A stretch of 64,000 bases of DNA from an uncultured Acidobacteriota bacterium. GTDB taxonomy: Bacteria > Acidobacteriota > Thermoanaerobaculia > Gp7-AA8. The position numbers and the translations under genes are program-made. Under the pieces are notes generated by a model. That model saw nothing but the letters and a program-made list of their open reading frames with translations. It searched no databases and had not been told where the DNA came from. Position 1 is the stretch's first letter. Each line of letters opens with the position of its first letter. Positions 1-64,000 of the stretch are shown here, piece after piece. The DNA lies in NCBI GenBank assembly GCA_963741955.1, contig CAVUKB010000013.1, forward strand, positions 1-64,000. The letters are read 5' to 3'.

Positions 1-355
1 GAATTTTCAGTGAGCTTGAGCCGGTCGACCACCCGCTCGGCGATCTGGCGGCTTCGGATCAGGCGGGTCTGCGTCGCGAGGAACTCCGGGTTGTACCGTT
101 CGAAGACGGGCTGCGTCATGGCGATGTCGAACGGCGTCGCGGATCGGGACTCCCACTGAGCGTCGCATTCGCCTTGTAGAGAGGCGTCGTCATCAGGGAG
201 ACGACCGCAGCGAAGACCACCGCGACCAGAACGGCGAGAGTAATCAGGCGGCGGCGCTTGACGATGACGTTCCAATACTCGGAGAGATGCACCTCCCGCT
301 GGGATGATTCGTCGGTGAGAAGCTCGTCGTCGAAGAATTCGGGCTGTTTGCTCAT
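1..355 (-). CDS. Polysaccharide co-polymerase / tyrosine autokinase (Wzc/GumC family), N-terminal part; runs off the left edge, apparent frameshift near 150
   Basis: 'HLSEYWNVIVKRRRLI' followed by a TM segment and 'PLYKANATL' is a Wzz/Wzc N-terminal signature; lies directly downstream of a Wza-like gene. Confidence 0.8.
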
Positions 356-1213
356 CAGAAGAACGATGCCTTTACGATCACTACGTCGTCGGGTTTGATC
401 TCGGGATCTTTGTCCCGGCCGGAAACGATCCGGTTGTAATCGGCCTGCAGCTCCTGGTCTTTCCCATCCGAACCTCGCCGCTTGATCCGGATGTGCTTGG
501 AGGCGCGGTCGGAGAGCCCGCCTGCCTTCGCGATGACCGAGAGGAGAGTGAGGCGGTCGTCGCTGGAGAACTCGAGCGCTCCGGGAGTGCGGACTTCACC
601 GAGCACGAAGACGTTCACCTTGGTACGAGGCGGGATGTTCACCACGTCCGACGGGTAGATCGGAATGTTCCAGGTGGATGCGCCGGTGAAGAGATCGGCG
701 ACGTTGATCTCGAGGGTCTGCGAAAGTCCCTTCGTCCCCTGGCGTATGACGAAGATCTTCTTACCTGCATTCTGGCGAGGCCGCCGGCGGCGGAGATGGC
801 CTGGAGAAGTGTCCAGCGGCCGGAGATGGTGAGTGAGCCGGGATGCTCGACCGCGCCGAGGATCGACACGGGCTTGTTCGCGTACTCCTTGATGATGACG
901 GAGACGTTTGCGCGGTTCACGTACTTCGCGCGGAGGATCGTCTCGGCTTGTCCCGCACCTCGCTCGCGGTGAGTCCGGCAACCGGAAACTGTCCGAGGAG
1001 CGGAAGGTCGATGTCACCGTCGTCACCGACGCGGCGATCCATGTTCAGCTCCGGGATCTCGAGCACCTTGATCTCGATCAGATCCTTCGGACCGAGGCGG
1101 TATTCGCCCGGATCCTGCGCGCGAAGGGAGGAGGGGACGAGGAGGGTCAGTGCGGCGAGCGTGAGCAGAGCCGTGCGGAGGAAGGAATGACAGGGGTGGG
1201 TCACCAGGGCCAT
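355..1213 (-). CDS. Polysaccharide export protein (Wza/Poly_export plus SLBB domains), split over 3 frames
   Basis: 'EYRLGPKDLIEIKV', 'DGDIDLPLLG', 'VSILGAVEHPG', 'VFVLGEVRTPG', 'IAKAGGL', 'IKPDDVVIV' spread over ORFs 917..1213, 639..920 and 355..1026. Confidence 0.85.
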
Positions 1214-1219
1214 GAAGGA

Positions 1220-2499
1220 TCAATCTCCTGGGAAAGAGAGGCCGCTCGTCACTCGGAACACGGAGCGGTCGAAACCGGAAATGTTGGAATTGTATTGGGA
1301 CTCCAAGCGTCGACGACGAGGTGAACGGTGCGGAAGAGACGGAAAGAGAAGCCGCCTCCGCAGGTCTTCACGTCGTCCGCGCGCTTCGTCACGTTCTCTC
1401 CTCCGACCACGACCTCGACCGGATAATCGTTGGTGCCGATCTCACCATAGAGGCGGAGCGTGGTCCGGGCGCCGACTGCCGACGCGATTCCAGCACCGTT
1501 ACGGATCTCGACGAAGTACGGGTTCGCAACGAAGAGCCCCGGTACGATCGAACGGCTCCCGAACGCCTGTAGCTCCAGACGCCTCCGCAGGAAGTACGAC
1601 GCGAAATACGACCCGGTGGTTCCGCTGTAGGTCGGAAACTGCGATCCGTTCAGTGCTTCACCTTTGCGCTGGCCGGCCCAGAGCTCCAGAAATGAGCGTG
1701 GACGGTCGTAGTGGATTCCGATCACCGTGGCGGTCGACTGGTTGTCGCGGACCTCCGGCTGTTTGTCGAATTCGGCCCGGGTCTTTTCGGCGCCGACGGC
1801 GATGTCGAACCAGGGGCGGAAATGATAACGAATCCCGCCGCGGGCGACGGTATCGCGGCGGTCGAGGAGAGTGACGTCGTAGGCATTGCCGGCGTCGGCC
1901 GGCTGATCGTAATTGAGGTCGTGGCCTTCCCAGTCGCCGAAGAGGGAGAGCCTCCGAAGGACGTCGATCTCGCTCTTCGCGTAGACCCGGCTGGTGTTGG
2001 AGACCACTGGTCGCTGAATCTCCGAGCTGACGTTCGCGAGCGACTCGTCGCTCCCGGCTCCCGCTTCCAGGGACATCCGGTTGAAGAGGGCGAGAAGGGC
2101 GCCGTCGAAGTGACCGCCGAGGTTGCGGCGGTCCTTGAGCTCGGCGAACCAAGTGTACTCGGGGAGGACGGCGCCGCGCAGGTAGAGCTTGCGGCCGATG
2201 GGAAGGAGCGCGTCGACGCCGGCGGAGACCGTGGCAGTCCAGTCGGAAACCGGCTTCTCGGGAGTGCCGAAGACGTTACTGTCGTAGCCGATGTTCCTGA
2301 GGTTCAGCTCCGGCTCGAGTCGGATGGGCCCCAGCTGGAAGCGGCTCTCCGCCATCTCCCCGTCGATCTGCTGGCGGAGGGGGATGGTCCGCTCGCGCGG
2401 AACCTGATCGGAAGTGACCTGAGGAATTGCGATCAGGGGGACGAGGGCCACGACGAGAGTCGCGAGCGCGATCCGTAAGTGATTCGAAATGCGTTGCAC
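1220..2499 (-). CDS. Outer-membrane beta-barrel protein associated with EPS export
   Basis: Signal peptide, 'GYDSNVF' motif, amphipathic aromatic-rich strands; an alternative frame near 1300 gives a barrel-like C-terminus '..RVTSGLSFPGD*' ending at 1220. Confidence 0.7.
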
Positions 2500-2654
2500 C
2501 GATACCTGCCGACGAACTTATTTGACGGAGCAGTGTAAACCAACGCGTCGGATGCTGTCGATCCTCGATATGGGGTATATCGCGCGGTTCAGGCGAGGAA
2601 TTCGCCCTTCGGGCCACGCGATGTCGGTGTTTGAGGTCAAGTTCGAAGTGGACG

Positions 2655-3978
2655 CAGGGCTTCGCTTCTTCCGCGGGCGGCGTCTCGATCCGCTCCGAAC
2701 GCGATTCGAGGGCAGCGTCCTCCCGAGGGGGTGCGTCTCTTTTGGGGTGCGGATCCTCCGATCCGCCGCGAAGATCGTGGCATACGCGATGATGACCGTG
2801 CCTGTGGTCATTCGCGGAGCGGTTTCTCGCGAGCGCGGCTTCGCTTCTGCCACAGGCGGCGTCTCGATGCGCTCCGAACGAGATTCGCGCGGCGGATCCC
2901 GCCTCGCGGGATCCGCGCCCCTCGGCGGGTGGCGTGAGCGGTCGCGAGAGTCGCGGGCTTCGCTCTGCCTCGGCGGGAACGTTCGGCTTCGTTCTCCCAA
3001 GGCGGAGCGTTCCCGAGGGGGTGCGGATCCTCCGATCCGCGGCGAAGATCGTGGCATACGCGATGATGACCGTGCCTGTGGTCATTCGCGGAGCGGTTTC
3101 TCGCAAGCGCGGCTTCGCTTCTGCCACGAGCATCCTCTCGATACGGTTCGAACGAGATTGGCGCGGCGGATCGGGGGATCCGCACCTCCTCGGCGGAAAC
3201 GTTCGTTCTCCCAAGGGGGTGCGTTCTCTTTTGGGGGTGCAGATCCTCCGATCTGCCGCGACGATCGTGGCATACGCGATGATGACCGTGCCTGCGGTCA
3301 TTCGCGGAGCGGTTTCTCGCGAGGGCGGCTTCGCTTCTGCCACAGAGCGGCGTCTCGATGCGCTTCGAACAGGATTCGCGCGGCGGATCGGGGGATCCGC
3401 ACCCCTCGGCGGGAACACGAGCGGCGCGAGAGATTGGAGGATCCGCGCCCCTCGGCGGGAGACGTTCGTTCTCCCAAGGGGGTGCGTTCTCCTTTGGGGG
3501 TGCGGATCCTCCGATCCGCGGCGAAGATCGTGGCATACGCGATGATGACCGTGCCTGCGGTCATTCGCGGAGCGGTTTCTCGCGGGGGCGGCTTCGCTTC
3601 TGCCACAGGCGTCGTCTCGATCCGCTTCGAACGAGATTCGCGCGGCGGATCGGAGGATCCGCACCCCTCGGCGGGAGACGTTCGGCTTCGTTCTCCCAAG
3701 GGGGTGCGTTCTCTTTTGGGGGTGCAGATCCTCCGATCTGCCGCGACGATCGTGGCGTCTTCGATGATGACCGTGCCTGAGGTCATTCGCGGAGCGGTTT
3801 CTCGCGAGTGCGGCTTCGCTTCTGCCGCGAGCGTCGTCTCGATCCGCTTCGAACAGGATTCGCGCGGCGGATCGGAGGATCCGCACCCCTCGGCGGGAAC
3901 ACGAGCGGCGCGAGAGATCGCGGGATCCGCACCCCTCGGCGGGAGACATGTGCGGCGCGAGGGATCGGAGGATCCGCC
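2655..3978. repeat. Tandem array 1 of REP-like doublets (5 units, spacing ~216-274 bp)
   Basis: Left palindrome GGGGTGC(G/A)GATCCTCCGATC at ~2744, 3018, 3234, 3497 and 3719, each followed by a conserved ~120-bp spacer and an inverted copy CGCGGCGGATCGGAGGATCCGCACCCCTCGG. Confidence 0.95.
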
Positions 3979-4002
3979 GGAAGGCGATGATCTGTGACGC
4001 GT

Positions 4003-4653
4003 TTACGGACGCGAGGGGGAGATCACCGGAGGGTTCCCTTTGTGATCTTCGTGGAGGATCTGGCCGAGGCCCACACCGGCGCCGATCAGTGCGACGGGCT
4101 GCCAGATCGGAACCGCCGCGACTTTGCAGACCACCGGGCGCATGTCGCCGGAGGGAGTGAGCGCGGCGACGATGTCCCTGCACGCGAACCCGCACGGGAC
4201 CTGGTGCTGATCGGCTTCAGTCCAACCGACGACCAGGTTCTGCGCGACGCGCGACTGCTCGGGGGTCAGGGTCGGAACCGGACACGACGCGTTCACGGCT
4301 GTGTTCATCAGTTCCGTCGAAGCTGAGCCGGAGGTGTCGTCAGTGGCCGTGATGCGGTAGTTGACCGATGGTGTCGCGCTCAGTGGAATCGGGAGGACGG
4401 CCCACCAGAGATCGCCCTGGGCGTGGCGCATCTGCACATACGACCAGTTGCAGTCTTTCTCGTCGCTGGCGCGGAAGACGACGCGGGCGGAGATGATCGG
4501 AGTCGTGCCGGTGATGTGGGCAGTGATCAACTGATGACCCTTGGCCGGAATGCACGAAACACCCGCAGTCGTGATCTGCGGCGCGGCCGCAAACAGCGAC
4601 GCGCACGAAAAGATGAGGGCTCCCACCCAGACAGCAATCCGGCTCTTCTTCAT
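4003..4653 (-). CDS. Hypothetical secreted Cys-rich protein
   Basis: MKKSRIAVWVGALIFSCASLFA signal peptide, GGAG SD upstream, beta-rich body with several Cys. Confidence 0.7.
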   Translation of the reverse strand: MKKSRIAVWVGALIFSCASLFAAAPQITTAGVSCIPAKGHQLITAHITGTTPIISARVVFRASDEKDCNWSYVQMRHAQGDLWWAVLPIPLSATPSVNYRITATDDTSGSASTELMNTAVNASCPVPTLTPEQSRVAQNLVVGWTEADQHQVPCGFACRDIVAALTPSGDMRPVVCKVAAVPIWQPVALIGAGVGLGQILHEDHKGNPPVISPSRP

Positions 4654-4713
4654 CGAATAATCTCCAGCCTCATGATCCGGGCGGATCCGGATGAGGCGAT
4701 CCGGGGTTCCACG

Positions 4714-4743
4714 AATGTAACGCCCCGAGACCCGTGACGTCAA
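4714..4743 (-). promoter_or_regulatory. Putative sigma70 promoter (TTGACG-18-TACATT)
   Basis: Near-consensus -35/-10 about 60 bp upstream of the ATG at 4653. Confidence 0.45.
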
Positions 4744-4844
4744 GGGGTGGTTCGGACGGCGGTCGAGCCTGCCGTCGTTTTCCGGGGGAAGGAGGAGGGC
4801 CGAGGGGAAACACTTCGTGCGGAGGACCGAGCGCAAGGGGTCCT

Positions 4845-5326
4845 CCGAGGGGTGCGGATCCTCCGATCCGCGGCGTGAATCGTGTTCGGAGCCGATCGAG
4901 ACGATGCCTGCGGCAGAAGCGCAGCTGTTCTCGCGCGTGACACGCTTCGCGAATGACCCCAGGCAAGGTCGTCGTCGTGAATGCCACAATCCTCGCGGCG
5001 GATCGGAGGATCCGCACCCCCTCGGGAGATTGCGTGGAGATATCCGAGCGCAGCTGTTCTCGCGCGGGGACACGCTTCGCGAATGGCCGCAGGCGCGGTC
5101 TTCGTCGTGGATGCCACAATGTTCGCCGCGGATCGGAGGATCCGCACCCCCTCGGGAGATTGCGTGGAGATATCCGAGCGCAGCTGTTCTCGCGGGGACA
5201 CGCTTCGCGAATGGCCGCAGGCACGGTCTTCGTCGTGAATGCCACGATGTTCGCCGCGGGTCCCGCAGCGCGGGATCCGCACCCCTCGGGAGATTGCGTG
5301 GAGATATCCGAGCGAAGCTGCTCTCG
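4845..5326 (-). repeat. Tandem array (~130-bp period, 3 units plus one core) of the same REP family, reverse orientation
   Basis: GCAGCTGTTCTCGCG at 4921, 5050 and 5180 (variant at ~5314); each unit ends in GGATCCGCACCCCCTCGGGAG; 4845-4920 is the reverse complement of the shared core. Confidence 0.9.
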
Positions 5327-6746
5327 CTACTCGCCTCCGAGGATCTTCTCCAGCCAGGCGGCGACCCATGCGTTCACGCGAATGTGGGTGCGCGCTTCCT
5401 TCGCATAGCGACGGGCGGCGTCGGGCTCGCCGCTCTGCCAGAGTGCGACCGCGGCGTAGAATTTCGATACGCTCTCGCTCTTTCCGAACGGCTCGAGGAG
5501 TGGCACCTGCGCTCGCGCCGTCGCGAAGTCGTTCGCGAGAACTGCCGCCTCGAGAAACGCGAGGCGAACGTCACGGCGCTCCGGCGCAGCGCGGACTGCG
5601 CGGAAGAGGATCTGCTCTGCTTCGGCGGCTTGTCCCGACTCGATCAGCTTCCGCGTTTCGGCAATCGCTGCGGTGAAGCGATCCCAGGTGCGGACTCCGC
5701 TGCCACGTTCTCCTGTCTGGCGCCGGGGCGGGGGCCGCCTCCGCGGTTCGCGGCGCGGGAGGACGCGTCGGAGTCGCTGTCGGCGGTGGCGTCTCCGGCG
5801 ATGCTGCCGTGGGAGCTTGCGCATCCGAGGATCCTTCGCCATCTGGTCGCGGAGCGCCTCGTGCGCAGTGGCGACATCGGGACGAGGGAGGAATTCGGAC
5901 GGAACCATCAGGAACGCTCCTCTCGCGTCGCTCCATCGCTCGAGCGCGACGAGACAGACGAAGCGGTCCGCGAAGAGCTCGGGGAAGGTCTGGCGCGTCT
6001 TCGAATCGAGCGCCGCAATCTCGTCGAGAGCCCCACTGCAATCGCCGTCGATTGCGCGAAGGTGTGCGTGGAGGGTCCGTCCCTCGACATTCGCAGTGAT
6101 CGATCCTCAGCGCCTCTCCCGCCCAGCGAAGGGCGGAGGGGCGGTCCCCTCGGGCCGCGCTCTCCTTCGCCCGCCGAGATCGGCGGCGAGCTCGGAGGGA
6201 GGAAGCGTCCCGTCCGTGGACGCCGGGGATGAAATGAGTGGCGGCGGCCGGGGGTGGAGGCTGTGCAGGCGAAGGTTCCGGCGGCGAGCGCTTGCCCCTC
6301 CCTCTCGGCGGCGCCGGGGTTTCAGGGGCGAATCGATGCGAGCGACGGAATGGCGCGAAACGTCTCCGGAGGAACGTCCCGAAGCAGGAGCGTCGCGAGT
6401 CGTTGCCGCAGCGGCGGCTCCAGAGGGATGCCTGGACCAGTTGCCGTAACGACGCTCTGCGTCGAGGAAGACGGGTCAGCTCCTCCTGCACTGCTGAGTG
6501 ATTCCCTGCGGACTCCTCTGCGAGGACGAGGCGGGCGAGGCCTTCGGAGAGGAGCAGCGGCCGGTCGAGGAATCCGAAAACCGCCACGCGGAGCTGCTCA
6601 GCAGCGTCCTCAAAGCGGCCGGCGTGGTACGCTTCTTTTCCACTCGCCAGGCGAAGCTCGTAGAAGTCGGCGCCTTTCGCGGTGAAGGCAACGCAGAGAA
6701 GCAGAGAGATCCCGATCAGGAGACCCGACCGTTGAGCACGATTCAC
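5327..6746 (-). CDS. Secreted TPR-repeat protein with Pro/Ala linkers, several apparent frameshifts
   Basis: Signal peptide, 'GKEAYHAGRFEDAAEQLR' and C-terminal 'AAVALWQSGEPDAARRY' TPR-like helices in different frames. Confidence 0.65.
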
Positions 6747-8145
6747 GGCTTCACCGGCCCGATAGCCCGCAAGACGTCGTTCGAGAAGTTTCCCGTCGTT
6801 CACTGGATCGCGTTCGCTCTGCTCGTCGTTCTGGTGGTTGTGGCGCCGTTCCCGTACGGGGCGATCATGCCCGGCGGCCAGGCTGCGGTGTCGGTCCTCG
6901 CGCTCCTCGCTGCAGCCCTGACCCTTTCGGCGGAGGATGGATCCGGCCGCCGTGTCGGGGCGGGATGGATTCCGGTCGCCGGCCTGGCCGCGATCGGAGT
7001 GCTCGGAATCATCCAGCTCGTCCCGCTTTCGGATTCGCTCGCCCGCACACTCTCTCCTGACAGCGCTCAAATCTACCATGACTCGAACCGGGTACTCGCG
7101 CTGTTCGGGCGCGGAGGGGTCGAACCGCGGATCTCCATCGCTCCGACCGCAACACGCGCTGCGGTGCTGATCATTCTCGCGTATGCCGCCGCGTTCCTCG
7201 CCGCGACGCTTCTCGTCGCGCGGCACGCGCCAGAGGCGGTTCCTGGCAGTTGCCGTTTTCGCGGGTGCGGCCGCGCAGATCCTCTACGCACTCGGCGACC
7301 GGAAAACCACCGACCGGATTCACGGTGCATTCGTGAACCCGAACAACCTTGCGGGCTACCTCGAGATCGCGCTGGCGCTCGCGTTCGGGATGATCTGGAC
7401 GGAACTGCTCAAGAACCGGGAGCGGGCGGTCGGATTGCGTGATCCCGCCGCGCGGCTGGAGAAGCGCGCCATCCCTCTGGTCCGCGCCATCCTGGTGTGG
7501 GGAGTGATCGCCACGGCGATCGGCCTCACGCGCTCACGCGGCGCAGTCGCGGCGGGAATCATCAGCACGGTTCTGATGATGGCGCTCTCTCCTCTCCATC
7601 CCCGCGTCTCGCTGAAGCGGCGCCGTACGGTGGCCGGAACCGCGCTGGCTCTCTTCGGAGGACTCCTCTTCGTCGCGATCGCAATCGGGAACACACCCCT
7701 CCTCCGCTTCCTCACCTCCGATCCGCGGGAGATCGGCTCCGACACGCGGGTTCAGCTCTGGCAGCTCTCGGTCGACACGTGGCGGCATTTCCCGATCTTC
7801 GGGTCGGGACTGGGGACGTTTCAGGAGGCGTTCCGGCGCGTCCAGCCGCGGGATCTGGTCGGCGTCGTCGAGCATGCGCACAGCGACTTCCTGCAGCTTC
7901 TCGCCACGGGAGGCCTCATCGGTGCGGCGCTGGGCGTGCTGGTCGTCGCCTCGGCGCTGGTGCTCCTCTTCCGGGCCTGGCTGGGACAACAGCACCGCGA
8001 AGAGGCAGGGTTGATCCTCGGCGCGATCGGGGCGATCGTCTCGCTCGTGCTTCACGGAATCGCGGAGTTCAACTTCTCACTTCCCGCAATTCCGATGACG
8101 CTCGCGGTGGTGGTGGGAATGGCGTGGCGCGCGAGAAGCAACTGA
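6732..8145 (+). CDS. O-antigen ligase-like (Wzy_C) membrane protein, frameshift near 7225
   Basis: 'GAFVNPNNLAGY', 'LTRSRGA', 'PIFGSGLGTF', 'HAHSDFLQ'; TTG start preceded by AGGAG. Confidence 0.85.
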
Positions 8146-8148
8146 GAT

Positions 8149-8252
8149 CATCTGATATCTATTATCTGTTATCTATTATCTGATGTTGTTATCGAGACAT
8201 CGCCACATACTAGATAATCAGATAATAGATACTAGATCCTAGATATCAGATG
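8149..8252. repeat. AT-rich inverted heptamer element A
   Basis: Perfect 13-bp terminal inverted repeat CATCTGATATCTA...TAGATATCAGATG with TTATCTG/TTATCTA units on the arms. Confidence 0.85.
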
Positions 8253-8258
8253 CTCTTC

Positions 8259-8335
8259 TGGTCTGCCCGGCAGGACTCGAACCTGCGACCCACAGCTTAG
8301 AAGGCTGTTGCTCTATCCACCTGAGCTACGGGCAG
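8259..8335 (-). tRNA. tRNA-Arg (anticodon TCT)
   Basis: Cloverleaf, ACAGC-CTTCTAA-GCTGT anticodon arm, GTTCGAGTCC T-arm, encoded CCA. Confidence 0.97.
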
Positions 8336-8384
8336 TGACCGGTGAAATGTATAGCACAGGTGGGAACGCGGAGGGGTGGGGGAT

Positions 8385-10035
8385 GATTTCGGATTTCGGA
8401 TTTGCTCCGCTTCTGCCACAGGTAGTGGGACCTGTTCTCCAGGGGGTGCGTTCTCTCTTAGGGGGTGCGGATCCTCTGATCCGCGGCGAAGATCGTGGCT
8501 TCCGCGACGATGACCGTGCCTGGGGTCATTCGCGGAGCGTTTTCTCGCGAGTGCGGCTTCGCTTCTGCCACAGGCATCGTCTCGATCCGCTTCGAACGAG
8601 ATCTGCGCGGCGGATCGGAGGATCCGCACCCCTCGGCGGGAACGTGAGTCGCGCGGCGGATCGGAGGATCAGCACCCCTCGGCGCAGGTCCGTTCGGCTT
8701 CATTCTCCCAAGGGGGTGCGGATCCTCTGATCCGCGGCGAAGATCGTGGCTTCTGCGACGATGACCGTGCCTCTGGTCATTCGCGGAGCGGCTTCTCGCG
8801 AGTGCGGCTTCGCTTCTGCCACGGGAATTGTCTCGATCCGCTTCGAACGGGATCTGCGCGGCGGATCGGAGGATCCGCACCCCTCGGCGCAGGCCCGTTC
8901 GGCTTCATTCTCCCAAGGGGGTGCGGATCCTCTGATCCGCGGCGCAGATCGTGGCTTCCGCGACGATGACCGTGCCTCGGGTCATTCGCGGAGCGTTTTC
9001 TCGCGAGTGCGGCTTCGCTTCTGCCGCGGACGTCCTCTCGATCCGCTTCGAACATGATTCGCGCGGCGGATCGGAGGATCCGCACCCCTCGGCGGGAACG
9101 TGAGTCGCGCGGTGGAAGAGAGGATCAGCACCCCTCGGCGCAGGTCCGTTCGGCTTCATTCTCCCAAGGGGGTGCGGATCCTCTGATCCGCGGCGAAGAT
9201 CGTGGCTTCCGCGACGATGACCGTGCCTCGGGTCATTCGCGGAGCGGCTTCTCGCAAGTGCGGCTTCGCTTCTGCCACAGGCATCGTCTCGATACGCTTC
9301 GAACGGGATCTGCGCGGCGGATCGGAGGATCCGCACCCCTCGGCGGGAACGTGAGTAGCGCGGCGGAAGAGAGGATCAGCACCCCTCGGCGCAGGTCCGT
9401 TCGGCTTCATTCTCCCAAGGGGGTGCGGATCCTCTGATCCGCGGCGAAGATCGCGGCTTCCGCGACGATGACCGTGCCGGTGGTCATTCGCGGAGCGTTT
9501 TCTCGCGAGTGCGGCTTCGCTTCTGCCACGAGCATCGTCTCGATCCGCTTCGAACGAGATCTGCGCGGCGGATCGGAGGATCCGCACCCCTCGGCGGGAA
9601 CGTGAGTCGCGCGGTGGAAGAGAGGATCCGCACCCCTCGGCGGGAACGTGAGTAGCGCGGTGGAAGAGAGGATCCGCACCCCTCGGCGCAGGTTCGTTCG
9701 GCTTCATTCTCCCAAGGGGGTGCGGATCCTCTGATCCGCGGCGAAGATCGCGGCTTCCGCGACGATGACCGTGCCTCGGGTCATTCGCGGAGCGTTTTCT
9801 CGCAAGTGCGGCTTCGCTTCTGCCACAGGCATCGTCTCGATCCGCTTCGAACGAGATCTGCGCGGCGGATCGGAGGATCCGCACCCCTCGGCGGGAACGT
9901 GAGTAGCGCGGTGGAAGAGAGGATCAGCACCCCTCGGCGGGAACGTGAGTCGCGCGGTGGAAGAGAGGATCCGCACCCCTCGGGGACCCGTTCTCCATGG
10001 GGCGCGAAAATTGTGGTTTGTGCGACGATGACCGG
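8385..10035. repeat. Tandem array 2 of REP-like doublets (6 units, periods 251/205/251/251/297 bp)
   Basis: GGGGGTGCGGATCCTCTGATCCGC at 8461, 8712, 8917, 9168, 9419 and 9716. Confidence 0.95.
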
Positions 10036-10096
10036 TAACCTTCGGCTCCCGTCAGATCCTCGATCCGCGATGCTTCTCAGATCCTCGATCCGCGAT

Positions 10097-10162
10097 AAAA
10101 AAAGGGGCTCCACGGTTGGCCGGGGAAGGGCTGGGCAGGCAGTGGCCAACCGTAGAGCCTTT
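10097..10162 (-). terminator. Probable intrinsic terminator with a long stem and large loop, after the ABC permease gene
   Basis: GGCTCTACGGTTGGCC...GGCCAACCGTGGAGCC followed by a T-run on the minus strand. Confidence 0.6.
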
Positions 10163-10183
10163 GAAAACCGAAGCGATCTCAGA

Positions 10184-11455
10184 CTACGTGTAACGCAACC
10201 ATCGCACCAGCTCGGGAATCGTCGGCTTCTTGCCGTACATCAGAATCCCGACCCGGTAAATCTTCGCGACGATCCAGATCATCAGGAAGATGGTAGCGAG
10301 CATTATAACTACGGAAAGTCCGATCTGCCACATCGGCGGCGTCTGGGCCGCAATTCTCATGTACATGAGGATCGGGGTGAAGAACGGAAAGAGAGAAAGG
10401 ACCGTGGCGAGGGTCCCGTTCGGGTTTTTCAGCACCGGCATGAGGAGCATCATCGGGATGATGATCAGCATCTGAGGAAGCATCGCCATCTGCTGGGCGT
10501 CCTCGTCGGAGTTGAACATCGAGCCGATCCCGGCGTAGATGGTGGCGTAGAGGAAGTAGCCGAGGAGGAAGTAGACCGGGAAGAACGCGAGCATGGTTCC
10601 GTTGATCGCCGGCTTGAAGTCCTTGGAGATGGCGAACATCGTCGCGATCTGAGGGGCGGTGAGCGCGACGGCGCAGAGGAGCCAGATCGCGATCTGGGTC
10701 AGACCCACCGCTCCGATCCCGACGATCTTTCCCATCATCAGCTGGAACGGCTTGACGGTCGAGACGATCACTTCGACGATCCGGTTCGACTTCTCCTCCA
10801 GCACTCCGCGGAGGACGTAGATCCCGTAGAAGATGAGAGCGAAGTAGACGAACATCACCAGGGCGAAGCTCATGAAGAAGGCGGTGATGCCGCTCTCCTT
10901 CTTCGAGGCGTCATTGGTCGCCTTCTGGACGTCGAAGTCGATCCGCCTGGTGGCCGCTTCGACGGCTGCGGGCGCGAGCCCCGCGTGCATCAGCCGGTAG
11001 CGCGTGATCGCCTCGCGGACGTTCGCTCGCAGCATGTCGGCTCCGATGATGCTGGAGGGATTCCGGGCGAAGTAGACGACCTTCCCGCTCTCGAGCGCCT
11101 TCGAATCGATGATGTAGTACCCCTGGATCGTCCCTTTCGCCGCGAGGTTGTTCAGATCGTGGCGCGCCTTGTCGAGCGAGCGGCCGGAGAGCTCCTCTTT
11201 CTCCAGAGGCGGCACGAGTCCGGCCGACTTGTCCTCCTTTTCCGTCACATCGCGGAGGATCGGGTAGAAGTCGCCGGTGGTGTCGACCACGCGAACCGGT
11301 TCGGGACTCGCCTTCGCCTTCGCGGTCAGGAGAGGAGGAATGATGGTGAAGCCGGCGGTGATCAGCGGGAAGAGCGCGGTGGTGATCCAGAAGCCTTTGG
11401 TCAGAACGCGCGTGAGGTACTCGCGTTTCATGATTGCCCAGATGGGTGATCGCAT
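10184..11455 (-). CDS. ABC-2 type transporter permease (NatB/YhaP-like)
   Basis: 'IMKREY', 'LEEKSNRIVEVIVS..KPFQLMMGKIVG', 'LSLFPFFTP', 'KIYRVGILMYG'. Confidence 0.9.
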   Translation of the reverse strand: MRSPIWAIMKREYLTRVLTKGFWITTALFPLITAGFTIIPPLLTAKAKASPEPVRVVDTTGDFYPILRDVTEKEDKSAGLVPPLEKEELSGRSLDKARHDLNNLAAKGTIQGYYIIDSKALESGKVVYFARNPSSIIGADMLRANVREAITRYRLMHAGLAPAAVEAATRRIDFDVQKATNDASKKESGITAFFMSFALVMFVYFALIFYGIYVLRGVLEEKSNRIVEVIVSTVKPFQLMMGKIVGIGAVGLTQIAIWLLCAVALTAPQIATMFAISKDFKPAINGTMLAFFPVYFLLGYFLYATIYAGIGSMFNSDEDAQQMAMLPQMLIIIPMMLLMPVLKNPNGTLATVLSLFPFFTPILMYMRIAAQTPPMWQIGLSVVIMLATIFLMIWIVAKIYRVGILMYGKKPTIPELVRWLRYT

Positions 11456-12441
11456 CAGGCCCTCCCTTCCATTGCAGCGGCGTGTACCGGATCGCCGCTG
11501 ACGGCCCGGACGAAGATCTCGTCTAGGGACATCTCGTACCGGGCGACGCTCTCGATTTCGTACCGGCTCGCAGCCTGACGGAGGAACGCGGAGACGCGAT
11601 AGCCGGGCACGAGGTCGATCTCGAGTTGCCCATCCTCCTGTCTGACCGCGACGAGACCTTCGAGTCCCTCCAGCGCGGAGCCCTGGCCCTCACCACGGAT
11701 CACGAGACGATTCCCGGAGAAGCGGCGTTTGATGTCGGCGATGGCCCCCTCCAGCACGAGCCTGGAGCGGTTGATCAGCGCGATCTCGTCGCAGATCTTC
11801 TCCGCCTGCTCCATGACGTGGGTCGAGAGGATGACGGTCTTCCCGCGGTCGCGGTACTCGAGAAGTGTCTCTTTGAGGATCCGTGTGTTCACCGGGTCGA
11901 GTCCGGAGAACGGCTCGTCGAGAATCAGCACTTCGGGCTCGTGAATCGCGCAGCCGATGAACTGGATCTTCTGCTGCATTCCCTTGGAGAGCTCTTCGAC
12001 TTTTTTGTTCTGCCACTCACCGAGGTCGAATTTCTCGAGCCATTCGAGCGACCGCTTCTTCGCGGTCGCACGGTCGAGGCCTCGAATCTCGCCGAGAAAG
12101 ACGAGATGGTCCATGACCTTCATTTTCCGGTACAGCCCGCGCTCCTCGGGGAGATATCCGATCAGCCGCGACGCGACTTCGGTGCTCGGCTGGCCGAGGA
12201 TCCGTATCTCGCCCGAATCGGGCATGGTGATGTTCATGATCATGCGGATGGTGGTGGTCTTCCCGGCACCGTTGGGGCCGAGGAGTCCGAACACCGTTCC
12301 GGGTCGGACGTGGAACGAAACGTCGTTGACTGCGACGAATGTGTCGTAGCTCTTGGTCACGCCGCGCACGTCGATGGCGGGGGTCGAGTCGTTCACCAGA
12401 TCTCCTTGCCGTTGGCTGGCGGTGGTGTTTCGATCATTCAC
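11455..12441 (-). CDS. ABC transporter ATP-binding protein (NatA/YhaQ-like)
   Basis: Walker A GPNGAGKTT, LSKGMQQK, ILDEPFSGLDP; the true start may be the GTG near 12396. Confidence 0.92.
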   Translation of the reverse strand: MNDRNTTASQRQGDLVNDSTPAIDVRGVTKSYDTFVAVNDVSFHVRPGTVFGLLGPNGAGKTTTIRMIMNITMPDSGEIRILGQPSTEVASRLIGYLPEERGLYRKMKVMDHLVFLGEIRGLDRATAKKRSLEWLEKFDLGEWQNKKVEELSKGMQQKIQFIGCAIHEPEVLILDEPFSGLDPVNTRILKETLLEYRDRGKTVILSTHVMEQAEKICDEIALINRSRLVLEGAIADIKRRFSGNRLVIRGEGQGSALEGLEGLVAVRQEDGQLEIDLVPGYRVSAFLRQAASRYEIESVARYEMSLDEIFVRAVSGDPVHAAAMEGRA

Positions 12442-12554
12442 TTACGGAAGAGTCGGACGCGAGTTTACGTCCGCGACCGGATCGCGTCTACTGACGATGT
12501 ACCCGGAACGGGGGAAAGGTGACTAGGACTTCGGGGAGAATTTCGGAATGGCTC

Positions 12555-12712
12555 CGAGGGGTGCGCGAAGCGTGTCGTACGCCACGAAGACCGTTCCCCG
12601 CGGGTTCCGCGCCGCGTCTTCCCGAACAGCGCTCCGCCTCTCCCATCGCCTTCGTCTCGGTCCGCTCCGAACTCGATCTTCGCGGCGGATCAGAGGATCC
12701 GCGCCCCTCGGC
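12555..12712. repeat. Solo, diverged copy of the REP doublet/core
   Basis: CCGAGGGGTGCG... and GCTCCGCCTCTCCC...CGCGGCGGATCAGAGGATCCGCGCCCCTCGG. Confidence 0.7.
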
Positions 12713-12821
12713 TCGTCCGGCTTGCGCGGTCGCGCGGCTGGGGTTAGAATGCGCGACCGCTCCGCCGGAAATGCGGAATTCGCACCGGGACCTCAGGGTT
12801 GAACGTGCCGTCGTGAACGAA

Positions 12822-12898
12822 GCACCCATAGCTTAATTGGATAGAGCATCTGACTACGGATCAGAAGGTTCGAGGTTCGAGTCCTCGTGGGTGCACCA
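12822..12898 (+). tRNA. tRNA-Arg (anticodon ACG)
   Basis: TCTGA-CTACGGA-TCAGA anticodon arm, T-arm, CCA. Confidence 0.97.
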
Positions 12899-12966
12899 AT
12901 CCGAATCCGAGATCGAGCGGCGGGCTCACCGGGCCCGCCTTCGTGTTCTTTGAGAAACTGTCGGTG

Positions 12967-13434
12967 ATGAGTGAGCGTGACTGGATGGAGGAAGCGCTCG
13001 TCCTCGCCCGCCAGGCGGGAGACGAGGGCGAGGTTCCGATCGGCGCGGTGATCGTCGACGCGGACGGGAAGATCATCGGACGTGGCCGGAACCGGCGCGA
13101 AGCGGGTGATCCACTCGGCCATGCCGAGATCGAGGCGATCCGGGAAGCGGCTGCGGCCGCAGGCGACTGGCGCCTGAGCGGGACCACGATGGTGGTGACG
13201 CTCGAGCCGTGTGCCATGTGTGCCGGAGCGATCGTCAACGCCCGGATCGACCGTCTGATCTTCGCCGCACCCGATCCGAAGGCCGGCTTCTGCGGCTCGC
13301 TCGGCAATCTGGTGCAGGATCCGCGTCTGAACCACCGCGTTCTCCTCGAGCAGGGACTCTGCGAAGAAGAGTCGCGCGCGCTGCTGCAGGCCTTCTTCCG
13401 CGGTCTCCGCGGGAGGAAATTCACCACCGAATGA
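12967..13434 (+). CDS. tadA: tRNA adenosine(34) deaminase
   Basis: 'EVPIGAVIV', 'HAEIEAI', 'TLEPCAMCAGA' and 'NH' motifs. Confidence 0.95.
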   Translation: MSERDWMEEALVLARQAGDEGEVPIGAVIVDADGKIIGRGRNRREAGDPLGHAEIEAIREAAAAAGDWRLSGTTMVVTLEPCAMCAGAIVNARIDRLIFAAPDPKAGFCGSLGNLVQDPRLNHRVLLEQGLCEEESRALLQAFFRGLRGRKFTTE

Positions 13435-13473
13435 GCACCGTTGTACGCCAGCGGTGCAGCAGTCCGAGACTGC

Positions 13474-13566
13474 GGAGAGATGGCAGAGCGGTTGAATGCG
13501 GCGGTCTCGAAAACCGTTGTACCGGTAACCCCGGTACCGAGGGTTCGAATCCCTCTCTCTCCGCCA
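13474..13566 (+). tRNA. tRNA-Ser (anticodon CGA)
   Basis: GCGGT-CTCGAAA-ACCGT anticodon arm, long variable arm, CCA. Confidence 0.96.
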
Positions 13567-13634
13567 CTTTCGACCATGAACGGGCCGCCCGGCGCGGCCG
13601 GAGCTCTTTGTCAGAACGAGTCGTTCCCGAGCGC

Positions 13635-13725
13635 GGAGAGATGTCCGAGTGGCTTAAGGAGCACGCTTGGAAAGCGTGTGTGCGGTAACCCCGTACCGTG
13701 GGTTCGAATCCCACTCTCTCCGCCA
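13635..13725 (+). tRNA. tRNA-Ser (anticodon GGA)
   Basis: CACGC-TTGGAAA-GCGTG anticodon arm, long variable arm, CCA. Confidence 0.96.
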
Positions 13726-13793
13726 ATTTTCGGGAGACGGAACGGCGCGGGGCATCGCGTTGTTCTGAACCGGTACGAGCTCCATTCCCGATT

Positions 13794-13916
13794 CTCCTCT
13801 GGGATGAGCTCGGGTCCTGTGCAGCAGGACGATCGAACCTCGTCAGGTCCGGAAGGAAGCAGCGATAAGATCGCAACCCTGTGTGCCGCAGTCAACCTGA
13901 GCTCTTCCCAGCGGAG
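13794..13916 (+). ncRNA. ffs: Signal recognition particle RNA (small, 4.5S type)
   Basis: Conserved TCAGGTCCGGAAGGAAGCAGC domain IV, long closing stem, typical position upstream of dnaX. Confidence 0.92.
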
Positions 13917-13979
13917 AAACGATCCTCCGGGCAGGCCCCTCTTTTCACGTCGCGCCGCGCCCTGTAACCTGTCGCCCAA

Positions 13980-15644
13980 ATGAGCTATCAGGCACTCGCC
14001 CGCAAATGGCGGCCGCAAACGTTCGCGGACATCATCGGTCAGCAGACCCTGGTCCGGACGCTGAAGAACGCGATCGAGCAGCAACGCATCCACCACGCCT
14101 ACCTCTTTTCCGGAGTCCGCGGCATCGGGAAGACGACTGCCGCCCGGATTTTCGCGAAGGCGATCAACTGCGCCCACGGTCCGACCGCGGAACCGTGCAA
14201 CGAATGCACGATCTGCCGCGAGATCACCGAAGGGATCGACCTCGACGTCCGCGAGATCGACGCCGCGACCTACACCCAGGTCGAGAACGTGCGCGAGCTC
14301 CGCGAGATCACCCAGTTCCAGCCGGCGCGCGACCGGAAGCGGATCTTCATCATCGATGAAGCGCACATGCTCTCCAACTCGGCGTGGAACGCGCTGCTCA
14401 AGCTGATCGAGGAGCCGCCGCCGCACGTCATCTTCATGATGGCGACCACCGAGATGCACAAGGTGCCCGCGACCATCCTTTCGCGCGTCCAGCAGTTCGC
14501 ACTCCGGAAGATCACCCCCGACGACGTCCTCGGCCGGCTCGAAGAGATCTGCGCGAAGGAAGGGATCGAGGCGGAGCGCGAAGCGCTTCAGATCATCGCC
14601 AGGCGTGGCGAAGGAAGCGTTCGCGATTCCATTTCCCTCCTCGATCAGATCATCGCGTTCAGCGGCCGGGAGGTGACGGTCGCCAAGGTCGCGGACATCC
14701 TCGGGCTCTCCGACAATCACCTCTTCGCGACGCTGACGGAACGGATCACCGAGGGAGACCATGCCGGCATTCTCGAAGCGATCGAGGAAGCCGCCGAGCG
14801 CGGTCGCGACTTCCGCCTTCTCTTCCGCGATCTTCTCGCGTACCTGCGCAATCTTCTCCTTCTCTGCAGTGGAGCGGGCGACGCACTGGTGCGCACGGAT
14901 TCCGCGGAGGAGCTCGAAAAGCTGAGAGAAGCCGCGGCGCAGTTCGACTATTCGGAGCTGCTGCGGATTCTGAATCTCCTCCTGCGGGAAGACGAGCTGG
15001 TGACCCGGTCCGAGCAGCAGCGGCTCGCGGTGGAGGTCGCGCTTCTGAAGGCGGCAACGCTTCCGAGACTCCGGGCGGTGGAAGACGTTCTGGCGGGGGG
15101 GGGAGCGGCCGGGGGAGCGCATGGCGCGGCCGGGGGGAAGCAGTCCGGCGCGGGACGCCGGCCTGCTTCGTTCGAGACGAACGACCCACAACGCCGGCCC
15201 CCATCGGGCGGGAAGAACGACCCACAACGCCGGCCTGCATCGGGCGGGAAGAACGAGCGACAAGGCTCGCCTGCATCGGCCGGCGGCGACCTCGCCACGA
15301 CGGTCATCTCGCGCGTGTTCGAAGAGCGGCGGATCACCGGGAGCTATCTGCGTCAGGCGAAGAGCGTGCGCGTGGACGACGGAGCGATCTCGTTCGAGTT
15401 CGACCCGGCGGACGGCTCGCTGCTCGAATATCTGACCGGCGCCGAACAGCAGGAACTGATCCGGAAAGTCGCATCGGAGGTCGCTGGAAAACCGATGGCG
15501 GTCCGCTTCGAGACGGGGGATGCACCTGAAGGAACGGCAAAGGCGAAGCCGTCGCCGCTCGCAGAGGATCCGGTGGTCCAGGCATTCGCGAGACATCTCG
15601 GCGGTGAAGTCGTCCCGCCCAAGGGAACGAAGGAGACGCAATGA
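13980..15644 (+). CDS. dnaX: DNA polymerase III subunit gamma/tau
   Basis: '[15 protein letters not shown]', Walker A GIGKTT, Cys4 zinc module, 'IIDEAHML'. Confidence 0.97.
15156..15283 (+). repeat. In-frame 36-bp tandem repeat (3-4 copies) in the DnaX linker
   Basis: [36 protein letters not shown]. Confidence 0.8.
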
Positions 15645-15943
15645 ACATCAAGCAGATGATGAAGCAGGCACAGCAGATGCAGGCCCAGCTCCAGCAGAAG
15701 ATGGCCGACCTGCGCGTCGAAGGAACCGCAGGAGGCGGCATCGTCACTGCGGTGATGAGCGGCAGCAAAGAGCTCCTCGAGATCCGGATCGAGAAAGAGG
15801 CGGTCGATCCCGACGACGTCGAGATGCTGCAGGACCTCGTTCTCGCCGCAGTGAACGAAGCCTCCCGGAAAGTCGACGAGGAGATGCAGGGGCAGCTCGG
15901 AGGCCTGGCGGGCGGGATGGGACTCCCTCCGGGGATGTTCTGA
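15641..15943 (+). CDS. ybaB: Nucleoid-associated protein YbaB/EbfC
   Basis: 'MMKQAQQMQ', 'GGGIV', '[16 protein letters not shown]'; located between dnaX and recR. Confidence 0.95.
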
Positions 15944-15983
15944 GTCACCGCACCGATCCGACGAGAGAGAAGCCGAAAATTCG

Positions 15984-16577
15984 ATGACCGCTCCTCCACT
16001 GGCAAACCTGATCAACGAGCTGACCCGCCTCCCGGGTGTCGGTGCGAAGTCGGCCTCGCGGCTCGCGTACCACATCCTGAAACGGCCGGCGGTGGAAGCG
16101 GAGGCGCTCGCAGCGGCGATCCTCGACGTGAAGCAGAAGATCTTCCGCTGCTCGGTCTGCAACAACATGACGGACGTCGAACCGTGCGCGATCTGCAGCG
16201 ATCCGCGGAGAGACCCGTCGCTGGTCTGCGTGGTCGAGGAGGCGTTCAACATTCCGACCGTCGAGTCGACGCGGGAGTTCCGAGGCGTGTACCATGTGCT
16301 GCTCGGTGCTCTCTCTCCCCTGCGTGGAGTCGGGCCGGACGAGATCGACATTGCAGGACTGCTCCGGCGGGTGCGGGGCGGCGGCATCCGCGAGGTGATC
16401 ATCGCGACGAATCCGAACGTGGAGGGGGAGGCGACGGCGCATTACATCGCACAGCAACTCCGGCCGGACGGGCCTCGCGTGACGCGGCTCGCGTTCGGGC
16501 TCCCGGTCGGTGGGGATCTCGAATACGCCGATCAGGTGACGATGTCGAAGGCGCTGGAAGGACGACGTGAGATCTGA
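15984..16577 (+). CDS. recR: Recombination mediator RecR
   Basis: 'LPGVGAKSA', C4 zinc finger, 'YHVLLG.LSP', '[12 protein letters not shown]'. Confidence 0.97.
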
Positions 16578-16693
16578 CCTCCCGACCGGATGGTCGAGCG
16601 GATGTCGAGGAGAGGAGTGGATGGTTCTTCTTCCTCCCCCTCTTCCTCTATGTTATACACTGTTTCTCAAATCGCCGCGTACGGTGCAAATGA

Positions 16694-17194
16694 ATGGCTT
16701 CTCCTGACTTAGTGATGTACGAGGAGGAGTACCAGCAGATCAAGGAGATCATCTCTCGACTGCAACGGGACTCCAACTCCAAAATCGTCTTCCTCGTCGA
16801 CAAGAACGGGCAGCAGATCGCCGTGCATGGCGATATGCACGGGGTCGACGCGACATCGCTGGCATCGCTGACCGCCGGAAATGTCGCGGCGACGGACGGG
16901 CTGGCGAAGTTGATCGGCGAGAAGGAATTCTCGATCCTTTTCCACGAGGGCGAACGCGACAACATCCACATCTCACTGGTTGCTCAACGTGTGATCCTGG
17001 TCGTGATCTTCGATGACAAGTCGTCCCTGGGGCTGGTGAGACTGCGCGTGAAGAAGGCTTCGCAGGAGCTCGAGAAGGTGTTCGAGACGATCCTGCAGAA
17101 AGCGGAGATGGAGAAGGGGGCGGCCTCCGGGCGCTTCGAGTCACCTTTCGCGGAGATCACGGATGAGGACATCGACAGCCTCTTCAGCGAGTGA
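16694..17194 (+). CDS. mglB: Roadblock/LC7 protein MglB (GAP of MglA)
   Basis: 'LVDKNGQQIA', 'TSLASLTAGNVAA', 'SSLGLVRLRVKKA', 'FAEITDEDID'. Confidence 0.93.
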   Translation: MASPDLVMYEEEYQQIKEIISRLQRDSNSKIVFLVDKNGQQIAVHGDMHGVDATSLASLTAGNVAATDGLAKLIGEKEFSILFHEGERDNIHISLVAQRVILVVIFDDKSSLGLVRLRVKKASQELEKVFETILQKAEMEKGAASGRFESPFAEITDEDIDSLFSE

Positions 17195-17258
17195 TTCACG
17201 CCTTCGCTTCGGGATCACAATCCGGTCAGGCCGACTTCGGGGAAACGGGTAACGCAAC

Positions 17259-17843
17259 GTGACGTTCATCAACTACGCAGCGCGTGAGATCAACTGCAAG
17301 ATCGTCTACTACGGTCCGGGCCTGTGCGGCAAAACGACCAATCTGCAGTGGATCTACGACAAGACGAATCCTCAGGCGAAGGGAAAACTGATCTCCCTGG
17401 CGACCGAGACGGATCGGACCCTCTTCTTCGACTTCCTCCCCCTCGACCTCGGGACGGTCCGCGGGTTCAAGACCCGCTTCCATCTCTACACCGTCCCAGG
17501 CCAGGTCTTCTACGACGCATCGCGGAAACTGATCCTGAAGGGGGTCGACGGCGTGGTGTTCGTCGCCGATTCGCAGGAAGCGCGTATGGAAGCGAACGTC
17601 GAATCGCTGCAGAACCTGGACAAGAATCTCGCCGAACAGGGCTACGAGCTCAAGACCGTCCCGTACGTTCTGCAGTTGAACAAGCGCGATCTTCCGACCG
17701 CACTCCCGACCGATGAGATGTACCGGACGCTCAACTTCAAGGGTGAGCCGACCTACGAAGCGGTGGCGATGAACGGGACGGGGGTGTTCGACACGCTGAA
17801 GGCGGTCGCGAAGCTGGTCCTCACGGAGCTGAAGAAGAAGTGA
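17259..17843 (+). CDS. mglA: Ras-like small GTPase MglA
   Basis: '[21 protein letters not shown]', 'RTLFFDFLP', 'TVPGQ', 'NKRD'. Confidence 0.96.
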
Positions 17844-17847
17844 GGGT

Positions 17848-19008
17848 GGATTCCGGATTCGGAGCTCGGATTTCGGATTTGCTCCGCTGCTGCTGAGAGT
17901 GCTCTCTCGATCCGCTCCGAACGACGATTTCCGCGGCGGATCGGAGGATCCGCACCCCTCGGCGGTCCTGGGCGGGTTCTCAAATCTCCCAAATGAAATG
18001 GTGATCGGAGTCCGGATCCGCGGCTACGCAAGGTTTCAGGGAAGAGACGCCCGTTCGAGCTTTATAGCGAATGCTTCTGCCACGGGTATCGTCTCGAACC
18101 GCTTCGAACGCGAGTCGCGCGGCGGATCGGAGGATCCGCACCCCTCGGCGCGAACGTGAGTCGCTGGTGATCGGAGGATCCGCGCCCCTCGGCGTCAGCA
18201 GGCGGGTTTTCAAATCGCGCAAATGAAATCGCTGTCGAAGGCACGAACTGCACCGGCCACGGAAACGGTTCGGAAGAAAGACGCCCGTTCGGTCGATGGG
18301 CAATTCGCGCAAATGGAATCGTGATCGGAGTCCGGATCTCTCAGGCTACGCAAGCGTTCTCAGGGAAGAGACGCCCGTTCGAGCTATAGCAAATGCTTCT
18401 GCCGCAGGTGTCCTCTCGATCCGCTTCGAACGAGAGTCGCGCGGCGGATCGGAGGATCCGCACCCCTCGGCGTCAGCAGGCGGGTTTTCAAATCGCGCAA
18501 ATGAAATCGCTGTCGAAGGCACGAACTGCACCGGCCACGGAAACGGTTCGGAAGAAAGACGCCCGTTCGGTCGATGGGCAATTCGCGCAAATGGAATCGT
18601 GATCGGAGTCCGGATCTCTCAGGCTACGCAAGCGTTCTCAGGGAAGAGACGCCCGTTCGAGCTATAGCAAATGCTTCTGCCACAGGTGTCCTCTCGAACC
18701 GCTTCGAACATGAGTCGCGCGGCGGATCGGAGGATCCGCGCCCCTCGGCGTGAACGAGAGTCGCGCGGCGGATCGGAGGATCCGCACCCCTCGGCGTTAG
18801 CAGGCGGGTTTTCAAATCGCGCAAATGAAGTCGCTGTCGAAGTCACGAACTGCACCGGCCACGGAAACGGTTCGGAAGAAAGACGCCCGTTCGGTCGATG
18901 GGCAAATCGCGCAAATGGAATCGTGATCGGAGTCCGGATCTCTCGGGCTACGCAAGCGTTCTCAGGGAAGAGACGCCCGTTCGAGCTATGGCAAATGTTT
19001 CTGCCGCC
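17848..19008. repeat. Tandem array 3 (periods 278 and 324 bp; core, REP and a ~180-bp dimeric module)
   Basis: T(C/T)AGCAGGCGGGTTTTCAAATCGCGC at 18195, 18473 and 18797; a shorter, diverged first unit at ~17880-18190. Confidence 0.95.
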
Positions 19009-19029
19009 CTCCGGGTATACTCTCCCGTC

Positions 19030-20067
19030 ATGCGCCTGTCCGGCCTCAACATCGTCGCGATCGGAGGCGGCACCGGGCTCTCGACCCTTCTTCGCGGCCT
19101 CAAACGCTACGTCGGAAGCGATGGCCCGTGGGCCATCGACCGCCTCGCTGCGATCGTCACGGTGACCGACGAAGGGGGGAGCTCCGGGATCCTCAGGAAG
19201 GAGCTCGGGATGCTGCCTCCGGGAGACATCCGGAACTGCATCGTCGCGCTCGCGGAGGAGGAACAGCTTCTTTCGCGGCTGTTCGATTTCCGGTTCGAGT
19301 CGGACTCGACCCTCAAAGGGACATTCACTCGGCAACCTTCTGCTCGCCGCGATGACAAGCATCACCGGCGGATTCGAAGAGGCGATCCTCGCTGCCTCGG
19401 AGGTTCTCGCGATCCGAGGAGAGATCTACCCATCGACTCTTTCGGACGTCCGTCTTCGGGCGACCTGCTCCGACGGGACGGAGCTCGTCGGCGAGACTGC
19501 GATCAGCGGTGATCCTCTCCGCCATGCGCAGGCTCCCGAGCATGCCCGCATCGTGCACCTCGGCATCGATCCCGCCGACGCCGAGCCGGTGGAACGTGCG
19601 CTCGAAGCGATCGACGGAGCCGATCTCGTCCTGATCGGGCCGGGCTCCCTCTACACCTCGATTCTTCCGAATCTCGCGATCCAGAAGGTCGCCGCCGCGA
19701 TCCGGAACTCGAGAGCTCTCCGCGTCTACATCTGCAACGTCATGACCCAGACCGGGGAGACGGACGGGTATAGCGCCGAGGATCATTTGAGTGCGATCAT
19801 CGAACATGCGGGACTGGTGGTGGATTCGATGATCATCAACGGCCGCCGCCCTTCGGAAGTCGGTCGTCGAGGCATACAAATCGCACAACCAGTATCCGGT
19901 GGAGTTCGACGTCAACGCGATCCGCGAGCTCGGAGTCACACCGTTCTTCGGCGACGTCATCTCCGAAGGGAAACCTCGTGCGACACGATCCGGACGGACT
20001 CGCCGACGCGATCTTCCGTCTGTACGATCGCTACGGCCGGAGCCGGGAACGGATGAAAGGCATCTGA
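19030..20067 (+). CDS. yvcK: YvcK/GlmR (CofD-related, UPF0052) protein, apparent frameshifts near 19320, 19865 and 19970
   Basis: '[16 protein letters not shown]', 'VTDEGGSSG', 'PPGDIRN', '[14 protein letters not shown]', 'CNVMTQ.GET', 'RHDPD.LA'. Confidence 0.9.
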
Positions 20068-20184
20068 TATTAATTATCTGTTATCTTTTATTTCTATCGT
20101 TTATTTTATCGTTTAACCGCATTGATTCTCCGATTGATTTACACGATATTAGATGCATATATTAGATACTAGATTACCAGATGC
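20060..20184. repeat. AT-rich inverted heptamer element B
   Basis: Begins GCATCTGATAT..TTATCTGTTATC and ends TAGATACTAGAT..CAGATGC; termini match element A. Confidence 0.75.
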
Positions 20185-20200
20185 ATTCTGGAGGGACTCG

Positions 20201-21601
20201 ATGCCGAAACGACGGCTCGAAGTTGTGATTCTCGCGGCAGGACTCGGTACGCGGATGAAATCGAAGACGATCAAGGTGCTCCACGCCGCGGCGGGGCGGC
20301 CGATCGTCGACTACGTTCTCGATCTCGCCGAGGAGATCTCGGACGAGAAACCGATCATGGTCGTCGGCTATCAGAGCCGACGCGGTGAAGCAGCACTGCG
20401 GCTCACGAGCCGAGTACGCTCTTCAGGAAAAGCAGCTCGGAACCGGGCACGCTGTTCTGCAGGCGGCGGAACTTCTCCGCTCCCGCGGAGCCGGCGAACG
20501 ACTCAATGGTGCTGGTGCTCTCCGGAGACGTTCCTCTGACATGCGCCGAAACTCTCCGCGCACTCGTGGAGACGCATCACGCGGAGGGAACGCGATCACA
20601 CTACTCTCGATGCTGCCTCGAGGATCCGGCGATGTACGGGCGGATCGTCCGCGAGACGGATGGTTCGGTCGCGCGGATCGTCGAAGCGCAAGGACGCGAC
20701 CCGCGAAGAGCTCGCGATCGCCGAAGTGAACAGCGGGATCTACGTCTTCGAGACCGGACTCCTTCTCGATGCTCTCGGCAGCCTCTCGTCCGACAATGCG
20801 CAGGGAGAGTACTACCTGACCGATGTGATCGCCGCTGCGCGTCGCCGCGACCGCCGGGTCGGCGCGATCATCATCGACCCGATCGAAGCGCTCGGAGTGA
20901 ACTCCCGCGCGGAGCTCGCAGCAGTCGAGGCGGAGCTCAACCGGCGGAAGATCGAAACGCTGATGATCGACGGCGTCACTTTCCGCGACCCGTCGAGTGC
21001 CTCCGTCGACTGGGAGGTCCGCATCGGCCGAGACACCATCATCTATCCGTACGTCTGCCTCGAGGGTCAGACCTCCGTCGGCGAGGATTGCGTTGTCGAA
21101 TCGGGAGTCCACGTGCTGGACGCGGAGATCGGCAATGGTGTCCGGCTTCTCACCGGATCGGTGATCACAGAATCGAAGGTCCGCGACGGTGCGGCGGTCG
21201 GTCCGTACGCGCATCTCCGTCCCGGATCCGAGCTCGGCCCGCATGTGAAGGTCGGCAACTTCGTGGAGACCAAGAAGGCCGTCTTCGGCGAGGGCGCGAA
21301 GGCTTCGCACCTCTCATACATCGGAGATGCGGAAATCGGCGCCGGCGTGAACATCGGTGCGGGGACGATCACCTGCAACTACGACGGAGTCCACAAACAC
21401 AAGACGGTGCTCGAAGACGGCGTCTTCATCGGCTCCGATACACAGCTCGTCGCTCCGGTGCGAGTCGGCAGGGGCGCGTACGTCGGCGCCGGTTCGACCA
21501 TCACGAAAGACGTGCCGCCCGATGCGCTCGCACTCTCCCGAACCCCGCAGAAAGTGATCCCGGGATGGGTCAGCGAGAGACGTAAGAAGGAGAAGGGGTA
21601 G
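20201..21601 (+). CDS. glmU: Bifunctional UDP-GlcNAc pyrophosphorylase / GlcN-1-P acetyltransferase, several apparent frameshifts in the 5' half
   Basis: 'ILAAGLGTRMKS', 'QLGTGHAV', 'NAQGEYYLTD', 'GNFVETK', 'HLSYIGDA', 'NIGAGTITCNYDG'. Confidence 0.95.
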
Positions 21602-21605
21602 AGGC

Positions 21606-21883
21606 ATTTGCGCGATTTGAGACTTACGAGCTACGCGAGATAGCCGTGGCGGCAGAGCGCAGCGATAGGACGCGACGTGGGAGCGAGGCGCGGTTTACCA
21701 GACTTTTGGAGCCCGAATTCGCGGAGCGAGAGATGAGAGCGGGTTGAGCGTGGGTCCGAATTGAGAGCAGCGGTCCTTGAAAGTTCGGCCACAGAGAGAT
21801 CCTTGAAAGTTGGAGCTGGCCCGGTTTCTCCTTGCGATCGGCACCGCCGCATGAATCGCGCAATTCGCGCAAATCGCGCAAAT
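21606..21883. mobile_element. 278-bp element bounded by 14-bp inverted repeats built from nonamers; possible decayed GxxExxY-like cargo
   Basis: ATTTGCGCGATTTG (21606-19) and CAAATCGCGCAAAT (21870-83), with three AA(T/A)TCGCGC units on the right arm; fills the gap between two convergent stop codons. Confidence 0.5.
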
Positions 21884-23691
21884 CAGGGGATGTACCCTCG
21901 AATCGTCCGAACGCGCGCGCCCGGCCGGTCCGTCTTCACCTCCACCGTCCGGTACTCGGTATCCTTCTTTCCGGACTCGGTGTAGTAGCCGATCAGGTAC
22001 TGCGAGCGGAGCTCCTTCTCCAGTTCCACATACGTCGGCTTCAGCTGGTCGATGTTCCGGATGAAGTACGAGACACCTCCGGTCTCGGCGGCGAGACCCT
22101 TGATCCTTCCCTGATCCGATCGAGCTCATACCGATGCCGATGAAGTAGATCGGAACGCGTGCTGCGCGGACGTAGGAGAGCATCTCGTCATATCCGGTCC
22201 GCGATGACGGTATCTTCGCCGTCGGTCACGATGACCAGCGCCTTCCGCCCGGGAACCGACCGGAAGCGGTACAGGCCACTGATGATTGCGTCGTAGAGCG
22301 CCGTCCCTCCTTCGGCATCGGGCATCCCTTCCACCTGTGCGGCGAGGGCACCGACGTCGCTCACCAGCGGCGAGATCTTGCTCGCGTCCCATGAGAATCC
22401 ACCGAAAAAGGCTCGGTCTCCCGGTCGGACGATATCGGTGAAGAACTCGAGCGCCGCTTTGCGTGCAGTCTCGATTCGCGGCTGCATGCTTCCGGAGTGG
22501 TCGACCAGCACGCCCACCGAGAGAGGGAGATTCGTGGCGAATCCGAAGTTCGCGATCTTCTGCTTCTTCCCGTTCTCGGAGACTTCGAAATCTTCTTTTT
22601 TCAGGTCGGTCACCGCAGACTCCGCTCGCATCGAGCACGGTCACCGGAAGCTCGACGAAATTCACTTCGATCTGCTCGCTGTAATGCGAGCCGTCGAGGT
22701 ACACGAGATCCGAAGCTTCGTATCCGGTCGTGTCCCAGGCGGAGACGCGGACGAACTGGTATCCCTTCAGATCGGCGGTCGGGAGATCGAGCGCATACGG
22801 CGGCCGGTCCCATTCGACGAGCTTGTGATCGTCCGCGAAGAGCGCGACGCTCTTGAGCGAGGTGCCACTGTTGTTCTGGACGCTGACTTTGAAGTGGGAG
22901 ATCCCGTCGGCGGTGACGGTTCTCGTAATCTTGGCTTCGACCGGATTCTCCCGCTCGTTGACGACGAACGCGTCGGCATCGACGTAATGCCCTTTCCCGT
23001 CGTATCCGACTGCCCGCACCTCCACCCGTTTCGGGATCTCGCCGAGGTCGAGCTCGGCGTGGAACGGCGGCCGGTTGCGGGTCTGGATCTTCTTTCCTTC
23101 GACCCAGAACTCGACGCGTTCGACCGGTGGTTTCGTCTCCACGTCGATGCTGAAGAGGTTCGGTGCGAGGTTCCGCTTCGGCGGAAGGATGTGGACCGCA
23201 CCCGCGGACTCGGGAACGACGCCCTCCGCGATGAACGCTTCCGGCCCGTCCGCAGCATCGGCAACGTACGGCTTTCCGACCGGTTGCACCTCGAATTCCT
23301 GAGTCGCCTTCGCGAGGATCATCGGTCCCGCCTCGAGCTCCGTCAGAAGTCGGATCTCGACCGAGGCTTTCCCGGCCGGAAGAGAAGCGATCATGGTGAA
23401 GCCGCTCGCATCCGACGGCTGAAGAGGCCGGCGGAAGTTTCGAACGACCTTCCCGCCAACGAGGACCGAGCCCTGGGCGAAGACCGGCGTTCCCTGCGGG
23501 ATGTCGCTCGCGAGCGTGTAACGGAACGTCATGCGCATCACGACGTCTCCGTCACGATCTCCGAGCGGCGTCGCCTGGATGGTGAAGTCCTTCTGCTCGG
23601 TGGAAGTGGAAGGCGTTGCAGGTGCGGTCTGCGCGAGAAGGGGAGAAACGAATAGGAGTGATGCGACGAGGAGCGACATCGGTCGGTTCAT
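21883..23691 (-). CDS. Secreted VWA-domain protein (Acidobacterial type) with Ig-like N-terminal domains, frameshifted
   Basis: Signal peptide; 'VELPVTV', 'DLKKEDFEVSENG', MIDAS 'DHSGSM', 'TALYDAI', 'RKALVIVTDGED', C-terminal 'RTIRGYIP'. Confidence 0.85.
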
Positions 23692-23872
23692 GAAAAGGAG
23701 AACCCCGCGTCCCTCCCCACCCATTTCGGATTGCGGAATTGGAGGTTGCAGAGACGTGCTGCCCCGCCCGCCAGGCCCGCATTTCTCACACCGTCTCGAC
23801 GCGAGGAGGGGGAGAGCGGCCTGGATGCAAGGCACGCGCAGACTCCCGGGTCGTTGATGTAGAGTTCCGGTG

Positions 23873-24385
23873 ATGCGACTCGGTCCGATCGGCTTCGTCG
23901 GGAATTCGGGAGCGGGAAAGACGACGCTCATCTGCCGTCTGGTCGAACACTATCGCGCGACGACCGGCATGCGGGTCGGAATCATCAAGCACACGCATCA
24001 CCAGGTCGACCCCGCCTCGCGACGTGGGGACACCGAGCGGTTCCTCTCCTGCGGTGCGCATGAGGCGATCCTCGCCGGGAACGGAGAGGCGGTGCGGTGG
24101 CGACTCTACGATGGCGACGTGATCGCCGCGCAATGGCGCTTCGACGATCCGCGAGAGCTGCTCGAGCATCTCGAGAGCGAGATCGTTCTGGTCGAGGGAT
24201 TCAAGTCCCTCGACGCCTGGCCGAAGTTCGTGGTGCAAAACCCCGCCAGGGCGATCGACCCGGCGGAGCTGAGCGGCACGGTCGGTGTGGTGAGCGATAC
24301 GCCCCTCGACGGGTCGCTTCCGCAGTTCCGGCGCGACGAGATCGAGGCGATCGCGCAATTTCTCGATGAGGTGTGGAGACGGTGA
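23873..24385 (+). CDS. mobB: Molybdopterin-guanine dinucleotide biosynthesis protein B-like GTPase
   Basis: 'GNSGAGKTTLI', 'IKHTHH', 'GDTERF..GA', 'VLVEGFK'. Confidence 0.85.
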   Translation: MRLGPIGFVGNSGAGKTTLICRLVEHYRATTGMRVGIIKHTHHQVDPASRRGDTERFLSCGAHEAILAGNGEAVRWRLYDGDVIAAQWRFDDPRELLEHLESEIVLVEGFKSLDAWPKFVVQNPARAIDPAELSGTVGVVSDTPLDGSLPQFRRDEIEAIAQFLDEVWRR

Positions 24386-25044
24386 GGTATTCGAATGTCG
24401 TGTTCGATCTCGACGGCACGCTGGTCGATTCGTACCGGGCGCTGACCACTGCCGTGAACGCCGCACGGGCTGCCGAAGGACGCGGGCCGATCCAGGTCGC
24501 CGACGTCCGTGCTGCGACGGGCGAAGGGATGGAGCTCCTCCTGACCCGAACGTGGGGCGGAGCCGACTACCCGCAGAGCTATCTCGAGCGGTTCGAACGT
24601 GAATACGAGCGCGTCTGTGTCCTCGAGACCGAGTTGCTGGATGACGTACTCGAGACGATCGAGGAGCTGGCGAGGCTCGGGACCAGGATGGGAGTCTGCA
24701 CCAACAAGCCGACCGCGTTCTCCGAACAGATCCTGGCCCAGCTCGAGATCGGGCGCCACTTCTCCGCAGTGGTCGGGCCCGATCTGGCGGGAGTCCGGAA
24801 ACCGGACCCTGCTCACGTGCGATTCACCATGGAAAGGATCGGGGGAAGTCCGGAGGAGACGCTCTTCGTCGGAGACATGCCGATCGACGTCACGGCAGCT
24901 CGAGGAGCGGGCCTGGATGTTGCTGTCATCGCTACCGGTCCGTCGATGAAGGATGCGCTCCGGGCTTCGGAGCCGGAGTATTTCCTCGATCAATTTTCTC
25001 AGCTCGTGGACGTGGTGATGCAGGGTACGGTGGTCGCGCGATGA
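24373..25044 (+). CDS. HAD-IA hydrolase, phosphoglycolate phosphatase-like
   Basis: 'FDLDGTLVDS', 'TNKP', 'KPDP', 'FVGD..ID..AAR.AG'. Confidence 0.88.
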   Translation: METVRYSNVVFDLDGTLVDSYRALTTAVNAARAAEGRGPIQVADVRAATGEGMELLLTRTWGGADYPQSYLERFEREYERVCVLETELLDDVLETIEELARLGTRMGVCTNKPTAFSEQILAQLEIGRHFSAVVGPDLAGVRKPDPAHVRFTMERIGGSPEETLFVGDMPIDVTAARGAGLDVAVIATGPSMKDALRASEPEYFLDQFSQLVDVVMQGTVVAR

Positions 25045-25686
25045 GCAGATTCGGTGTCGTCTTCTTCGACGTCGATTCAACGCTCGTCTCGATCGAAGGA
25101 ATCGACGTCCTCGCCGGCGGAAACGAAGAGGTCGCAAGACTGACTGCCGCAGCGATGAACGGAGACATTCCGATCGACGACGTCTACCGCAGAAGGCTCG
25201 AGATTCTCCGGCCATCGCGCGATCAGATTCGCGATCTCTCGACCCGGTACGTGGCCGCGCTCCTTCCCGATGCGAAGGAGGTCTTTGAAACGTTGCGTCA
25301 GCGAGGGATCGACGTACATCTCGTCACGGCGGGGATCGAGCAGGCGGTCGAGCCTCTCGCCAAGGATCTCGGGATCGAGCCGCGTGCGCTTCACGCGGTG
25401 CGGCTGACTTTCGAAGATGACGGTTCGTATTCCGGATTCGATGAGAGGAGTCCACTGACCCGGAGCGGCGGCAAGGAGATGGTCGTACTCGACGTCCGCG
25501 CCCGAACCGCACGGAAGAGCAGCATTGATCGGAGACGGAGTGACGGATCTGGAAGCACGAGACGCGGTTGATCTCTTCATCGGATTCGGCGGAGTTACAA
25601 TCCGGGATCGCGTCCGGCTCGGATCCGGGGTTTACATCACGGAGCCGAGACTCTCGGCCGTTCTCCCGTATCATTCTCGAGGGTGA
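25041..25686 (+). CDS. serB: HAD-IB phosphoserine phosphatase-like protein, frameshift near 25505
   Basis: 'FDVDSTL', 'LTAAAMNG', 'GGK'; the shifted frame gives 'IGDGVTDLEA..DLFIGFGG' and ends at TGA 25686; in an operon with serA. Confidence 0.75.
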
Positions 25687-25689
25687 CAG

Positions 25690-26787
25690 ATGAGCGAGCA
25701 GTGCAGATACTTCGTTCCCGGTCCGACCTGGGTCCGTCCCGAGATCCTGGCGGAGATGACGCGCCCGATGATCGGTCACCGGAGCGCGGAGTTCAAGGAG
25801 CTGTTCGCCGGGATTCAGCCTCGCCTCCGGAAGCTGTTCGGCACGGCGGCGAACACGTTCGTCGCGACATCGTCCGGCACCGGAATCCTGGAAGGTGCGC
25901 TCCTGAACTGTGTTCCGCGAAGCGTGCTGGTGACGACGTGCGGCGCGTTTTCCGAACGGTGGCTGCGGATTGCGCAGCAGACCGGTGTCGAGGTGGACGT
26001 CTTCTCCGTGCCGTGGGGCGAGGCGATCGATCCGGTGAAGCTGGCCGATCACATCCGCGGACGCCATCACCACTACGACGCCGTCACGATCACACACAAC
26101 GAAACCTCGACCGGAGTGCTCAATGACCTCGAGACTCTCGCCGCGGCCGTGCATCAAGCCTCGGAGGACTCGCTGGTGCTGGTCGACGCGGTCTCTTCTC
26201 TCGGCGGCGCACCGATCTTCGTGGACCAGTGGGGAATCGACGTCTGCGTCGCGAGCGTGCAGAAGGGGATCGCTCTCCCTCCCGGAATCACGCTCTTCAG
26301 CGTATCGGAGCGCGCGATGGAGGCGGCGAACCAGCAACCCTACCGCGGGACATACTTCAGCTTCACCGAATTCCAGCGGCAGGCCGGCGGGAACGGAGTT
26401 CCATTCACCCCGTCCATTCCGCACTTTTTCGCGCTCGCGAAGCAACTCGAGACGATCCTCGACCGCGAGACACTCGAGGCGCGCTGGGCCCGGCACGTCA
26501 AAATGCGAGACCTGACCCTCGAACGGACTTCCGGGATTGCGGATCTTGCCGCGGCGCGGGAATTCGCTTCGCCCACGATCACCGCACTTCGCCCGCGGGA
26601 GATCGTCCCCGCCGAGCTCCTCGCCCGGATGAAGAAGGAAGGTTTCACCCTCGGGTCCGGCTACGGCAAATGGAAAGAGACGACCTTCCGGATCGGGCAC
26701 ATGGGAGACATCCCGGTGGAGGACCTCGAACGGATGCTCGAGGTCCTCACCCACGTGCATTCCCGTCCGGCGGCGGGAGAACGCTGA
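25690..26787 (+). CDS. Class V PLP aminotransferase (serine-pyruvate/alanine-glyoxylate type), likely SerC surrogate
   Basis: 'VPGPT', 'IGHRS', 'HNETSTG', 'VDAVSS', 'SVQKG', 'FRIGHMG'. Confidence 0.9.
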   Translation: MSEQCRYFVPGPTWVRPEILAEMTRPMIGHRSAEFKELFAGIQPRLRKLFGTAANTFVATSSGTGILEGALLNCVPRSVLVTTCGAFSERWLRIAQQTGVEVDVFSVPWGEAIDPVKLADHIRGRHHHYDAVTITHNETSTGVLNDLETLAAAVHQASEDSLVLVDAVSSLGGAPIFVDQWGIDVCVASVQKGIALPPGITLFSVSERAMEAANQQPYRGTYFSFTEFQRQAGGNGVPFTPSIPHFFALAKQLETILDRETLEARWARHVKMRDLTLERTSGIADLAAAREFASPTITALRPREIVPAELLARMKKEGFTLGSGYGKWKETTFRIGHMGDIPVEDLERMLEVLTHVHSRPAAGER

Positions 26788-28371
26788 ATGCCTCGGGTAC
26801 TGGTGACGGATACCATCGCGGAATCCGGACTGGAGATCCTCCGCCGCGCAGCGGACGTCGAGGTCGACTTCCGTCCCGGTCTGAAGGGAGAGGATCTCCT
26901 CGAGGGAGTCCGGAATGCGGATGCCCTGATCACCCGCAGCGGGACGCCGGTCACGAAAGAGCTTCTGGATGCAGGCGATCGTCTGCGCATCGTCGGTCGC
27001 GCGGGCGTCGGGCTCGACAACGTCGACGTCGATGCCGCCACGGCACGCGGGATTCTGGTCATCAACGCACCGACCGCGAACATCATGTCCGCGACCGAGC
27101 ACACCATGGCTCTGATGCTCGCCTCCTGCCGCAGCGTTCCCGCCGCGGACGCATCGGTGCGGCGTCACGAGTGGGCGCGCTCGAAATTCATGGGGATCGA
27201 GCTGAGTGGGAAGACGCTCGGCATCGTCGGGCTCGGACGGATCGGGAGCCGCGTGGCGACCCGGGCCCGGGCGTTCGGTATGAAGATCCTCGCCTGCGAT
27301 CCCTACATCGCGGCTTCCGTTGCGGAACGGGTCGGCGCGGAGCTCATCCCTCTGGAGCGTCTGATCCGAGAGGCTGACTTCATCACCGTCCACACGCCAT
27401 TGACGGACGAGACGCACGGGATGATCGGCCCGGCCGAGATCGCGCAGATGAAGGAAGGCGTCGTCCTGATCAACTGCGCCCGCGGAGGAATCTACCAGGA
27501 AGCAGCGCTCGTCGATGGACTCCGCAGCGGGAGAGTCGCCCGCGCCGCGATCGACGTCTACGAGTCGGAACCGCCGAAGCCGGGGCACCCGTTCTTCGAC
27601 GCCCCGAACCTGATTCTCACTCCCCACATCGGTGCCAACACCATCGAGGCACAGGACCGCGTCGCGGTGCAGACCGCGGAGATGGTAGTCGAAGCGCTGC
27701 AGGGCTCGATCTTCGTCTCCGCAGTGAACCTTCCCTTCGAAGGATTGCCCGATCCCAATGCCGCGCCTCTGATCGATCTCTCCGAAAAGACGGGGCTCAT
27801 TGCCGCGCAGCTCCTCCACGGGCCGGTCACGCATGCGGCCATCGAGATCTGGGGGATCGAAGAAAAGTGGATGCGGATCCTCTCGGTGGCGGCGCTCAAG
27901 GGGCTGCTGGTCCGCGTCCTCAACGAATCGATCAACTTCGTCAATGCGGAGAACGTGGCCGAGCAGCGGGGCATCGATCTCGGCGCCACCGTCCACCCGA
28001 TGCCGCACGACTACACGAACCTGATCACGTTCCGGGCCGGCTCCGCGACCGAGGAGGTCTGCGTCTCGGCGACGCTCTTCAGCGAGAAGAACCAGCGGAT
28101 CGTCGGGGTGAACTCGTTCCGGGTGGAGTTCAAACCGAACGGATACCTTCTCTACATCCTGAACCGTGACGTTCCCGGGGTGGTCGGAAAGGTCGGCACG
28201 ATCCTGGGCGACCGCGAGATCAACATCGCCGAGTACAATCTGGCTCGCGCCCCGGAAGGAGGGATGGCGATGGCGATCATCACCATCGATTCACCGCTCG
28301 ACGACGAAACGCTCGCGTTCCTCCGGTCATTCAAGGAGATGGAGGAAGTGAAACTCATCAAAATCATCTAG
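26788..28371 (+). CDS. serA: D-3-phosphoglycerate dehydrogenase (type I, with ASB and ACT domains)
   Basis: '[11 protein letters not shown]', 'GLGRIG', 'INCARGG', 'TPHIGA', C-terminal ACT 'NRDVPGVVG'. Confidence 0.96.
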
Positions 28372-28474
28372 TATCTGGTATCTGTTATCTGTTATCTGTT
28401 ATCTGTTATTGAGTTTGTAAATCATCACGTAATCTGAATGCATTACCCGATAACAGATAATAGATAATAGATAA
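28365..28474. repeat. AT-rich inverted heptamer element C
   Basis: About 6 (G/T)TATCTG units on the left and about 4 (C/T)AGATAA units on the right, around a unique centre. Confidence 0.85.
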
Positions 28475-28477
28475 TCG

Positions 28478-29473
28478 GTGCCTGTCATGAAATACCGGCA
28501 ACTCGGAAATACGGGAATCTCGGTGAGCGAGATCGGCTTCGGAGCCTGGGCCATCGGCGGACCGACCGAAGTCGGAGGTGTTCCCGTCGGGTGGGGACGG
28601 ACCTCGGATGACGAGTCGCTCGCCGCCATCCGGAAGGCGCGCGAGCTCGGCGTGACGTTCTACGACACGGCGGACATCTACGGCAACGGCCGGAGCGAGT
28701 CGCTTCTCGGCATCGTCCTCTCCCGTAAACGGGAAGAGGTCGTCATCGCGACGAAGGTCGGAATGGTCCGGAGTGCGAGCGGCGACTACCGGAAGGATCT
28801 GTCGCGCAAGCACATCTTCTATGCGATCGACGGTTCCCTCAAGCGCCTTCGGACGGACTACGTCGATCTCTATCAGATCCACAATCCTTCCATCTCCGAC
28901 CTCGAATCGGGAGAGATCCAGGAGACGATGGAGATGCTGCAGAACCTCGGCAAGATCCGCTTCTGGGGCGTGTCGATCTCCACACCGGAAGAGGGGATCG
29001 AGATCATCAGGCGCCGATGGGGATATGCGCTTCAGGTGCTCTACAACATCCTGAACCAGGCGCCGGCCCGTGAGCTCTTCCCTCTCGCAAAAGAGCGAGG
29101 CTACGGAATCATCTCCCGCGTGCCGCTCGCCTCGGGGTTGCTCACCGGGAAGTATCGTGCGAGCAGCAGGTTCGCGGCAGATGACGTCCGTCAGAATTTT
29201 CTCACCCCGCGGAGACTGGAGGAGGTGAAGGTGCGGCTCGACGAAGTGAAGGGGATCGTGGCAGGGGCGTCGAGGACGCTCACGGAAGCCGCCCTCCGCT
29301 TCGTCCTGGCCGACGATGCGGTCTCGACCACGATTCCGGGGGCGCGGAACGCGCATCAGGTCACGTCGAATGCAGCGGCCTCGGGCGGATCGCTCGACCC
29401 GGACGTGGTCCGGCGACTCAGACAGCGGCTGGGCGCATACGACTTCTACCATCGCCACTCGATCCGGGTGTGA
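28478..29473 (+). CDS. Aldo/keto reductase
   Basis: 'YRQLGNTGISVSEIGFG', 'DTADIYG', 'SLKRLRTDYVDLYQIH', 'PLASGLLTG'. Confidence 0.93.
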   Translation: MPVMKYRQLGNTGISVSEIGFGAWAIGGPTEVGGVPVGWGRTSDDESLAAIRKARELGVTFYDTADIYGNGRSESLLGIVLSRKREEVVIATKVGMVRSASGDYRKDLSRKHIFYAIDGSLKRLRTDYVDLYQIHNPSISDLESGEIQETMEMLQNLGKIRFWGVSISTPEEGIEIIRRRWGYALQVLYNILNQAPARELFPLAKERGYGIISRVPLASGLLTGKYRASSRFAADDVRQNFLTPRRLEEVKVRLDEVKGIVAGASRTLTEAALRFVLADDAVSTTIPGARNAHQVTSNAAASGGSLDPDVVRRLRQRLGAYDFYHRHSIRV

Positions 29474-29573
29474 AGCCGCCCTCGCTGCTCCGCTTTCCCG
29501 CCACGGACGTTCCTACCGCGCAGACCCCCGGGAGGAAGTTTCCCTCCACGCCGGACGTTATTGCCAGACTGGC

Positions 29574-32369
29574 ATGTCCTCACGCACCATCTCCATACGC
29601 GGCGCGAAAACGCACAACCTCAAGAACGTCTCGGTCGAGATTCCGCAGCGGCAGCTCTCGGTGATCACCGGCCGGTCGGGCTCGGGGAAATCGTCCCTCG
29701 CGTTCGACACTCTCTACGCCGAAGGGCAGCGGAGATTCGTCGAATCGATGTCGACGTACGTCCGTCAGTTTCTGGAGCGGATGGAGCGGCCGGACGTCGA
29801 ACAGATCGAGAACATCCTTCCTGCGCTCGCGATCGAGCAGAAGAACTCGGTGAAGAACGCCCGGTCGACGGTCGGCACCGCGACCGAGCTCGCGGACCAC
29901 ATCCGGCTTTTCATGACCTACTGTGGCGAAACGATCTGTCCCGGGTGCAACCTCCCCGTTCTGAAGGAGTCACCGGAGACGGTCGCTTCCACACTCCTCG
30001 AGGAGCTCGACGGCGCGCGGGCGATGGTTCTCGCGCCTCTCCGCTTTCCTCCTGACGGATACAGGGCGACCATGCAGCAGCTGGTGAAGGGAGGCTTCTT
30101 CCGGATCTGGCTCGACGGCGAGGTTCGCGACATCAAGGATCTGGAGGAGCAGAAGTCTGGAGAGCTCCAGGTCGTGATCGACCGTCTGCGGATCACGTCC
30201 GACGATCGGGCGCGCGTGGTGGCCGCGATCGAGCAGGCGTTCGCCCTCGGCTCCGGCGACGCGCTGGTTCTCGAGCGGAGCGACGACAACTGGCTTCCCC
30301 ACCGGTTCACCGTGCGCTTCGCCTGCAACCGCTGCGGGCGTGAGTTCCAGGAGCCGCGGCCACACCTTTTCTCGTTCAACTCCCCTCTCGGAGCGTGCGA
30401 AACGTGTCAGGGATACGGGCGGGTGATCGGTTTCGATATCGACAAGGTGATTCCGGTCCGATCACAGCGGCTGGACGAGCTGCCGATCGCGCCGTGGAAC
30501 ACGCCGGGGTACGAAGACACGTACGACGATCTCGAGAAGGCGGCGAAGAAGTACAAGCTGCGTCTCGACGTCCCGGTCGAAGATCTCACCGAGGATGAAT
30601 GGGACGTGCTCTACAACGGGCGCGGAAAGTGGTATGGCATCAAAGGATTCTTCGACTGGCTGGAGACGAAGAAGTACAAGATCCACGTCCGGGTGAAGCT
30701 CGCGAAGTACCGGAGCTACGAACCGTGCAACGCGTGCGGCGGATCGCGCCTGAAGGCGGAGGCGCTGTTCGTGAAGTTCCGCGGGAAGTCGGTGGCCGAT
30801 CTCTTCGCGATGAACGTCGGGGCGGCGCGTCACTTCTGGGAGTACCTCCCGCTCTCGGAGAGCGAAGAAAAGATCGCCGGTCATCTTCGCCGGGAGATTC
30901 TGAACCGGCTGATCTACCTCGACGAAGTCGGACTCTCGTATCTCACACTCGACCGCCAGACCAGGACGCTCTCCGGAGGGGAGGCGCAGCGCATCAACCT
31001 CGCATCCGCGCTCGGAAGCGCGCTGACGGAAACGCTCTACGTGATCGACGAGCCGACGGTCGGTCTGCACGCGCGCGACAGCGAACGGCTCCTCTCCGTC
31101 CTCTACCGGCTCCGGAACGCAGGGAACACCGTGGTCGTCGTCGAGCACGATCCGACCATCATCGCCGGCGCGGACTACATCGTGGAGCTCGGCCCGGGCG
31201 CCGGCGAATACGGCGGGCGACTCCTCGCGGCGGAGCCGCGGGAGCCGTACTTCCGGCGCAAGCTCGAGGAACGCGAAGGGATGCAGCCGGATACGCCGGA
31301 TGAAGAGCCGGTCGAGGAGCGCGAGGAGAACGTGTCGAGTCCGTGGGTGACCGTGCACGGGGCGGCGCAGAACAACCTGAAGAACATCGACGTCTCGATT
31401 CCGCTCGACAAGCTGGTCGCGATCACCGGGGTCTCCGGATCCGGAAAGTCGACGCTGGTCCGCGACTGTCTCTACAACGGATACCAGCGCGTGTTCCGTG
31501 CTGCGTCGAGCGTCGACGTCGGGAAATTCAGCTCCATCACCGGGGCGGAGAACGTGGACGACATTCAGCTGGTCGATCAGTCTCCGATCGGACGCTCCAC
31601 CCGCTCGAATCCGGCGACGTACATCAAGGCGTGGGACGACATCCGGAAGCTTCTCGCGTCGACGACCAGCGCGAAGCTCAACGGCGTCACGGCGGGGATG
31701 TTCTCGTTCAACACCAACGGCGGCCGATGCGACGCATGCGAAGGAACCGGGACGACGATCATCGACATGCAGTTCCTCGCGGACGTCGAAGTGGTGTGTG
31801 AGAAGTGCGGCGGCAAGCGCTTCAACGACAAGGTGCTGAAAGTCGCGTACAAGCATCGCAATGTCGATGCGATTCTCGACCTGACCGTGGACGAGGCGAT
31901 CAAGTTCTTCGTGGACAAACGGCAGATCGTGAAGAAGCTCTCAGCGCTCCGATCGGTCGGACTCGGGTACCTCCGGCTCGGACAGTCGACGGCATCTCTC
32001 TCCGGCGGGGAGGCGCAGCGCCTCAAGCTCGCATCATTCCTGGTCGGATCGGAGCGGAGCGCCACGCACCGGCTGTTCCTGTTCGACGAGCCGACGACCG
32101 GACTTCATGCGTCGGACGTGAAGCAACTGATCCGAACGTTCCGTGAGCTCATCGAGCGCGGGAACTCGATCGTGGTCATCGAGCACAACACGGACATGAT
32201 CGAGGCGGCGGACTGGGTGATCGACCTCGGGCCGGAGGGGGGCGATGCGGGAGGTGAAGTCGTCGCGATCGGGACGCCTGCCGAGATCGCGAAGAATCCG
32301 GCCAGCCTCACCGGACGATTCCTCTACCGCGACACGGTCGCTCACGGGGCCGGGAAGCCCGCGGCGTAA
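29574..32369 (+). CDS. uvrA: Excinuclease ABC subunit A
   Basis: Two ABC ATPase modules ([26 protein letters not shown] twice), zinc fingers, 'FSFNSP.GAC'. Confidence 0.95.
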
Positions 32370-32479
32370 TTGGCCGTAAATATTCTGCGATCGGGCTTGT
32401 ACGCAGAATTTAGTTCGCCCGAGCGAAGCTGTAGCGGTATTTTATTCTTCTAAAGTCCTATTGGGCCAAATATTCTGTG

Positions 32480-34800
32480 GCTCCGCTTCCGCCACAGGCG
32501 TCCTCTCGATCCGCTTCGAACGCGATTCGCGCGGCGGATCGCAAATCCGCACTTCCATGGCGCGAACGTGAGTCGCATTGAGGTGCTTGTGCGACTGATC
32601 GTGCCGCCCCCTCACGGGGGCTCCCATCTGCATTCCTCGATCTCCGGACCTCCGCCTGACGGCGGAGGCTGAACGGGCTGGCGCCCTTCGGGCTCACGGG
32701 CGAACCGGAGAGCCGCGATATGACGTTCCATCGTACTGAGTCTTCGGAGGCGGGTTTTCAAATCGCGCAAATGGAATCGCTGTCGAAGGACCGAACTGCA
32801 CCTACCACGGAACCGGTTCGGAAGAAAGACGCCCGTTCGGTCCGTGGCAATTCGCGCAAATGGATTCGTGATCGGAGCCCCGGATCTCTCCGTTAACGCG
32901 AGCGTGCTCCGGGAAGTGACGCCCGTTCCACCAATCGCAAATGCTTCCGCCACAGGCGTCCTCTCGATCCGCTTCGAACGCGATTCGCGCGGCGGATCGC
33001 AAATCCGCACTTCCATGGCGCGAACGTGAGTCGCATTGAGGTGCTTGTGCGACTGATCGTGCCGCCCCCTCACGGGGGCTCCCATCTGCATTCCTCGATC
33101 TCCGGACCTCCGCCTGACGGCGGAGGCTAAACGAGCTGGCGCCCTTCGGGCTCACGGGCGAACCGGAGAGCCGCGATGCGACGTTCCGTCGTACTGAATC
33201 TTCGGAGGCGGGTTTTCAAATCGCGCAAATGGAATCGCTGTCGAAGGACCGAACTGCACCTACCACGGAACCGGTTCGGAAGAAAGACGCCCGTTCGGTC
33301 CGTGGCAATTCACGCAAATGAAATCGTGATCGGAGCCCCGGATCTCTCCGTTAACGCGAGCGTGCTCCGGGAAGTGACGCCCGTTCCACCAATCGCAAAT
33401 GCTTCTGCCGCAGACGTCCTTTCGATCCGGTTCCGAACACGAGTCGCGCGGCCGATTGCAAATCCGCACTTCCATGGCGCGAACGTGAGTCGCATTGAGG
33501 TGCTTGTGCGACTGATCGTGCCGCCCCCTCACGGGGGCTCCCATCTGCATTCCTCGATCTCCGGACCTCCGCCTGACGGCGGAGGCTAAACGGGCTGGCG
33601 CCCTTCGGGCTCACGGGCGAACCGGAGAGCCGCGATGTGACGTTCCATCGTACTGAGTCTTCGGAGGCGGGTTTTCAAATCGCGCAAATGGAATCGCTGT
33701 CGAAGGACCGAACTGCACCTACCACGGAACCGGTTCGGAAGAAAGACGCCCGTTCGGTCCGTGGCAATTCGCGCAAATGAAATCGTGATCGGAGCCCCGG
33801 ATCTCTCCGTTAACGCGAGCGTGCTCCGGGAAGTGACGCCCGTTCCACCAATCGCAAATGCTTCTGCCGCAGACGTCCTTTCGATCCGGCTCCGAACACG
33901 AGTCGCGCGGCCGATTGCAAATCCGCACTTCCATGGCGCGAACGTGAGTCGCATTGAGGTGCTTGTGCGACTGATCGTGCCGCCCCCTCACGGGGGCTCC
34001 CATCTGCATTCCTCGATCTCCGGACCTCCGCCTGACGGCGGAGGCTAAACGGGCTGGCGCCCTTCGGGCTCACGGGCGAACCGGAGAGCCGTGATGCGAC
34101 GTTCCATCGTACTGAGTCTTCGGAGGCGGGTTTTCAAATCGCGCAATTGAAATCGCTGTCGAAGGCACGAACTGCACCGGCCACGGAAACGGTTCGGAAG
34201 AAAGACGCCCGTTCGGTCGATGGCAATTCGCGCAAATGAAATCGTGGTCGGAGCCCTGGATCTCTCCGGTTACGCAACCGTTCTCCGGGAAGAAACGCCC
34301 GTTCCAGCCACAGCAAATGCTTCTGCCGCAGACGTCCTTTCGATCCGGCTCCGAACACGAGTCGCGCGGCGGATTGCAAATCCGCACTTCCATGGCGCGA
34401 ACGTGAGTCGCATTGAGGTGCTTGTGCGACTGATCGTGCCGCCCCCTCACGGGGGCTCCCATCTGCATTCCTCGATCTCCGGACCTCCGCCTGACGGCGG
34501 AGGCTAAACGAGCTGGCGCCCTTCGGGCTCACGGGCGAACCGGAGAGCCGCGATGCGACGTTCCGTCGTACTGAATCTTCGGAGGCGGGTTTTCAAATCG
34601 CGCAAATGGAATCGCTGTCGAAGGACCGAACCGCACCGGCCACGGAACCGGTTCGGAAGAAAGACGCCCGTTCGGTCCGTGGCAATTCGCGCAAATGAAA
34701 TCGTGATCGGAGCCCCGGATCTCTCCGTTAACGCGAGCCTGCTCCGGGAAGTGACGCCCGTTCCACCAATCGCAAATGCTTCTGCCGCAGACGTCTCGTC
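32480..34800. repeat. Tandem array 4 (5 units of 458-459 bp)
   Basis: Unit starts GCTTC(C/T)GCC at 32485, 32943, 33401, 33860, 34319 and 34778 (the last is a stub). Confidence 0.97.
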
Positions 34801-34802
34801 GA

Positions 34803-35504
34803 TCAATCCGGATTCGTCGCCCAGACCGAGACCTCCGGAACGAATCCTCGATCGTCCATCTCGAGAAGAGCGGCGATGGTGTGCGCGATCTCGATGGGGC
34901 GCAGCTTTTTCTCGCTCCCCTTCCGGGAACTTCCGGAGCTGTTGAAGAACTCCGTCTGCACTTCGCTCGGATTGACCTCCATCACCCGAATCTCGTGCTT
35001 CCGAAGCTCCGCGCGCCAGCACTCGGTCATTCCTCGAAGCGCGAACTTGCTCGATGCGTACGCCGTCCCTCCGGCGAATCCGCGAAGTCCGGCAGTCGAA
35101 GCGATGTTGATGATGTTCCCGCCGCCTCGCTTCACGAAATGCCGCGCCGATTCCCGCGCCACCATCATCGCCCCGAAGACGTTCGTCGCGTAGACATCCT
35201 TCATCGCATCGAGATCCGTCTCGAGGAGCGGCGCGAAGTGGCCGAATCCTGCATTGTTGACGAGGACGTTGTAGTCCCCGAGCTGCCGGATCGATTCGGC
35301 AACCAGCCGCTCGACGTCTTCGGGCCGGGAAACGTCCGCCGCCACCGCGATCGCACCGACCGTTTTCGCTGCGGCGTTCAGCTTCGTCTCGTCGCGACCG
35401 CAGATGACGACTTTCGCTCCGCGGGACACCAGGAGCCTCGCGGTCTCCAGACCGATCCCCGAGCTCCCTCCGGTGACGAGCGCACGCACTTCTTCCAGCT
35501 TCAT
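34803..35504 (-). CDS. Short-chain dehydrogenase/reductase
   Basis: 'TGGSSGIG', 'NNAG', 'YASSK'. Confidence 0.93.
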   Translation of the reverse strand: MKLEEVRALVTGGSSGIGLETARLLVSRGAKVVICGRDETKLNAAAKTVGAIAVAADVSRPEDVERLVAESIRQLGDYNVLVNNAGFGHFAPLLETDLDAMKDVYATNVFGAMMVARESARHFVKRGGGNIINIASTAGLRGFAGGTAYASSKFALRGMTECWRAELRKHEIRVMEVNPSEVQTEFFNSSGSSRKGSEKKLRPIEIAHTIAALLEMDDRGFVPEVSVWATNPD

Positions 35505-35577
35505 CTGAACCTCCTGATCTCCCCGGGAGTCTGCGCGGCAGTGATGTCCGCTGCCCACGGTTTCCGCTGTAGTCCGA

Positions 35578-35586
35578 TGTTACAAT
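35578..35586 (+). promoter_or_regulatory. Putative extended -10 (TG-N-TACAAT) for the OPT gene
   Basis: Motif match about 70 bp upstream of the start codon. Confidence 0.35.
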
Positions 35587-35654
35587 GCTGCGTTCGCCAG
35601 CGGTTCGGCCAATCACCAGTGCAACCCGATTTCACCCTTTGAGAGAGGGATTTC

Positions 35655-38207
35655 ATGACGACTACTGAATTACCGCCCGCCGCAGGAGGGGGAGAATCGA
35701 ACGGATCGGCTTCGCCGAAGCCGTCTCTGTTCGAGCCGTTCATCCCTGCTCGCGCCGTGATGCGCGAGCTGACGATCGGGCCCCTGATCCTCGGCACCAT
35801 CCTCGGAATGATCTTCGGAGCCTCGTCGCTGTATCTCGTTCTGAAGGTCGGACTCACCGTCAGCGCTTCGATTCCCGTCGCAGTCATCTCGATCACGCTT
35901 TTCAAGATCTTCTCCAAGCTCGGCGGAAAAGAAGCCACGATCCTCGAGAACAACATCGTGCAGACCGCCGGCTCGGCCGGTGAATCGATCGCGTTCGGCG
36001 TCGGCGTCACGATGCCCGCGATCATGATTCTCGGGTTCAATCTCGAGATCGGCCGGGTGATGATCGTTGCGGTTCTCGGCGGCCTGCTGGGAATTCTGAT
36101 GATGATCCCGCTTCGCCGCGCGCTGATCGTGCAGCAGCATGGACTCCTCAAGTATCCGGAGGGGACTGCGTGCGCGGAGGTGCTCAAGGCCGGCGCATCC
36201 CCCGAGTCGAAGGCGCAGGCTTCCGACTCGGCACGCCGCGACATCGATGCCGCAGCCGCAGCCGGAAGTGGAATCACGAGCGCGCACACGATCTTCACCG
36301 GATTCGGGATCGGCCTCGTCTACAAGGCGGCCATGGCCGCATTCAAGGCGTGGAAGGACATCCCGGAGAAGATCTTCGCGGCTCCGTTCCGCGCCGGATC
36401 CGTTTCGGCGGAGATTTCGCCCGAGCTGATGGGCGTCGGCTACATCATCGGGCCGCGCATCGCAGCGGTCATGGCCGCAGGAGGCGTCCTCGCGTACCTC
36501 GTGTTCATCCCGATGATCAAATTCTTCGGGGCCGGCGCGGGCGTGATCGCACCGGGAACCATCCCGATCGCACAGATGTCGCCGAATCAGATCCGCGGCG
36601 CGTACGTGCTGTACATCGGTGCCGGCGCCGTCGCCGCGGCAGGGATCATCAGCGTGCTTCGCGCTCTCCCGACCATCTGGCACGGCATCAAGGAAGGTCT
36701 GAAAGACGTCGGTTCCGGAACGCGTACCGCCGTCCTCGACATCCACCGGACCGAGCACGACCTGCCGATGAAGGTGGTGTTCATCGGAATCATCGCGCTG
36801 GTCATCGCGATCAGTCTCGCACCTCCCCTGGAGATGAATCCGCTCGGCGCGATCCTGATCGTCGTCTTCGGATTCCTCTTCGTCACGGTCTCCTCGCGTC
36901 TCACCGGCGAGATCGGTTCGTCGTCGAACCCGATCTCCGGGATGACGGTCGCCACGCTCCTTCTGACGTGCCTGATCTTCCTGGTGCTCGGATGGACGTC
37001 GCGACACTACTTCGTGACCGCCCTCTCGGTCGGCGCGATCGTCTGCATCGCGGCGTCGAATGGAGGCACCACTTCGCAGGACCTGAAAACCGGATTCCTG
37101 GTCGGTGCGACTCCCCGGGCCCAGCAGATCGCGATTCTGGTCGGTGCGCTCGCATCCGCGCTGGTTCTCGGACCGATCCTTCTCAAGCTCAACTCCGCGG
37201 GAACGATCTACGTTCCGCGCGAGACGTTCACCAAGGCGGATCTACAGAGCACGATCGATCCTGCCAAGGCCCAGGCACTTCCGCTCTTCCAGAACGAGAA
37301 GACCCCGGGCACCGGGCCGTATCACCTTCTGGCGGTCGGCGGTGAAGGTGAACCGACCGCGATCGCCGGCGTTCGCGCCGGGAACTATCTGGTCGACGAC
37401 AACGGGCGGATCCTGTGGCGTTACATCGAAGCGTTCCCTCCCACCCTCGTTGCACCGGCAAGCGAGATCTCGACCAAGATGGAAGGGTTGAGCGGAGCCG
37501 AGGCGAAGCTCGACAGCAACAAGTACCGCGTCTGGTTCAACACCAATACCGGCAGCGGACTCGCCGGGAAGTACCTCGTCGATGCTCAGGGTCGCGCCAT
37601 GTATCTCGTCGATCCCGGGATCAACGGCGTCTTCACCACCCGGCCCGACGGGACGACGGTGACCAAGTTCAATCCCCCCCAGGCGACGCTCATGTCGTAC
37701 ATCATCAAAGGAATTCTCAATCGTGAGCTTCCGTGGGCGCTGGTGCTCTTCGGAGTGATGATCGCGCTTGTGCTCGAGCTCTCACAGCTTCCCGCACTCG
37801 CGTTCGCTGTAGGCGTCTACCTGCCGCTCTCGTCTTCGACTCCCATTCTCGCCGGCGGTCTGATCCGGTGGGGTGTCGACCGTTACGTCCGCAACAAGTA
37901 CAAGGACGCCAATCTCACGGAAGAGCAGCTGATCGCCGAGACGGATAAGAGTCCGGGCGTGCTGATGGCGTCCGGCTATATCGCGGGCGGCGCGATCGCG
38001 GGCATCATCATCGCGTTCATGGCGGGTGGACTGAGTGATCTGGACAACCGGCTGCAGAACTGGGCAACCGCGCACAACCCGTTCTTCGCAGGGCCGTGGT
38101 CGGATCTGTTGTCGCTGATCCCGTTCGCGATCATCGGGACGGTCCTCTACCTGACCGGTCGCGAGATCATCATGGCGGGACGCAAGAAAAAGAAATCCGC
38201 GGCCTGA
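35655..38207 (+). CDS. OPT family oligopeptide transporter with a large soluble insertion
   Basis: '[12 protein letters not shown]', 'ENNIVQT', '[13 protein letters not shown]', 'SSNPISGM', 'QDLKTG', 'PQATLM'. Confidence 0.95.
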
Positions 38208-38228
38208 TCACAGCAACATCGAAACGAG

Positions 38229-38258
38229 AAAAAGCCCGGCAACTCGCCGGGCTTTTTT
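38229..38258. terminator. Bidirectional intrinsic terminator
   Basis: AAAAAGCCCGGC-AACTC-GCCGGGCTTTTTT between convergent genes. Confidence 0.88.
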
Positions 38259-38260
38259 CG

Positions 38261-38755
38261 TCATCGCACCTTTCGAAGTTCCTCGGCGACGATGGTGTCG
38301 ATCAGATGGCGTTGCTCCTGGTGAGACCATGTCGTCGCGATCCGCATCGCGTTCCATCGCGGATACCAGCGGGCAAAGAGGCAGTGCGCGAAAATCACCA
38401 TGTGAACGAAGATCAGAATGGCCACTGAATGATCACGCGACATCCACGGAACGTGAGCCGCGGGCCAGCTGATGAAGAGAAGATCGAGCGCGCCGAGCAA
38501 TGCCGCATCGACCACGTCGCTGATTGCCGCACGGCGCCGCGCCGTGTGGATCTCGACCTCGGTTCCACGCAGGGCTGCGCGCCGCGGTACGCTGGCCGGC
38601 CCACCCGCGCCGGGGAGGAGCCTGACGTTCTCACTGATTCGGGAGTTCACGGTTATTCGTACAAACCGGAAGGCTCGATGATTCCCGTTTCGCGAATTTC
38701 GAGACCGGTCCCGCAGTCGGAATAAACGAGCGGTGACGGCTTCTGCCGGGCCCAT
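38261..38755 (-). CDS. Hypothetical small membrane protein (start uncertain)
   Basis: Two hydrophobic segments; stop codon abuts the terminator. Confidence 0.45.
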   Translation of the reverse strand: MGPAEAVTARLFRLRDRSRNSRNGNHRAFRFVRITVNSRISENVRLLPGAGGPASVPRRAALRGTEVEIHTARRRAAISDVVDAALLGALDLLFISWPAAHVPWMSRDHSVAILIFVHMVIFAHCLFARWYPRWNAMRIATTWSHQEQRHLIDTIVAEELRKVR

Positions 38756-38765
38756 CCGGGCGCGC

Positions 38766-40025
38766 TCAACGCTCTCGTATCGTCTGCGCGATCAGGTTGC
38801 CGTCCGGATCACGAAATGCTCGAATGGCCACATCCTGTCCCCGTTGGAGCTGATCGGCATGCTTGTAGCCGCCGCTGGAGGTCTGGACGACGAAGTCGCT
38901 CGAGGCGAGCACGGCAAGGACCTGTCCTGTATCGGAGTCCCGGACCTGAATCGTCGCCGAACGCTCGAGCGTCTCTTCGATCGTTCCGTAGAGCAGCACG
39001 AGCTCGTAATCGCCCGCACTTGTTTCTGAGGCGGAAGTCTCGGGCGGCGGCGGTTCGGCAGGTGGAGGGGCAGAAGCGACGACTTCTCCCGCGAAACGGA
39101 CCACGTCGGCCCGGAAAACCTTCTCCGCGTAGCGGCCGCTGATCTCCAGATGATCGCCTTTGACGAGATCGGAAACGCGGAGTGGATCACCCTTGCTGTT
39201 CACGGCGCCGCTCACGTCGACGGTGACCTCGCCGTCTCGCCCGAGGTCCATCCGGATCGCGTGCTTTTGCGGATCGATTGCGACCACTCGGCCGTGAATC
39301 GAGGTGAGGGTCCGGTTCTGCCGGACGGCGGGCGCGCTGGTCCGCACATTCTGCACGACCTCGATCGAATCCGTCCGAATCGAATTTCCAGCCGCCGCGA
39401 CGACATGCGCCCGGACGACATCGCCCTCTTCCAGATTCAGGATGTGATAGGTCGTCCCCTGGTATTGCACGGGGGTGTTGGGAGTTCCGTCGAGCGTCCA
39501 CTGCTGCCCTGCGGCGTCAATGACGACCAGATCGGAGCCTCCCTCGTCCACCGTGCGCACCGTTCCTTCGATTGTCGTTCCGGGCGCAGGTGCTTTGGCA
39601 GCGACGTTGCCGGTGATCACGCGACCGAGGAGCTGCACTCGCTCCGCACGGATGGCGTTTCCGGGGCGACCGATCCCGTCGACCCGCACGCGATCCCCCG
39701 TTTCGATTTTCCGGAAGCCTTCCGTCCCGCTGAAGACCTGACCCGGATCCGCCGTCCCGTATCCGAAGAAGCGGGTCGAGACAGGATCGGTATTCACGGT
39801 GACCTTCGCCCTCGCCTGATCGGCATCGGGAACCAGTGAGAACGCGGTGTCCCGCCCGTCGAGAGCGATCACAGTACCGACGATGGAGCCGTTCGCCTCC
39901 GGCTGAATATCGGCGGCTGTACTCCAGTCAGGTCGACCCTGTCCGAAAACGGGTACACAAAGGGTGAGAACACCGATCGCGAATCCGGCGACGAATCGGA
40001 GCGGAAACGATTGCTGCGTCTGCAT
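38766..40025 (-). CDS. Secreted protein with repeated OB-like DUF5666-type domains
   Basis: Signal peptide; four repeats of the 'G.V...D....L..GD.V.V.G....I.A..V' type. Confidence 0.7.
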   Translation of the reverse strand: MQTQQSFPLRFVAGFAIGVLTLCVPVFGQGRPDWSTAADIQPEANGSIVGTVIALDGRDTAFSLVPDADQARAKVTVNTDPVSTRFFGYGTADPGQVFSGTEGFRKIETGDRVRVDGIGRPGNAIRAERVQLLGRVITGNVAAKAPAPGTTIEGTVRTVDEGGSDLVVIDAAGQQWTLDGTPNTPVQYQGTTYHILNLEEGDVVRAHVVAAAGNSIRTDSIEVVQNVRTSAPAVRQNRTLTSIHGRVVAIDPQKHAIRMDLGRDGEVTVDVSGAVNSKGDPLRVSDLVKGDHLEISGRYAEKVFRADVVRFAGEVVASAPPPAEPPPPETSASETSAGDYELVLLYGTIEETLERSATIQVRDSDTGQVLAVLASSDFVVQTSSGGYKHADQLQRGQDVAIRAFRDPDGNLIAQTIRER

Positions 40026-40066
40026 TTGGGCTTCCTCCGGTGCACTTGCGGCATTTGACGATCACG

Positions 40067-40081
40067 GCAAACGGTGCGCCA
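40067..40081 (-). promoter_or_regulatory. Putative sigma54 (-24/-12) promoter
   Basis: TGGCGCACCGTTTGC (GG-N10-GC) about 42 bp upstream of the ATG at 40025. Confidence 0.5.
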
Positions 40082-40097
40082 TTCACGTGGAGCGTTC

Positions 40098-41414
40098 TCA
40101 CACCATGACGGATGCCGGCTCGCTGACGTTCAACTCCATCCCCTGAATGAACGCCTGACGGACGATCCGGTCGTCTCCCAGGAAGATCAGCGCGGCGAGG
40201 AGATCCTCGATCGATTCGGTCCGGGAGATCCGCATACGGAGAAGGGGAGTGGCGTGAAGGTCGAGAACGATGAAGTCGGCATCCTTACCCGGTTCGAGGC
40301 TCCCGGTCACATCGTCGAGCGAAAGCGCGTGGGCACCGCCGAGCGTGGCGAGATACCAGAGCTCCACCGGCGAGAGAGAGATCCCACGCACCTGCTGAAC
40401 CTTGTACGCATCCGCCATTGCGTTGAAGAGGGATGGCGAGGTTCCCGCGCCGATGTCGCTGCCGAGCCCGACCGGAATGCCGTGGCTCATGATTCTCGTC
40501 AGCGGGAAGAGACCGCTCCCGAGGAAGAGATTGGAGTTCGGGCAGTGTGCAATCCGGGTCTGGCGCTCTCCCAGAAGCTCGAGCTCCGCCTCGGAAAGGT
40601 GCACGCCATGAGCGAGAATCGTCCGGTCGCTCAGAAGGCCGAAATGGTCGTACACCGAGACGTAGTCCCGGATGTCGGGGAAGAGCTCTGCGACCCATTG
40701 ATTTTCTGCGACGTTCTCTGCGACGTGACTCTGTACATACGCATCCGGGAACTCTTCCTTCAGTCGCCCCGCGAGACGGAGCAGACGTGCGCTGGATGTC
40801 GGCGCAAACCGGGGGGTGATCGCGTATCGCAGCAGCCCGCGGCCGTGCCATTTCAGCAGGAGCTCCCGGCTGAGCGCCCACGACTCGTCCGGATCTTCGA
40901 TGAGATTCTCCGGAGCGTTCCGGTCCATCATCGTCTTCCCGATGATCGCGCGGAAGTTCCTTCTTTCCGCCTCTTCGAAAAAGACATCCGTCGCTGCGGC
41001 GTGAATGGTCGAAAAAATCAAGGCCGTGACGGTCCCGTTGCGCAACAGCTCCGTGTAGAGGGCGCGTGCGACGGTTCTCGCGTGCGTCGTATCGGCGAAA
41101 CGGCTCTCGGTCGGAAAGGTATGCCGGTTGAGCCACTCCAGGAGATGACCGCCGTACGAACCGATCATCTCGAGCTGTGGTGCGTGAAGGTGCGTGTCGA
41201 CGAACCCTGGAGAGATCAGGGCTTCGCGTCCGAGGTCGACCACCGATTCTCGTGCCGCCAGCACGGGATCGAGGTTCGCCCATTCTCCAACGTCGACGAT
41301 CTTTCCATCCGCGACACGGAGAAACCCATCCGCAAAGTAGAGCCACTGCGGCTGCTCGCGCTCGGCGAACGGATCGGCCAGAGGCGTGAAGACGCGCGCC
41401 CGGTAGATGGTCAT
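40098..41414 (-). CDS. guaD: Guanine deaminase
   Basis: 'PGFVDTHLHAPQ', 'LLEWL..TFPTE', 'ITPRFAPT', 'HCPNSNLFLGSG', 'GSDIGAG'. Confidence 0.93.
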   Translation of the reverse strand: MTIYRARVFTPLADPFAEREQPQWLYFADGFLRVADGKIVDVGEWANLDPVLAARESVVDLGREALISPGFVDTHLHAPQLEMIGSYGGHLLEWLNRHTFPTESRFADTTHARTVARALYTELLRNGTVTALIFSTIHAAATDVFFEEAERRNFRAIIGKTMMDRNAPENLIEDPDESWALSRELLLKWHGRGLLRYAITPRFAPTSSARLLRLAGRLKEEFPDAYVQSHVAENVAENQWVAELFPDIRDYVSVYDHFGLLSDRTILAHGVHLSEAELELLGERQTRIAHCPNSNLFLGSGLFPLTRIMSHGIPVGLGSDIGAGTSPSLFNAMADAYKVQQVRGISLSPVELWYLATLGGAHALSLDDVTGSLEPGKDADFIVLDLHATPLLRMRISRTESIEDLLAALIFLGDDRIVRQAFIQGMELNVSEPASVMV

Positions 41415-41465
41415 GACCGGATCATTCTATCCAGTTCCTCGGCAGGGCAGGTACTTCGAGTTCGA

Positions 41466-43265
41466 TCACGTCCCGCAGCGGCGAGCCAGTGCACGTCCTT
41501 CGTCGGCATTCGGAAGGAGAGCGTGCGCGGCGCGTGCGTGACGGCACCGGCTGTCGTGACTCCCGCTGCGGGCAAGACGGACCTGAATCCGGTAATTGCC
41601 CGGATCGATTCGGGAGGCGCGCTCGAGTGAGGCCCGGCTGTGTGGCCCTGCGTAAATACTCATTCCGATGATCTGGGCCGTACTCCTTGCGACCCCGGCA
41701 CCCGAGATGAGGATCACTGCTGCCAACGCCAGCGGCCGGAAAACACGACCGCTGCGCCGGCTTTCCACCACCGGAGGCGCTCCCGTTGCTCCGAGTGCAG
41801 TCCAGGCCAGAAGGGCGGGAGGAGCGAGAAGAAGTACCGCGTCGAAGGCTCCGGTCACCACCGCGCCGGTGAGAGTCGCGAGACAGACCATCCCGAGGAG
41901 CGCTTCCTCCATCTCTTCGGATCGTGCGATCCGGCGGAGGGCAGCAAGAGCGATCATCACCAGCGCGACCAGCAGCATTACCACCGCTGCGACTCCGCGA
42001 TCGGAGATCCAGCTGACCCAGTCGCTGCTCGGCCACGGGTTGTAGGTCGTTCCCGGTTCGGAGGAATTGAGCGAAGGATCGTGCCGGGCGGCGTACTCGG
42101 GGTAGACCACCGGCCAGTTGCCGGGGCCGACTCCGAGCAGCGGATGATGCGCCGCCATGCGGAGTGAGTGCTCGTACTGGATCAGCCGCCCGCGGCCGCT
42201 CCCTTCGTCGTAGCTGACGACCCCGCGAACGGATTCGAGGTAGGGGTCGTCACTCCGCCAGTGGAGGTCGTTCGGAAGCCGGAGGGCAGCTACCACTCCT
42301 CCACCAGCCAGAATGAGGATGCCGGCAAGGCGCAGCCAAGTTCTGCCGCGCCGGCGGAGCGCGGGAGACGTGAGCACCGCTCCGATCATAACCACGCCGG
42401 CGGCAACCGCTGCGAGCCACGCCGCTCGCGACCGCGTGAGAACGAGGGCGGCGCAGACGAGTGCGGTACCGATGGACGAAAAAAGAATGCTCCGGAATCG
42501 CGACGCGTGAAGATTCGTGAACAGGAGGAGAGGAAGGCCGAACGCCGCGATGTGCCCGATGAAGTTCCGGTTTCCGAGTGTCCCTCCCGGTGCGCGATTG
42601 AGCGAAAAGATCTGCGGCTCGAATCCGTACGCCTGCATCAAAGACGTGATCGCGGCCACGACGACCGCAAGAGCGAGAGCAGCGACGAGCGGCGCAGCGA
42701 GTCCCGCTTCGCGCAGGGATCGCGCAATCCAGTAAAGCGCGATGGACGAAGCGGTGATCGCAAGCGCGCGCAGCCCGAGCCATCGGTTCGTCGCGAAAAG
42801 CGCAGATGTGGCGCTCAACAGGAGCCATCCGCCGAGGAGGAGATCGATCTTCGTGAACGCGATCCGCATCACCGCCCGGAGCGCAAAGAGGAGCGCCACA
42901 ACTGCAGTCAGGTGAAGAATCAATTCCTTCGGTACGAAAAAGCGGTCGAGATCGAAGATCTTGTAGGGAGTCGCGAAGAGCACGACGGCAAGTGCGCCGA
43001 ATTGCACCACGCGCAGTGAAAAGCGTTCCGGCCAGCCTGCAACCGGTACGTCTGTGACAGGCGGCTCTCCTGCGCGCCCGGAACCCGGAATCCCTGCCGG
43101 AAGCTCGATGGAGTCGTGGTCGGAGCTCACGCCGTTCTCTTTCTCGATCGGATCGGATTCATCCCCGCTCGTCCGGGATGCAAGAGGTGCGCTGAGCGAA
43201 GAGATCGGGATCTCGTGGAGGCGCTGACGCACCAGATGCCGGAACGCCGGGCGCCACCGTCTCAC
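41466..43265 (-). CDS. O-antigen ligase-like membrane protein with a C-terminal TPR-like tail (start uncertain)
   Basis: 'GTLGNRNF', 'LTRSRAAW', 'HPLLGVGPGNW', many TM segments. Confidence 0.82.
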   Translation of the reverse strand: MRRWRPAFRHLVRQRLHEIPISSLSAPLASRTSGDESDPIEKENGVSSDHDSIELPAGIPGSGRAGEPPVTDVPVAGWPERFSLRVVQFGALAVVLFATPYKIFDLDRFFVPKELILHLTAVVALLFALRAVMRIAFTKIDLLLGGWLLLSATSALFATNRWLGLRALAITASSIALYWIARSLREAGLAAPLVAALALAVVVAAITSLMQAYGFEPQIFSLNRAPGGTLGNRNFIGHIAAFGLPLLLFTNLHASRFRSILFSSIGTALVCAALVLTRSRAAWLAAVAAGVVMIGAVLTSPALRRRGRTWLRLAGILILAGGGVVAALRLPNDLHWRSDDPYLESVRGVVSYDEGSGRGRLIQYEHSLRMAAHHPLLGVGPGNWPVVYPEYAARHDPSLNSSEPGTTYNPWPSSDWVSWISDRGVAAVVMLLVALVMIALAALRRIARSEEMEEALLGMVCLATLTGAVVTGAFDAVLLLAPPALLAWTALGATGAPPVVESRRSGRVFRPLALAAVILISGAGVARSTAQIIGMSIYAGPHSRASLERASRIDPGNYRIQVRLARSGSHDSRCRHARAAHALLPNADEGRALARRCGT

Positions 43266-44203
43266 TCTTTCGGATCGTCATCGGGGTTGAGCGACTCGCG
43301 ATCGTCGTCCCCGGCGACGAGTTTCCTCAGGACGTTCGCCTGCTGCCGCTCCGTCACGATCTCTGGGCGTACCGGTTCGTCCCCTTCCAGGCTCGCGGCG
43401 AGATGATCGCTCCCTTTCTCCAGAGAATCGAGAAACGACTCCTCACTCGAGGGCACCATGGGAGTCTCCTCGCGAGACCGCGAGCGTGCGGAACGTCGTT
43501 CCGACTGGCTGAATTGACTGTCCCAGGCGAGGATCGTCGGCACCAGCCGTTCGTAAAGCTCACACGTCGCGCGGACGTCTTCCAGACAGTACTCCGCGAT
43601 CTCGCGATAGCGGCCGGCGCGGTACATCGTCTCGACCATGCGTCCGTCCATTCCTTCGCTCTTCGAGCTGTCGATTCCGAACGACTTGCATGCGAGATCG
43701 AGGTTGAACCTGAACTGACGCGAGTTGACCGTCCCCTTGAAGTTGAGGGCGTCGCGGAGATCGCAGTTCGGATGGAACGAGTAGCGGTAACCGATCAGAT
43801 CCCGTTTGGGGCGGACGCCGTGGATTGCGGAGCGAATCATCAGAAAAGGCCCGTCGAACTGCCTCCCGTTGAACGTGACTACGCGGTCGTCTTCGCCGAG
43901 AAACTCCCAGAACTTCTCGAGAATCGCTTTTTCCGAACCGCTGATGAAGGTTCGATCGCCATCCCGTTCAGTCACCAGCTCCTCCTGATCCGGAATCTCC
44001 ATGAACGCGCAGGAGCGATGGGTGTCGGCATTGACGATACCGATGGTGACGATCCGGCCGGTGAACGGAGAGAGCGCGCCGCGGCGTTTCTCTTCTTCCG
44101 CTTCGGCTTCACTGAGGCCCTTGATCAGGTACTCTCGGACGTAAGTGTCGTGCTCTTCCCACGGAGTCCCGACGGTCTCGATGTCGATGACGAGGCGTTT
44201 CAT
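43262..44203 (-). CDS. Predicted 3'-5' exonuclease of the PolB-exo / RNase H-like family
   Basis: ExoI 'DIET', ExoII 'VTFNGRQFDGPFL', ExoIII 'YCLEDV'. Confidence 0.85.
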   Translation of the reverse strand: MKRLVIDIETVGTPWEEHDTYVREYLIKGLSEAEAEEEKRRGALSPFTGRIVTIGIVNADTHRSCAFMEIPDQEELVTERDGDRTFISGSEKAILEKFWEFLGEDDRVVTFNGRQFDGPFLMIRSAIHGVRPKRDLIGYRYSFHPNCDLRDALNFKGTVNSRQFRFNLDLACKSFGIDSSKSEGMDGRMVETMYRAGRYREIAEYCLEDVRATCELYERLVPTILAWDSQFSQSERRSARSRSREETPMVPSSEESFLDSLEKGSDHLAASLEGDEPVRPEIVTERQQANVLRKLVAGDDDRESLNPDDDPKE

Positions 44204-44252
44204 GATCGGTGAGAACTCATTTTACCGCGGATTATTCGCCGCTTCGCTCCGG

Positions 44253-44287
44253 AAAAGGAAAAGCCCCGTCGGGTGACGGGGCTTCCA
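44253..44287 (-). terminator. Intrinsic terminator after mdh
   Basis: AAGCCCCGTC-ACCC-GACGGGGCTTTTCCTTTT. Confidence 0.85.
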
Positions 44288-44309
44288 TTCAGTCGTGAAC
44301 GGGCTGCGA

Positions 44310-45245
44310 TCAGACTGCAGCGCCGGTCTTCAGTTTCTCGAAGAGCTCCCGCACTGCGGCCGCAGACTTGTCGAGAGCGGCCTTCTCGTCGGCGGTGAGC
44401 TTGATCTCGATGACCTGCTCCATCCCGTCGCGACCGAGCTTGACCGGTACGCCGACGTAGAGGTCCTTCAGCCCGTATTCTCCGGTGAGATACGCGGCAC
44501 ACGGAAGGATCTTCTTCTTGTCTTTGAGGATCGCCTCGACCATCTCCGCTGCAGCGGACGAGGGAGCGTACCAGGCGGACGTCTTCAGCAGATTCACGAT
44601 CTCCGCCCCGCCGCTGCGGGTCCGATCGACGATCGCGTCGATCCGTTCCTTCGAGATGAGCTCCGTGATCGGGACACCCGCGACCGTCGAATAGCGCGGC
44701 AGAGGCACCATCGTGTCTCCGTGTCCTCCGAGCACGAACGCGTGGGTGTTCTCGACCGACACGTTCAATTCCATCGCGATGAACGCACGCATGCGCGCCG
44801 AGTCGAGGACTCCGGCCATGCCGATCACGCGCTCGCGGGGGAAGCCCGAAACACGCCGCGCCACTTCGCACATCGCGTCCAGCGGGTTCGAGACGATGAT
44901 CAGAATTGCCTTGGGGCTTCGCTTCGCGACCTGCTCGGTCACCGAGGCGACGATCTCTTCGTTCTTCCAGAGAAGGTCGTCACGACTCATTCCGGGTTTT
45001 CTCGGGAGCCCCGCCGTGATCACGATGATGTCCGATCCCGCCGTCTCGTCGTAGGTGTTCGTGCCGATCATGTGCGCGTCGAATTTCTCGACCGGCGCGG
45101 CTTCGAGCATGTCGAGCGTCTTTCCCTGCGGGACGCCTTCGACGATGTCGACCAGTACGACGTCTGCAAGTTCTTTTTCTGCGATCCGCTGACCGAGCGT
45201 GGCCCCGACGTTGCCCGCTCCGACTACGGTAACTTTCGTTTTCAT
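44310..45245 (-). CDS. mdh: Malate dehydrogenase (LDH-like)
   Basis: 'GAGNVG', '[15 protein letters not shown]', 'SNPLD', 'LDSAR', 'GGHGD'. Confidence 0.97.
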
Positions 45246-45441
45246 GTCGTCCTCCAGCTATCGGGAGAGTAGCGGGGCGATTCTATCGCAGAGGGACTCG
45301 TTTTCAACCGCCCCGGCGATGGAGATCTCGAGCTCGTCTCCTTCGTTCCTGATGATTTTTTCAGCAGTCACTCGATGCACCGCTCCCCCGCCGCTCGAGC
45401 TCAGCTGGCACCCGGTTCGCTCGTACCGGGTCGGATTCTTC

Positions 45442-45786
45442 ATGTTCAGAGAGTTCACGGAAACCGCCCGCCAGGTGGCATCGACCCGACGCCGCTCGGT
45501 GAAGGAGCAGCTTCTCGCCGAGTATCTCGCCGCGCTCCACGATCCCTCTCTCGAGCGCGCCGCAGTATTCCTGCGCTACGGTCCACTCCGGCTGGTCGAG
45601 CCGGACGTGGTGGTCGAGATCGCATTCGACCGGATCCAGGAGTCGAAGCGGCACAAATCGGGTTACGCCCTCCGCTTTCCCCGCATCGTACGGAAGAGGG
45701 ACGACAAGAGCGTGGAACAGATCTCGACGCTCGATGAAGTGCGGACCATCTACGAAGGACAACTGGAACGGGAGAAAGGGAGATAA
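45442..45786 (+). pseudogene. Internally deleted ATP-dependent DNA ligase (N-terminal ~44 aa fused in frame to the C-terminal OB-fold end)
   Basis: 'FREFTETARQVASTRRRSVKEQLLAEYL' joined to 'VEPDVVVEIAFDRIQESKRHKSGYALRFPRI..R.DK'; no KxDG adenylation motif. Confidence 0.75.
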
Positions 45787-45837
45787 AGGGTGGCCGATTT
45801 CCCCTCTGCCGGGAGTTCCTTTAAGATTCTCGGCCGC

Positions 45838-46959
45838 ATGCCAGGGCACGTCAGAGTGGGCGACTCATTCATCGCCCGCCCTCCGGAGCGACTGACTCTC
45901 GAGGAAGGGTTCGAGTTCGACGACGGGGGGAAGATCGCTCCCTTCGAGATCGTCTACGAGACGTACGGCGAGCTCAATCAGGACCGCTCGAACGCGATTC
46001 TCGTCTGCCACGCGCTCTCACCGAGTGCTCACGCTGCCGGCAAGTACCGGCCGGAGGAAGACCGGGCCGGCTGGTGGGACGGGCTGATCGGCTACGGAAA
46101 AGGAATCGATCTCGATCGTTTCTTCGTGGTCTGCGTCAACTTTCCGGGCTCGTGTCTCGGCACGACCGGACCGAACAGCGTCAATCCGGCGACCGGCAGG
46201 CCGTACGGCTCGGCCTACCCCTGGGTCACGATCGAAGACATGGTCCGGGCCGAGAAGATCGTGGTCGACCATCTCGGCATCGATCGCCTGGCGGCGGTGG
46301 CGGGAGGCTCGCTCGGTGGGATGCAGGCACTCCTCTGGTGTGTGCTCTACCCCGGATACGTCGGGAGTCTGGTCGCGATGGCAGCCGCGGCCGCGGTCCC
46401 GGTGGAAGGTCTGGCGTGGCACCACATCGGGCGAAAGGTCATCGAGAACGATCCGGACTTTCACGACGGTGATTACTACGACGTGCACCATCCTCTGCGG
46501 GGACTCCAGATCGCGAGGATGGTCGGACACATGACCTATCTCTCCACTGAAGGTCTGGAGCGTAAGTTCGGACGGCGGCGGAAGCGAGGGTCGCGGCAGT
46601 TCGAGGTCGACTCGTACCTCGAATACCAGGGCCGGAAGTTCTCGATGAACTACGACGCGAATTCGTACATCCGGATTCAGGCCGCGATGGACGAGATGGA
46701 CCTGGAGGAACAGTACGGAACGCTCGAGTCGGCGCTATGGAACTTCCGCTCGCGAGCGCTGCTGATGTCGTTCACCACCGACTGGCTCTTCCCGACGGCA
46801 GAGATGGCGAAAGTGCATCGGGCTCTCCGCGAGATCGGCGCCGATTCGAAACTGGTCGAGATCGAGTCGCCGAATGGACACGACGCATTCCTCGTCGACT
46901 ACGATCTGATCACGCCGGACGTTTCGGAGTTTCTCGCCGCAATCTCGTCCGCAGTCTGA
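45838..46959 (+). CDS. metX: Homoserine O-acetyltransferase family (MetX)
   Basis: 'YETYGELN', 'CHAL', 'GWWD', 'GGSLGGMQ', 'DANSY', 'GHDAFL'. Confidence 0.88.
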   Translation: MPGHVRVGDSFIARPPERLTLEEGFEFDDGGKIAPFEIVYETYGELNQDRSNAILVCHALSPSAHAAGKYRPEEDRAGWWDGLIGYGKGIDLDRFFVVCVNFPGSCLGTTGPNSVNPATGRPYGSAYPWVTIEDMVRAEKIVVDHLGIDRLAAVAGGSLGGMQALLWCVLYPGYVGSLVAMAAAAAVPVEGLAWHHIGRKVIENDPDFHDGDYYDVHHPLRGLQIARMVGHMTYLSTEGLERKFGRRRKRGSRQFEVDSYLEYQGRKFSMNYDANSYIRIQAAMDEMDLEEQYGTLESALWNFRSRALLMSFTTDWLFPTAEMAKVHRALREIGADSKLVEIESPNGHDAFLVDYDLITPDVSEFLAAISSAV

Positions 46960-46997
46960 ATCGACGGGTCGATGGCACGACCTCCACTCCGGGGACG

Positions 46998-49424
46998 CTA
47001 CTCGGCCGCTGAGGTTTCGCCGTTGATCGGCGCACGGTAGTCGCAATCCTCGGTGTTGCAGTACTCGATGCGTCCTTCGCGCTTGGTCTCCTTCTCCAGC
47101 AGGTACGGTGCCGCGCACTGGGGACAGGGACGTGGGACCGGCTTGTGGGAGAGTGCGAACTTGCATTTCGGGTAACGGGAGCAGGAGTAGAAAATCCCGC
47201 GCCTCGAGCTGCGCTCCACCATCTCGCCTTCACCGCACTCGGGACATTTCACTCCCGTCGGCTCGGCCGGTTTGCGACCGTTCGCGCCGATCTTCCGGAT
47301 GTTCTGACAGTCCGGATAGCCGGAGCAACTGTAGAAGGGGCCGTATCGCCCGCTCTTGAGGACCATCTCTTTGCCGCACTTCTCGCACGGCGGCTGCGGC
47401 TCGTCGGTGATCCCGGCTTTCAGAATTCGCGGGTCCTTGGTGTTGCGGCACTCGGGATATCCGGTACATGCCCAGAACTGTCCGAAGCGGGAGCGCTTCA
47501 GAGTCATCGGCTTGCCGCACTTGTCGCAGGTGATCGCCTCTTCCGGCTGCGCGGCCTGAGTGGAGAGTTTTGCGATCTCCTTCGTGAACTTGCAGTCGGG
47601 ATAGTTCGTGCACGCGAGAAACTCGCCGAAGCGTCCGAACTTGATGGCCATCGGCGCGCCACACTTCTCGCAGACTTCTTCGGTCTTGATCCCTTCGCCC
47701 TTGACCTGTTGCATCTCGTCACGGGCTTTCTCGAGGTCCCGATTGAACTCCTTCGAGAATCGGGTCAACGCCTTCTTCCAGTCCATCTTTCCTTCTTCGA
47801 TCTCGTCGAGCTCTTCTTCGAGCTTCGCGGTGTAGCCCGCGTCGATGATGTCGGCGAAGGAGTGGGTCAGAAGTCTGGTGACGAGGATCCCGAGCTCGGT
47901 AGGAACGAATTTGCCCTCGTCTTTGTAGGTGTAGTCGCGACTCTGGATGGTCTGCAGAATCGCACCGTACGTGGAGGGGCGGCCGATTCCGTTCTCCTCC
48001 AGAGCCTTGACCAGAGTCGCTTCCGTGAACCGCGGCGGTGGCTGAGTGAAGTTCTGCTTCGTGTCGATCGGCGGGAGCAGTTCGAGCACGTCGCCTTCGG
48101 ACATCCGCGGCAGTGCCTTGCCATTGTCTTCTTCAGGTACTTCGTCCGTAGTATCCGGTGTCGAGGCAAAGACGGCGAGAAACCCGGCGAACTTCATCAC
48201 CTCGCCGGAGGCCTTCAGGGTCACGTCTCCATTTCTGATCTCGACGTCGGTCACATCGAACAGGGCAGGCTTCATCTGTGATGCGACGAAGCGCTCGAAG
48301 ATCAGCTTGTAGAGGTTGTACTCGTCCTTCGAAAGGTACTGCTTGACTGCTTCCGGCTCGAACTCGAGGGTGGTGGGCCGGATCGCCTCGTGCGCTTCCT
48401 GGGCCGATTTCTTGGACTTGTATACGTTCGGCTTCTCCGGGAGGATGTCGCTCCCGTATTTCTTTCCGATGTACTCCCGAACCTCGGTCAGAGCCTCGTC
48501 CGAGACGCGCGTCGAATCGGTACGCATGTACGTGATCAGACCGACCTGTCCCGCATCGCCGAGCTCCTTCCCTTCATAGAGACCCTGGGCGATCGACATC
48601 GTGCGGCGGACCGGGTACTTGAATCTCCGGTAGGCCTCCTGCTGCAGCTTCGAGGTGATGAACGGCGCGGGCGGACTCTGCTTCCGCTCCTTCCGGTTGA
48701 TCTTGTCGATGACGAAGGAGCCGGAACGGATGGCCGATTCGATCGCGCGGGCGGTTTTCTCGTCCGGGATCTCGGCCTTCTTCCCCTTCAGCTTCGTGAC
48801 CTTCGCGATGAACGGAGGCGGATCGCTGGCCTGGAGTCGTGCGGCGATGGTCCAGTACTCCACGGGGAGGAAGGCACGGATCTCTTCCTCGCGGTCGACG
48901 ATCATCTTCAGGGCGACGGACTGGACGCGACCGGCCGAGAGTCCCCGGCGGACCTTGTCCCAGAGGAGTGGTGAGAGCTTGTAGCCGACCAGACGGTCCA
49001 GAATGCGGCGCGCCTGCTGCGCATTCACCTTGTCCATGTCGATCTCGCCCGGCGACTCGAGAGCCTTCCGCACCGCGTTCTTCGTGATCTCGTGGAAGAG
49101 AATCCGCCGGACCTTGGGCGTCGCATCCTTCCCGAGGATGTTCATCACGTGCCAGCCGATGGCTTCCCCTTCGCGATCAGGATCGGACGCGATGTAGATC
49201 ACTTCCGCCGTCTTCGCTGCCTTCTTCAGCTCCGCGACGACCTTTTCTTTCCCCTCGAGGATCTCGTATTTCGGCTCCCAGCTCGTCTCGTCGACGCCCA
49301 GATCGCTCTTCGGAAGATCACGAACGTGACCGACGGATGCCTTGACGGTGTAGTCCTTCCCGACGAATTTGTTGATTGTCTTCGCCTTGGCGGGGGACTC
49401 CACGATGACCAGATTCTTTGCCAC
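46998..49424 (-). CDS. topA: DNA topoisomerase I with C-terminal zinc ribbons
   Basis: 'IVESPAKAKTI', 'DPDREGE', 'SAGRVQS', 'ITYMRTDS', 'GIGRPSTY', multiple C4 ribbons. Confidence 0.98.
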   Translation of the reverse strand: MAKNLVIVESPAKAKTINKFVGKDYTVKASVGHVRDLPKSDLGVDETSWEPKYEILEGKEKVVAELKKAAKTAEVIYIASDPDREGEAIGWHVMNILGKDATPKVRRILFHEITKNAVRKALESPGEIDMDKVNAQQARRILDRLVGYKLSPLLWDKVRRGLSAGRVQSVALKMIVDREEEIRAFLPVEYWTIAARLQASDPPPFIAKVTKLKGKKAEIPDEKTARAIESAIRSGSFVIDKINRKERKQSPPAPFITSKLQQEAYRRFKYPVRRTMSIAQGLYEGKELGDAGQVGLITYMRTDSTRVSDEALTEVREYIGKKYGSDILPEKPNVYKSKKSAQEAHEAIRPTTLEFEPEAVKQYLSKDEYNLYKLIFERFVASQMKPALFDVTDVEIRNGDVTLKASGEVMKFAGFLAVFASTPDTTDEVPEEDNGKALPRMSEGDVLELLPPIDTKQNFTQPPPRFTEATLVKALEENGIGRPSTYGAILQTIQSRDYTYKDEGKFVPTELGILVTRLLTHSFADIIDAGYTAKLEEELDEIEEGKMDWKKALTRFSKEFNRDLEKARDEMQQVKGEGIKTEEVCEKCGAPMAIKFGRFGEFLACTNYPDCKFTKEIAKLSTQAAQPEEAITCDKCGKPMTLKRSRFGQFWACTGYPECRNTKDPRILKAGITDEPQPPCEKCGKEMVLKSGRYGPFYSCSGYPDCQNIRKIGANGRKPAEPTGVKCPECGEGEMVERSSRRGIFYSCSRYPKCKFALSHKPVPRPCPQCAAPYLLEKETKREGRIEYCNTEDCDYRAPINGETSAAE

Positions 49425-49585
49425 GAATGCTCCTTGTCGTTACGAAACGGACGGAAACCGCCCGGACCCGGCAATATTCCGACGGGCCGGAGACGGACAG
49501 GTGGCGCACGCGACCCTTCCGGTACGCGAATGCCGCGCTGGATGACCGTGATTCCGACCCTCAGAAACGAGAACGGAGGGACGGA

Positions 49586-50962
49586 TCAGACGCGTTCCGT
49601 CTTCTCGCTTTCGTACTTCCGTGTCTTGTTGGAAAGGGTCTTGGTGGAGATACCCAGGATCTCGGCCGCTTTTTTCCGGTCGCCTTCCGTCATGGCGAGC
49701 GTCTCTTCGATCACCCTCTTCTCGACTTCCTCGATCGGGAGCCCGAGCTCGATCGTGATCGACTGAGAGCTCTTCTTCTCCGCTGAGGCGACGCCGCGCT
49801 TCACTTTTTCAGGGAGTGTCTCGACTGTGAGGGTATCTCCGCGCGCCATGATGAATGCACGGTTGATCACGTTCCGAAGCTCACGAACATTCCCCGGCCA
49901 CTCGTACTGAGTGAGTACATCGATGAATTCCGGGGCGATCTTCTCGACCGTCTTCTCTTCCGACTCGTTCAGCTTCTCGAGGAAGAAGAAGGCGAAGAGC
50001 GGAATGTCTTCCGTCCGGTGGCGGAGGGGAGGGACCTCGATCGGGAAGACGTTCAGACGATAGTAGAGATCTTCCCGCATCTTCCCGTCCTCGATGGCTT
50101 TGATCGGATCGCGGTTCGACGCGGCAATGATCCGTGCATCGATGGGAATCTCTTCGTTTCCACCGACACGCCGGAACTTCTGTTCTTCGAGAACCCGGAG
50201 GAGCTTGACCTGCAGGTCGAGCGGCATCTCGGTGATCTCGTCGAGAAAGACCGTTCCACCCTTGGCCATTTCGAAATAGCCCTCCCGACGTTTGATGGCG
50301 TTGGTGAAGGCTCCCTTCTCATGACCGAAGATCTCGGATTCGATCAGGGTCGGTGAGATCGCGCCGCAGTTGAAGGCGATGAATGGTTTGTTTCGGCGGC
50401 GCGAGAGGTGATGGATGGTGTTGGCGACCACCTCTTTTCCCGCTCCCGATTCGCCCACGATGAAAACATTCGCATCGGTGTTGGCGACCATCTCGATCTC
50501 TTCGAAGAGTCTCTGCATCTCCTTCGATTTGCCTACCAGGTGACCGAGGGCTCCCATCTTCTGCAGCTGGCGGCGGAGCTCGAGGATCTCCTGCTTCATC
50601 ATCTGCTTGTCTTCGAGCGACTTGAGAATCACCTGGAGGCGCGGGAGGTCGACCGGCTTGGTGACGTAATCTTCGGCCCCGACCTTGAGAGCCTTGACCG
50701 CGGAGTCGACGGTCGCATGGCCGGTGAGGATGATCACCGAGACGTCGGGGTAGGTTTCTTTGAATCGATTCAGCAGGTCGAGCCCGGACCCGTCCGGGAG
50801 ACGGAGATCCACGATCGCGACATCCGGAACGGACTTGGTGGCAGCGGACCATGCGGCCTTGACGGAATCAGCCACGACGGATTCGTATCCCCACTCCTCG
50901 ACCACGTCGGCCATCCCGGCGCTCGTGGTCGCGTCATCGTCTACTATCAGGATTTTCTTCAT
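49586..50962 (-). CDS. Sigma54-dependent response regulator (NtrC/AtoC family)
   Basis: REC domain, 'GESGAGKE', 'FGHEKGAFTNA', 'FLDEI', 'DLYYRLNV', 'WPGNVREL', Fis-type HTH. Confidence 0.95.
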   Translation of the reverse strand: MKKILIVDDDATTSAGMADVVEEWGYESVVADSVKAAWSAATKSVPDVAIVDLRLPDGSGLDLLNRFKETYPDVSVIILTGHATVDSAVKALKVGAEDYVTKPVDLPRLQVILKSLEDKQMMKQEILELRRQLQKMGALGHLVGKSKEMQRLFEEIEMVANTDANVFIVGESGAGKEVVANTIHHLSRRRNKPFIAFNCGAISPTLIESEIFGHEKGAFTNAIKRREGYFEMAKGGTVFLDEITEMPLDLQVKLLRVLEEQKFRRVGGNEEIPIDARIIAASNRDPIKAIEDGKMREDLYYRLNVFPIEVPPLRHRTEDIPLFAFFFLEKLNESEEKTVEKIAPEFIDVLTQYEWPGNVRELRNVINRAFIMARGDTLTVETLPEKVKRGVASAEKKSSQSITIELGLPIEEVEKRVIEETLAMTEGDRKKAAEILGISTKTLSNKTRKYESEKTERV

Positions 50963-51645
50963 CAGTCTCCTGTCATCGGGAGGACCAGATCCAGAACGAG
51001 GGTATCCCCATGCTCGGCGACGGTCAAAGCACCGGCATAGGTCTCGGCGATGATCCTTGCGGCTGCGAATCCGACATCTGGGGTTCCGGAGAGGTCACTG
51101 TAGTAGAACTTGAACAGTTTCGACGGTTCAAAATTCGGACCAGGCCGGTTTCCCTCCAGGCTCAGCCGGACCGACCCCTCAGCGGTGCAACCAATCCGGG
51201 CCCGCAGGCTCTTCCCGAAAAGCTTCCGAGCGCTCCGGACGAGAATCTCGAGCAGATCGCGGATCCTTTCCTCGTGTGCCGTGATCCGTGCAGCGGCGGC
51301 CTCATCCCCGGCAGTCGCCGGCACCCCGGCACGGGTCAGAACCTCCTCTGCAAGAGGAGCGAAGTCGAGAAGGGAGGGCTGCTCCCCTTTGCCGGGTGGT
51401 ACGGTAAAGACGAAGAACGCATCGAAGATGCGTCCCATCCGGCGAAGCTCGCTCTCGACGGAAGCGGCGTATTCGCGCACCTTCGGATCGTCGGAAGAGA
51501 CGATCTTTTCGACGCGCATCCGGAGCAGCTCGAGGTTCAGTACAGCGATGTTCAGCGGCGTCTTCAGGTCATGCGCAATGTCGGCACTTCTGTCGAACGC
51601 GGTTCGCGCGAAGTTCTCCAGCCACGGATTCATCGGATCGTCCAT
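50962..51645 (-). CDS. Sensorless histidine-kinase-like protein with a degenerate HATPase domain
   Basis: H-box 'DIAHDLKTPLN'; N, G1 and G2 boxes degenerate; its stop overlaps the regulator start. Confidence 0.75.
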   Translation of the reverse strand: MDDPMNPWLENFARTAFDRSADIAHDLKTPLNIAVLNLELLRMRVEKIVSSDDPKVREYAASVESELRRMGRIFDAFFVFTVPPGKGEQPSLLDFAPLAEEVLTRAGVPATAGDEAAAARITAHEERIRDLLEILVRSARKLFGKSLRARIGCTAEGSVRLSLEGNRPGPNFEPSKLFKFYYSDLSGTPDVGFAAARIIAETYAGALTVAEHGDTLVLDLVLPMTGD

Positions 51646-51740
51646 TCGGCCTCGGGAGCAAAACGGCTTCCCCCCCGGGGGAGGAAGCCGCGAACCGGAT
51701 CTGCTGCGAAAGGTGCTCCGCCGGTCAGAGACCGGCCGGC

Positions 51741-52166
51741 TCAACGTCTGCCCGCCACCTGGATGCGGGTGATCGACTCGTCGAGTTTTGCCTGTGCGAG
51801 TGCGAATCCCTCATCGTGGGAGGCGAGCGAAGCTAGTTCCCGCTCGGCGTCCAGCTTCTCGCGCTCCGCCGCGTCCACATCGATGTGCTCGAGTTCGTAC
51901 GCGTCCTCTGCCAGAACAATGACCCGATTGGGAAGGATTTCCGCGAACCCGAATTTCGCGACGAGGTAGTGAGAACGCTCTCCGACCCGGTACATCAGCT
52001 CGCCGACGCGCAGGCTGGCGAGCAGAGGGGTGTGGCCGGGAAGAATGCCCATGTACCCCTTCGCGGCCGGGATGAGTACCTCGTCGGCTTCGACTTCGAG
52101 GACTTTCCGCTCCCGAGTCACCACGGTCAGGAGCAGCGTCGCCGGGATTCTGGTCGCCTCGGCCAT
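51741..52166 (-). CDS. atpC: ATP synthase F1 epsilon
   Basis: 'GYMGILPGHTPL', 'GFAEI', operon position. Confidence 0.95.
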   Translation of the reverse strand: MAEATRIPATLLLTVVTRERKVLEVEADEVLIPAAKGYMGILPGHTPLLASLRVGELMYRVGERSHYLVAKFGFAEILPNRVIVLAEDAYELEHIDVDAAEREKLDAERELASLASHDEGFALAQAKLDESITRIQVAGRR

Positions 52167-52167
52167 G

Positions 52168-53643
<1,476 letters not shown>

Positions 53644-54495
53644 CTATCCGAGCGCCGCAGCGCCCGAAACGATTTCGATGATCTCTTTGGTGATCGAAGC
53701 CTGCCGGATGCGGTTGTACGTGAGAGTGAGGCTGTCGATCACGTCGGTCGCATTCCTCGTCGCAGCTTCCATCGCCGTCATCCGTGCCGCCTGCTCGGCG
53801 GCCGCGGATTCCAGCAGCGCGCGGTAGATCTGGAACTCCACGAACTTCGGCAGGAGCTGCCGGAGAATCTCTTCCGGTGAAGGTTCGTAGAGATAGTCCA
53901 TCTCGACCGACGCTTCGGCGGTGTCGCGCATCAGCGGAAGGAGGCGCTCCATACGGACGATCTGCTGGATGACGGACTTGAACTCGTTGTAGACGACGTA
54001 GACCGCGTCGATCTTCTCGTCCTGGTAGTCGCCGATGATGACCCGGGCCAGATCGCGCGCCACTTCCGGCGTCATCGCCTGCATGATGTTGACGGCCTGA
54101 TACCGGATCGGCCAGTCGCGCCGGCGAAAATAGTCGTTGGCTTTGCGGCCGATCGGCAACAGAGCGGCTTCGTCCCACTCCTCGGTGACCAGCGCGTTCT
54201 GTGCGGCTCGGATCACGTTGCCATTGAACGCTCCACAGAGGCCCTTGTCCGCGGTCACCACGAGCACGAGGACACGCCGCTCGTCCCGGACGTGCAGGAG
54301 CGGATGGTCGGCGCGAACCCGGCTGGCGACGGAACGGAGAACCTCCTGAAGCGCGCCCGCATAAGGGCGGGCGGAGACGATCCGTTCCTGTGCACGGCGA
54401 AGCTTCGCGGCTGCGACCATCTTCATCGCCTTGGTGATCTGCTGTGTGTTGCGGACGCTTCGTATGCGCCGCCGTATGTCGATCGTACTCGGCAC
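53644..54495 (-). CDS. atpG: ATP synthase F1 gamma
   Basis: 'QITKAMKMVAAAK', 'DKGLCG', 'RQASITKEIIEI'. Confidence 0.98.
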   Translation of the reverse strand: MPSTIDIRRRIRSVRNTQQITKAMKMVAAAKLRRAQERIVSARPYAGALQEVLRSVASRVRADHPLLHVRDERRVLVLVVTADKGLCGAFNGNVIRAAQNALVTEEWDEAALLPIGRKANDYFRRRDWPIRYQAVNIMQAMTPEVARDLARVIIGDYQDEKIDAVYVVYNEFKSVIQQIVRMERLLPLMRDTAEASVEMDYLYEPSPEEILRQLLPKFVEFQIYRALLESAAAEQAARMTAMEAATRNATDVIDSLTLTYNRIRQASITKEIIEIVSGAAALG

Positions 54496-54500
54496 GGGTG

Positions 54501-56039
54501 TCAGGCTCCGATCGCTTCGGGGTTGTCGCGGACGTAGGTTTTCTTGAATTCCAGAACTGCGTCGCGGATGTCGTTCGCCAGCGACTCCTCGAACTTCTTC
54601 GCCGTTTCGATCGTCTCGACGAGTCCCGCCCGCTCATCGGTCAGCCACTTGTGGAGCGCGGTCTCGAACGGACGGATCGCACCCACCTTCATGTCGTCGA
54701 AGAATCCGTGGGTGCCCGAGAATACCGAAACGACCTGAAGTCCGACCCGGAGTGGTTCGTACTGCCGCTGCTTGAGGATCTCGACCAGCCGGGTTCCACG
54801 GTTCAACTGCGCCTGAGTGGCCTTGTCCAGATCGCTGGCGAAGAGGACGAACGACGCGAGCTCGCGATACTGGGCAAGGTCGAGCCGGAGCGTTCCGGCC
54901 ACTGACCGCATGGCACGGATCTGGGCCGAACCGCCGACGCGCGAGACGGAGAGTCCTACGTTCACCGCGGGACGGACACCGGAGTGAAACAGGTCCGTCT
55001 CCAGGTAGATCTGACCGTCTGTGATCGAGATGACGTTGGTCGGGATGTACGCCGAAACGTCGCCCGCCTGCGTCTCGATGACCGGAAGCGCGGTCAGAGA
55101 GCCTCCACCTTTTTCGTCATTGAGCTTCGCAGCGCGCTCGAGAAGCCGCGAGTGGAGATAGAAGACGTCGCCCGGATACGCCTCGCGACCCGGGGGCCGG
55201 CGAAGAAGGAGCGAGATCTCGCGGTACGCCTGCGCATGCTTGGAGAGATCGTCGTAAATGCAGAGGGCATGCTGGCCGTTGTAAAGGAAGTACTCGCCCA
55301 TCGCGCATCCGGCGTACGGGGCCAGATACTGCATCGGCGCCGACTCGGAGGCGGAAGCGGTGACGACGATGGTGTGTTCCATCGCGCCATAGCTCTCGAG
55401 CGTCTTGACCACCTGTGCGACGGTCGACGACTTCTGGCCGATCGCGACGTAGACGCAGATGACCCCCTGCCCCTTCTGGTTGATGATCGTGTCGACCGCG
55501 ACGGCGGTCTTCCCGGTCTGGCGGTCTCCGATGATCAGCTCGCGCTGGCCTCGGCCGATCGGAATCATCGCGTCGATCGCCTTCAGTCCGGTCTGCAGAG
55601 GTTCCTTGACTCCTTTTCGTTCGATCACACCAGGCGCGATTCGCTCGATGGGATAAAACTCCGTGGAGTTGATCGGGCCTTTCCCATCGACCGGCTGACC
55701 GAGGGGATTCACGACCCTTCCGACCAGGGCGGGGCCGACAGGGACCGAAATGATGCGTCCGGTCCGCTTGACCTGATCGCCTTCCTTGATCTCCTGGTAC
55801 TCCCCGAGGAGAACCACCCCGACATTGTCTTCTTCGAGATTGAGCGCGAGCCCGAAAACGTCGTGCGGCAGCTCGAGCAGCTCTCCCGCCATGACCCGGT
55901 TCAATCCGTACACGCGGGCGATACCGTCGCCCACCGAAATGACGGATCCGACTTCGGAAACGTCGACGCCTCGCTCGATTCCGGCGATCTGCTGCCTGAT
56001 GATCTCCGTGATCTCGTCCGCTCTTAAATCAACGGCCAT
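54501..56039 (-). CDS. atpA: ATP synthase F1 alpha
   Basis: 'GDRQTGKT', '[21 protein letters not shown]'. Confidence 0.99.
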
Positions 56040-56097
56040 ATGATCTCCTGAAAACGGTGCTTCGAAACTAGTTGTGGATTTAGTTCCAGAAAACTGC

Positions 56098-56631
56098 TCA
56101 AGCTAATTGTTCTCTAAATTTGTGGATCTGTCCGAGAACGGATGCGTCGAAGACTTCACTGCCGACCTTCGCCACGAACCCGCCGAGCAGAGATGGGTCG
56201 GTCTCGACCTCGAGCTCGATTTTCTGCCCGAATTTCTGCTCCAGTGCGCCACGCAGGCGCTGCTGCTCGTCTTCGGACAGACCGCGAGCAGAGCGGACGT
56301 CCGCTCGCACGATTCCCATCGCCGAGTGAATCATCGCCTGAAGCGCTTCGAGGATGAAGGCGAGATCATTCACCCGGTGATTCCGGACCAGGACGTCGAG
56401 AACTCTCATGGTCAGATCGGATAGCTGAAGGCGCTCTGCGATGCTTCGCACGATCGCCAGCCGGTCTGCGATGTCCACCGAGGGGTTTCTCAGGACTTCG
56501 GGCAGCTCCGGAGCGAGTTTTCTCGCCTCTTCGAAACGCGCGAGCTCACGGCGTGTCGTGTCGGCAGTCTCCACCGATGCGGCGACCTCGTAGATCGCTT
56601 TGGCGTAAGAACGGGCAAAGCTGCGGATCAT
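56098..56631 (-). CDS. atpH: ATP synthase F1 delta
   Basis: 'ARSYAKA', 'DPSLLGG', 'DASV'. Confidence 0.95.
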
Positions 56632-57284
56632 GAACGCACCCCCGCGATCTCCCGGACGCTCTCGTCGAAGAGCTTGGACCGGTCCTCATCCGTGATCGAG
56701 TGGGCCACGATCTGTTCCGCCCGTTCAGTCGCGAGCCGTCCGGCATACTCGGTGAGCTCCTGGTGGGCTTGTTTGACCCGCAGGTCGACCGCGTTCTGGG
56801 CCGAAGCGAGAATCTTCTGAGACTCGGTTTCCGCCGCAGCGATCAGCTCCTGCTTCTGGCGTTCGCCTTCTTCGTGGGCGCGTTCGAGGATTTCCGCAAC
56901 CTCGCGCTCGATCTGAGAGAGCCGCTGCTGGATGTCGCTCGCCAGCTGATCCGCTTTCGCCCGGCGTTGTTCCGCCTCACTCAGGCGCTGGCGAATTGCT
57001 GCTTTTCTTCCGTCGAAGCTCTGAACGACCGGCTTCCGGATCAGGTACCAGAGGAGGCCGAGAAACAGCAGCATGTTCACCAGCTGCCAGAGCCAGCTCG
57101 GAAGCCCCAGGAAAGTCGTGGAGAGGCCGTGCGCCTCCTCACCCTGAGCCGCCCCGGAGACCTCCTGACCGACCTTCTGGGATCCCTGAGAAATGTTGCT
57201 CGGCGAGGCACCCCCCTCATGCACCTGAGCGAGGGCTCCGAGCGGCATCACGACGAGGAGTAAAACCAGGAGGAGTCGCTTCAT
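56628..57284 (-). CDS. atpF: ATP synthase F0 subunit b with an N-terminal signal-like extension
   Basis: 'WQLVNMLLFLGLLWY..KP' followed by a coiled coil. Confidence 0.88.
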   Translation of the reverse strand: MKRLLLVLLLVVMPLGALAQVHEGGASPSNISQGSQKVGQEVSGAAQGEEAHGLSTTFLGLPSWLWQLVNMLLFLGLLWYLIRKPVVQSFDGRKAAIRQRLSEAEQRRAKADQLASDIQQRLSQIEREVAEILERAHEEGERQKQELIAAAETESQKILASAQNAVDLRVKQAHQELTEYAGRLATERAEQIVAHSITDEDRSKLFDESVREIAGVRS

Positions 57285-57718
57285 GACAGTTTTCGTCCCA
57301 GAATGCGTTCTGCGGTGAGTCGCGCGAGCATCTCGGAGTCGCGGAGTATCGTGTCGCGAGCGGTCGCGACATCCTTCTCGACCTTCGACTCGGCGTCCAT
57401 TGTGATCGCCTCCGCCTCCGATCGTGTTTTCTGGAGAAGTTCGTTCTTGTATCCGGCGGCCTCATTGCGCCGTTGGTCCCGGAGCTGACTCCCTTCCCGC
57501 TTCGCATCATGAAGACGCGACTCCATGTCTCGAGTCTCGTCGTTGAATCGGCTCAGCGCCTCTTCATACCTTTTTTCAGCGCTCCGTATTTCGGTCTCGC
57601 GCCAGATGAGAATGTCGTTGATCGGCCGGATCAGAAAACGACGGACGACGAAGTACGTCGCGAGGAAAATCGCGACGATCGCAAGAAGAGACAAGTCGGG
57701 TGCAAGATTGATCTGCAT
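57281..57718 (-). CDS. ATP synthase F0 subunit b'
   Basis: TM segment, 'LIRPINDIL..RE', coiled coil, 'AERILGR'. Confidence 0.85.
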   Translation of the reverse strand: MQINLAPDLSLLAIVAIFLATYFVVRRFLIRPINDILIWRETEIRSAEKRYEEALSRFNDETRDMESRLHDAKREGSQLRDQRRNEAAGYKNELLQKTRSEAEAITMDAESKVEKDVATARDTILRDSEMLARLTAERILGRKLS

Positions 57719-57875
57719 AGTAGTATTCGGAAGCGAAGGGTCAGGCGCCGGGAACCCGGAAAAACCACACAGCGCACGCCACGCAAGGGCCGCAGACGTA
57801 TAGCACAGCAAATGACAATAATCAACCGTGGCGGGGGAAGGAAGCTCCTCCTTCCGGCGTTCTCCCGGGAGTCCT

Positions 57876-58442
57876 ATGACGAGCCCTTACCGGAGGATTC
57901 TCGCACTCGCCGATGCGCATTTCGACCAGGTGCTGCGCACCCAGCGAGGCAACCTCTCGTGCCGCGTCGGATGCACTCATTGCTGCCATGGCTTCTTCGA
58001 GATCGGGGCAGCCGACGTTTCGATCATCGCCGAAGCTCTGGGCCATATGCCTGCAGGGGAGCGCGACCGGTTGATCCGCGCGGCGCGCGCATCGCTGGAG
58101 ACGACGAATCACCCCCGTCTGCGCGACCTCACCAAATCCGAACGCGATGCGTTTCTCGACTCGACCGAAGGCCTCCCCTGCCCCGCCCTCGGTGCGGACG
58201 GCGCATGCACGATCTACGATTTCCGCCCCCTGATCTGCCGGACTTTCGGTCTTCCCATCCGGGAAGGCCCCAGGTTCCTCGGTGAAGAGTGCTTTCTGAA
58301 TTTCACGGAAGCGACTGACGATGAGCGGTTCGACGCGGCCTGGGATCTGCTCGAGGAAGACGCAGTCGGTGTCGAGGATCAGTACACCGTCGCCGAAGCG
58401 ATCGTTGCGGCAGCCCGGGGCGTGGGAATCCCGGAACCCTGA
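57876..58442 (+). CDS. YkgJ family cysteine-cluster (CxxCxxCC) protein
   Basis: 'CRVGCTHCC', 'CPAL...CTIYDFRPLICRTF'. Confidence 0.9.
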   Translation: MTSPYRRILALADAHFDQVLRTQRGNLSCRVGCTHCCHGFFEIGAADVSIIAEALGHMPAGERDRLIRAARASLETTNHPRLRDLTKSERDAFLDSTEGLPCPALGADGACTIYDFRPLICRTFGLPIREGPRFLGEECFLNFTEATDDERFDAAWDLLEEDAVGVEDQYTVAEAIVAAARGVGIPEP

Positions 58443-58483
58443 CCCCGAGGAGTGGTTCCACTCTCGCCGATAGTTTCCGGCGG

Positions 58484-58870
58484 CTACGACGACTTGTGGA
58501 TACTCTTGAGACCGGCCACGGCGACGGGAACTTCGCGCTCCGCCATGGAGCAGCTTCCCTGAAAGGTCGCGCCTTCTTCGATGATCAGAGTCGGGGTATC
58601 GATGTCGCTGAAGACGTGGCCGCTGCGATGAATCTCGATGCGGTCATCGGCTTTGATCCGGCCGACGACGGTCCCGCTGATCGCGATACGGCCGACGTGG
58701 ATCTCCCCTTCGATACTGGCGCTTTCTCCGACGATCAGCTCGTTCTTGGAAAAAATCTTTCCGTTGAACTTCCCGTCGATGCGCATCGTGTCCTCGAATT
58801 CGAGCTCGCCGCGGAATGACGATCCGCGATCGAGAAATCCGTTCAGTTCACCACCGTTCTTCGGCTTCAT
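58484..58870 (-). CDS. Bactofilin (polymer-forming cytoskeletal protein)
   Basis: 'FRGELEFEDTMRIDGKFNG', 'VGESASIEGEI', 'IEEGATFQG'. Confidence 0.92.
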   Translation of the reverse strand: MKPKNGGELNGFLDRGSSFRGELEFEDTMRIDGKFNGKIFSKNELIVGESASIEGEIHVGRIAISGTVVGRIKADDRIEIHRSGHVFSDIDTPTLIIEEGATFQGSCSMAEREVPVAVAGLKSIHKSS

Positions 58871-59718
58871 CGTTTTCTCCCACTCCCGGTCAGCTCTTCG
58901 TACAGACGGATCAACTCATCCTCGCTTGAAAAAGTCACTCTGATCTCGCCTCCCCGGCGCTTCCGCTCGATCGCGACCTTCGCCCGGAGAGAACGGGTCA
59001 GTTTCTCTTCGGCATCACGAGTAAAGACGTCCTTCAGCTTCTCGGGTTTTTTCGCTGCAGAAGGAGCGCCCGAGACGAGGTGCTCCGTCTGACGCACATT
59101 GAGATCATTCTTGATCACCCGATCAGCAAGCGTCTCGATTTTACGAGGTTCTTCGACACTCAGAAGCGCACGTGCGTGCCCCATCGAGAGCTGGCCGGCC
59201 GCGACCATCTTCTTCACGCGCTCCGGGAGGCGGAGGAGCCGGAGAAAATTCGCCACCGTCGGGCGTTCCTTGCCGACGCGTTTCGCGATCTCTTCCTGGG
59301 TGAGGCCGAACTCGTCGTGGAGCTGTTGATACGCGACGGCTTCTTCCATCGGATTCAGATCTTCGCGCTGAATGTTTTCAATGAGTGCGAGCTGGAGAGC
59401 CTGGCCGCTCTGCACGAGCTCTTTCACGACCACCGGGACGGTTTTCAGTCCGGCCTTCTGGCTTGCGCGAAACCGCCGCTCGCCTGCGATCAGCTGGTAG
59501 CGCGAATCGCCGCTCCTCGTGACTACGAGAGGCTGTACGACGCCGTTCTCGCGAATGCTCCGCGCCAGCGATTCGAGTGCGGCCTCGTCAAAAGTCTTTC
59601 GTGGCTGGTCCGGATTCGGGATGATCCGCTCGATCGGAACTTCGAGCAGACCGGCTCCCTCTTCCTTCTGAGGAATGAGAGCCCCGAGTCCACGGCCGAG
59701 CACTCGTTTTTGCGCCAA
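58867..59718 (-). CDS. parB: Chromosome partitioning protein ParB/Spo0J
   Basis: 'LGRGLGALI', 'NPDQPRKTF', 'AGERRFRA', 'ENIQREDLNP', HTH. Confidence 0.97.
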   Translation of the reverse strand: MAQKRVLGRGLGALIPQKEEGAGLLEVPIERIIPNPDQPRKTFDEAALESLARSIRENGVVQPLVVTRSGDSRYQLIAGERRFRASQKAGLKTVPVVVKELVQSGQALQLALIENIQREDLNPMEEAVAYQQLHDEFGLTQEEIAKRVGKERPTVANFLRLLRLPERVKKMVAAGQLSMGHARALLSVEEPRKIETLADRVIKNDLNVRQTEHLVSGAPSAAKKPEKLKDVFTRDAEEKLTRSLRAKVAIERKRRGGEIRVTFSSEDELIRLYEELTGSGRKR

Positions 59719-59724
59719 TGCTGA

Positions 59725-60504
59725 TTACCCCACGTCGATGACGGTTTCGGCTCTCTTTATAAACTCTTGAGCCAATTGAAGATAGGACTCACTGCCCCTC
59801 GATCTTATGTCGTACAGGATGATCGGCTTACCGAACGAAGGAGCCTCTCCCAGCCGGACGTTCCGCGGTACTACGGTCTGGTACACCTTCTCCCCGAAAT
59901 AGCTCCTGATCTCTTCGGAGACCTGGCGAGCGAGGTTGATGCGTTCATCGTACATCGTCAGGGCGATTCCCTCGATCTCGAGAGAGGGGTTCAAAGACGT
60001 CTGTACCCGCTCAATGGTGTTGACCAGCTGAGAGATTCCCTCCAGAGCGAAGTACTCACACTGCACCGGAACCACGACCGAATCCGCAGCCACGAGTCCG
60101 TTCACCGTCAGAAGACCGAGTGAAGGAGGTGAGTCGATGAAGATGTAGTCGTACTCTTCACGAATCGGCGCGAGTACGTCCGCAAGCCGGAACTCCCGGC
60201 GATCACCCTCCGAGAGCTCGATCTCCGCGGCTACGAGATCGACGGACGATGGCGCGATGTGAAGCATAGGGAGCTCGGTCTCCTGAATGATGCTCCGAAT
60301 CGCCTGCCCCGCGACCAGGACCGGGTACATCGAATCGCGGCTGTTTTTCGGAAGTCCGACTCCCGAGGTGGCGTTCGCCTGAGGATCGAGGTCGACCAGG
60401 AGGACTCGCCGGTCACATACGGCGACCGACGCTCCGAGATTGATCGCGGTGGTGGTCTTGCCCACACCACCTTTCTGGTTCGCGAGAGATACGATCTTCG
60501 CCAT
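59725..60504 (-). CDS. parA: Chromosome partitioning ATPase ParA/Soj
   Basis: 'NQKGGVGKTTT', 'DLDPQANAT', 'PVQCEYFALEG', 'EAPSFG'. Confidence 0.97.
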   Translation of the reverse strand: MAKIVSLANQKGGVGKTTTAINLGASVAVCDRRVLLVDLDPQANATSGVGLPKNSRDSMYPVLVAGQAIRSIIQETELPMLHIAPSSVDLVAAEIELSEGDRREFRLADVLAPIREEYDYIFIDSPPSLGLLTVNGLVAADSVVVPVQCEYFALEGISQLVNTIERVQTSLNPSLEIEGIALTMYDERINLARQVSEEIRSYFGEKVYQTVVPRNVRLGEAPSFGKPIILYDIRSRGSESYLQLAQEFIKRAETVIDVG

Positions 60505-60505
60505 C

Positions 60506-60521
60506 TGTTTCACGTGGAACG
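60506..60521. promoter_or_regulatory. parS centromere-like site
   Basis: TGTTTCACGTGGAACG matches the parS consensus; overlaps the rsmG stop just upstream of parA. Confidence 0.9.
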
Positions 60522-61082
60522 CCGCAGAATCTGGAGAAAATTCGATTCTCCTCGCGGCAACACCTCAGTTCGGTCGATCTCCAGGCCGGCCACGTCAGGC
60601 ACGTCCCGCCCTGTCTGAAAGAGCGCGACCTTCCCCAACCCAGCCAGGTGCGGCAACACGAGTGGAATCCACTGCTCGGGATGTCCGACGGCCCGCGACG
60701 TGACCAGCTGAAACAGCAGGTCCGGATCGAGCCGCCCAATGACGTTCGCCAATCTATCACCGTGGGCGACCGAGTTCAACGAACACTCGCGGATCACCTG
60801 CTTCAGAAAGGCCCACTTCCGGCGGTCCGCTTCCACCAGGTGAAACCGTGCTTCCGGGCTGACGATCGCCATCGGAATCGCGGGGAGTCCACCTCCACTC
60901 CCGACATCGAGAACCTCCCCGTCGGGCCGGAGAACGCGAGCCGCCGCGATCCCCTCCTCGATGTGCTCATCGATATGTCTCCGCGCCTCAGGCCCGATCA
61001 GGTTGATCTTCGCCGACCAGGTCAGCAGCAGCTCGCGGTAGACCCGAATCCGCGCCGATGCTTCTCGCTCCACGTGCTCCAC
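60510..61082 (-). CDS. rsmG: 16S rRNA m7G527 methyltransferase
   Basis: 'WSAKINL', 'DVGSGGGLP', 'KWAFL', 'TSRA'. Confidence 0.9.
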   Translation of the reverse strand: MEHVEREASARIRVYRELLLTWSAKINLIGPEARRHIDEHIEEGIAAARVLRPDGEVLDVGSGGGLPAIPMAIVSPEARFHLVEADRRKWAFLKQVIRECSLNSVAHGDRLANVIGRLDPDLLFQLVTSRAVGHPEQWIPLVLPHLAGLGKVALFQTGRDVPDVAGLEIDRTEVLPRGESNFLQILRRST

Positions 61083-62958
61083 CCCTTCTCAGATGCAACC
61101 GCAGGATCGCGATTGCCGCAGGAGTCATCCCGGGGATCCGTCCCGCCTGTCCGAGAGACACCGGACGCACCCGTTCCAGCTTGTCGATCAGCTCGATCGA
61201 CAAGCCCGGCTTTCGATAGGAAAACGCCGACGGAATCCTCAGATCCTCATCCTGCCGGATCTTTTCCGCCTCCAGGCGCTGCTTCTCGATGTATCCCGCG
61301 TACCGCGCCCGGTTCACCACCGCGTCACGCTCCTCTTCCGAGAGCGACGCGAACGTCCCCACCATCTGGTCGAACAATCCCTTTTCGCGGCAGGCATCGA
61401 GAAACTCCTCGAGCGGGAATCCCGGGCGCTGCAGCAGCTTGGCCACTGTGGCCGGTCCTGCCAGGCTCAGTCCGAGCGATCCAAACCATTCCACCACGTC
61501 TCTCGACGGCACGATCTCCGAAGCGCCGGCGGCTTCTTCGGCTGCTCTCGTTCTCCGACGCCGGCCGTCCACGCGCTGGAGCCGCTCTTCATCCACGAGC
61601 CCGAGGCCGGCCGCGACGGGCGTGAGGCGTTCGTAAACGGTATCGCAGCCGAGGAGGAGCCGGTGTTCCGCGCGGGAGGTGAACATCCGGTATGGCTCTT
61701 CGGTGCCGAGGGTGACGAGATCGTCGATCATCACCCCGAGGTATGCCTGATCCCGGCGGAGGATGAGCGGCTCGGCGTCTCGAAGCAGCTGGAGTGCGTT
61801 GATACCAGCGATGAGACCCTGTCCTGCGGCTTCTTCGTAGCCCGAGGTTCCGTTGATTTGGCCCGCCAGGAAGAGACCGCGGATTCCCCTCACCTGCAGT
61901 GTCGGGTCGAGCTGCTCCGGATTCACGAAATCGTACTCGACGGCGTAGCCGTAGCGGGTGATCACTGCGCGCTCGAGGCCCGGGATTCCATGAACCACGT
62001 CCTCCTGCACATCCGGAGGAAGGGACGTCGAGATCCCGTTCAGGTAGAGCCAGGGGTGCTCGAGTCCTTCCGGCTCGACGAATACGTGATGCTGGGCCTT
62101 CTCCGCGAAGCGGACCACCTTGTCTTCGATCGACGGGCAATACCGCGGACCGGTCCCCTCGATCTGTCCGGAGTACATCGGTGCGCGATGGAGATTTGCG
62201 CGAATGAGCTCGTGGATCCGCTCGTCCGTGTGGGTGAGCCAGCAGAGAACCTGCGGCTGAAAGACGCTGTCAGTGAGGATCGAAAATGGGCGAGGGGTCT
62301 CGTCCCCTGGCGCTTCGGTCATTCGCGTGAAATCGGCAGAGCTTTTCGCGACGCGCGGAGGTGTGCCGGTCTTGAGCCTTCCGAGGCGCAGACCGATTGC
62401 GGCGAGGGAGGTCGAGAGTGTCTCTGCGGAGGGTTCTCCGAAACGGCCCCCCACGGTCTTCTTCTCTCCGGAGTGCATGAGTGAACGGAGAAACGTACCG
62501 GTGGTGACGATCACAGCCGGTGCGGCGAGAGATCTGCCGTCCTGGAGCGAAACTCCCGCGACGGCGTTTGCTTCGATCTGAAGGTCGGATACGAGCCCTT
62601 CGACGATCGATAGATTCGGTTCGTTTTCGAGGGAGGTGCGGACCGTGGCGGCGTAAAGGTCGCGGTCGCACTGGACGCGCGGACCATGAACGGCGGGACC
62701 CTTCGACCGATTGAGGACTTTGAACTGGATTCCCGCCCGATCGGCCGCTTCCCCCATCAGACCACCCATGGCATCGATCTCCCGGACCAGGTGGCCTTTG
62801 GCGAGCCCTCCGATTGCCGGGTTGCACGACATCCGGCCGATGGCCTCGGCGATCATGGTGACCAGGGCGACCCGGGCTCCTCCACGCGCAACGATGCGCG
62901 CAGCCTCGGCGCCGGCGTGACCGCCCCCGATCACGATCACGTCGAATCGATCACTCAT
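60988..62958 (-). CDS. mnmG: tRNA U34 modification enzyme MnmG (GidA)
   Basis: 'GGGHAG', 'MSCNPAIGG', 'LKTGTPPR', 'GPRYCPSIEDK', 'GQINGTSGYEEAA'. Confidence 0.98.
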   Translation of the reverse strand: MSDRFDVIVIGGGHAGAEAARIVARGGARVALVTMIAEAIGRMSCNPAIGGLAKGHLVREIDAMGGLMGEAADRAGIQFKVLNRSKGPAVHGPRVQCDRDLYAATVRTSLENEPNLSIVEGLVSDLQIEANAVAGVSLQDGRSLAAPAVIVTTGTFLRSLMHSGEKKTVGGRFGEPSAETLSTSLAAIGLRLGRLKTGTPPRVAKSSADFTRMTEAPGDETPRPFSILTDSVFQPQVLCWLTHTDERIHELIRANLHRAPMYSGQIEGTGPRYCPSIEDKVVRFAEKAQHHVFVEPEGLEHPWLYLNGISTSLPPDVQEDVVHGIPGLERAVITRYGYAVEYDFVNPEQLDPTLQVRGIRGLFLAGQINGTSGYEEAAGQGLIAGINALQLLRDAEPLILRRDQAYLGVMIDDLVTLGTEEPYRMFTSRAEHRLLLGCDTVYERLTPVAAGLGLVDEERLQRVDGRRRRTRAAEEAAGASEIVPSRDVVEWFGSLGLSLAGPATVAKLLQRPGFPLEEFLDACREKGLFDQMVGTFASLSEEERDAVVNRARYAGYIEKQRLEAEKIRQDEDLRIPSAFSYRKPGLSIELIDKLERVRPVSLGQAGRIPGMTPAAIAILRLHLRRGGARGARSIGADSGLPRAAADLVGEDQPDRA

Positions 62959-62974
62959 GGTTCCACGTGAAACA
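62959..62974. promoter_or_regulatory. parS centromere-like site
   Basis: GGTTCCACGTGAAACA fills the entire mnmE-mnmG intergenic gap. Confidence 0.9.
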
Positions 62975-64000
62975 TCACTTGCCGATGCAAAATTTTGCGA
63001 AGATCTCGTGCAGGATCTCGTCGCGCGTGACGGCCCCGGTCAGAAGCCCGATGGCGTTCGAGGCGCGATACAGCTCGACCAGAACGATCTCTTCGGTCGA
63101 GCCGGCGGCGAGTGCCGTCAAGGCCCCGTCGATCGCGTCAACCGTCTCCGCCACGGCGGCGCGCTGGCGTTCGTTAACGAGGGTCGGGCTCCCCTCTTCC
63201 GGAACGAACGTCGACCTCACCCGGGCATCGAGTGAAGTGAGCAATGCCTCCGTCCCTCGTCTTTCCGTGATCGAGATCCCGAGCGCACCCGGCGGCGGCT
63301 GCGCGAGATCGCACTTCGTGTAGATCAGCATCGAGGGAGCGAGAGAAGCGAGCTCCTTCATCTCGTCAGGATCCGGAACGGCAGAGGCGTCGATCAGGTA
63401 GATCACCAGATCCGCGGCTGCTGCCGCGTCCCGGGCGCGCCGGACTCCGATCTCCTCCACCACGTCCTCGCTCACGCGCAGTCCCGCGGTGTCGGTGACC
63501 GTCACCGGGATACCGCCGATCTCGATCGTCTCCCGCACCAGGTCACGGGTCGTTCCCGGGATTGGCGTCACGATCGCGCGCTCGGTCCCACAGAGAAAAT
63601 TCAGGAGTGTCGATTTCCCCGCGTTCGGCTTGCCAAGAATCACCGCGCTCAATCCGTGCGTCACCGCGCGACCTCTCTCGTAAGTCGCAAGCATGCGGAG
63701 AGACTCCTCGCGCGCGTTCCGGAGAGTTCGCTCCACTTCGTTTCTCTCGATGAATTCGTACCCTTCGTCCGCGAAGTCGAGCGCTGCTTCGAGCCGCGAG
63801 ATGACGTGAAGAAGAGACGAGCGGACGGATGTGCCGATCCGGCTCACTTCTCCATCCAGATTCGACAGTGCGACCCTCGCCTGAACCGTCGTGCGCGAGG
63901 CGATCAAATCACCGATCGCCTCCGCCTGAACCAGATCGAGCTTCCCGTTCAGCACCGCTCTTTCGGTGAACTCACCCGGCTCGGCAATCCGCGCTCCCGC
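62975..64000 (-). CDS. mnmE: tRNA modification GTPase MnmE (TrmE), 5' end beyond the window
   Basis: 'GKLDLVQAEA', 'GKPNAGKS', 'GTTRD', 'DTAG', C-terminal 'FCIGK'. Confidence 0.97.
   Translation of the reverse strand, partial: AGARIAEPGEFTERAVLNGKLDLVQAEAIGDLIASRTTVQARVALSNLDGEVSRIGTSVRSSLLHVISRLEAALDFADEGYEFIERNEVERTLRNAREESLRMLATYERGRAVTHGLSAVILGKPNAGKSTLLNFLCGTERAIVTPIPGTTRDLVRETIEIGGIPVTVTDTAGLRVSEDVVEEIGVRRARDAAAAADLVIYLIDASAVPDPDEMKELASLAPSMLIYTKCDLAQPPPGALGISITERRGTEALLTSLDARVRSTFVPEEGSPTLVNERQRAAVAETVDAIDGALTALAAGSTEEIVLVELYRASNAIGLLTGAVTRDEILHEIFAKFCIGK

Follow-up and report, generated by a model that had tools for sequence, protein, structure and literature searches.

Six intergenic loci in a 64-kb stretch of DNA (64,000 nt, hereafter the window) from a deep-branching member of the Thermoanaerobaculia (Acidobacteriota) belong to a single repeat family, which takes up 6,961 nt, or 10.9% of the window. 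The units of this family look much like those of REP, BIME and REPIN elements, which are best known from Proteobacteria, but they have grown into unusually long modular tandem arrays. I consider it reasonably probable that these arrays are mosaics of non-coding palindromic repeats, of the same kind as REPs, REPINs and BIMEs, in which an element was dispersed and then multiplied locally. One hairpin unit has built higher-order arrays at the kilobase scale that make up 11% of the window, and it occurs both in BIME-like alternating arrays and in satellite-like head-to-tail arrays. Should the complete genome show a cognate Y1 enzyme, the family would be a clean case of REP-type elements becoming tandem arrays; should the complete genome hold none, REP-like elements would have proliferated here without a RAYT. 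The closest DnaX among 5.8 billion proteins is 61% identical to that of the host, whose lineage thus has no close sequenced relative.

Extent and composition of the repeat family

The initial annotation described five arrays and a solo copy of about 7 kb in total, and three approaches confirm this. Self-comparison with blastn bounds the repeats at 2658-3977, 4841-5327, 8434-9983, 12565-12712, 17881-19007 and 32476-34804. Tandem Repeats Finder recovers array 1 at 2716-3977 (periods of 216 and 222 nt, with a higher-order period of 479 nt), array 2 at 4918-5327 (130 nt), array 3 at 8460-9983 (block periods of 205, 251 and 297 nt, a period of 456 nt and 46-nt sub-repeats), array 4 at 18105-18751 (278 nt) and array 5 at 32485-34795 (459 nt, 5.0 copies, 95% matches). 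Finally, a 31-mer of the core has 18 matches in the window at up to 3 mismatches, against 0 expected from 100 shuffles; all lie within 3379-18794, 17 on the minus strand and one on the plus strand. Array 5 has no match because the variant hairpin there has another loop and lacks the CACCCCTCGG tail. Nor does each array have its own set of modules, as had been claimed: arrays 1, 2 and 3 share the L unit, and arrays 4 and 5 share module C (Table 1).

All six loci lie between genes, in agreement with the earlier claim of strictly intergenic positions, and the closeness to stop codons was also borne out. Array 2 runs up to the stop codon of a minus-strand gene (5327-5908), array 4 starts 5 nt past the stop of an mglA-like gene (17843) and is followed by the start of a cofD-like gene (about 19030), and array 5 sits between two convergent genes, a uvrA-like gene (stop 32369) and an SDR gene whose stop at 34803 it abuts. 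Array 3 is flanked by a tRNA-Arg gene (8259-8335, minus strand) and the terminator of an ABC operon; it was thought to end at 10035, but it continues as an L unit that has lost its hairpin and stops at about 10050. No member of the family is found at 35-64 kb, which fits the earlier remark that the origin-proximal 29 kb are free of arrays. The term origin-proximal can fairly be inferred from the location of parB, parA, rsmG, mnmG and mnmE at 58.9-64 kb; neither dnaA nor oriC lies within the 64-kb window.

The family is non-coding, as the open reading frames within the arrays have no Pfam family and fail a GC3 filter. A search of the arrays against Rfam gave nothing at gathering score, only sub-threshold noise. 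I rejected a CRISPR array as a candidate, as the sequences between the hairpins are themselves repeated and are not unique spacers; the Rfam CRISPR-DR matches reach 18.6-18.8 bits, where the gathering score is 42. Eight spurious open reading frames in public protein sets, none of them encoded in the window, translate the same or related units. One of these, P0002, holds 11 head-to-tail hairpins, spaced exactly 115 nt apart in 9 of 10 intervals. Arrays of this kind disrupt short-read assemblies and yield spurious gene calls, of which these eight 'proteins' are examples.

The basic unit is about 70 nt long, contains a hairpin (7-bp stem, 4-nt loop) and comes in two diverged types, R and L. The hairpin of the R unit, GCGGATC-GGAG-GATCCGC, lies near the 3' end of the unit. 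A model of the R unit matches the L units on the opposite strand at model positions 8-71 of 71, and the two types are 64-68% identical once oriented alike, which makes them inverted homologues. The initial annotation had overlooked that the partner module in arrays 1-3 is the core itself in inverted and diverged form. L and R alternate in arrays 1-3, with linkers of 13-14 nt and 17-64 nt, whereas in arrays 4 and 5 the R units are arranged head-to-tail (all in the same direction) with the non-palindromic modules C and, in array 5, D. Module C consists of two related direct sub-units, each with TCGCGCAAATGRAWTCG, and module D contains several short GC-rich hairpins and an h-unit-like 5' end. The h units of array 3 have lost the left hairpin arm in most copies.

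Table 1. Repeat units, modules and loci of the family in the window
Feature	Coordinates	Strand	Composition and copies
R unit (reference)	9816..9886	+	Core of the initial annotation; 22 full-length copies in window
L unit (reference)	9699..9802	+	Inverted, diverged R copy; 14 copies, arrays 1-3 only
h unit (reference)	9895..9932	+	46-nt period; duplicate of 3' half of R unit
Module C (reference)	18477..18677	+	201 nt; 8 full copies and 1 half copy; arrays 4 and 5 only
Module D (reference)	32558..32748	+	191 nt; 5 copies; array 5 only
Left-end motif ATTTCGGAWTKGCTCC	8393..8408	+	16 nt; matches in window at 8393, 12540 and 17870 only
Array 1	2658..3977	+	Truncated R, then five L-R pairs; h after two pairs
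Array 2	4841..5327	-	Reverse orientation; one R, then three L units; 130-nt period
Array 3	8385..10050	+	Left-end motif, 14-nt R stub, six L-R blocks each with 0-2 h, hairpin-deleted L last
Solo element	12540..12712	+	Left-end motif, L unit with hairpin deleted, intact R unit
Array 4	17848..19008	+	Left-end motif, R, C2, R, h, C, R, C, R, h, C, 12-nt R stub
Array 5	32476..34804	+	Five R-D-C blocks, then R stub; period 459; copies 92-98% identical

Hairpins and folding

An L+R pair folds as one long hairpin of -115.2 kcal/mol, against -82.3 +/- 4.8 kcal/mol for shuffled sequences (z = -6.94), and none of 200 shuffles is as stable. Complementarity between the inverted arms, which are 27-36 nt long, is 81-94% (83-94% for the arms of 33-36 nt). 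The six loci contain 47 hairpin regions, of which 31, by my own reading, still have stems of 7 bp or more; among these 31, two copies show a compensated stem change (GCAGATC...GATCTGC) and one has an 11-bp stem. Five are the variant hairpin, all in array 5, and 11 are degenerate. Although they have decayed in this way, the latter, mostly h units, have been amplified in register.

Like a canonical REP, the unit is a short imperfect palindrome able to form a stem-loop. Canonical REPs of the RAYT type carry 5' GT[AG]G at the hairpin foot (PMC6006769). On the strand reading GGGGTGCGGATCC, the foot in the window family is GGGT (with a 7-bp stem) or GGTG (with a 6-bp stem), and on the other strand it is CGCG; as GT[AG]G is absent from the foot on both strands of the unit, the hallmark of RAYT-type REPs is missing. 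The REP/REPIN/BIME-like reading put forward in the initial annotation finds support in the anatomy, with the hairpin, the alternating unit types and the L+R fold.

Probable local growth of the arrays

Identity among the L units is 96% within array 3 and 92% within array 1 and falls to 85% when different arrays are compared; among the R units it is 93% in array 3 and 91.5% in array 5, and 83% from one array to another. On a tree of the 14 L units the array label changes twice, which is the minimum, compared to a mean of 6.6 changes with shuffled labels. The tree of 22 R units has 8 changes compared to 13.6, and the R units of arrays 1 and 3 are intermixed on it. Arrays 4 and 5 terminate in R stubs of 12-25 nt, which is a signature of duplication between direct repeats. 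That units are more alike within than between arrays, and that half-units without a hairpin have been amplified, speaks for local growth of the arrays, most simply through unequal recombination or slippage. The array-specific variants, the higher-order periods, the amplified half-units and the truncated R units at array ends all fit ordinary tandem duplication between direct repeats. The higher similarity within arrays would also be expected from gene conversion after independent insertions. The history is not purely local, however, since one C copy of array 5 (at 34123) is closer to array 4 (93% identity) than to the neighbouring copies (88-89%), which indicates exchange between arrays.

The initial annotation offered a different model, in which a trans-acting RAYT (HUH-Y1) cuts the hairpin, and rolling-circle copying of circular single-stranded DNA captures cassettes and makes head-to-tail arrays. 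I regard this as unlikely, even though strict head-to-tail periods (459 nt five times over in array 5, and the 115-nt spacings of P0002), the one R hairpin per repeat block throughout arrays 4 and 5, and the RAYT-like genes known in Acidobacteria (PMC3733652) speak for it. None of 125 translations from the window matches any transposase family, HUH/Y1 included, so that the window is indeed without a transposase gene, as had been noted before; the GT[AG]G foot is missing; and the array ends are not constant with respect to the hairpin, with arrays 4 and 5 stopping within R, far from it. Moreover, h units without a hairpin and whole L-R-h-h blocks have been duplicated, and therefore no hairpin-specific enzyme is needed, nor is rolling-circle 'cassette capture'. 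A wider version would see a satellite DNA system, in which an HUH-type enzyme from elsewhere recognises the hairpin unit, makes rolling-circle concatemers and sweeps adjacent sequence into modules, with many arrays of differing periods forming a sizeable share of a Thermoanaerobaculia chromosome. The periods found so far are 115, 130, 205-297, 278, 417 and 459 nt, and I consider this version decidedly improbable.

Alternatively, the arrays could be assembly artefacts, wholly or in part, if an error-prone long-read assembly had expanded repeats or joined pieces wrongly. Compared to four relatives, conserved genes in the window are frameshifted, with three frameshifts in the cofD-like gene (19027-20058), at least two in the gene at 21886-23700 and one at about 25510; the assembly is thus error-prone, its consensus imperfect, and the copy numbers of the arrays are provisional. 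However, I expect an artefact to be a very improbable cause, as there are locus-specific variants at six separate loci, and as the independent public open reading frames hold arrays of the same family. Furthermore, the copies of array 5 differ at 45 columns, 44 of which are substitutions and one an indel, and the variants are nested, separating copies 1-2 from copies 3-5, unlike indel noise or exact artefactual duplication.

Proposed dispersal and the related genomes

The left-end motif ATTTCGGAWTKGCTCC matches three times in the window, against 0.14 expected, and these mark where array 3, the solo element and array 4 start on their left side. Because the motif is common to three loci and occurs only at left boundaries, a defined element appears to have been dispersed. 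The same or related units in the eight public open reading frames also point to dispersal. L and R in inverted orientation would constitute this element of about 180 nt, able to fold as one long hairpin. In a first step, it would have been dispersed with its shared left end to a number of sites between genes, most of them directly after a stop codon, by an enzyme presumably encoded outside the window; the likeliest candidate for this putative role would be a RAYT- or TIRYT-type HUH-Y1 enzyme. RAYT-like TIRYT genes with long flanking inverted repeats are present in Acidobacteria, and REP clusters can be tandemly reiterated together with flanking DNA (both PMC3733652). In a second step, the element and whatever lay between two direct R copies (C, D and linkers) would have multiplied locally to give higher-order arrays of up to 2.3 kb; probably, direct repeats underwent unequal homologous recombination or replication slipped between them, and the copies were then homogenised.

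The solo element, of about 160 nt with inverted ends (CCGAGGGGTGCG ... CGCGCCCCTCGG), the inverted arms of up to 27-36 nt and the defined left end could also be read as those of MITEs, derived from a conventional DDE insertion sequence with matching terminal inverted repeats. This is highly unlikely, as the flanks of the solo copy share only the 2 nt CT, possibly by chance, and no target-site duplication was recognised. A parent insertion sequence is not found in the window, a comparison with 72,556 plasmids gave no match, and the conserved part is the small hairpin, as in REPs.

With blastn, the arrays have no match in 58 related loci (914,823 nt); this result and the short mglA-cofD spacers given below are evidence for a lineage-specific family. 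The family is absent from 25 Thermoanaerobaculia/Acidobacteriota loci (L001-L025), and the exact 22-mer pattern has no match in the genome collection. The comparison with related genomes that had been suggested for finding empty sites succeeded in part: the syntenic sites are short and without the family (by my own arithmetic, the mglA-cofD spacer is about 50-120 nt in L001, L006 and L008 vs. 1,187 nt here), but as the intergenic DNA cannot be aligned with the nearest relatives, neither an empty-site junction nor a target-site duplication is definable.

Unrelated long hairpins occupy some of these intergenic positions in related genomes: in L007 the one separating the ABC ATPase gene from tadA, and in L024 the one separating mglA from cofD. 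Together with the positions just past stop codons, the stems that are kept or, in two copies, compensated, and a 17-nt motif in module C with 16 matches at up to 2 mismatches, this could mean that the arrays are not selfish DNA but functional cis elements or RNA genes under selection, such as structured sRNAs, stabilisers of 3' ends, insulators, or binding arrays for nucleoid or topology proteins. Nevertheless, selected function seems a doubtful explanation: copy number and module order are different at every locus, the sequences are missing from the relatives, and Rfam gives no match. The 459-nt unit of array 5 folds barely better than its shuffles (z about -2), module C shows one compensatory pair among 54 predicted, and arrays 4 and 5 contain neither a sigma-70-like promoter nor a terminator-like site. 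In dispersed and locally multiplied repeats, the large hairpins past stop codons may incidentally stabilise or insulate transcripts as a putative role; reading the array units, I found no T-run after these hairpins.

Comparison with known repeat systems

BIMEs consist of REP units in alternating orientation with linkers (PMC2817692, PMC3333891), and Escherichia coli has three related REP sub-types, Y, Z1 and Z2 (PMC6006769). A further trait by which BIMEs are recognised is that IHF, DNA gyrase or Pol I binds the cluster. Like these BIMEs, arrays 1-3 alternate two diverged sub-types in tandem between genes, with regular spacing and fixed linkers. However, the units here are about 70-100 nt, compared to 20-40 nt for REPs (PMC3733652), they have no GT[AG]G foot, the periods are 205-479 nt, and the arrays reach 1.6 kb. 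Arrays 4 and 5 show no regular alternation and differ further in being head-to-tail, with 200-390 nt of non-palindromic module sequence. Head-to-tail REP dimers are rare, being absent or under-represented (PMC3733652), and arrays 4 and 5 as well as P0002 run counter to this norm.

The L+R pair has the layout of the REPINs of Pseudomonas and enterobacteria, which are associated with RAYTs and in which two inverted units and a spacer fold as one long hairpin (PMC3337134). The solo element is a doublet with one decayed arm, which matches the statement that REP singletons are remnants of dimers (PMC3733652). In contrast to REPINs, the foot tetranucleotide differs, no RAYT gene is found in the window, the spacer between the hairpins of an L-R pair is about 120 nt, and tandem amplification is far heavier.

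The inverted-repeat families that flank TIRYT genes include an Acidobacteria-specific group, from the same phylum as the host; as in the window family, the repeats are long, form REP-like dimers or clusters, and some have self-complementary tracts (PMC3733652). In both, a G-rich motif adjoins the palindrome, GGGGTGCG here and GGGGWSAS in some TIRYT inverted repeats (PMC3733652). TIRYT families are called 'moderately abundant', and kb-scale arrays are not mentioned in the available sections of that source (PMC3733652). However, GGGGTGCG fits GGGGWSAS at only 7 of 8 positions, and no TIRYT gene lies in the window.

The intergenic mosaic clusters of Neisseria have been described as modular 'NIMEs', and dRS3 has been linked to phage integration, a link for which no counterpart is seen here. 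In neisserial dRS3 clusters, too, a short palindromic repeat punctuates clusters of differing longer modules; dRS3 is the CGTC-1 family, and most of its copies in Neisseria are in large clusters (PMC3733652). The window family differs in lacking a CGTC tag at the hairpin end, and the unit sequences are unrelated.

In related Thermoanaerobaculia genomes, three loci (L004, L005 and L006) contain a hairpin (stem of 8-10 bp, loop CTCC or CTCT) as inverted doublets, and two (L019 and L021) have single copies. These doublets resemble the window family in having the same loop on the equivalent strand. They are single, and about 0.4 Mb of Thermoanaerobaculia loci contain no tandem arrays. Their stem sequence differs, and their foot, GTGG, fits the canonical GT[AG]G. 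Several of them sit between genes of the conserved cluster.

Results

The tandem arrays described in the initial annotation are recovered by Tandem Repeats Finder (see the table) and by self-blastn, and the 31-mer from the shared core has 18 matches in the window with up to 3 mismatches against none in 100 shuffles. Self-blastn bounds six repeat regions, five arrays and one solo copy, with a sum of 6,961 nt (10.9% of the window), and the family is absent from the window beyond 34.8 kb. All arrays are intergenic, and their placement near stop codons holds as well: stop codons adjoin arrays 2 and 5, and array 4 begins 5 nt past one.

Array maps were built from profile searches with five reference pieces. 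The core recognized initially is borne out as the R unit, with 22 full copies in the window, although its relationship to its partner had been overlooked. This partner, the L unit (14 copies in the window), is an inverted and diverged copy of R: on the opposite strand, L is matched by the R model from position 8 to position 71 of 71, and the two are 64-68% identical when oriented alike. In arrays 1-3, therefore, a single unit is present as two sub-types whose orientation alternates along the array. The h unit corresponds to a duplicated 3' half of R. Arrays 4 and 5 have module C in common, with 8 full copies and 1 half copy; it consists of an internal direct duplication bearing a 17-nt motif, for which 16 matches are found at up to 2 mismatches. 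Module D is restricted to array 5.

Positions of the repeat arrays (as delimited by Tandem Repeats Finder) and of other features in the window and in loci of related genomes (L-numbers); frame changes are those needed relative to four relatives
Feature	Sequence	Position	Layout or description	Period (nt)
Array 1	window	2716-3977	five L-R pairs and h units	216/222, higher-order 479
Array 2	window	4918-5327	reverse strand: R, L, L, L	130
Array 3	window	8460-9983	six L-R blocks, each then 0-2 h units	205, 251, 297 and 456; 46-nt sub-repeats
Solo copy	window		hairpin-less L unit, then intact R	
Array 4	window	18105-18751	R, C2, R, h, C, R, C, R, h, C	278
Array 5	window	32485-34795	five R-D-C blocks, then truncated R	459 (5.0 copies, 95% matches)
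Fourth C module of array 5	window	34123-34323		
Polysaccharide-export gene fragments	window	119-1213	left end; Wzz / SLBB / polysaccharide export, several frames	
cofD-like gene	window	19027-20058	3 frame changes	
VWA-domain gene	window	21886-23700	at least 2 frame changes	
Gene	window	25047-25671	1 frame change	
AT-rich long hairpins	window	8145-8256; 28355-28490	arms of heptamer runs (TATCTGT / TATCTAT type)	
dnaX internal repeat	window	15155-15283	3.6 copies, 83% matches	36
9-mer repeat	window	21854-21884	AATCGCGCA, 3.4 copies	9
Tandem-armed hairpins, 85-156 nt	L003	20998-21102		
	L004	9529-9613		
	L005	9884-9978; 17635-17790		
	L007	4821-4911		
	L019	2518-2611		
	L023	11142-11247		
	L024	1368-1451		
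GTGG-foot hairpins	L004	4450-4605		
	L005	14869-14971		
	L006	2271-2379; 11001-11109		
	L019	5291-5312		
	L021	9488-9509		
AT-rich palindrome, 396 nt	L001	11346-11741	31-47-nt tandem repeats	higher-order 69

An L+R pair folds as a single long hairpin (-115.2 kcal/mol versus -82.3 +/- 4.8 for shuffles, z = -6.94), with none of 200 shuffles folding as well, and where R and L units adjoin, their ends pair tightly as inverted arms of 27-36 nt with 81-94% complementarity. For the 459-nt unit, stability hardly exceeds that of shuffles (z about -2). Of the 47 hairpin regions, as classified by my own reading, 31 retain 7 bp or more of stem; among these, two show a change on one arm compensated on the other, and one has an 11-bp stem. 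A further 11, mostly h units, are degenerate, and the remaining 5, all in array 5, hold a variant hairpin with another loop.

Several other readings of the arrays were rejected. Long open reading frames cross them, yet these belong to no Pfam family, fail the GC3 filter and differ in length among near-identical copies, which speaks against protein-coding arrays. Rfam at the gathering score gives only 4 tRNAs and the SRP RNA, all outside the arrays; in E-value mode, array 5 shows no match and array 3 only sub-threshold noise (microRNA-hairpin, small-RNA and CRISPR-DR). A conserved RNA fold of module C finds no support, with compensatory pairs at 1 of 54 predicted. A CRISPR or integron-like array is dismissed because the "spacers", the sequences between the hairpins, are themselves repeated. 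Neither promoter-like nor terminator-like sites were found inside arrays 4 and 5.

Copies are more alike within than between arrays. Identity among L units reaches 96% in array 3 and 92% in array 1 but 85% from one array to another; the corresponding values for R units are 93% (array 3), 91.5% (array 5) and 83% (between arrays). Accordingly, array labels change 2 times on the L-unit tree, the minimum, versus a shuffled mean of 6.6, and 8 times on the R-unit tree versus 13.6, with arrays 1 and 3 partly mixed. Higher-order blocks are duplicated whole (L-R-h-h, 297 nt, 96% matches), h units without a hairpin are also duplicated, and R stubs of 12-25 nt terminate arrays 4 and 5. These features are consistent with arrays that would have grown by duplication between direct repeats and then by unequal exchange, a course for which no hairpin-specific enzyme would be needed. 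With 93% identity, the fourth C module of array 5 is closer to the copies of array 4 than to its own neighbours (only 88-89%). Exchange between arrays therefore also occurs, and this mosaic points to it between arrays 14 kb apart.

The arrays could alternatively be an artefact of assembly. Frame changes in three conserved genes (see the table) show that the consensus is imperfect; such breaks stem either from errors in a long-read consensus or from genuine pseudogenes. However, the copies of array 5 differ at 45 columns with only 1 indel, their variants are nested, each locus has its own variants, and the family is present in independent public open reading frames, all of which argue against an artefact.

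Those public copies came from protein sets. Array translations used as bait found 1 spurious open reading frame, and a search of 1.84 billion representatives brought the total to 8, none of them encoded in the window. One (P0002) contains 11 hairpin copies in rotating frames, spaced by exactly 115 nt in 9 of 10 cases, and another (P0008) has a 417-nt spacing; arrays with other periods therefore exist outside the window. Within it, a 16-nt left-end motif has 3 matches (0.14 expected), at the left boundaries of array 3, the solo copy and array 4, so that these three loci have a defined element end in common.

None of 185,579 species genomes contains an exact match to the 22-mer hairpin pattern, and this collection therefore lacks the source genome or any close kin bearing the hairpin. 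Searching with DnaX gave 58 loci, and the 25 best are from metagenome-assembled Thermoanaerobaculia or Acidobacteriota genomes with 55-61% identity over the full length; the nearest full-length DnaX in 5.8 billion proteins is 61% identical. The gene order tadA-dnaX-ybaB-recR-mglB-mglA-cofD is conserved among relatives. In blastn the arrays have no match in the 58 related loci (914,823 nt), nor does the family match the plasmid collection in distant-mode searches. Corresponding spacers are shorter in relatives: by my own arithmetic mglA and cofD are separated by roughly 50-120 nt in L001, L006 and L008 but by 1,187 nt in the window, and the spacer between an ABC ATPase gene and tadA is 325 nt in L001 versus 500 nt in the window, where the 158-nt solo copy sits. 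An exact empty-site junction could not be drawn for any related locus compared with the window, because the intergenic DNA fails to align.

Discussion

In its anatomy, with L+R hairpins and alternating units, the family is of the REP/REPIN/BIME type in looks and probably also in behaviour, as was proposed initially; its assignment to the canonical RAYT-associated class fails on the foot motif. Canonical REPs adjoining TnpA-REP genes are defined by GT[AG]G (PMC6006769), whereas the hairpin foot here is GGGT or GGTG. The family also differs from described cases in unit length, in array size, in its long non-palindromic modules and in its head-to-tail arrays, head-to-tail REP dimers being rare according to PMC3733652. 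Literature searches on Thermoanaerobaculia repeats and on REPs in Acidobacteria yielded no description of the family.

As the initial annotation stated, the window holds no transposase gene: none of 125 translations matches a transposase family. A HUH-Y1 enzyme remains the most plausible, if unproven, disperser, because of the TIRYT and REP precedents in PMC3733652. There, an Acidobacteria-specific group of RAYT-like "TIRYT" genes has long inverted repeats on either side, some of which have GGGGWSAS in common; the unit in the window has GGGGTGCG, agreeing at 7 of 8 positions. No direct evidence supports the proposed rolling-circle "cassette capture".

Other repeats and features

The two AT-rich long hairpins lie directly past stop codons, in a genome of 62% G+C. 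Related Thermoanaerobaculia have hairpins of 85-156 nt with arms built of short tandem repeats that are unrelated in sequence. Most of these hairpins are intergenic, some occupy the same slots as the repeats of the window, and they may represent a type of intergenic element found throughout the lineage. Several related species share a separate REPIN-like hairpin family in which the foot is GTGG, the stem 8-10 bp long and the loop CTCC or CTCT; it occurs mostly as inverted doublets.

The density of GATC is 20.3 per kb within the arrays and 13.7 per kb in the rest of the window; base composition predicts about 3.5 per kb by my own arithmetic, so that GATC is approximately four-fold over-represented. 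The cumulative GC skew peaks at about 31-35 kb, together with a switch of gene orientation from + to - (convergent). This peak coincides with the largest array, yet parB-parA-rsmG-mnmG-mnmE at 58.9-64 kb look origin-proximal; a rearrangement breakpoint at about 31-35 kb is possible.

The tandem repeat inside dnaX is in frame and encodes a 12-residue linker repeat, and the first 67% of the DnaX protein is identical to a public 371-aa product on a 7,558-nt contig. The 9-mer repeat, in the spacer that precedes the VWA-domain gene, overlaps the hallmark motif of module C, TCGCGCAAATG. In the closest relative, L001, the AT-rich palindrome lies between ybaB and recR.
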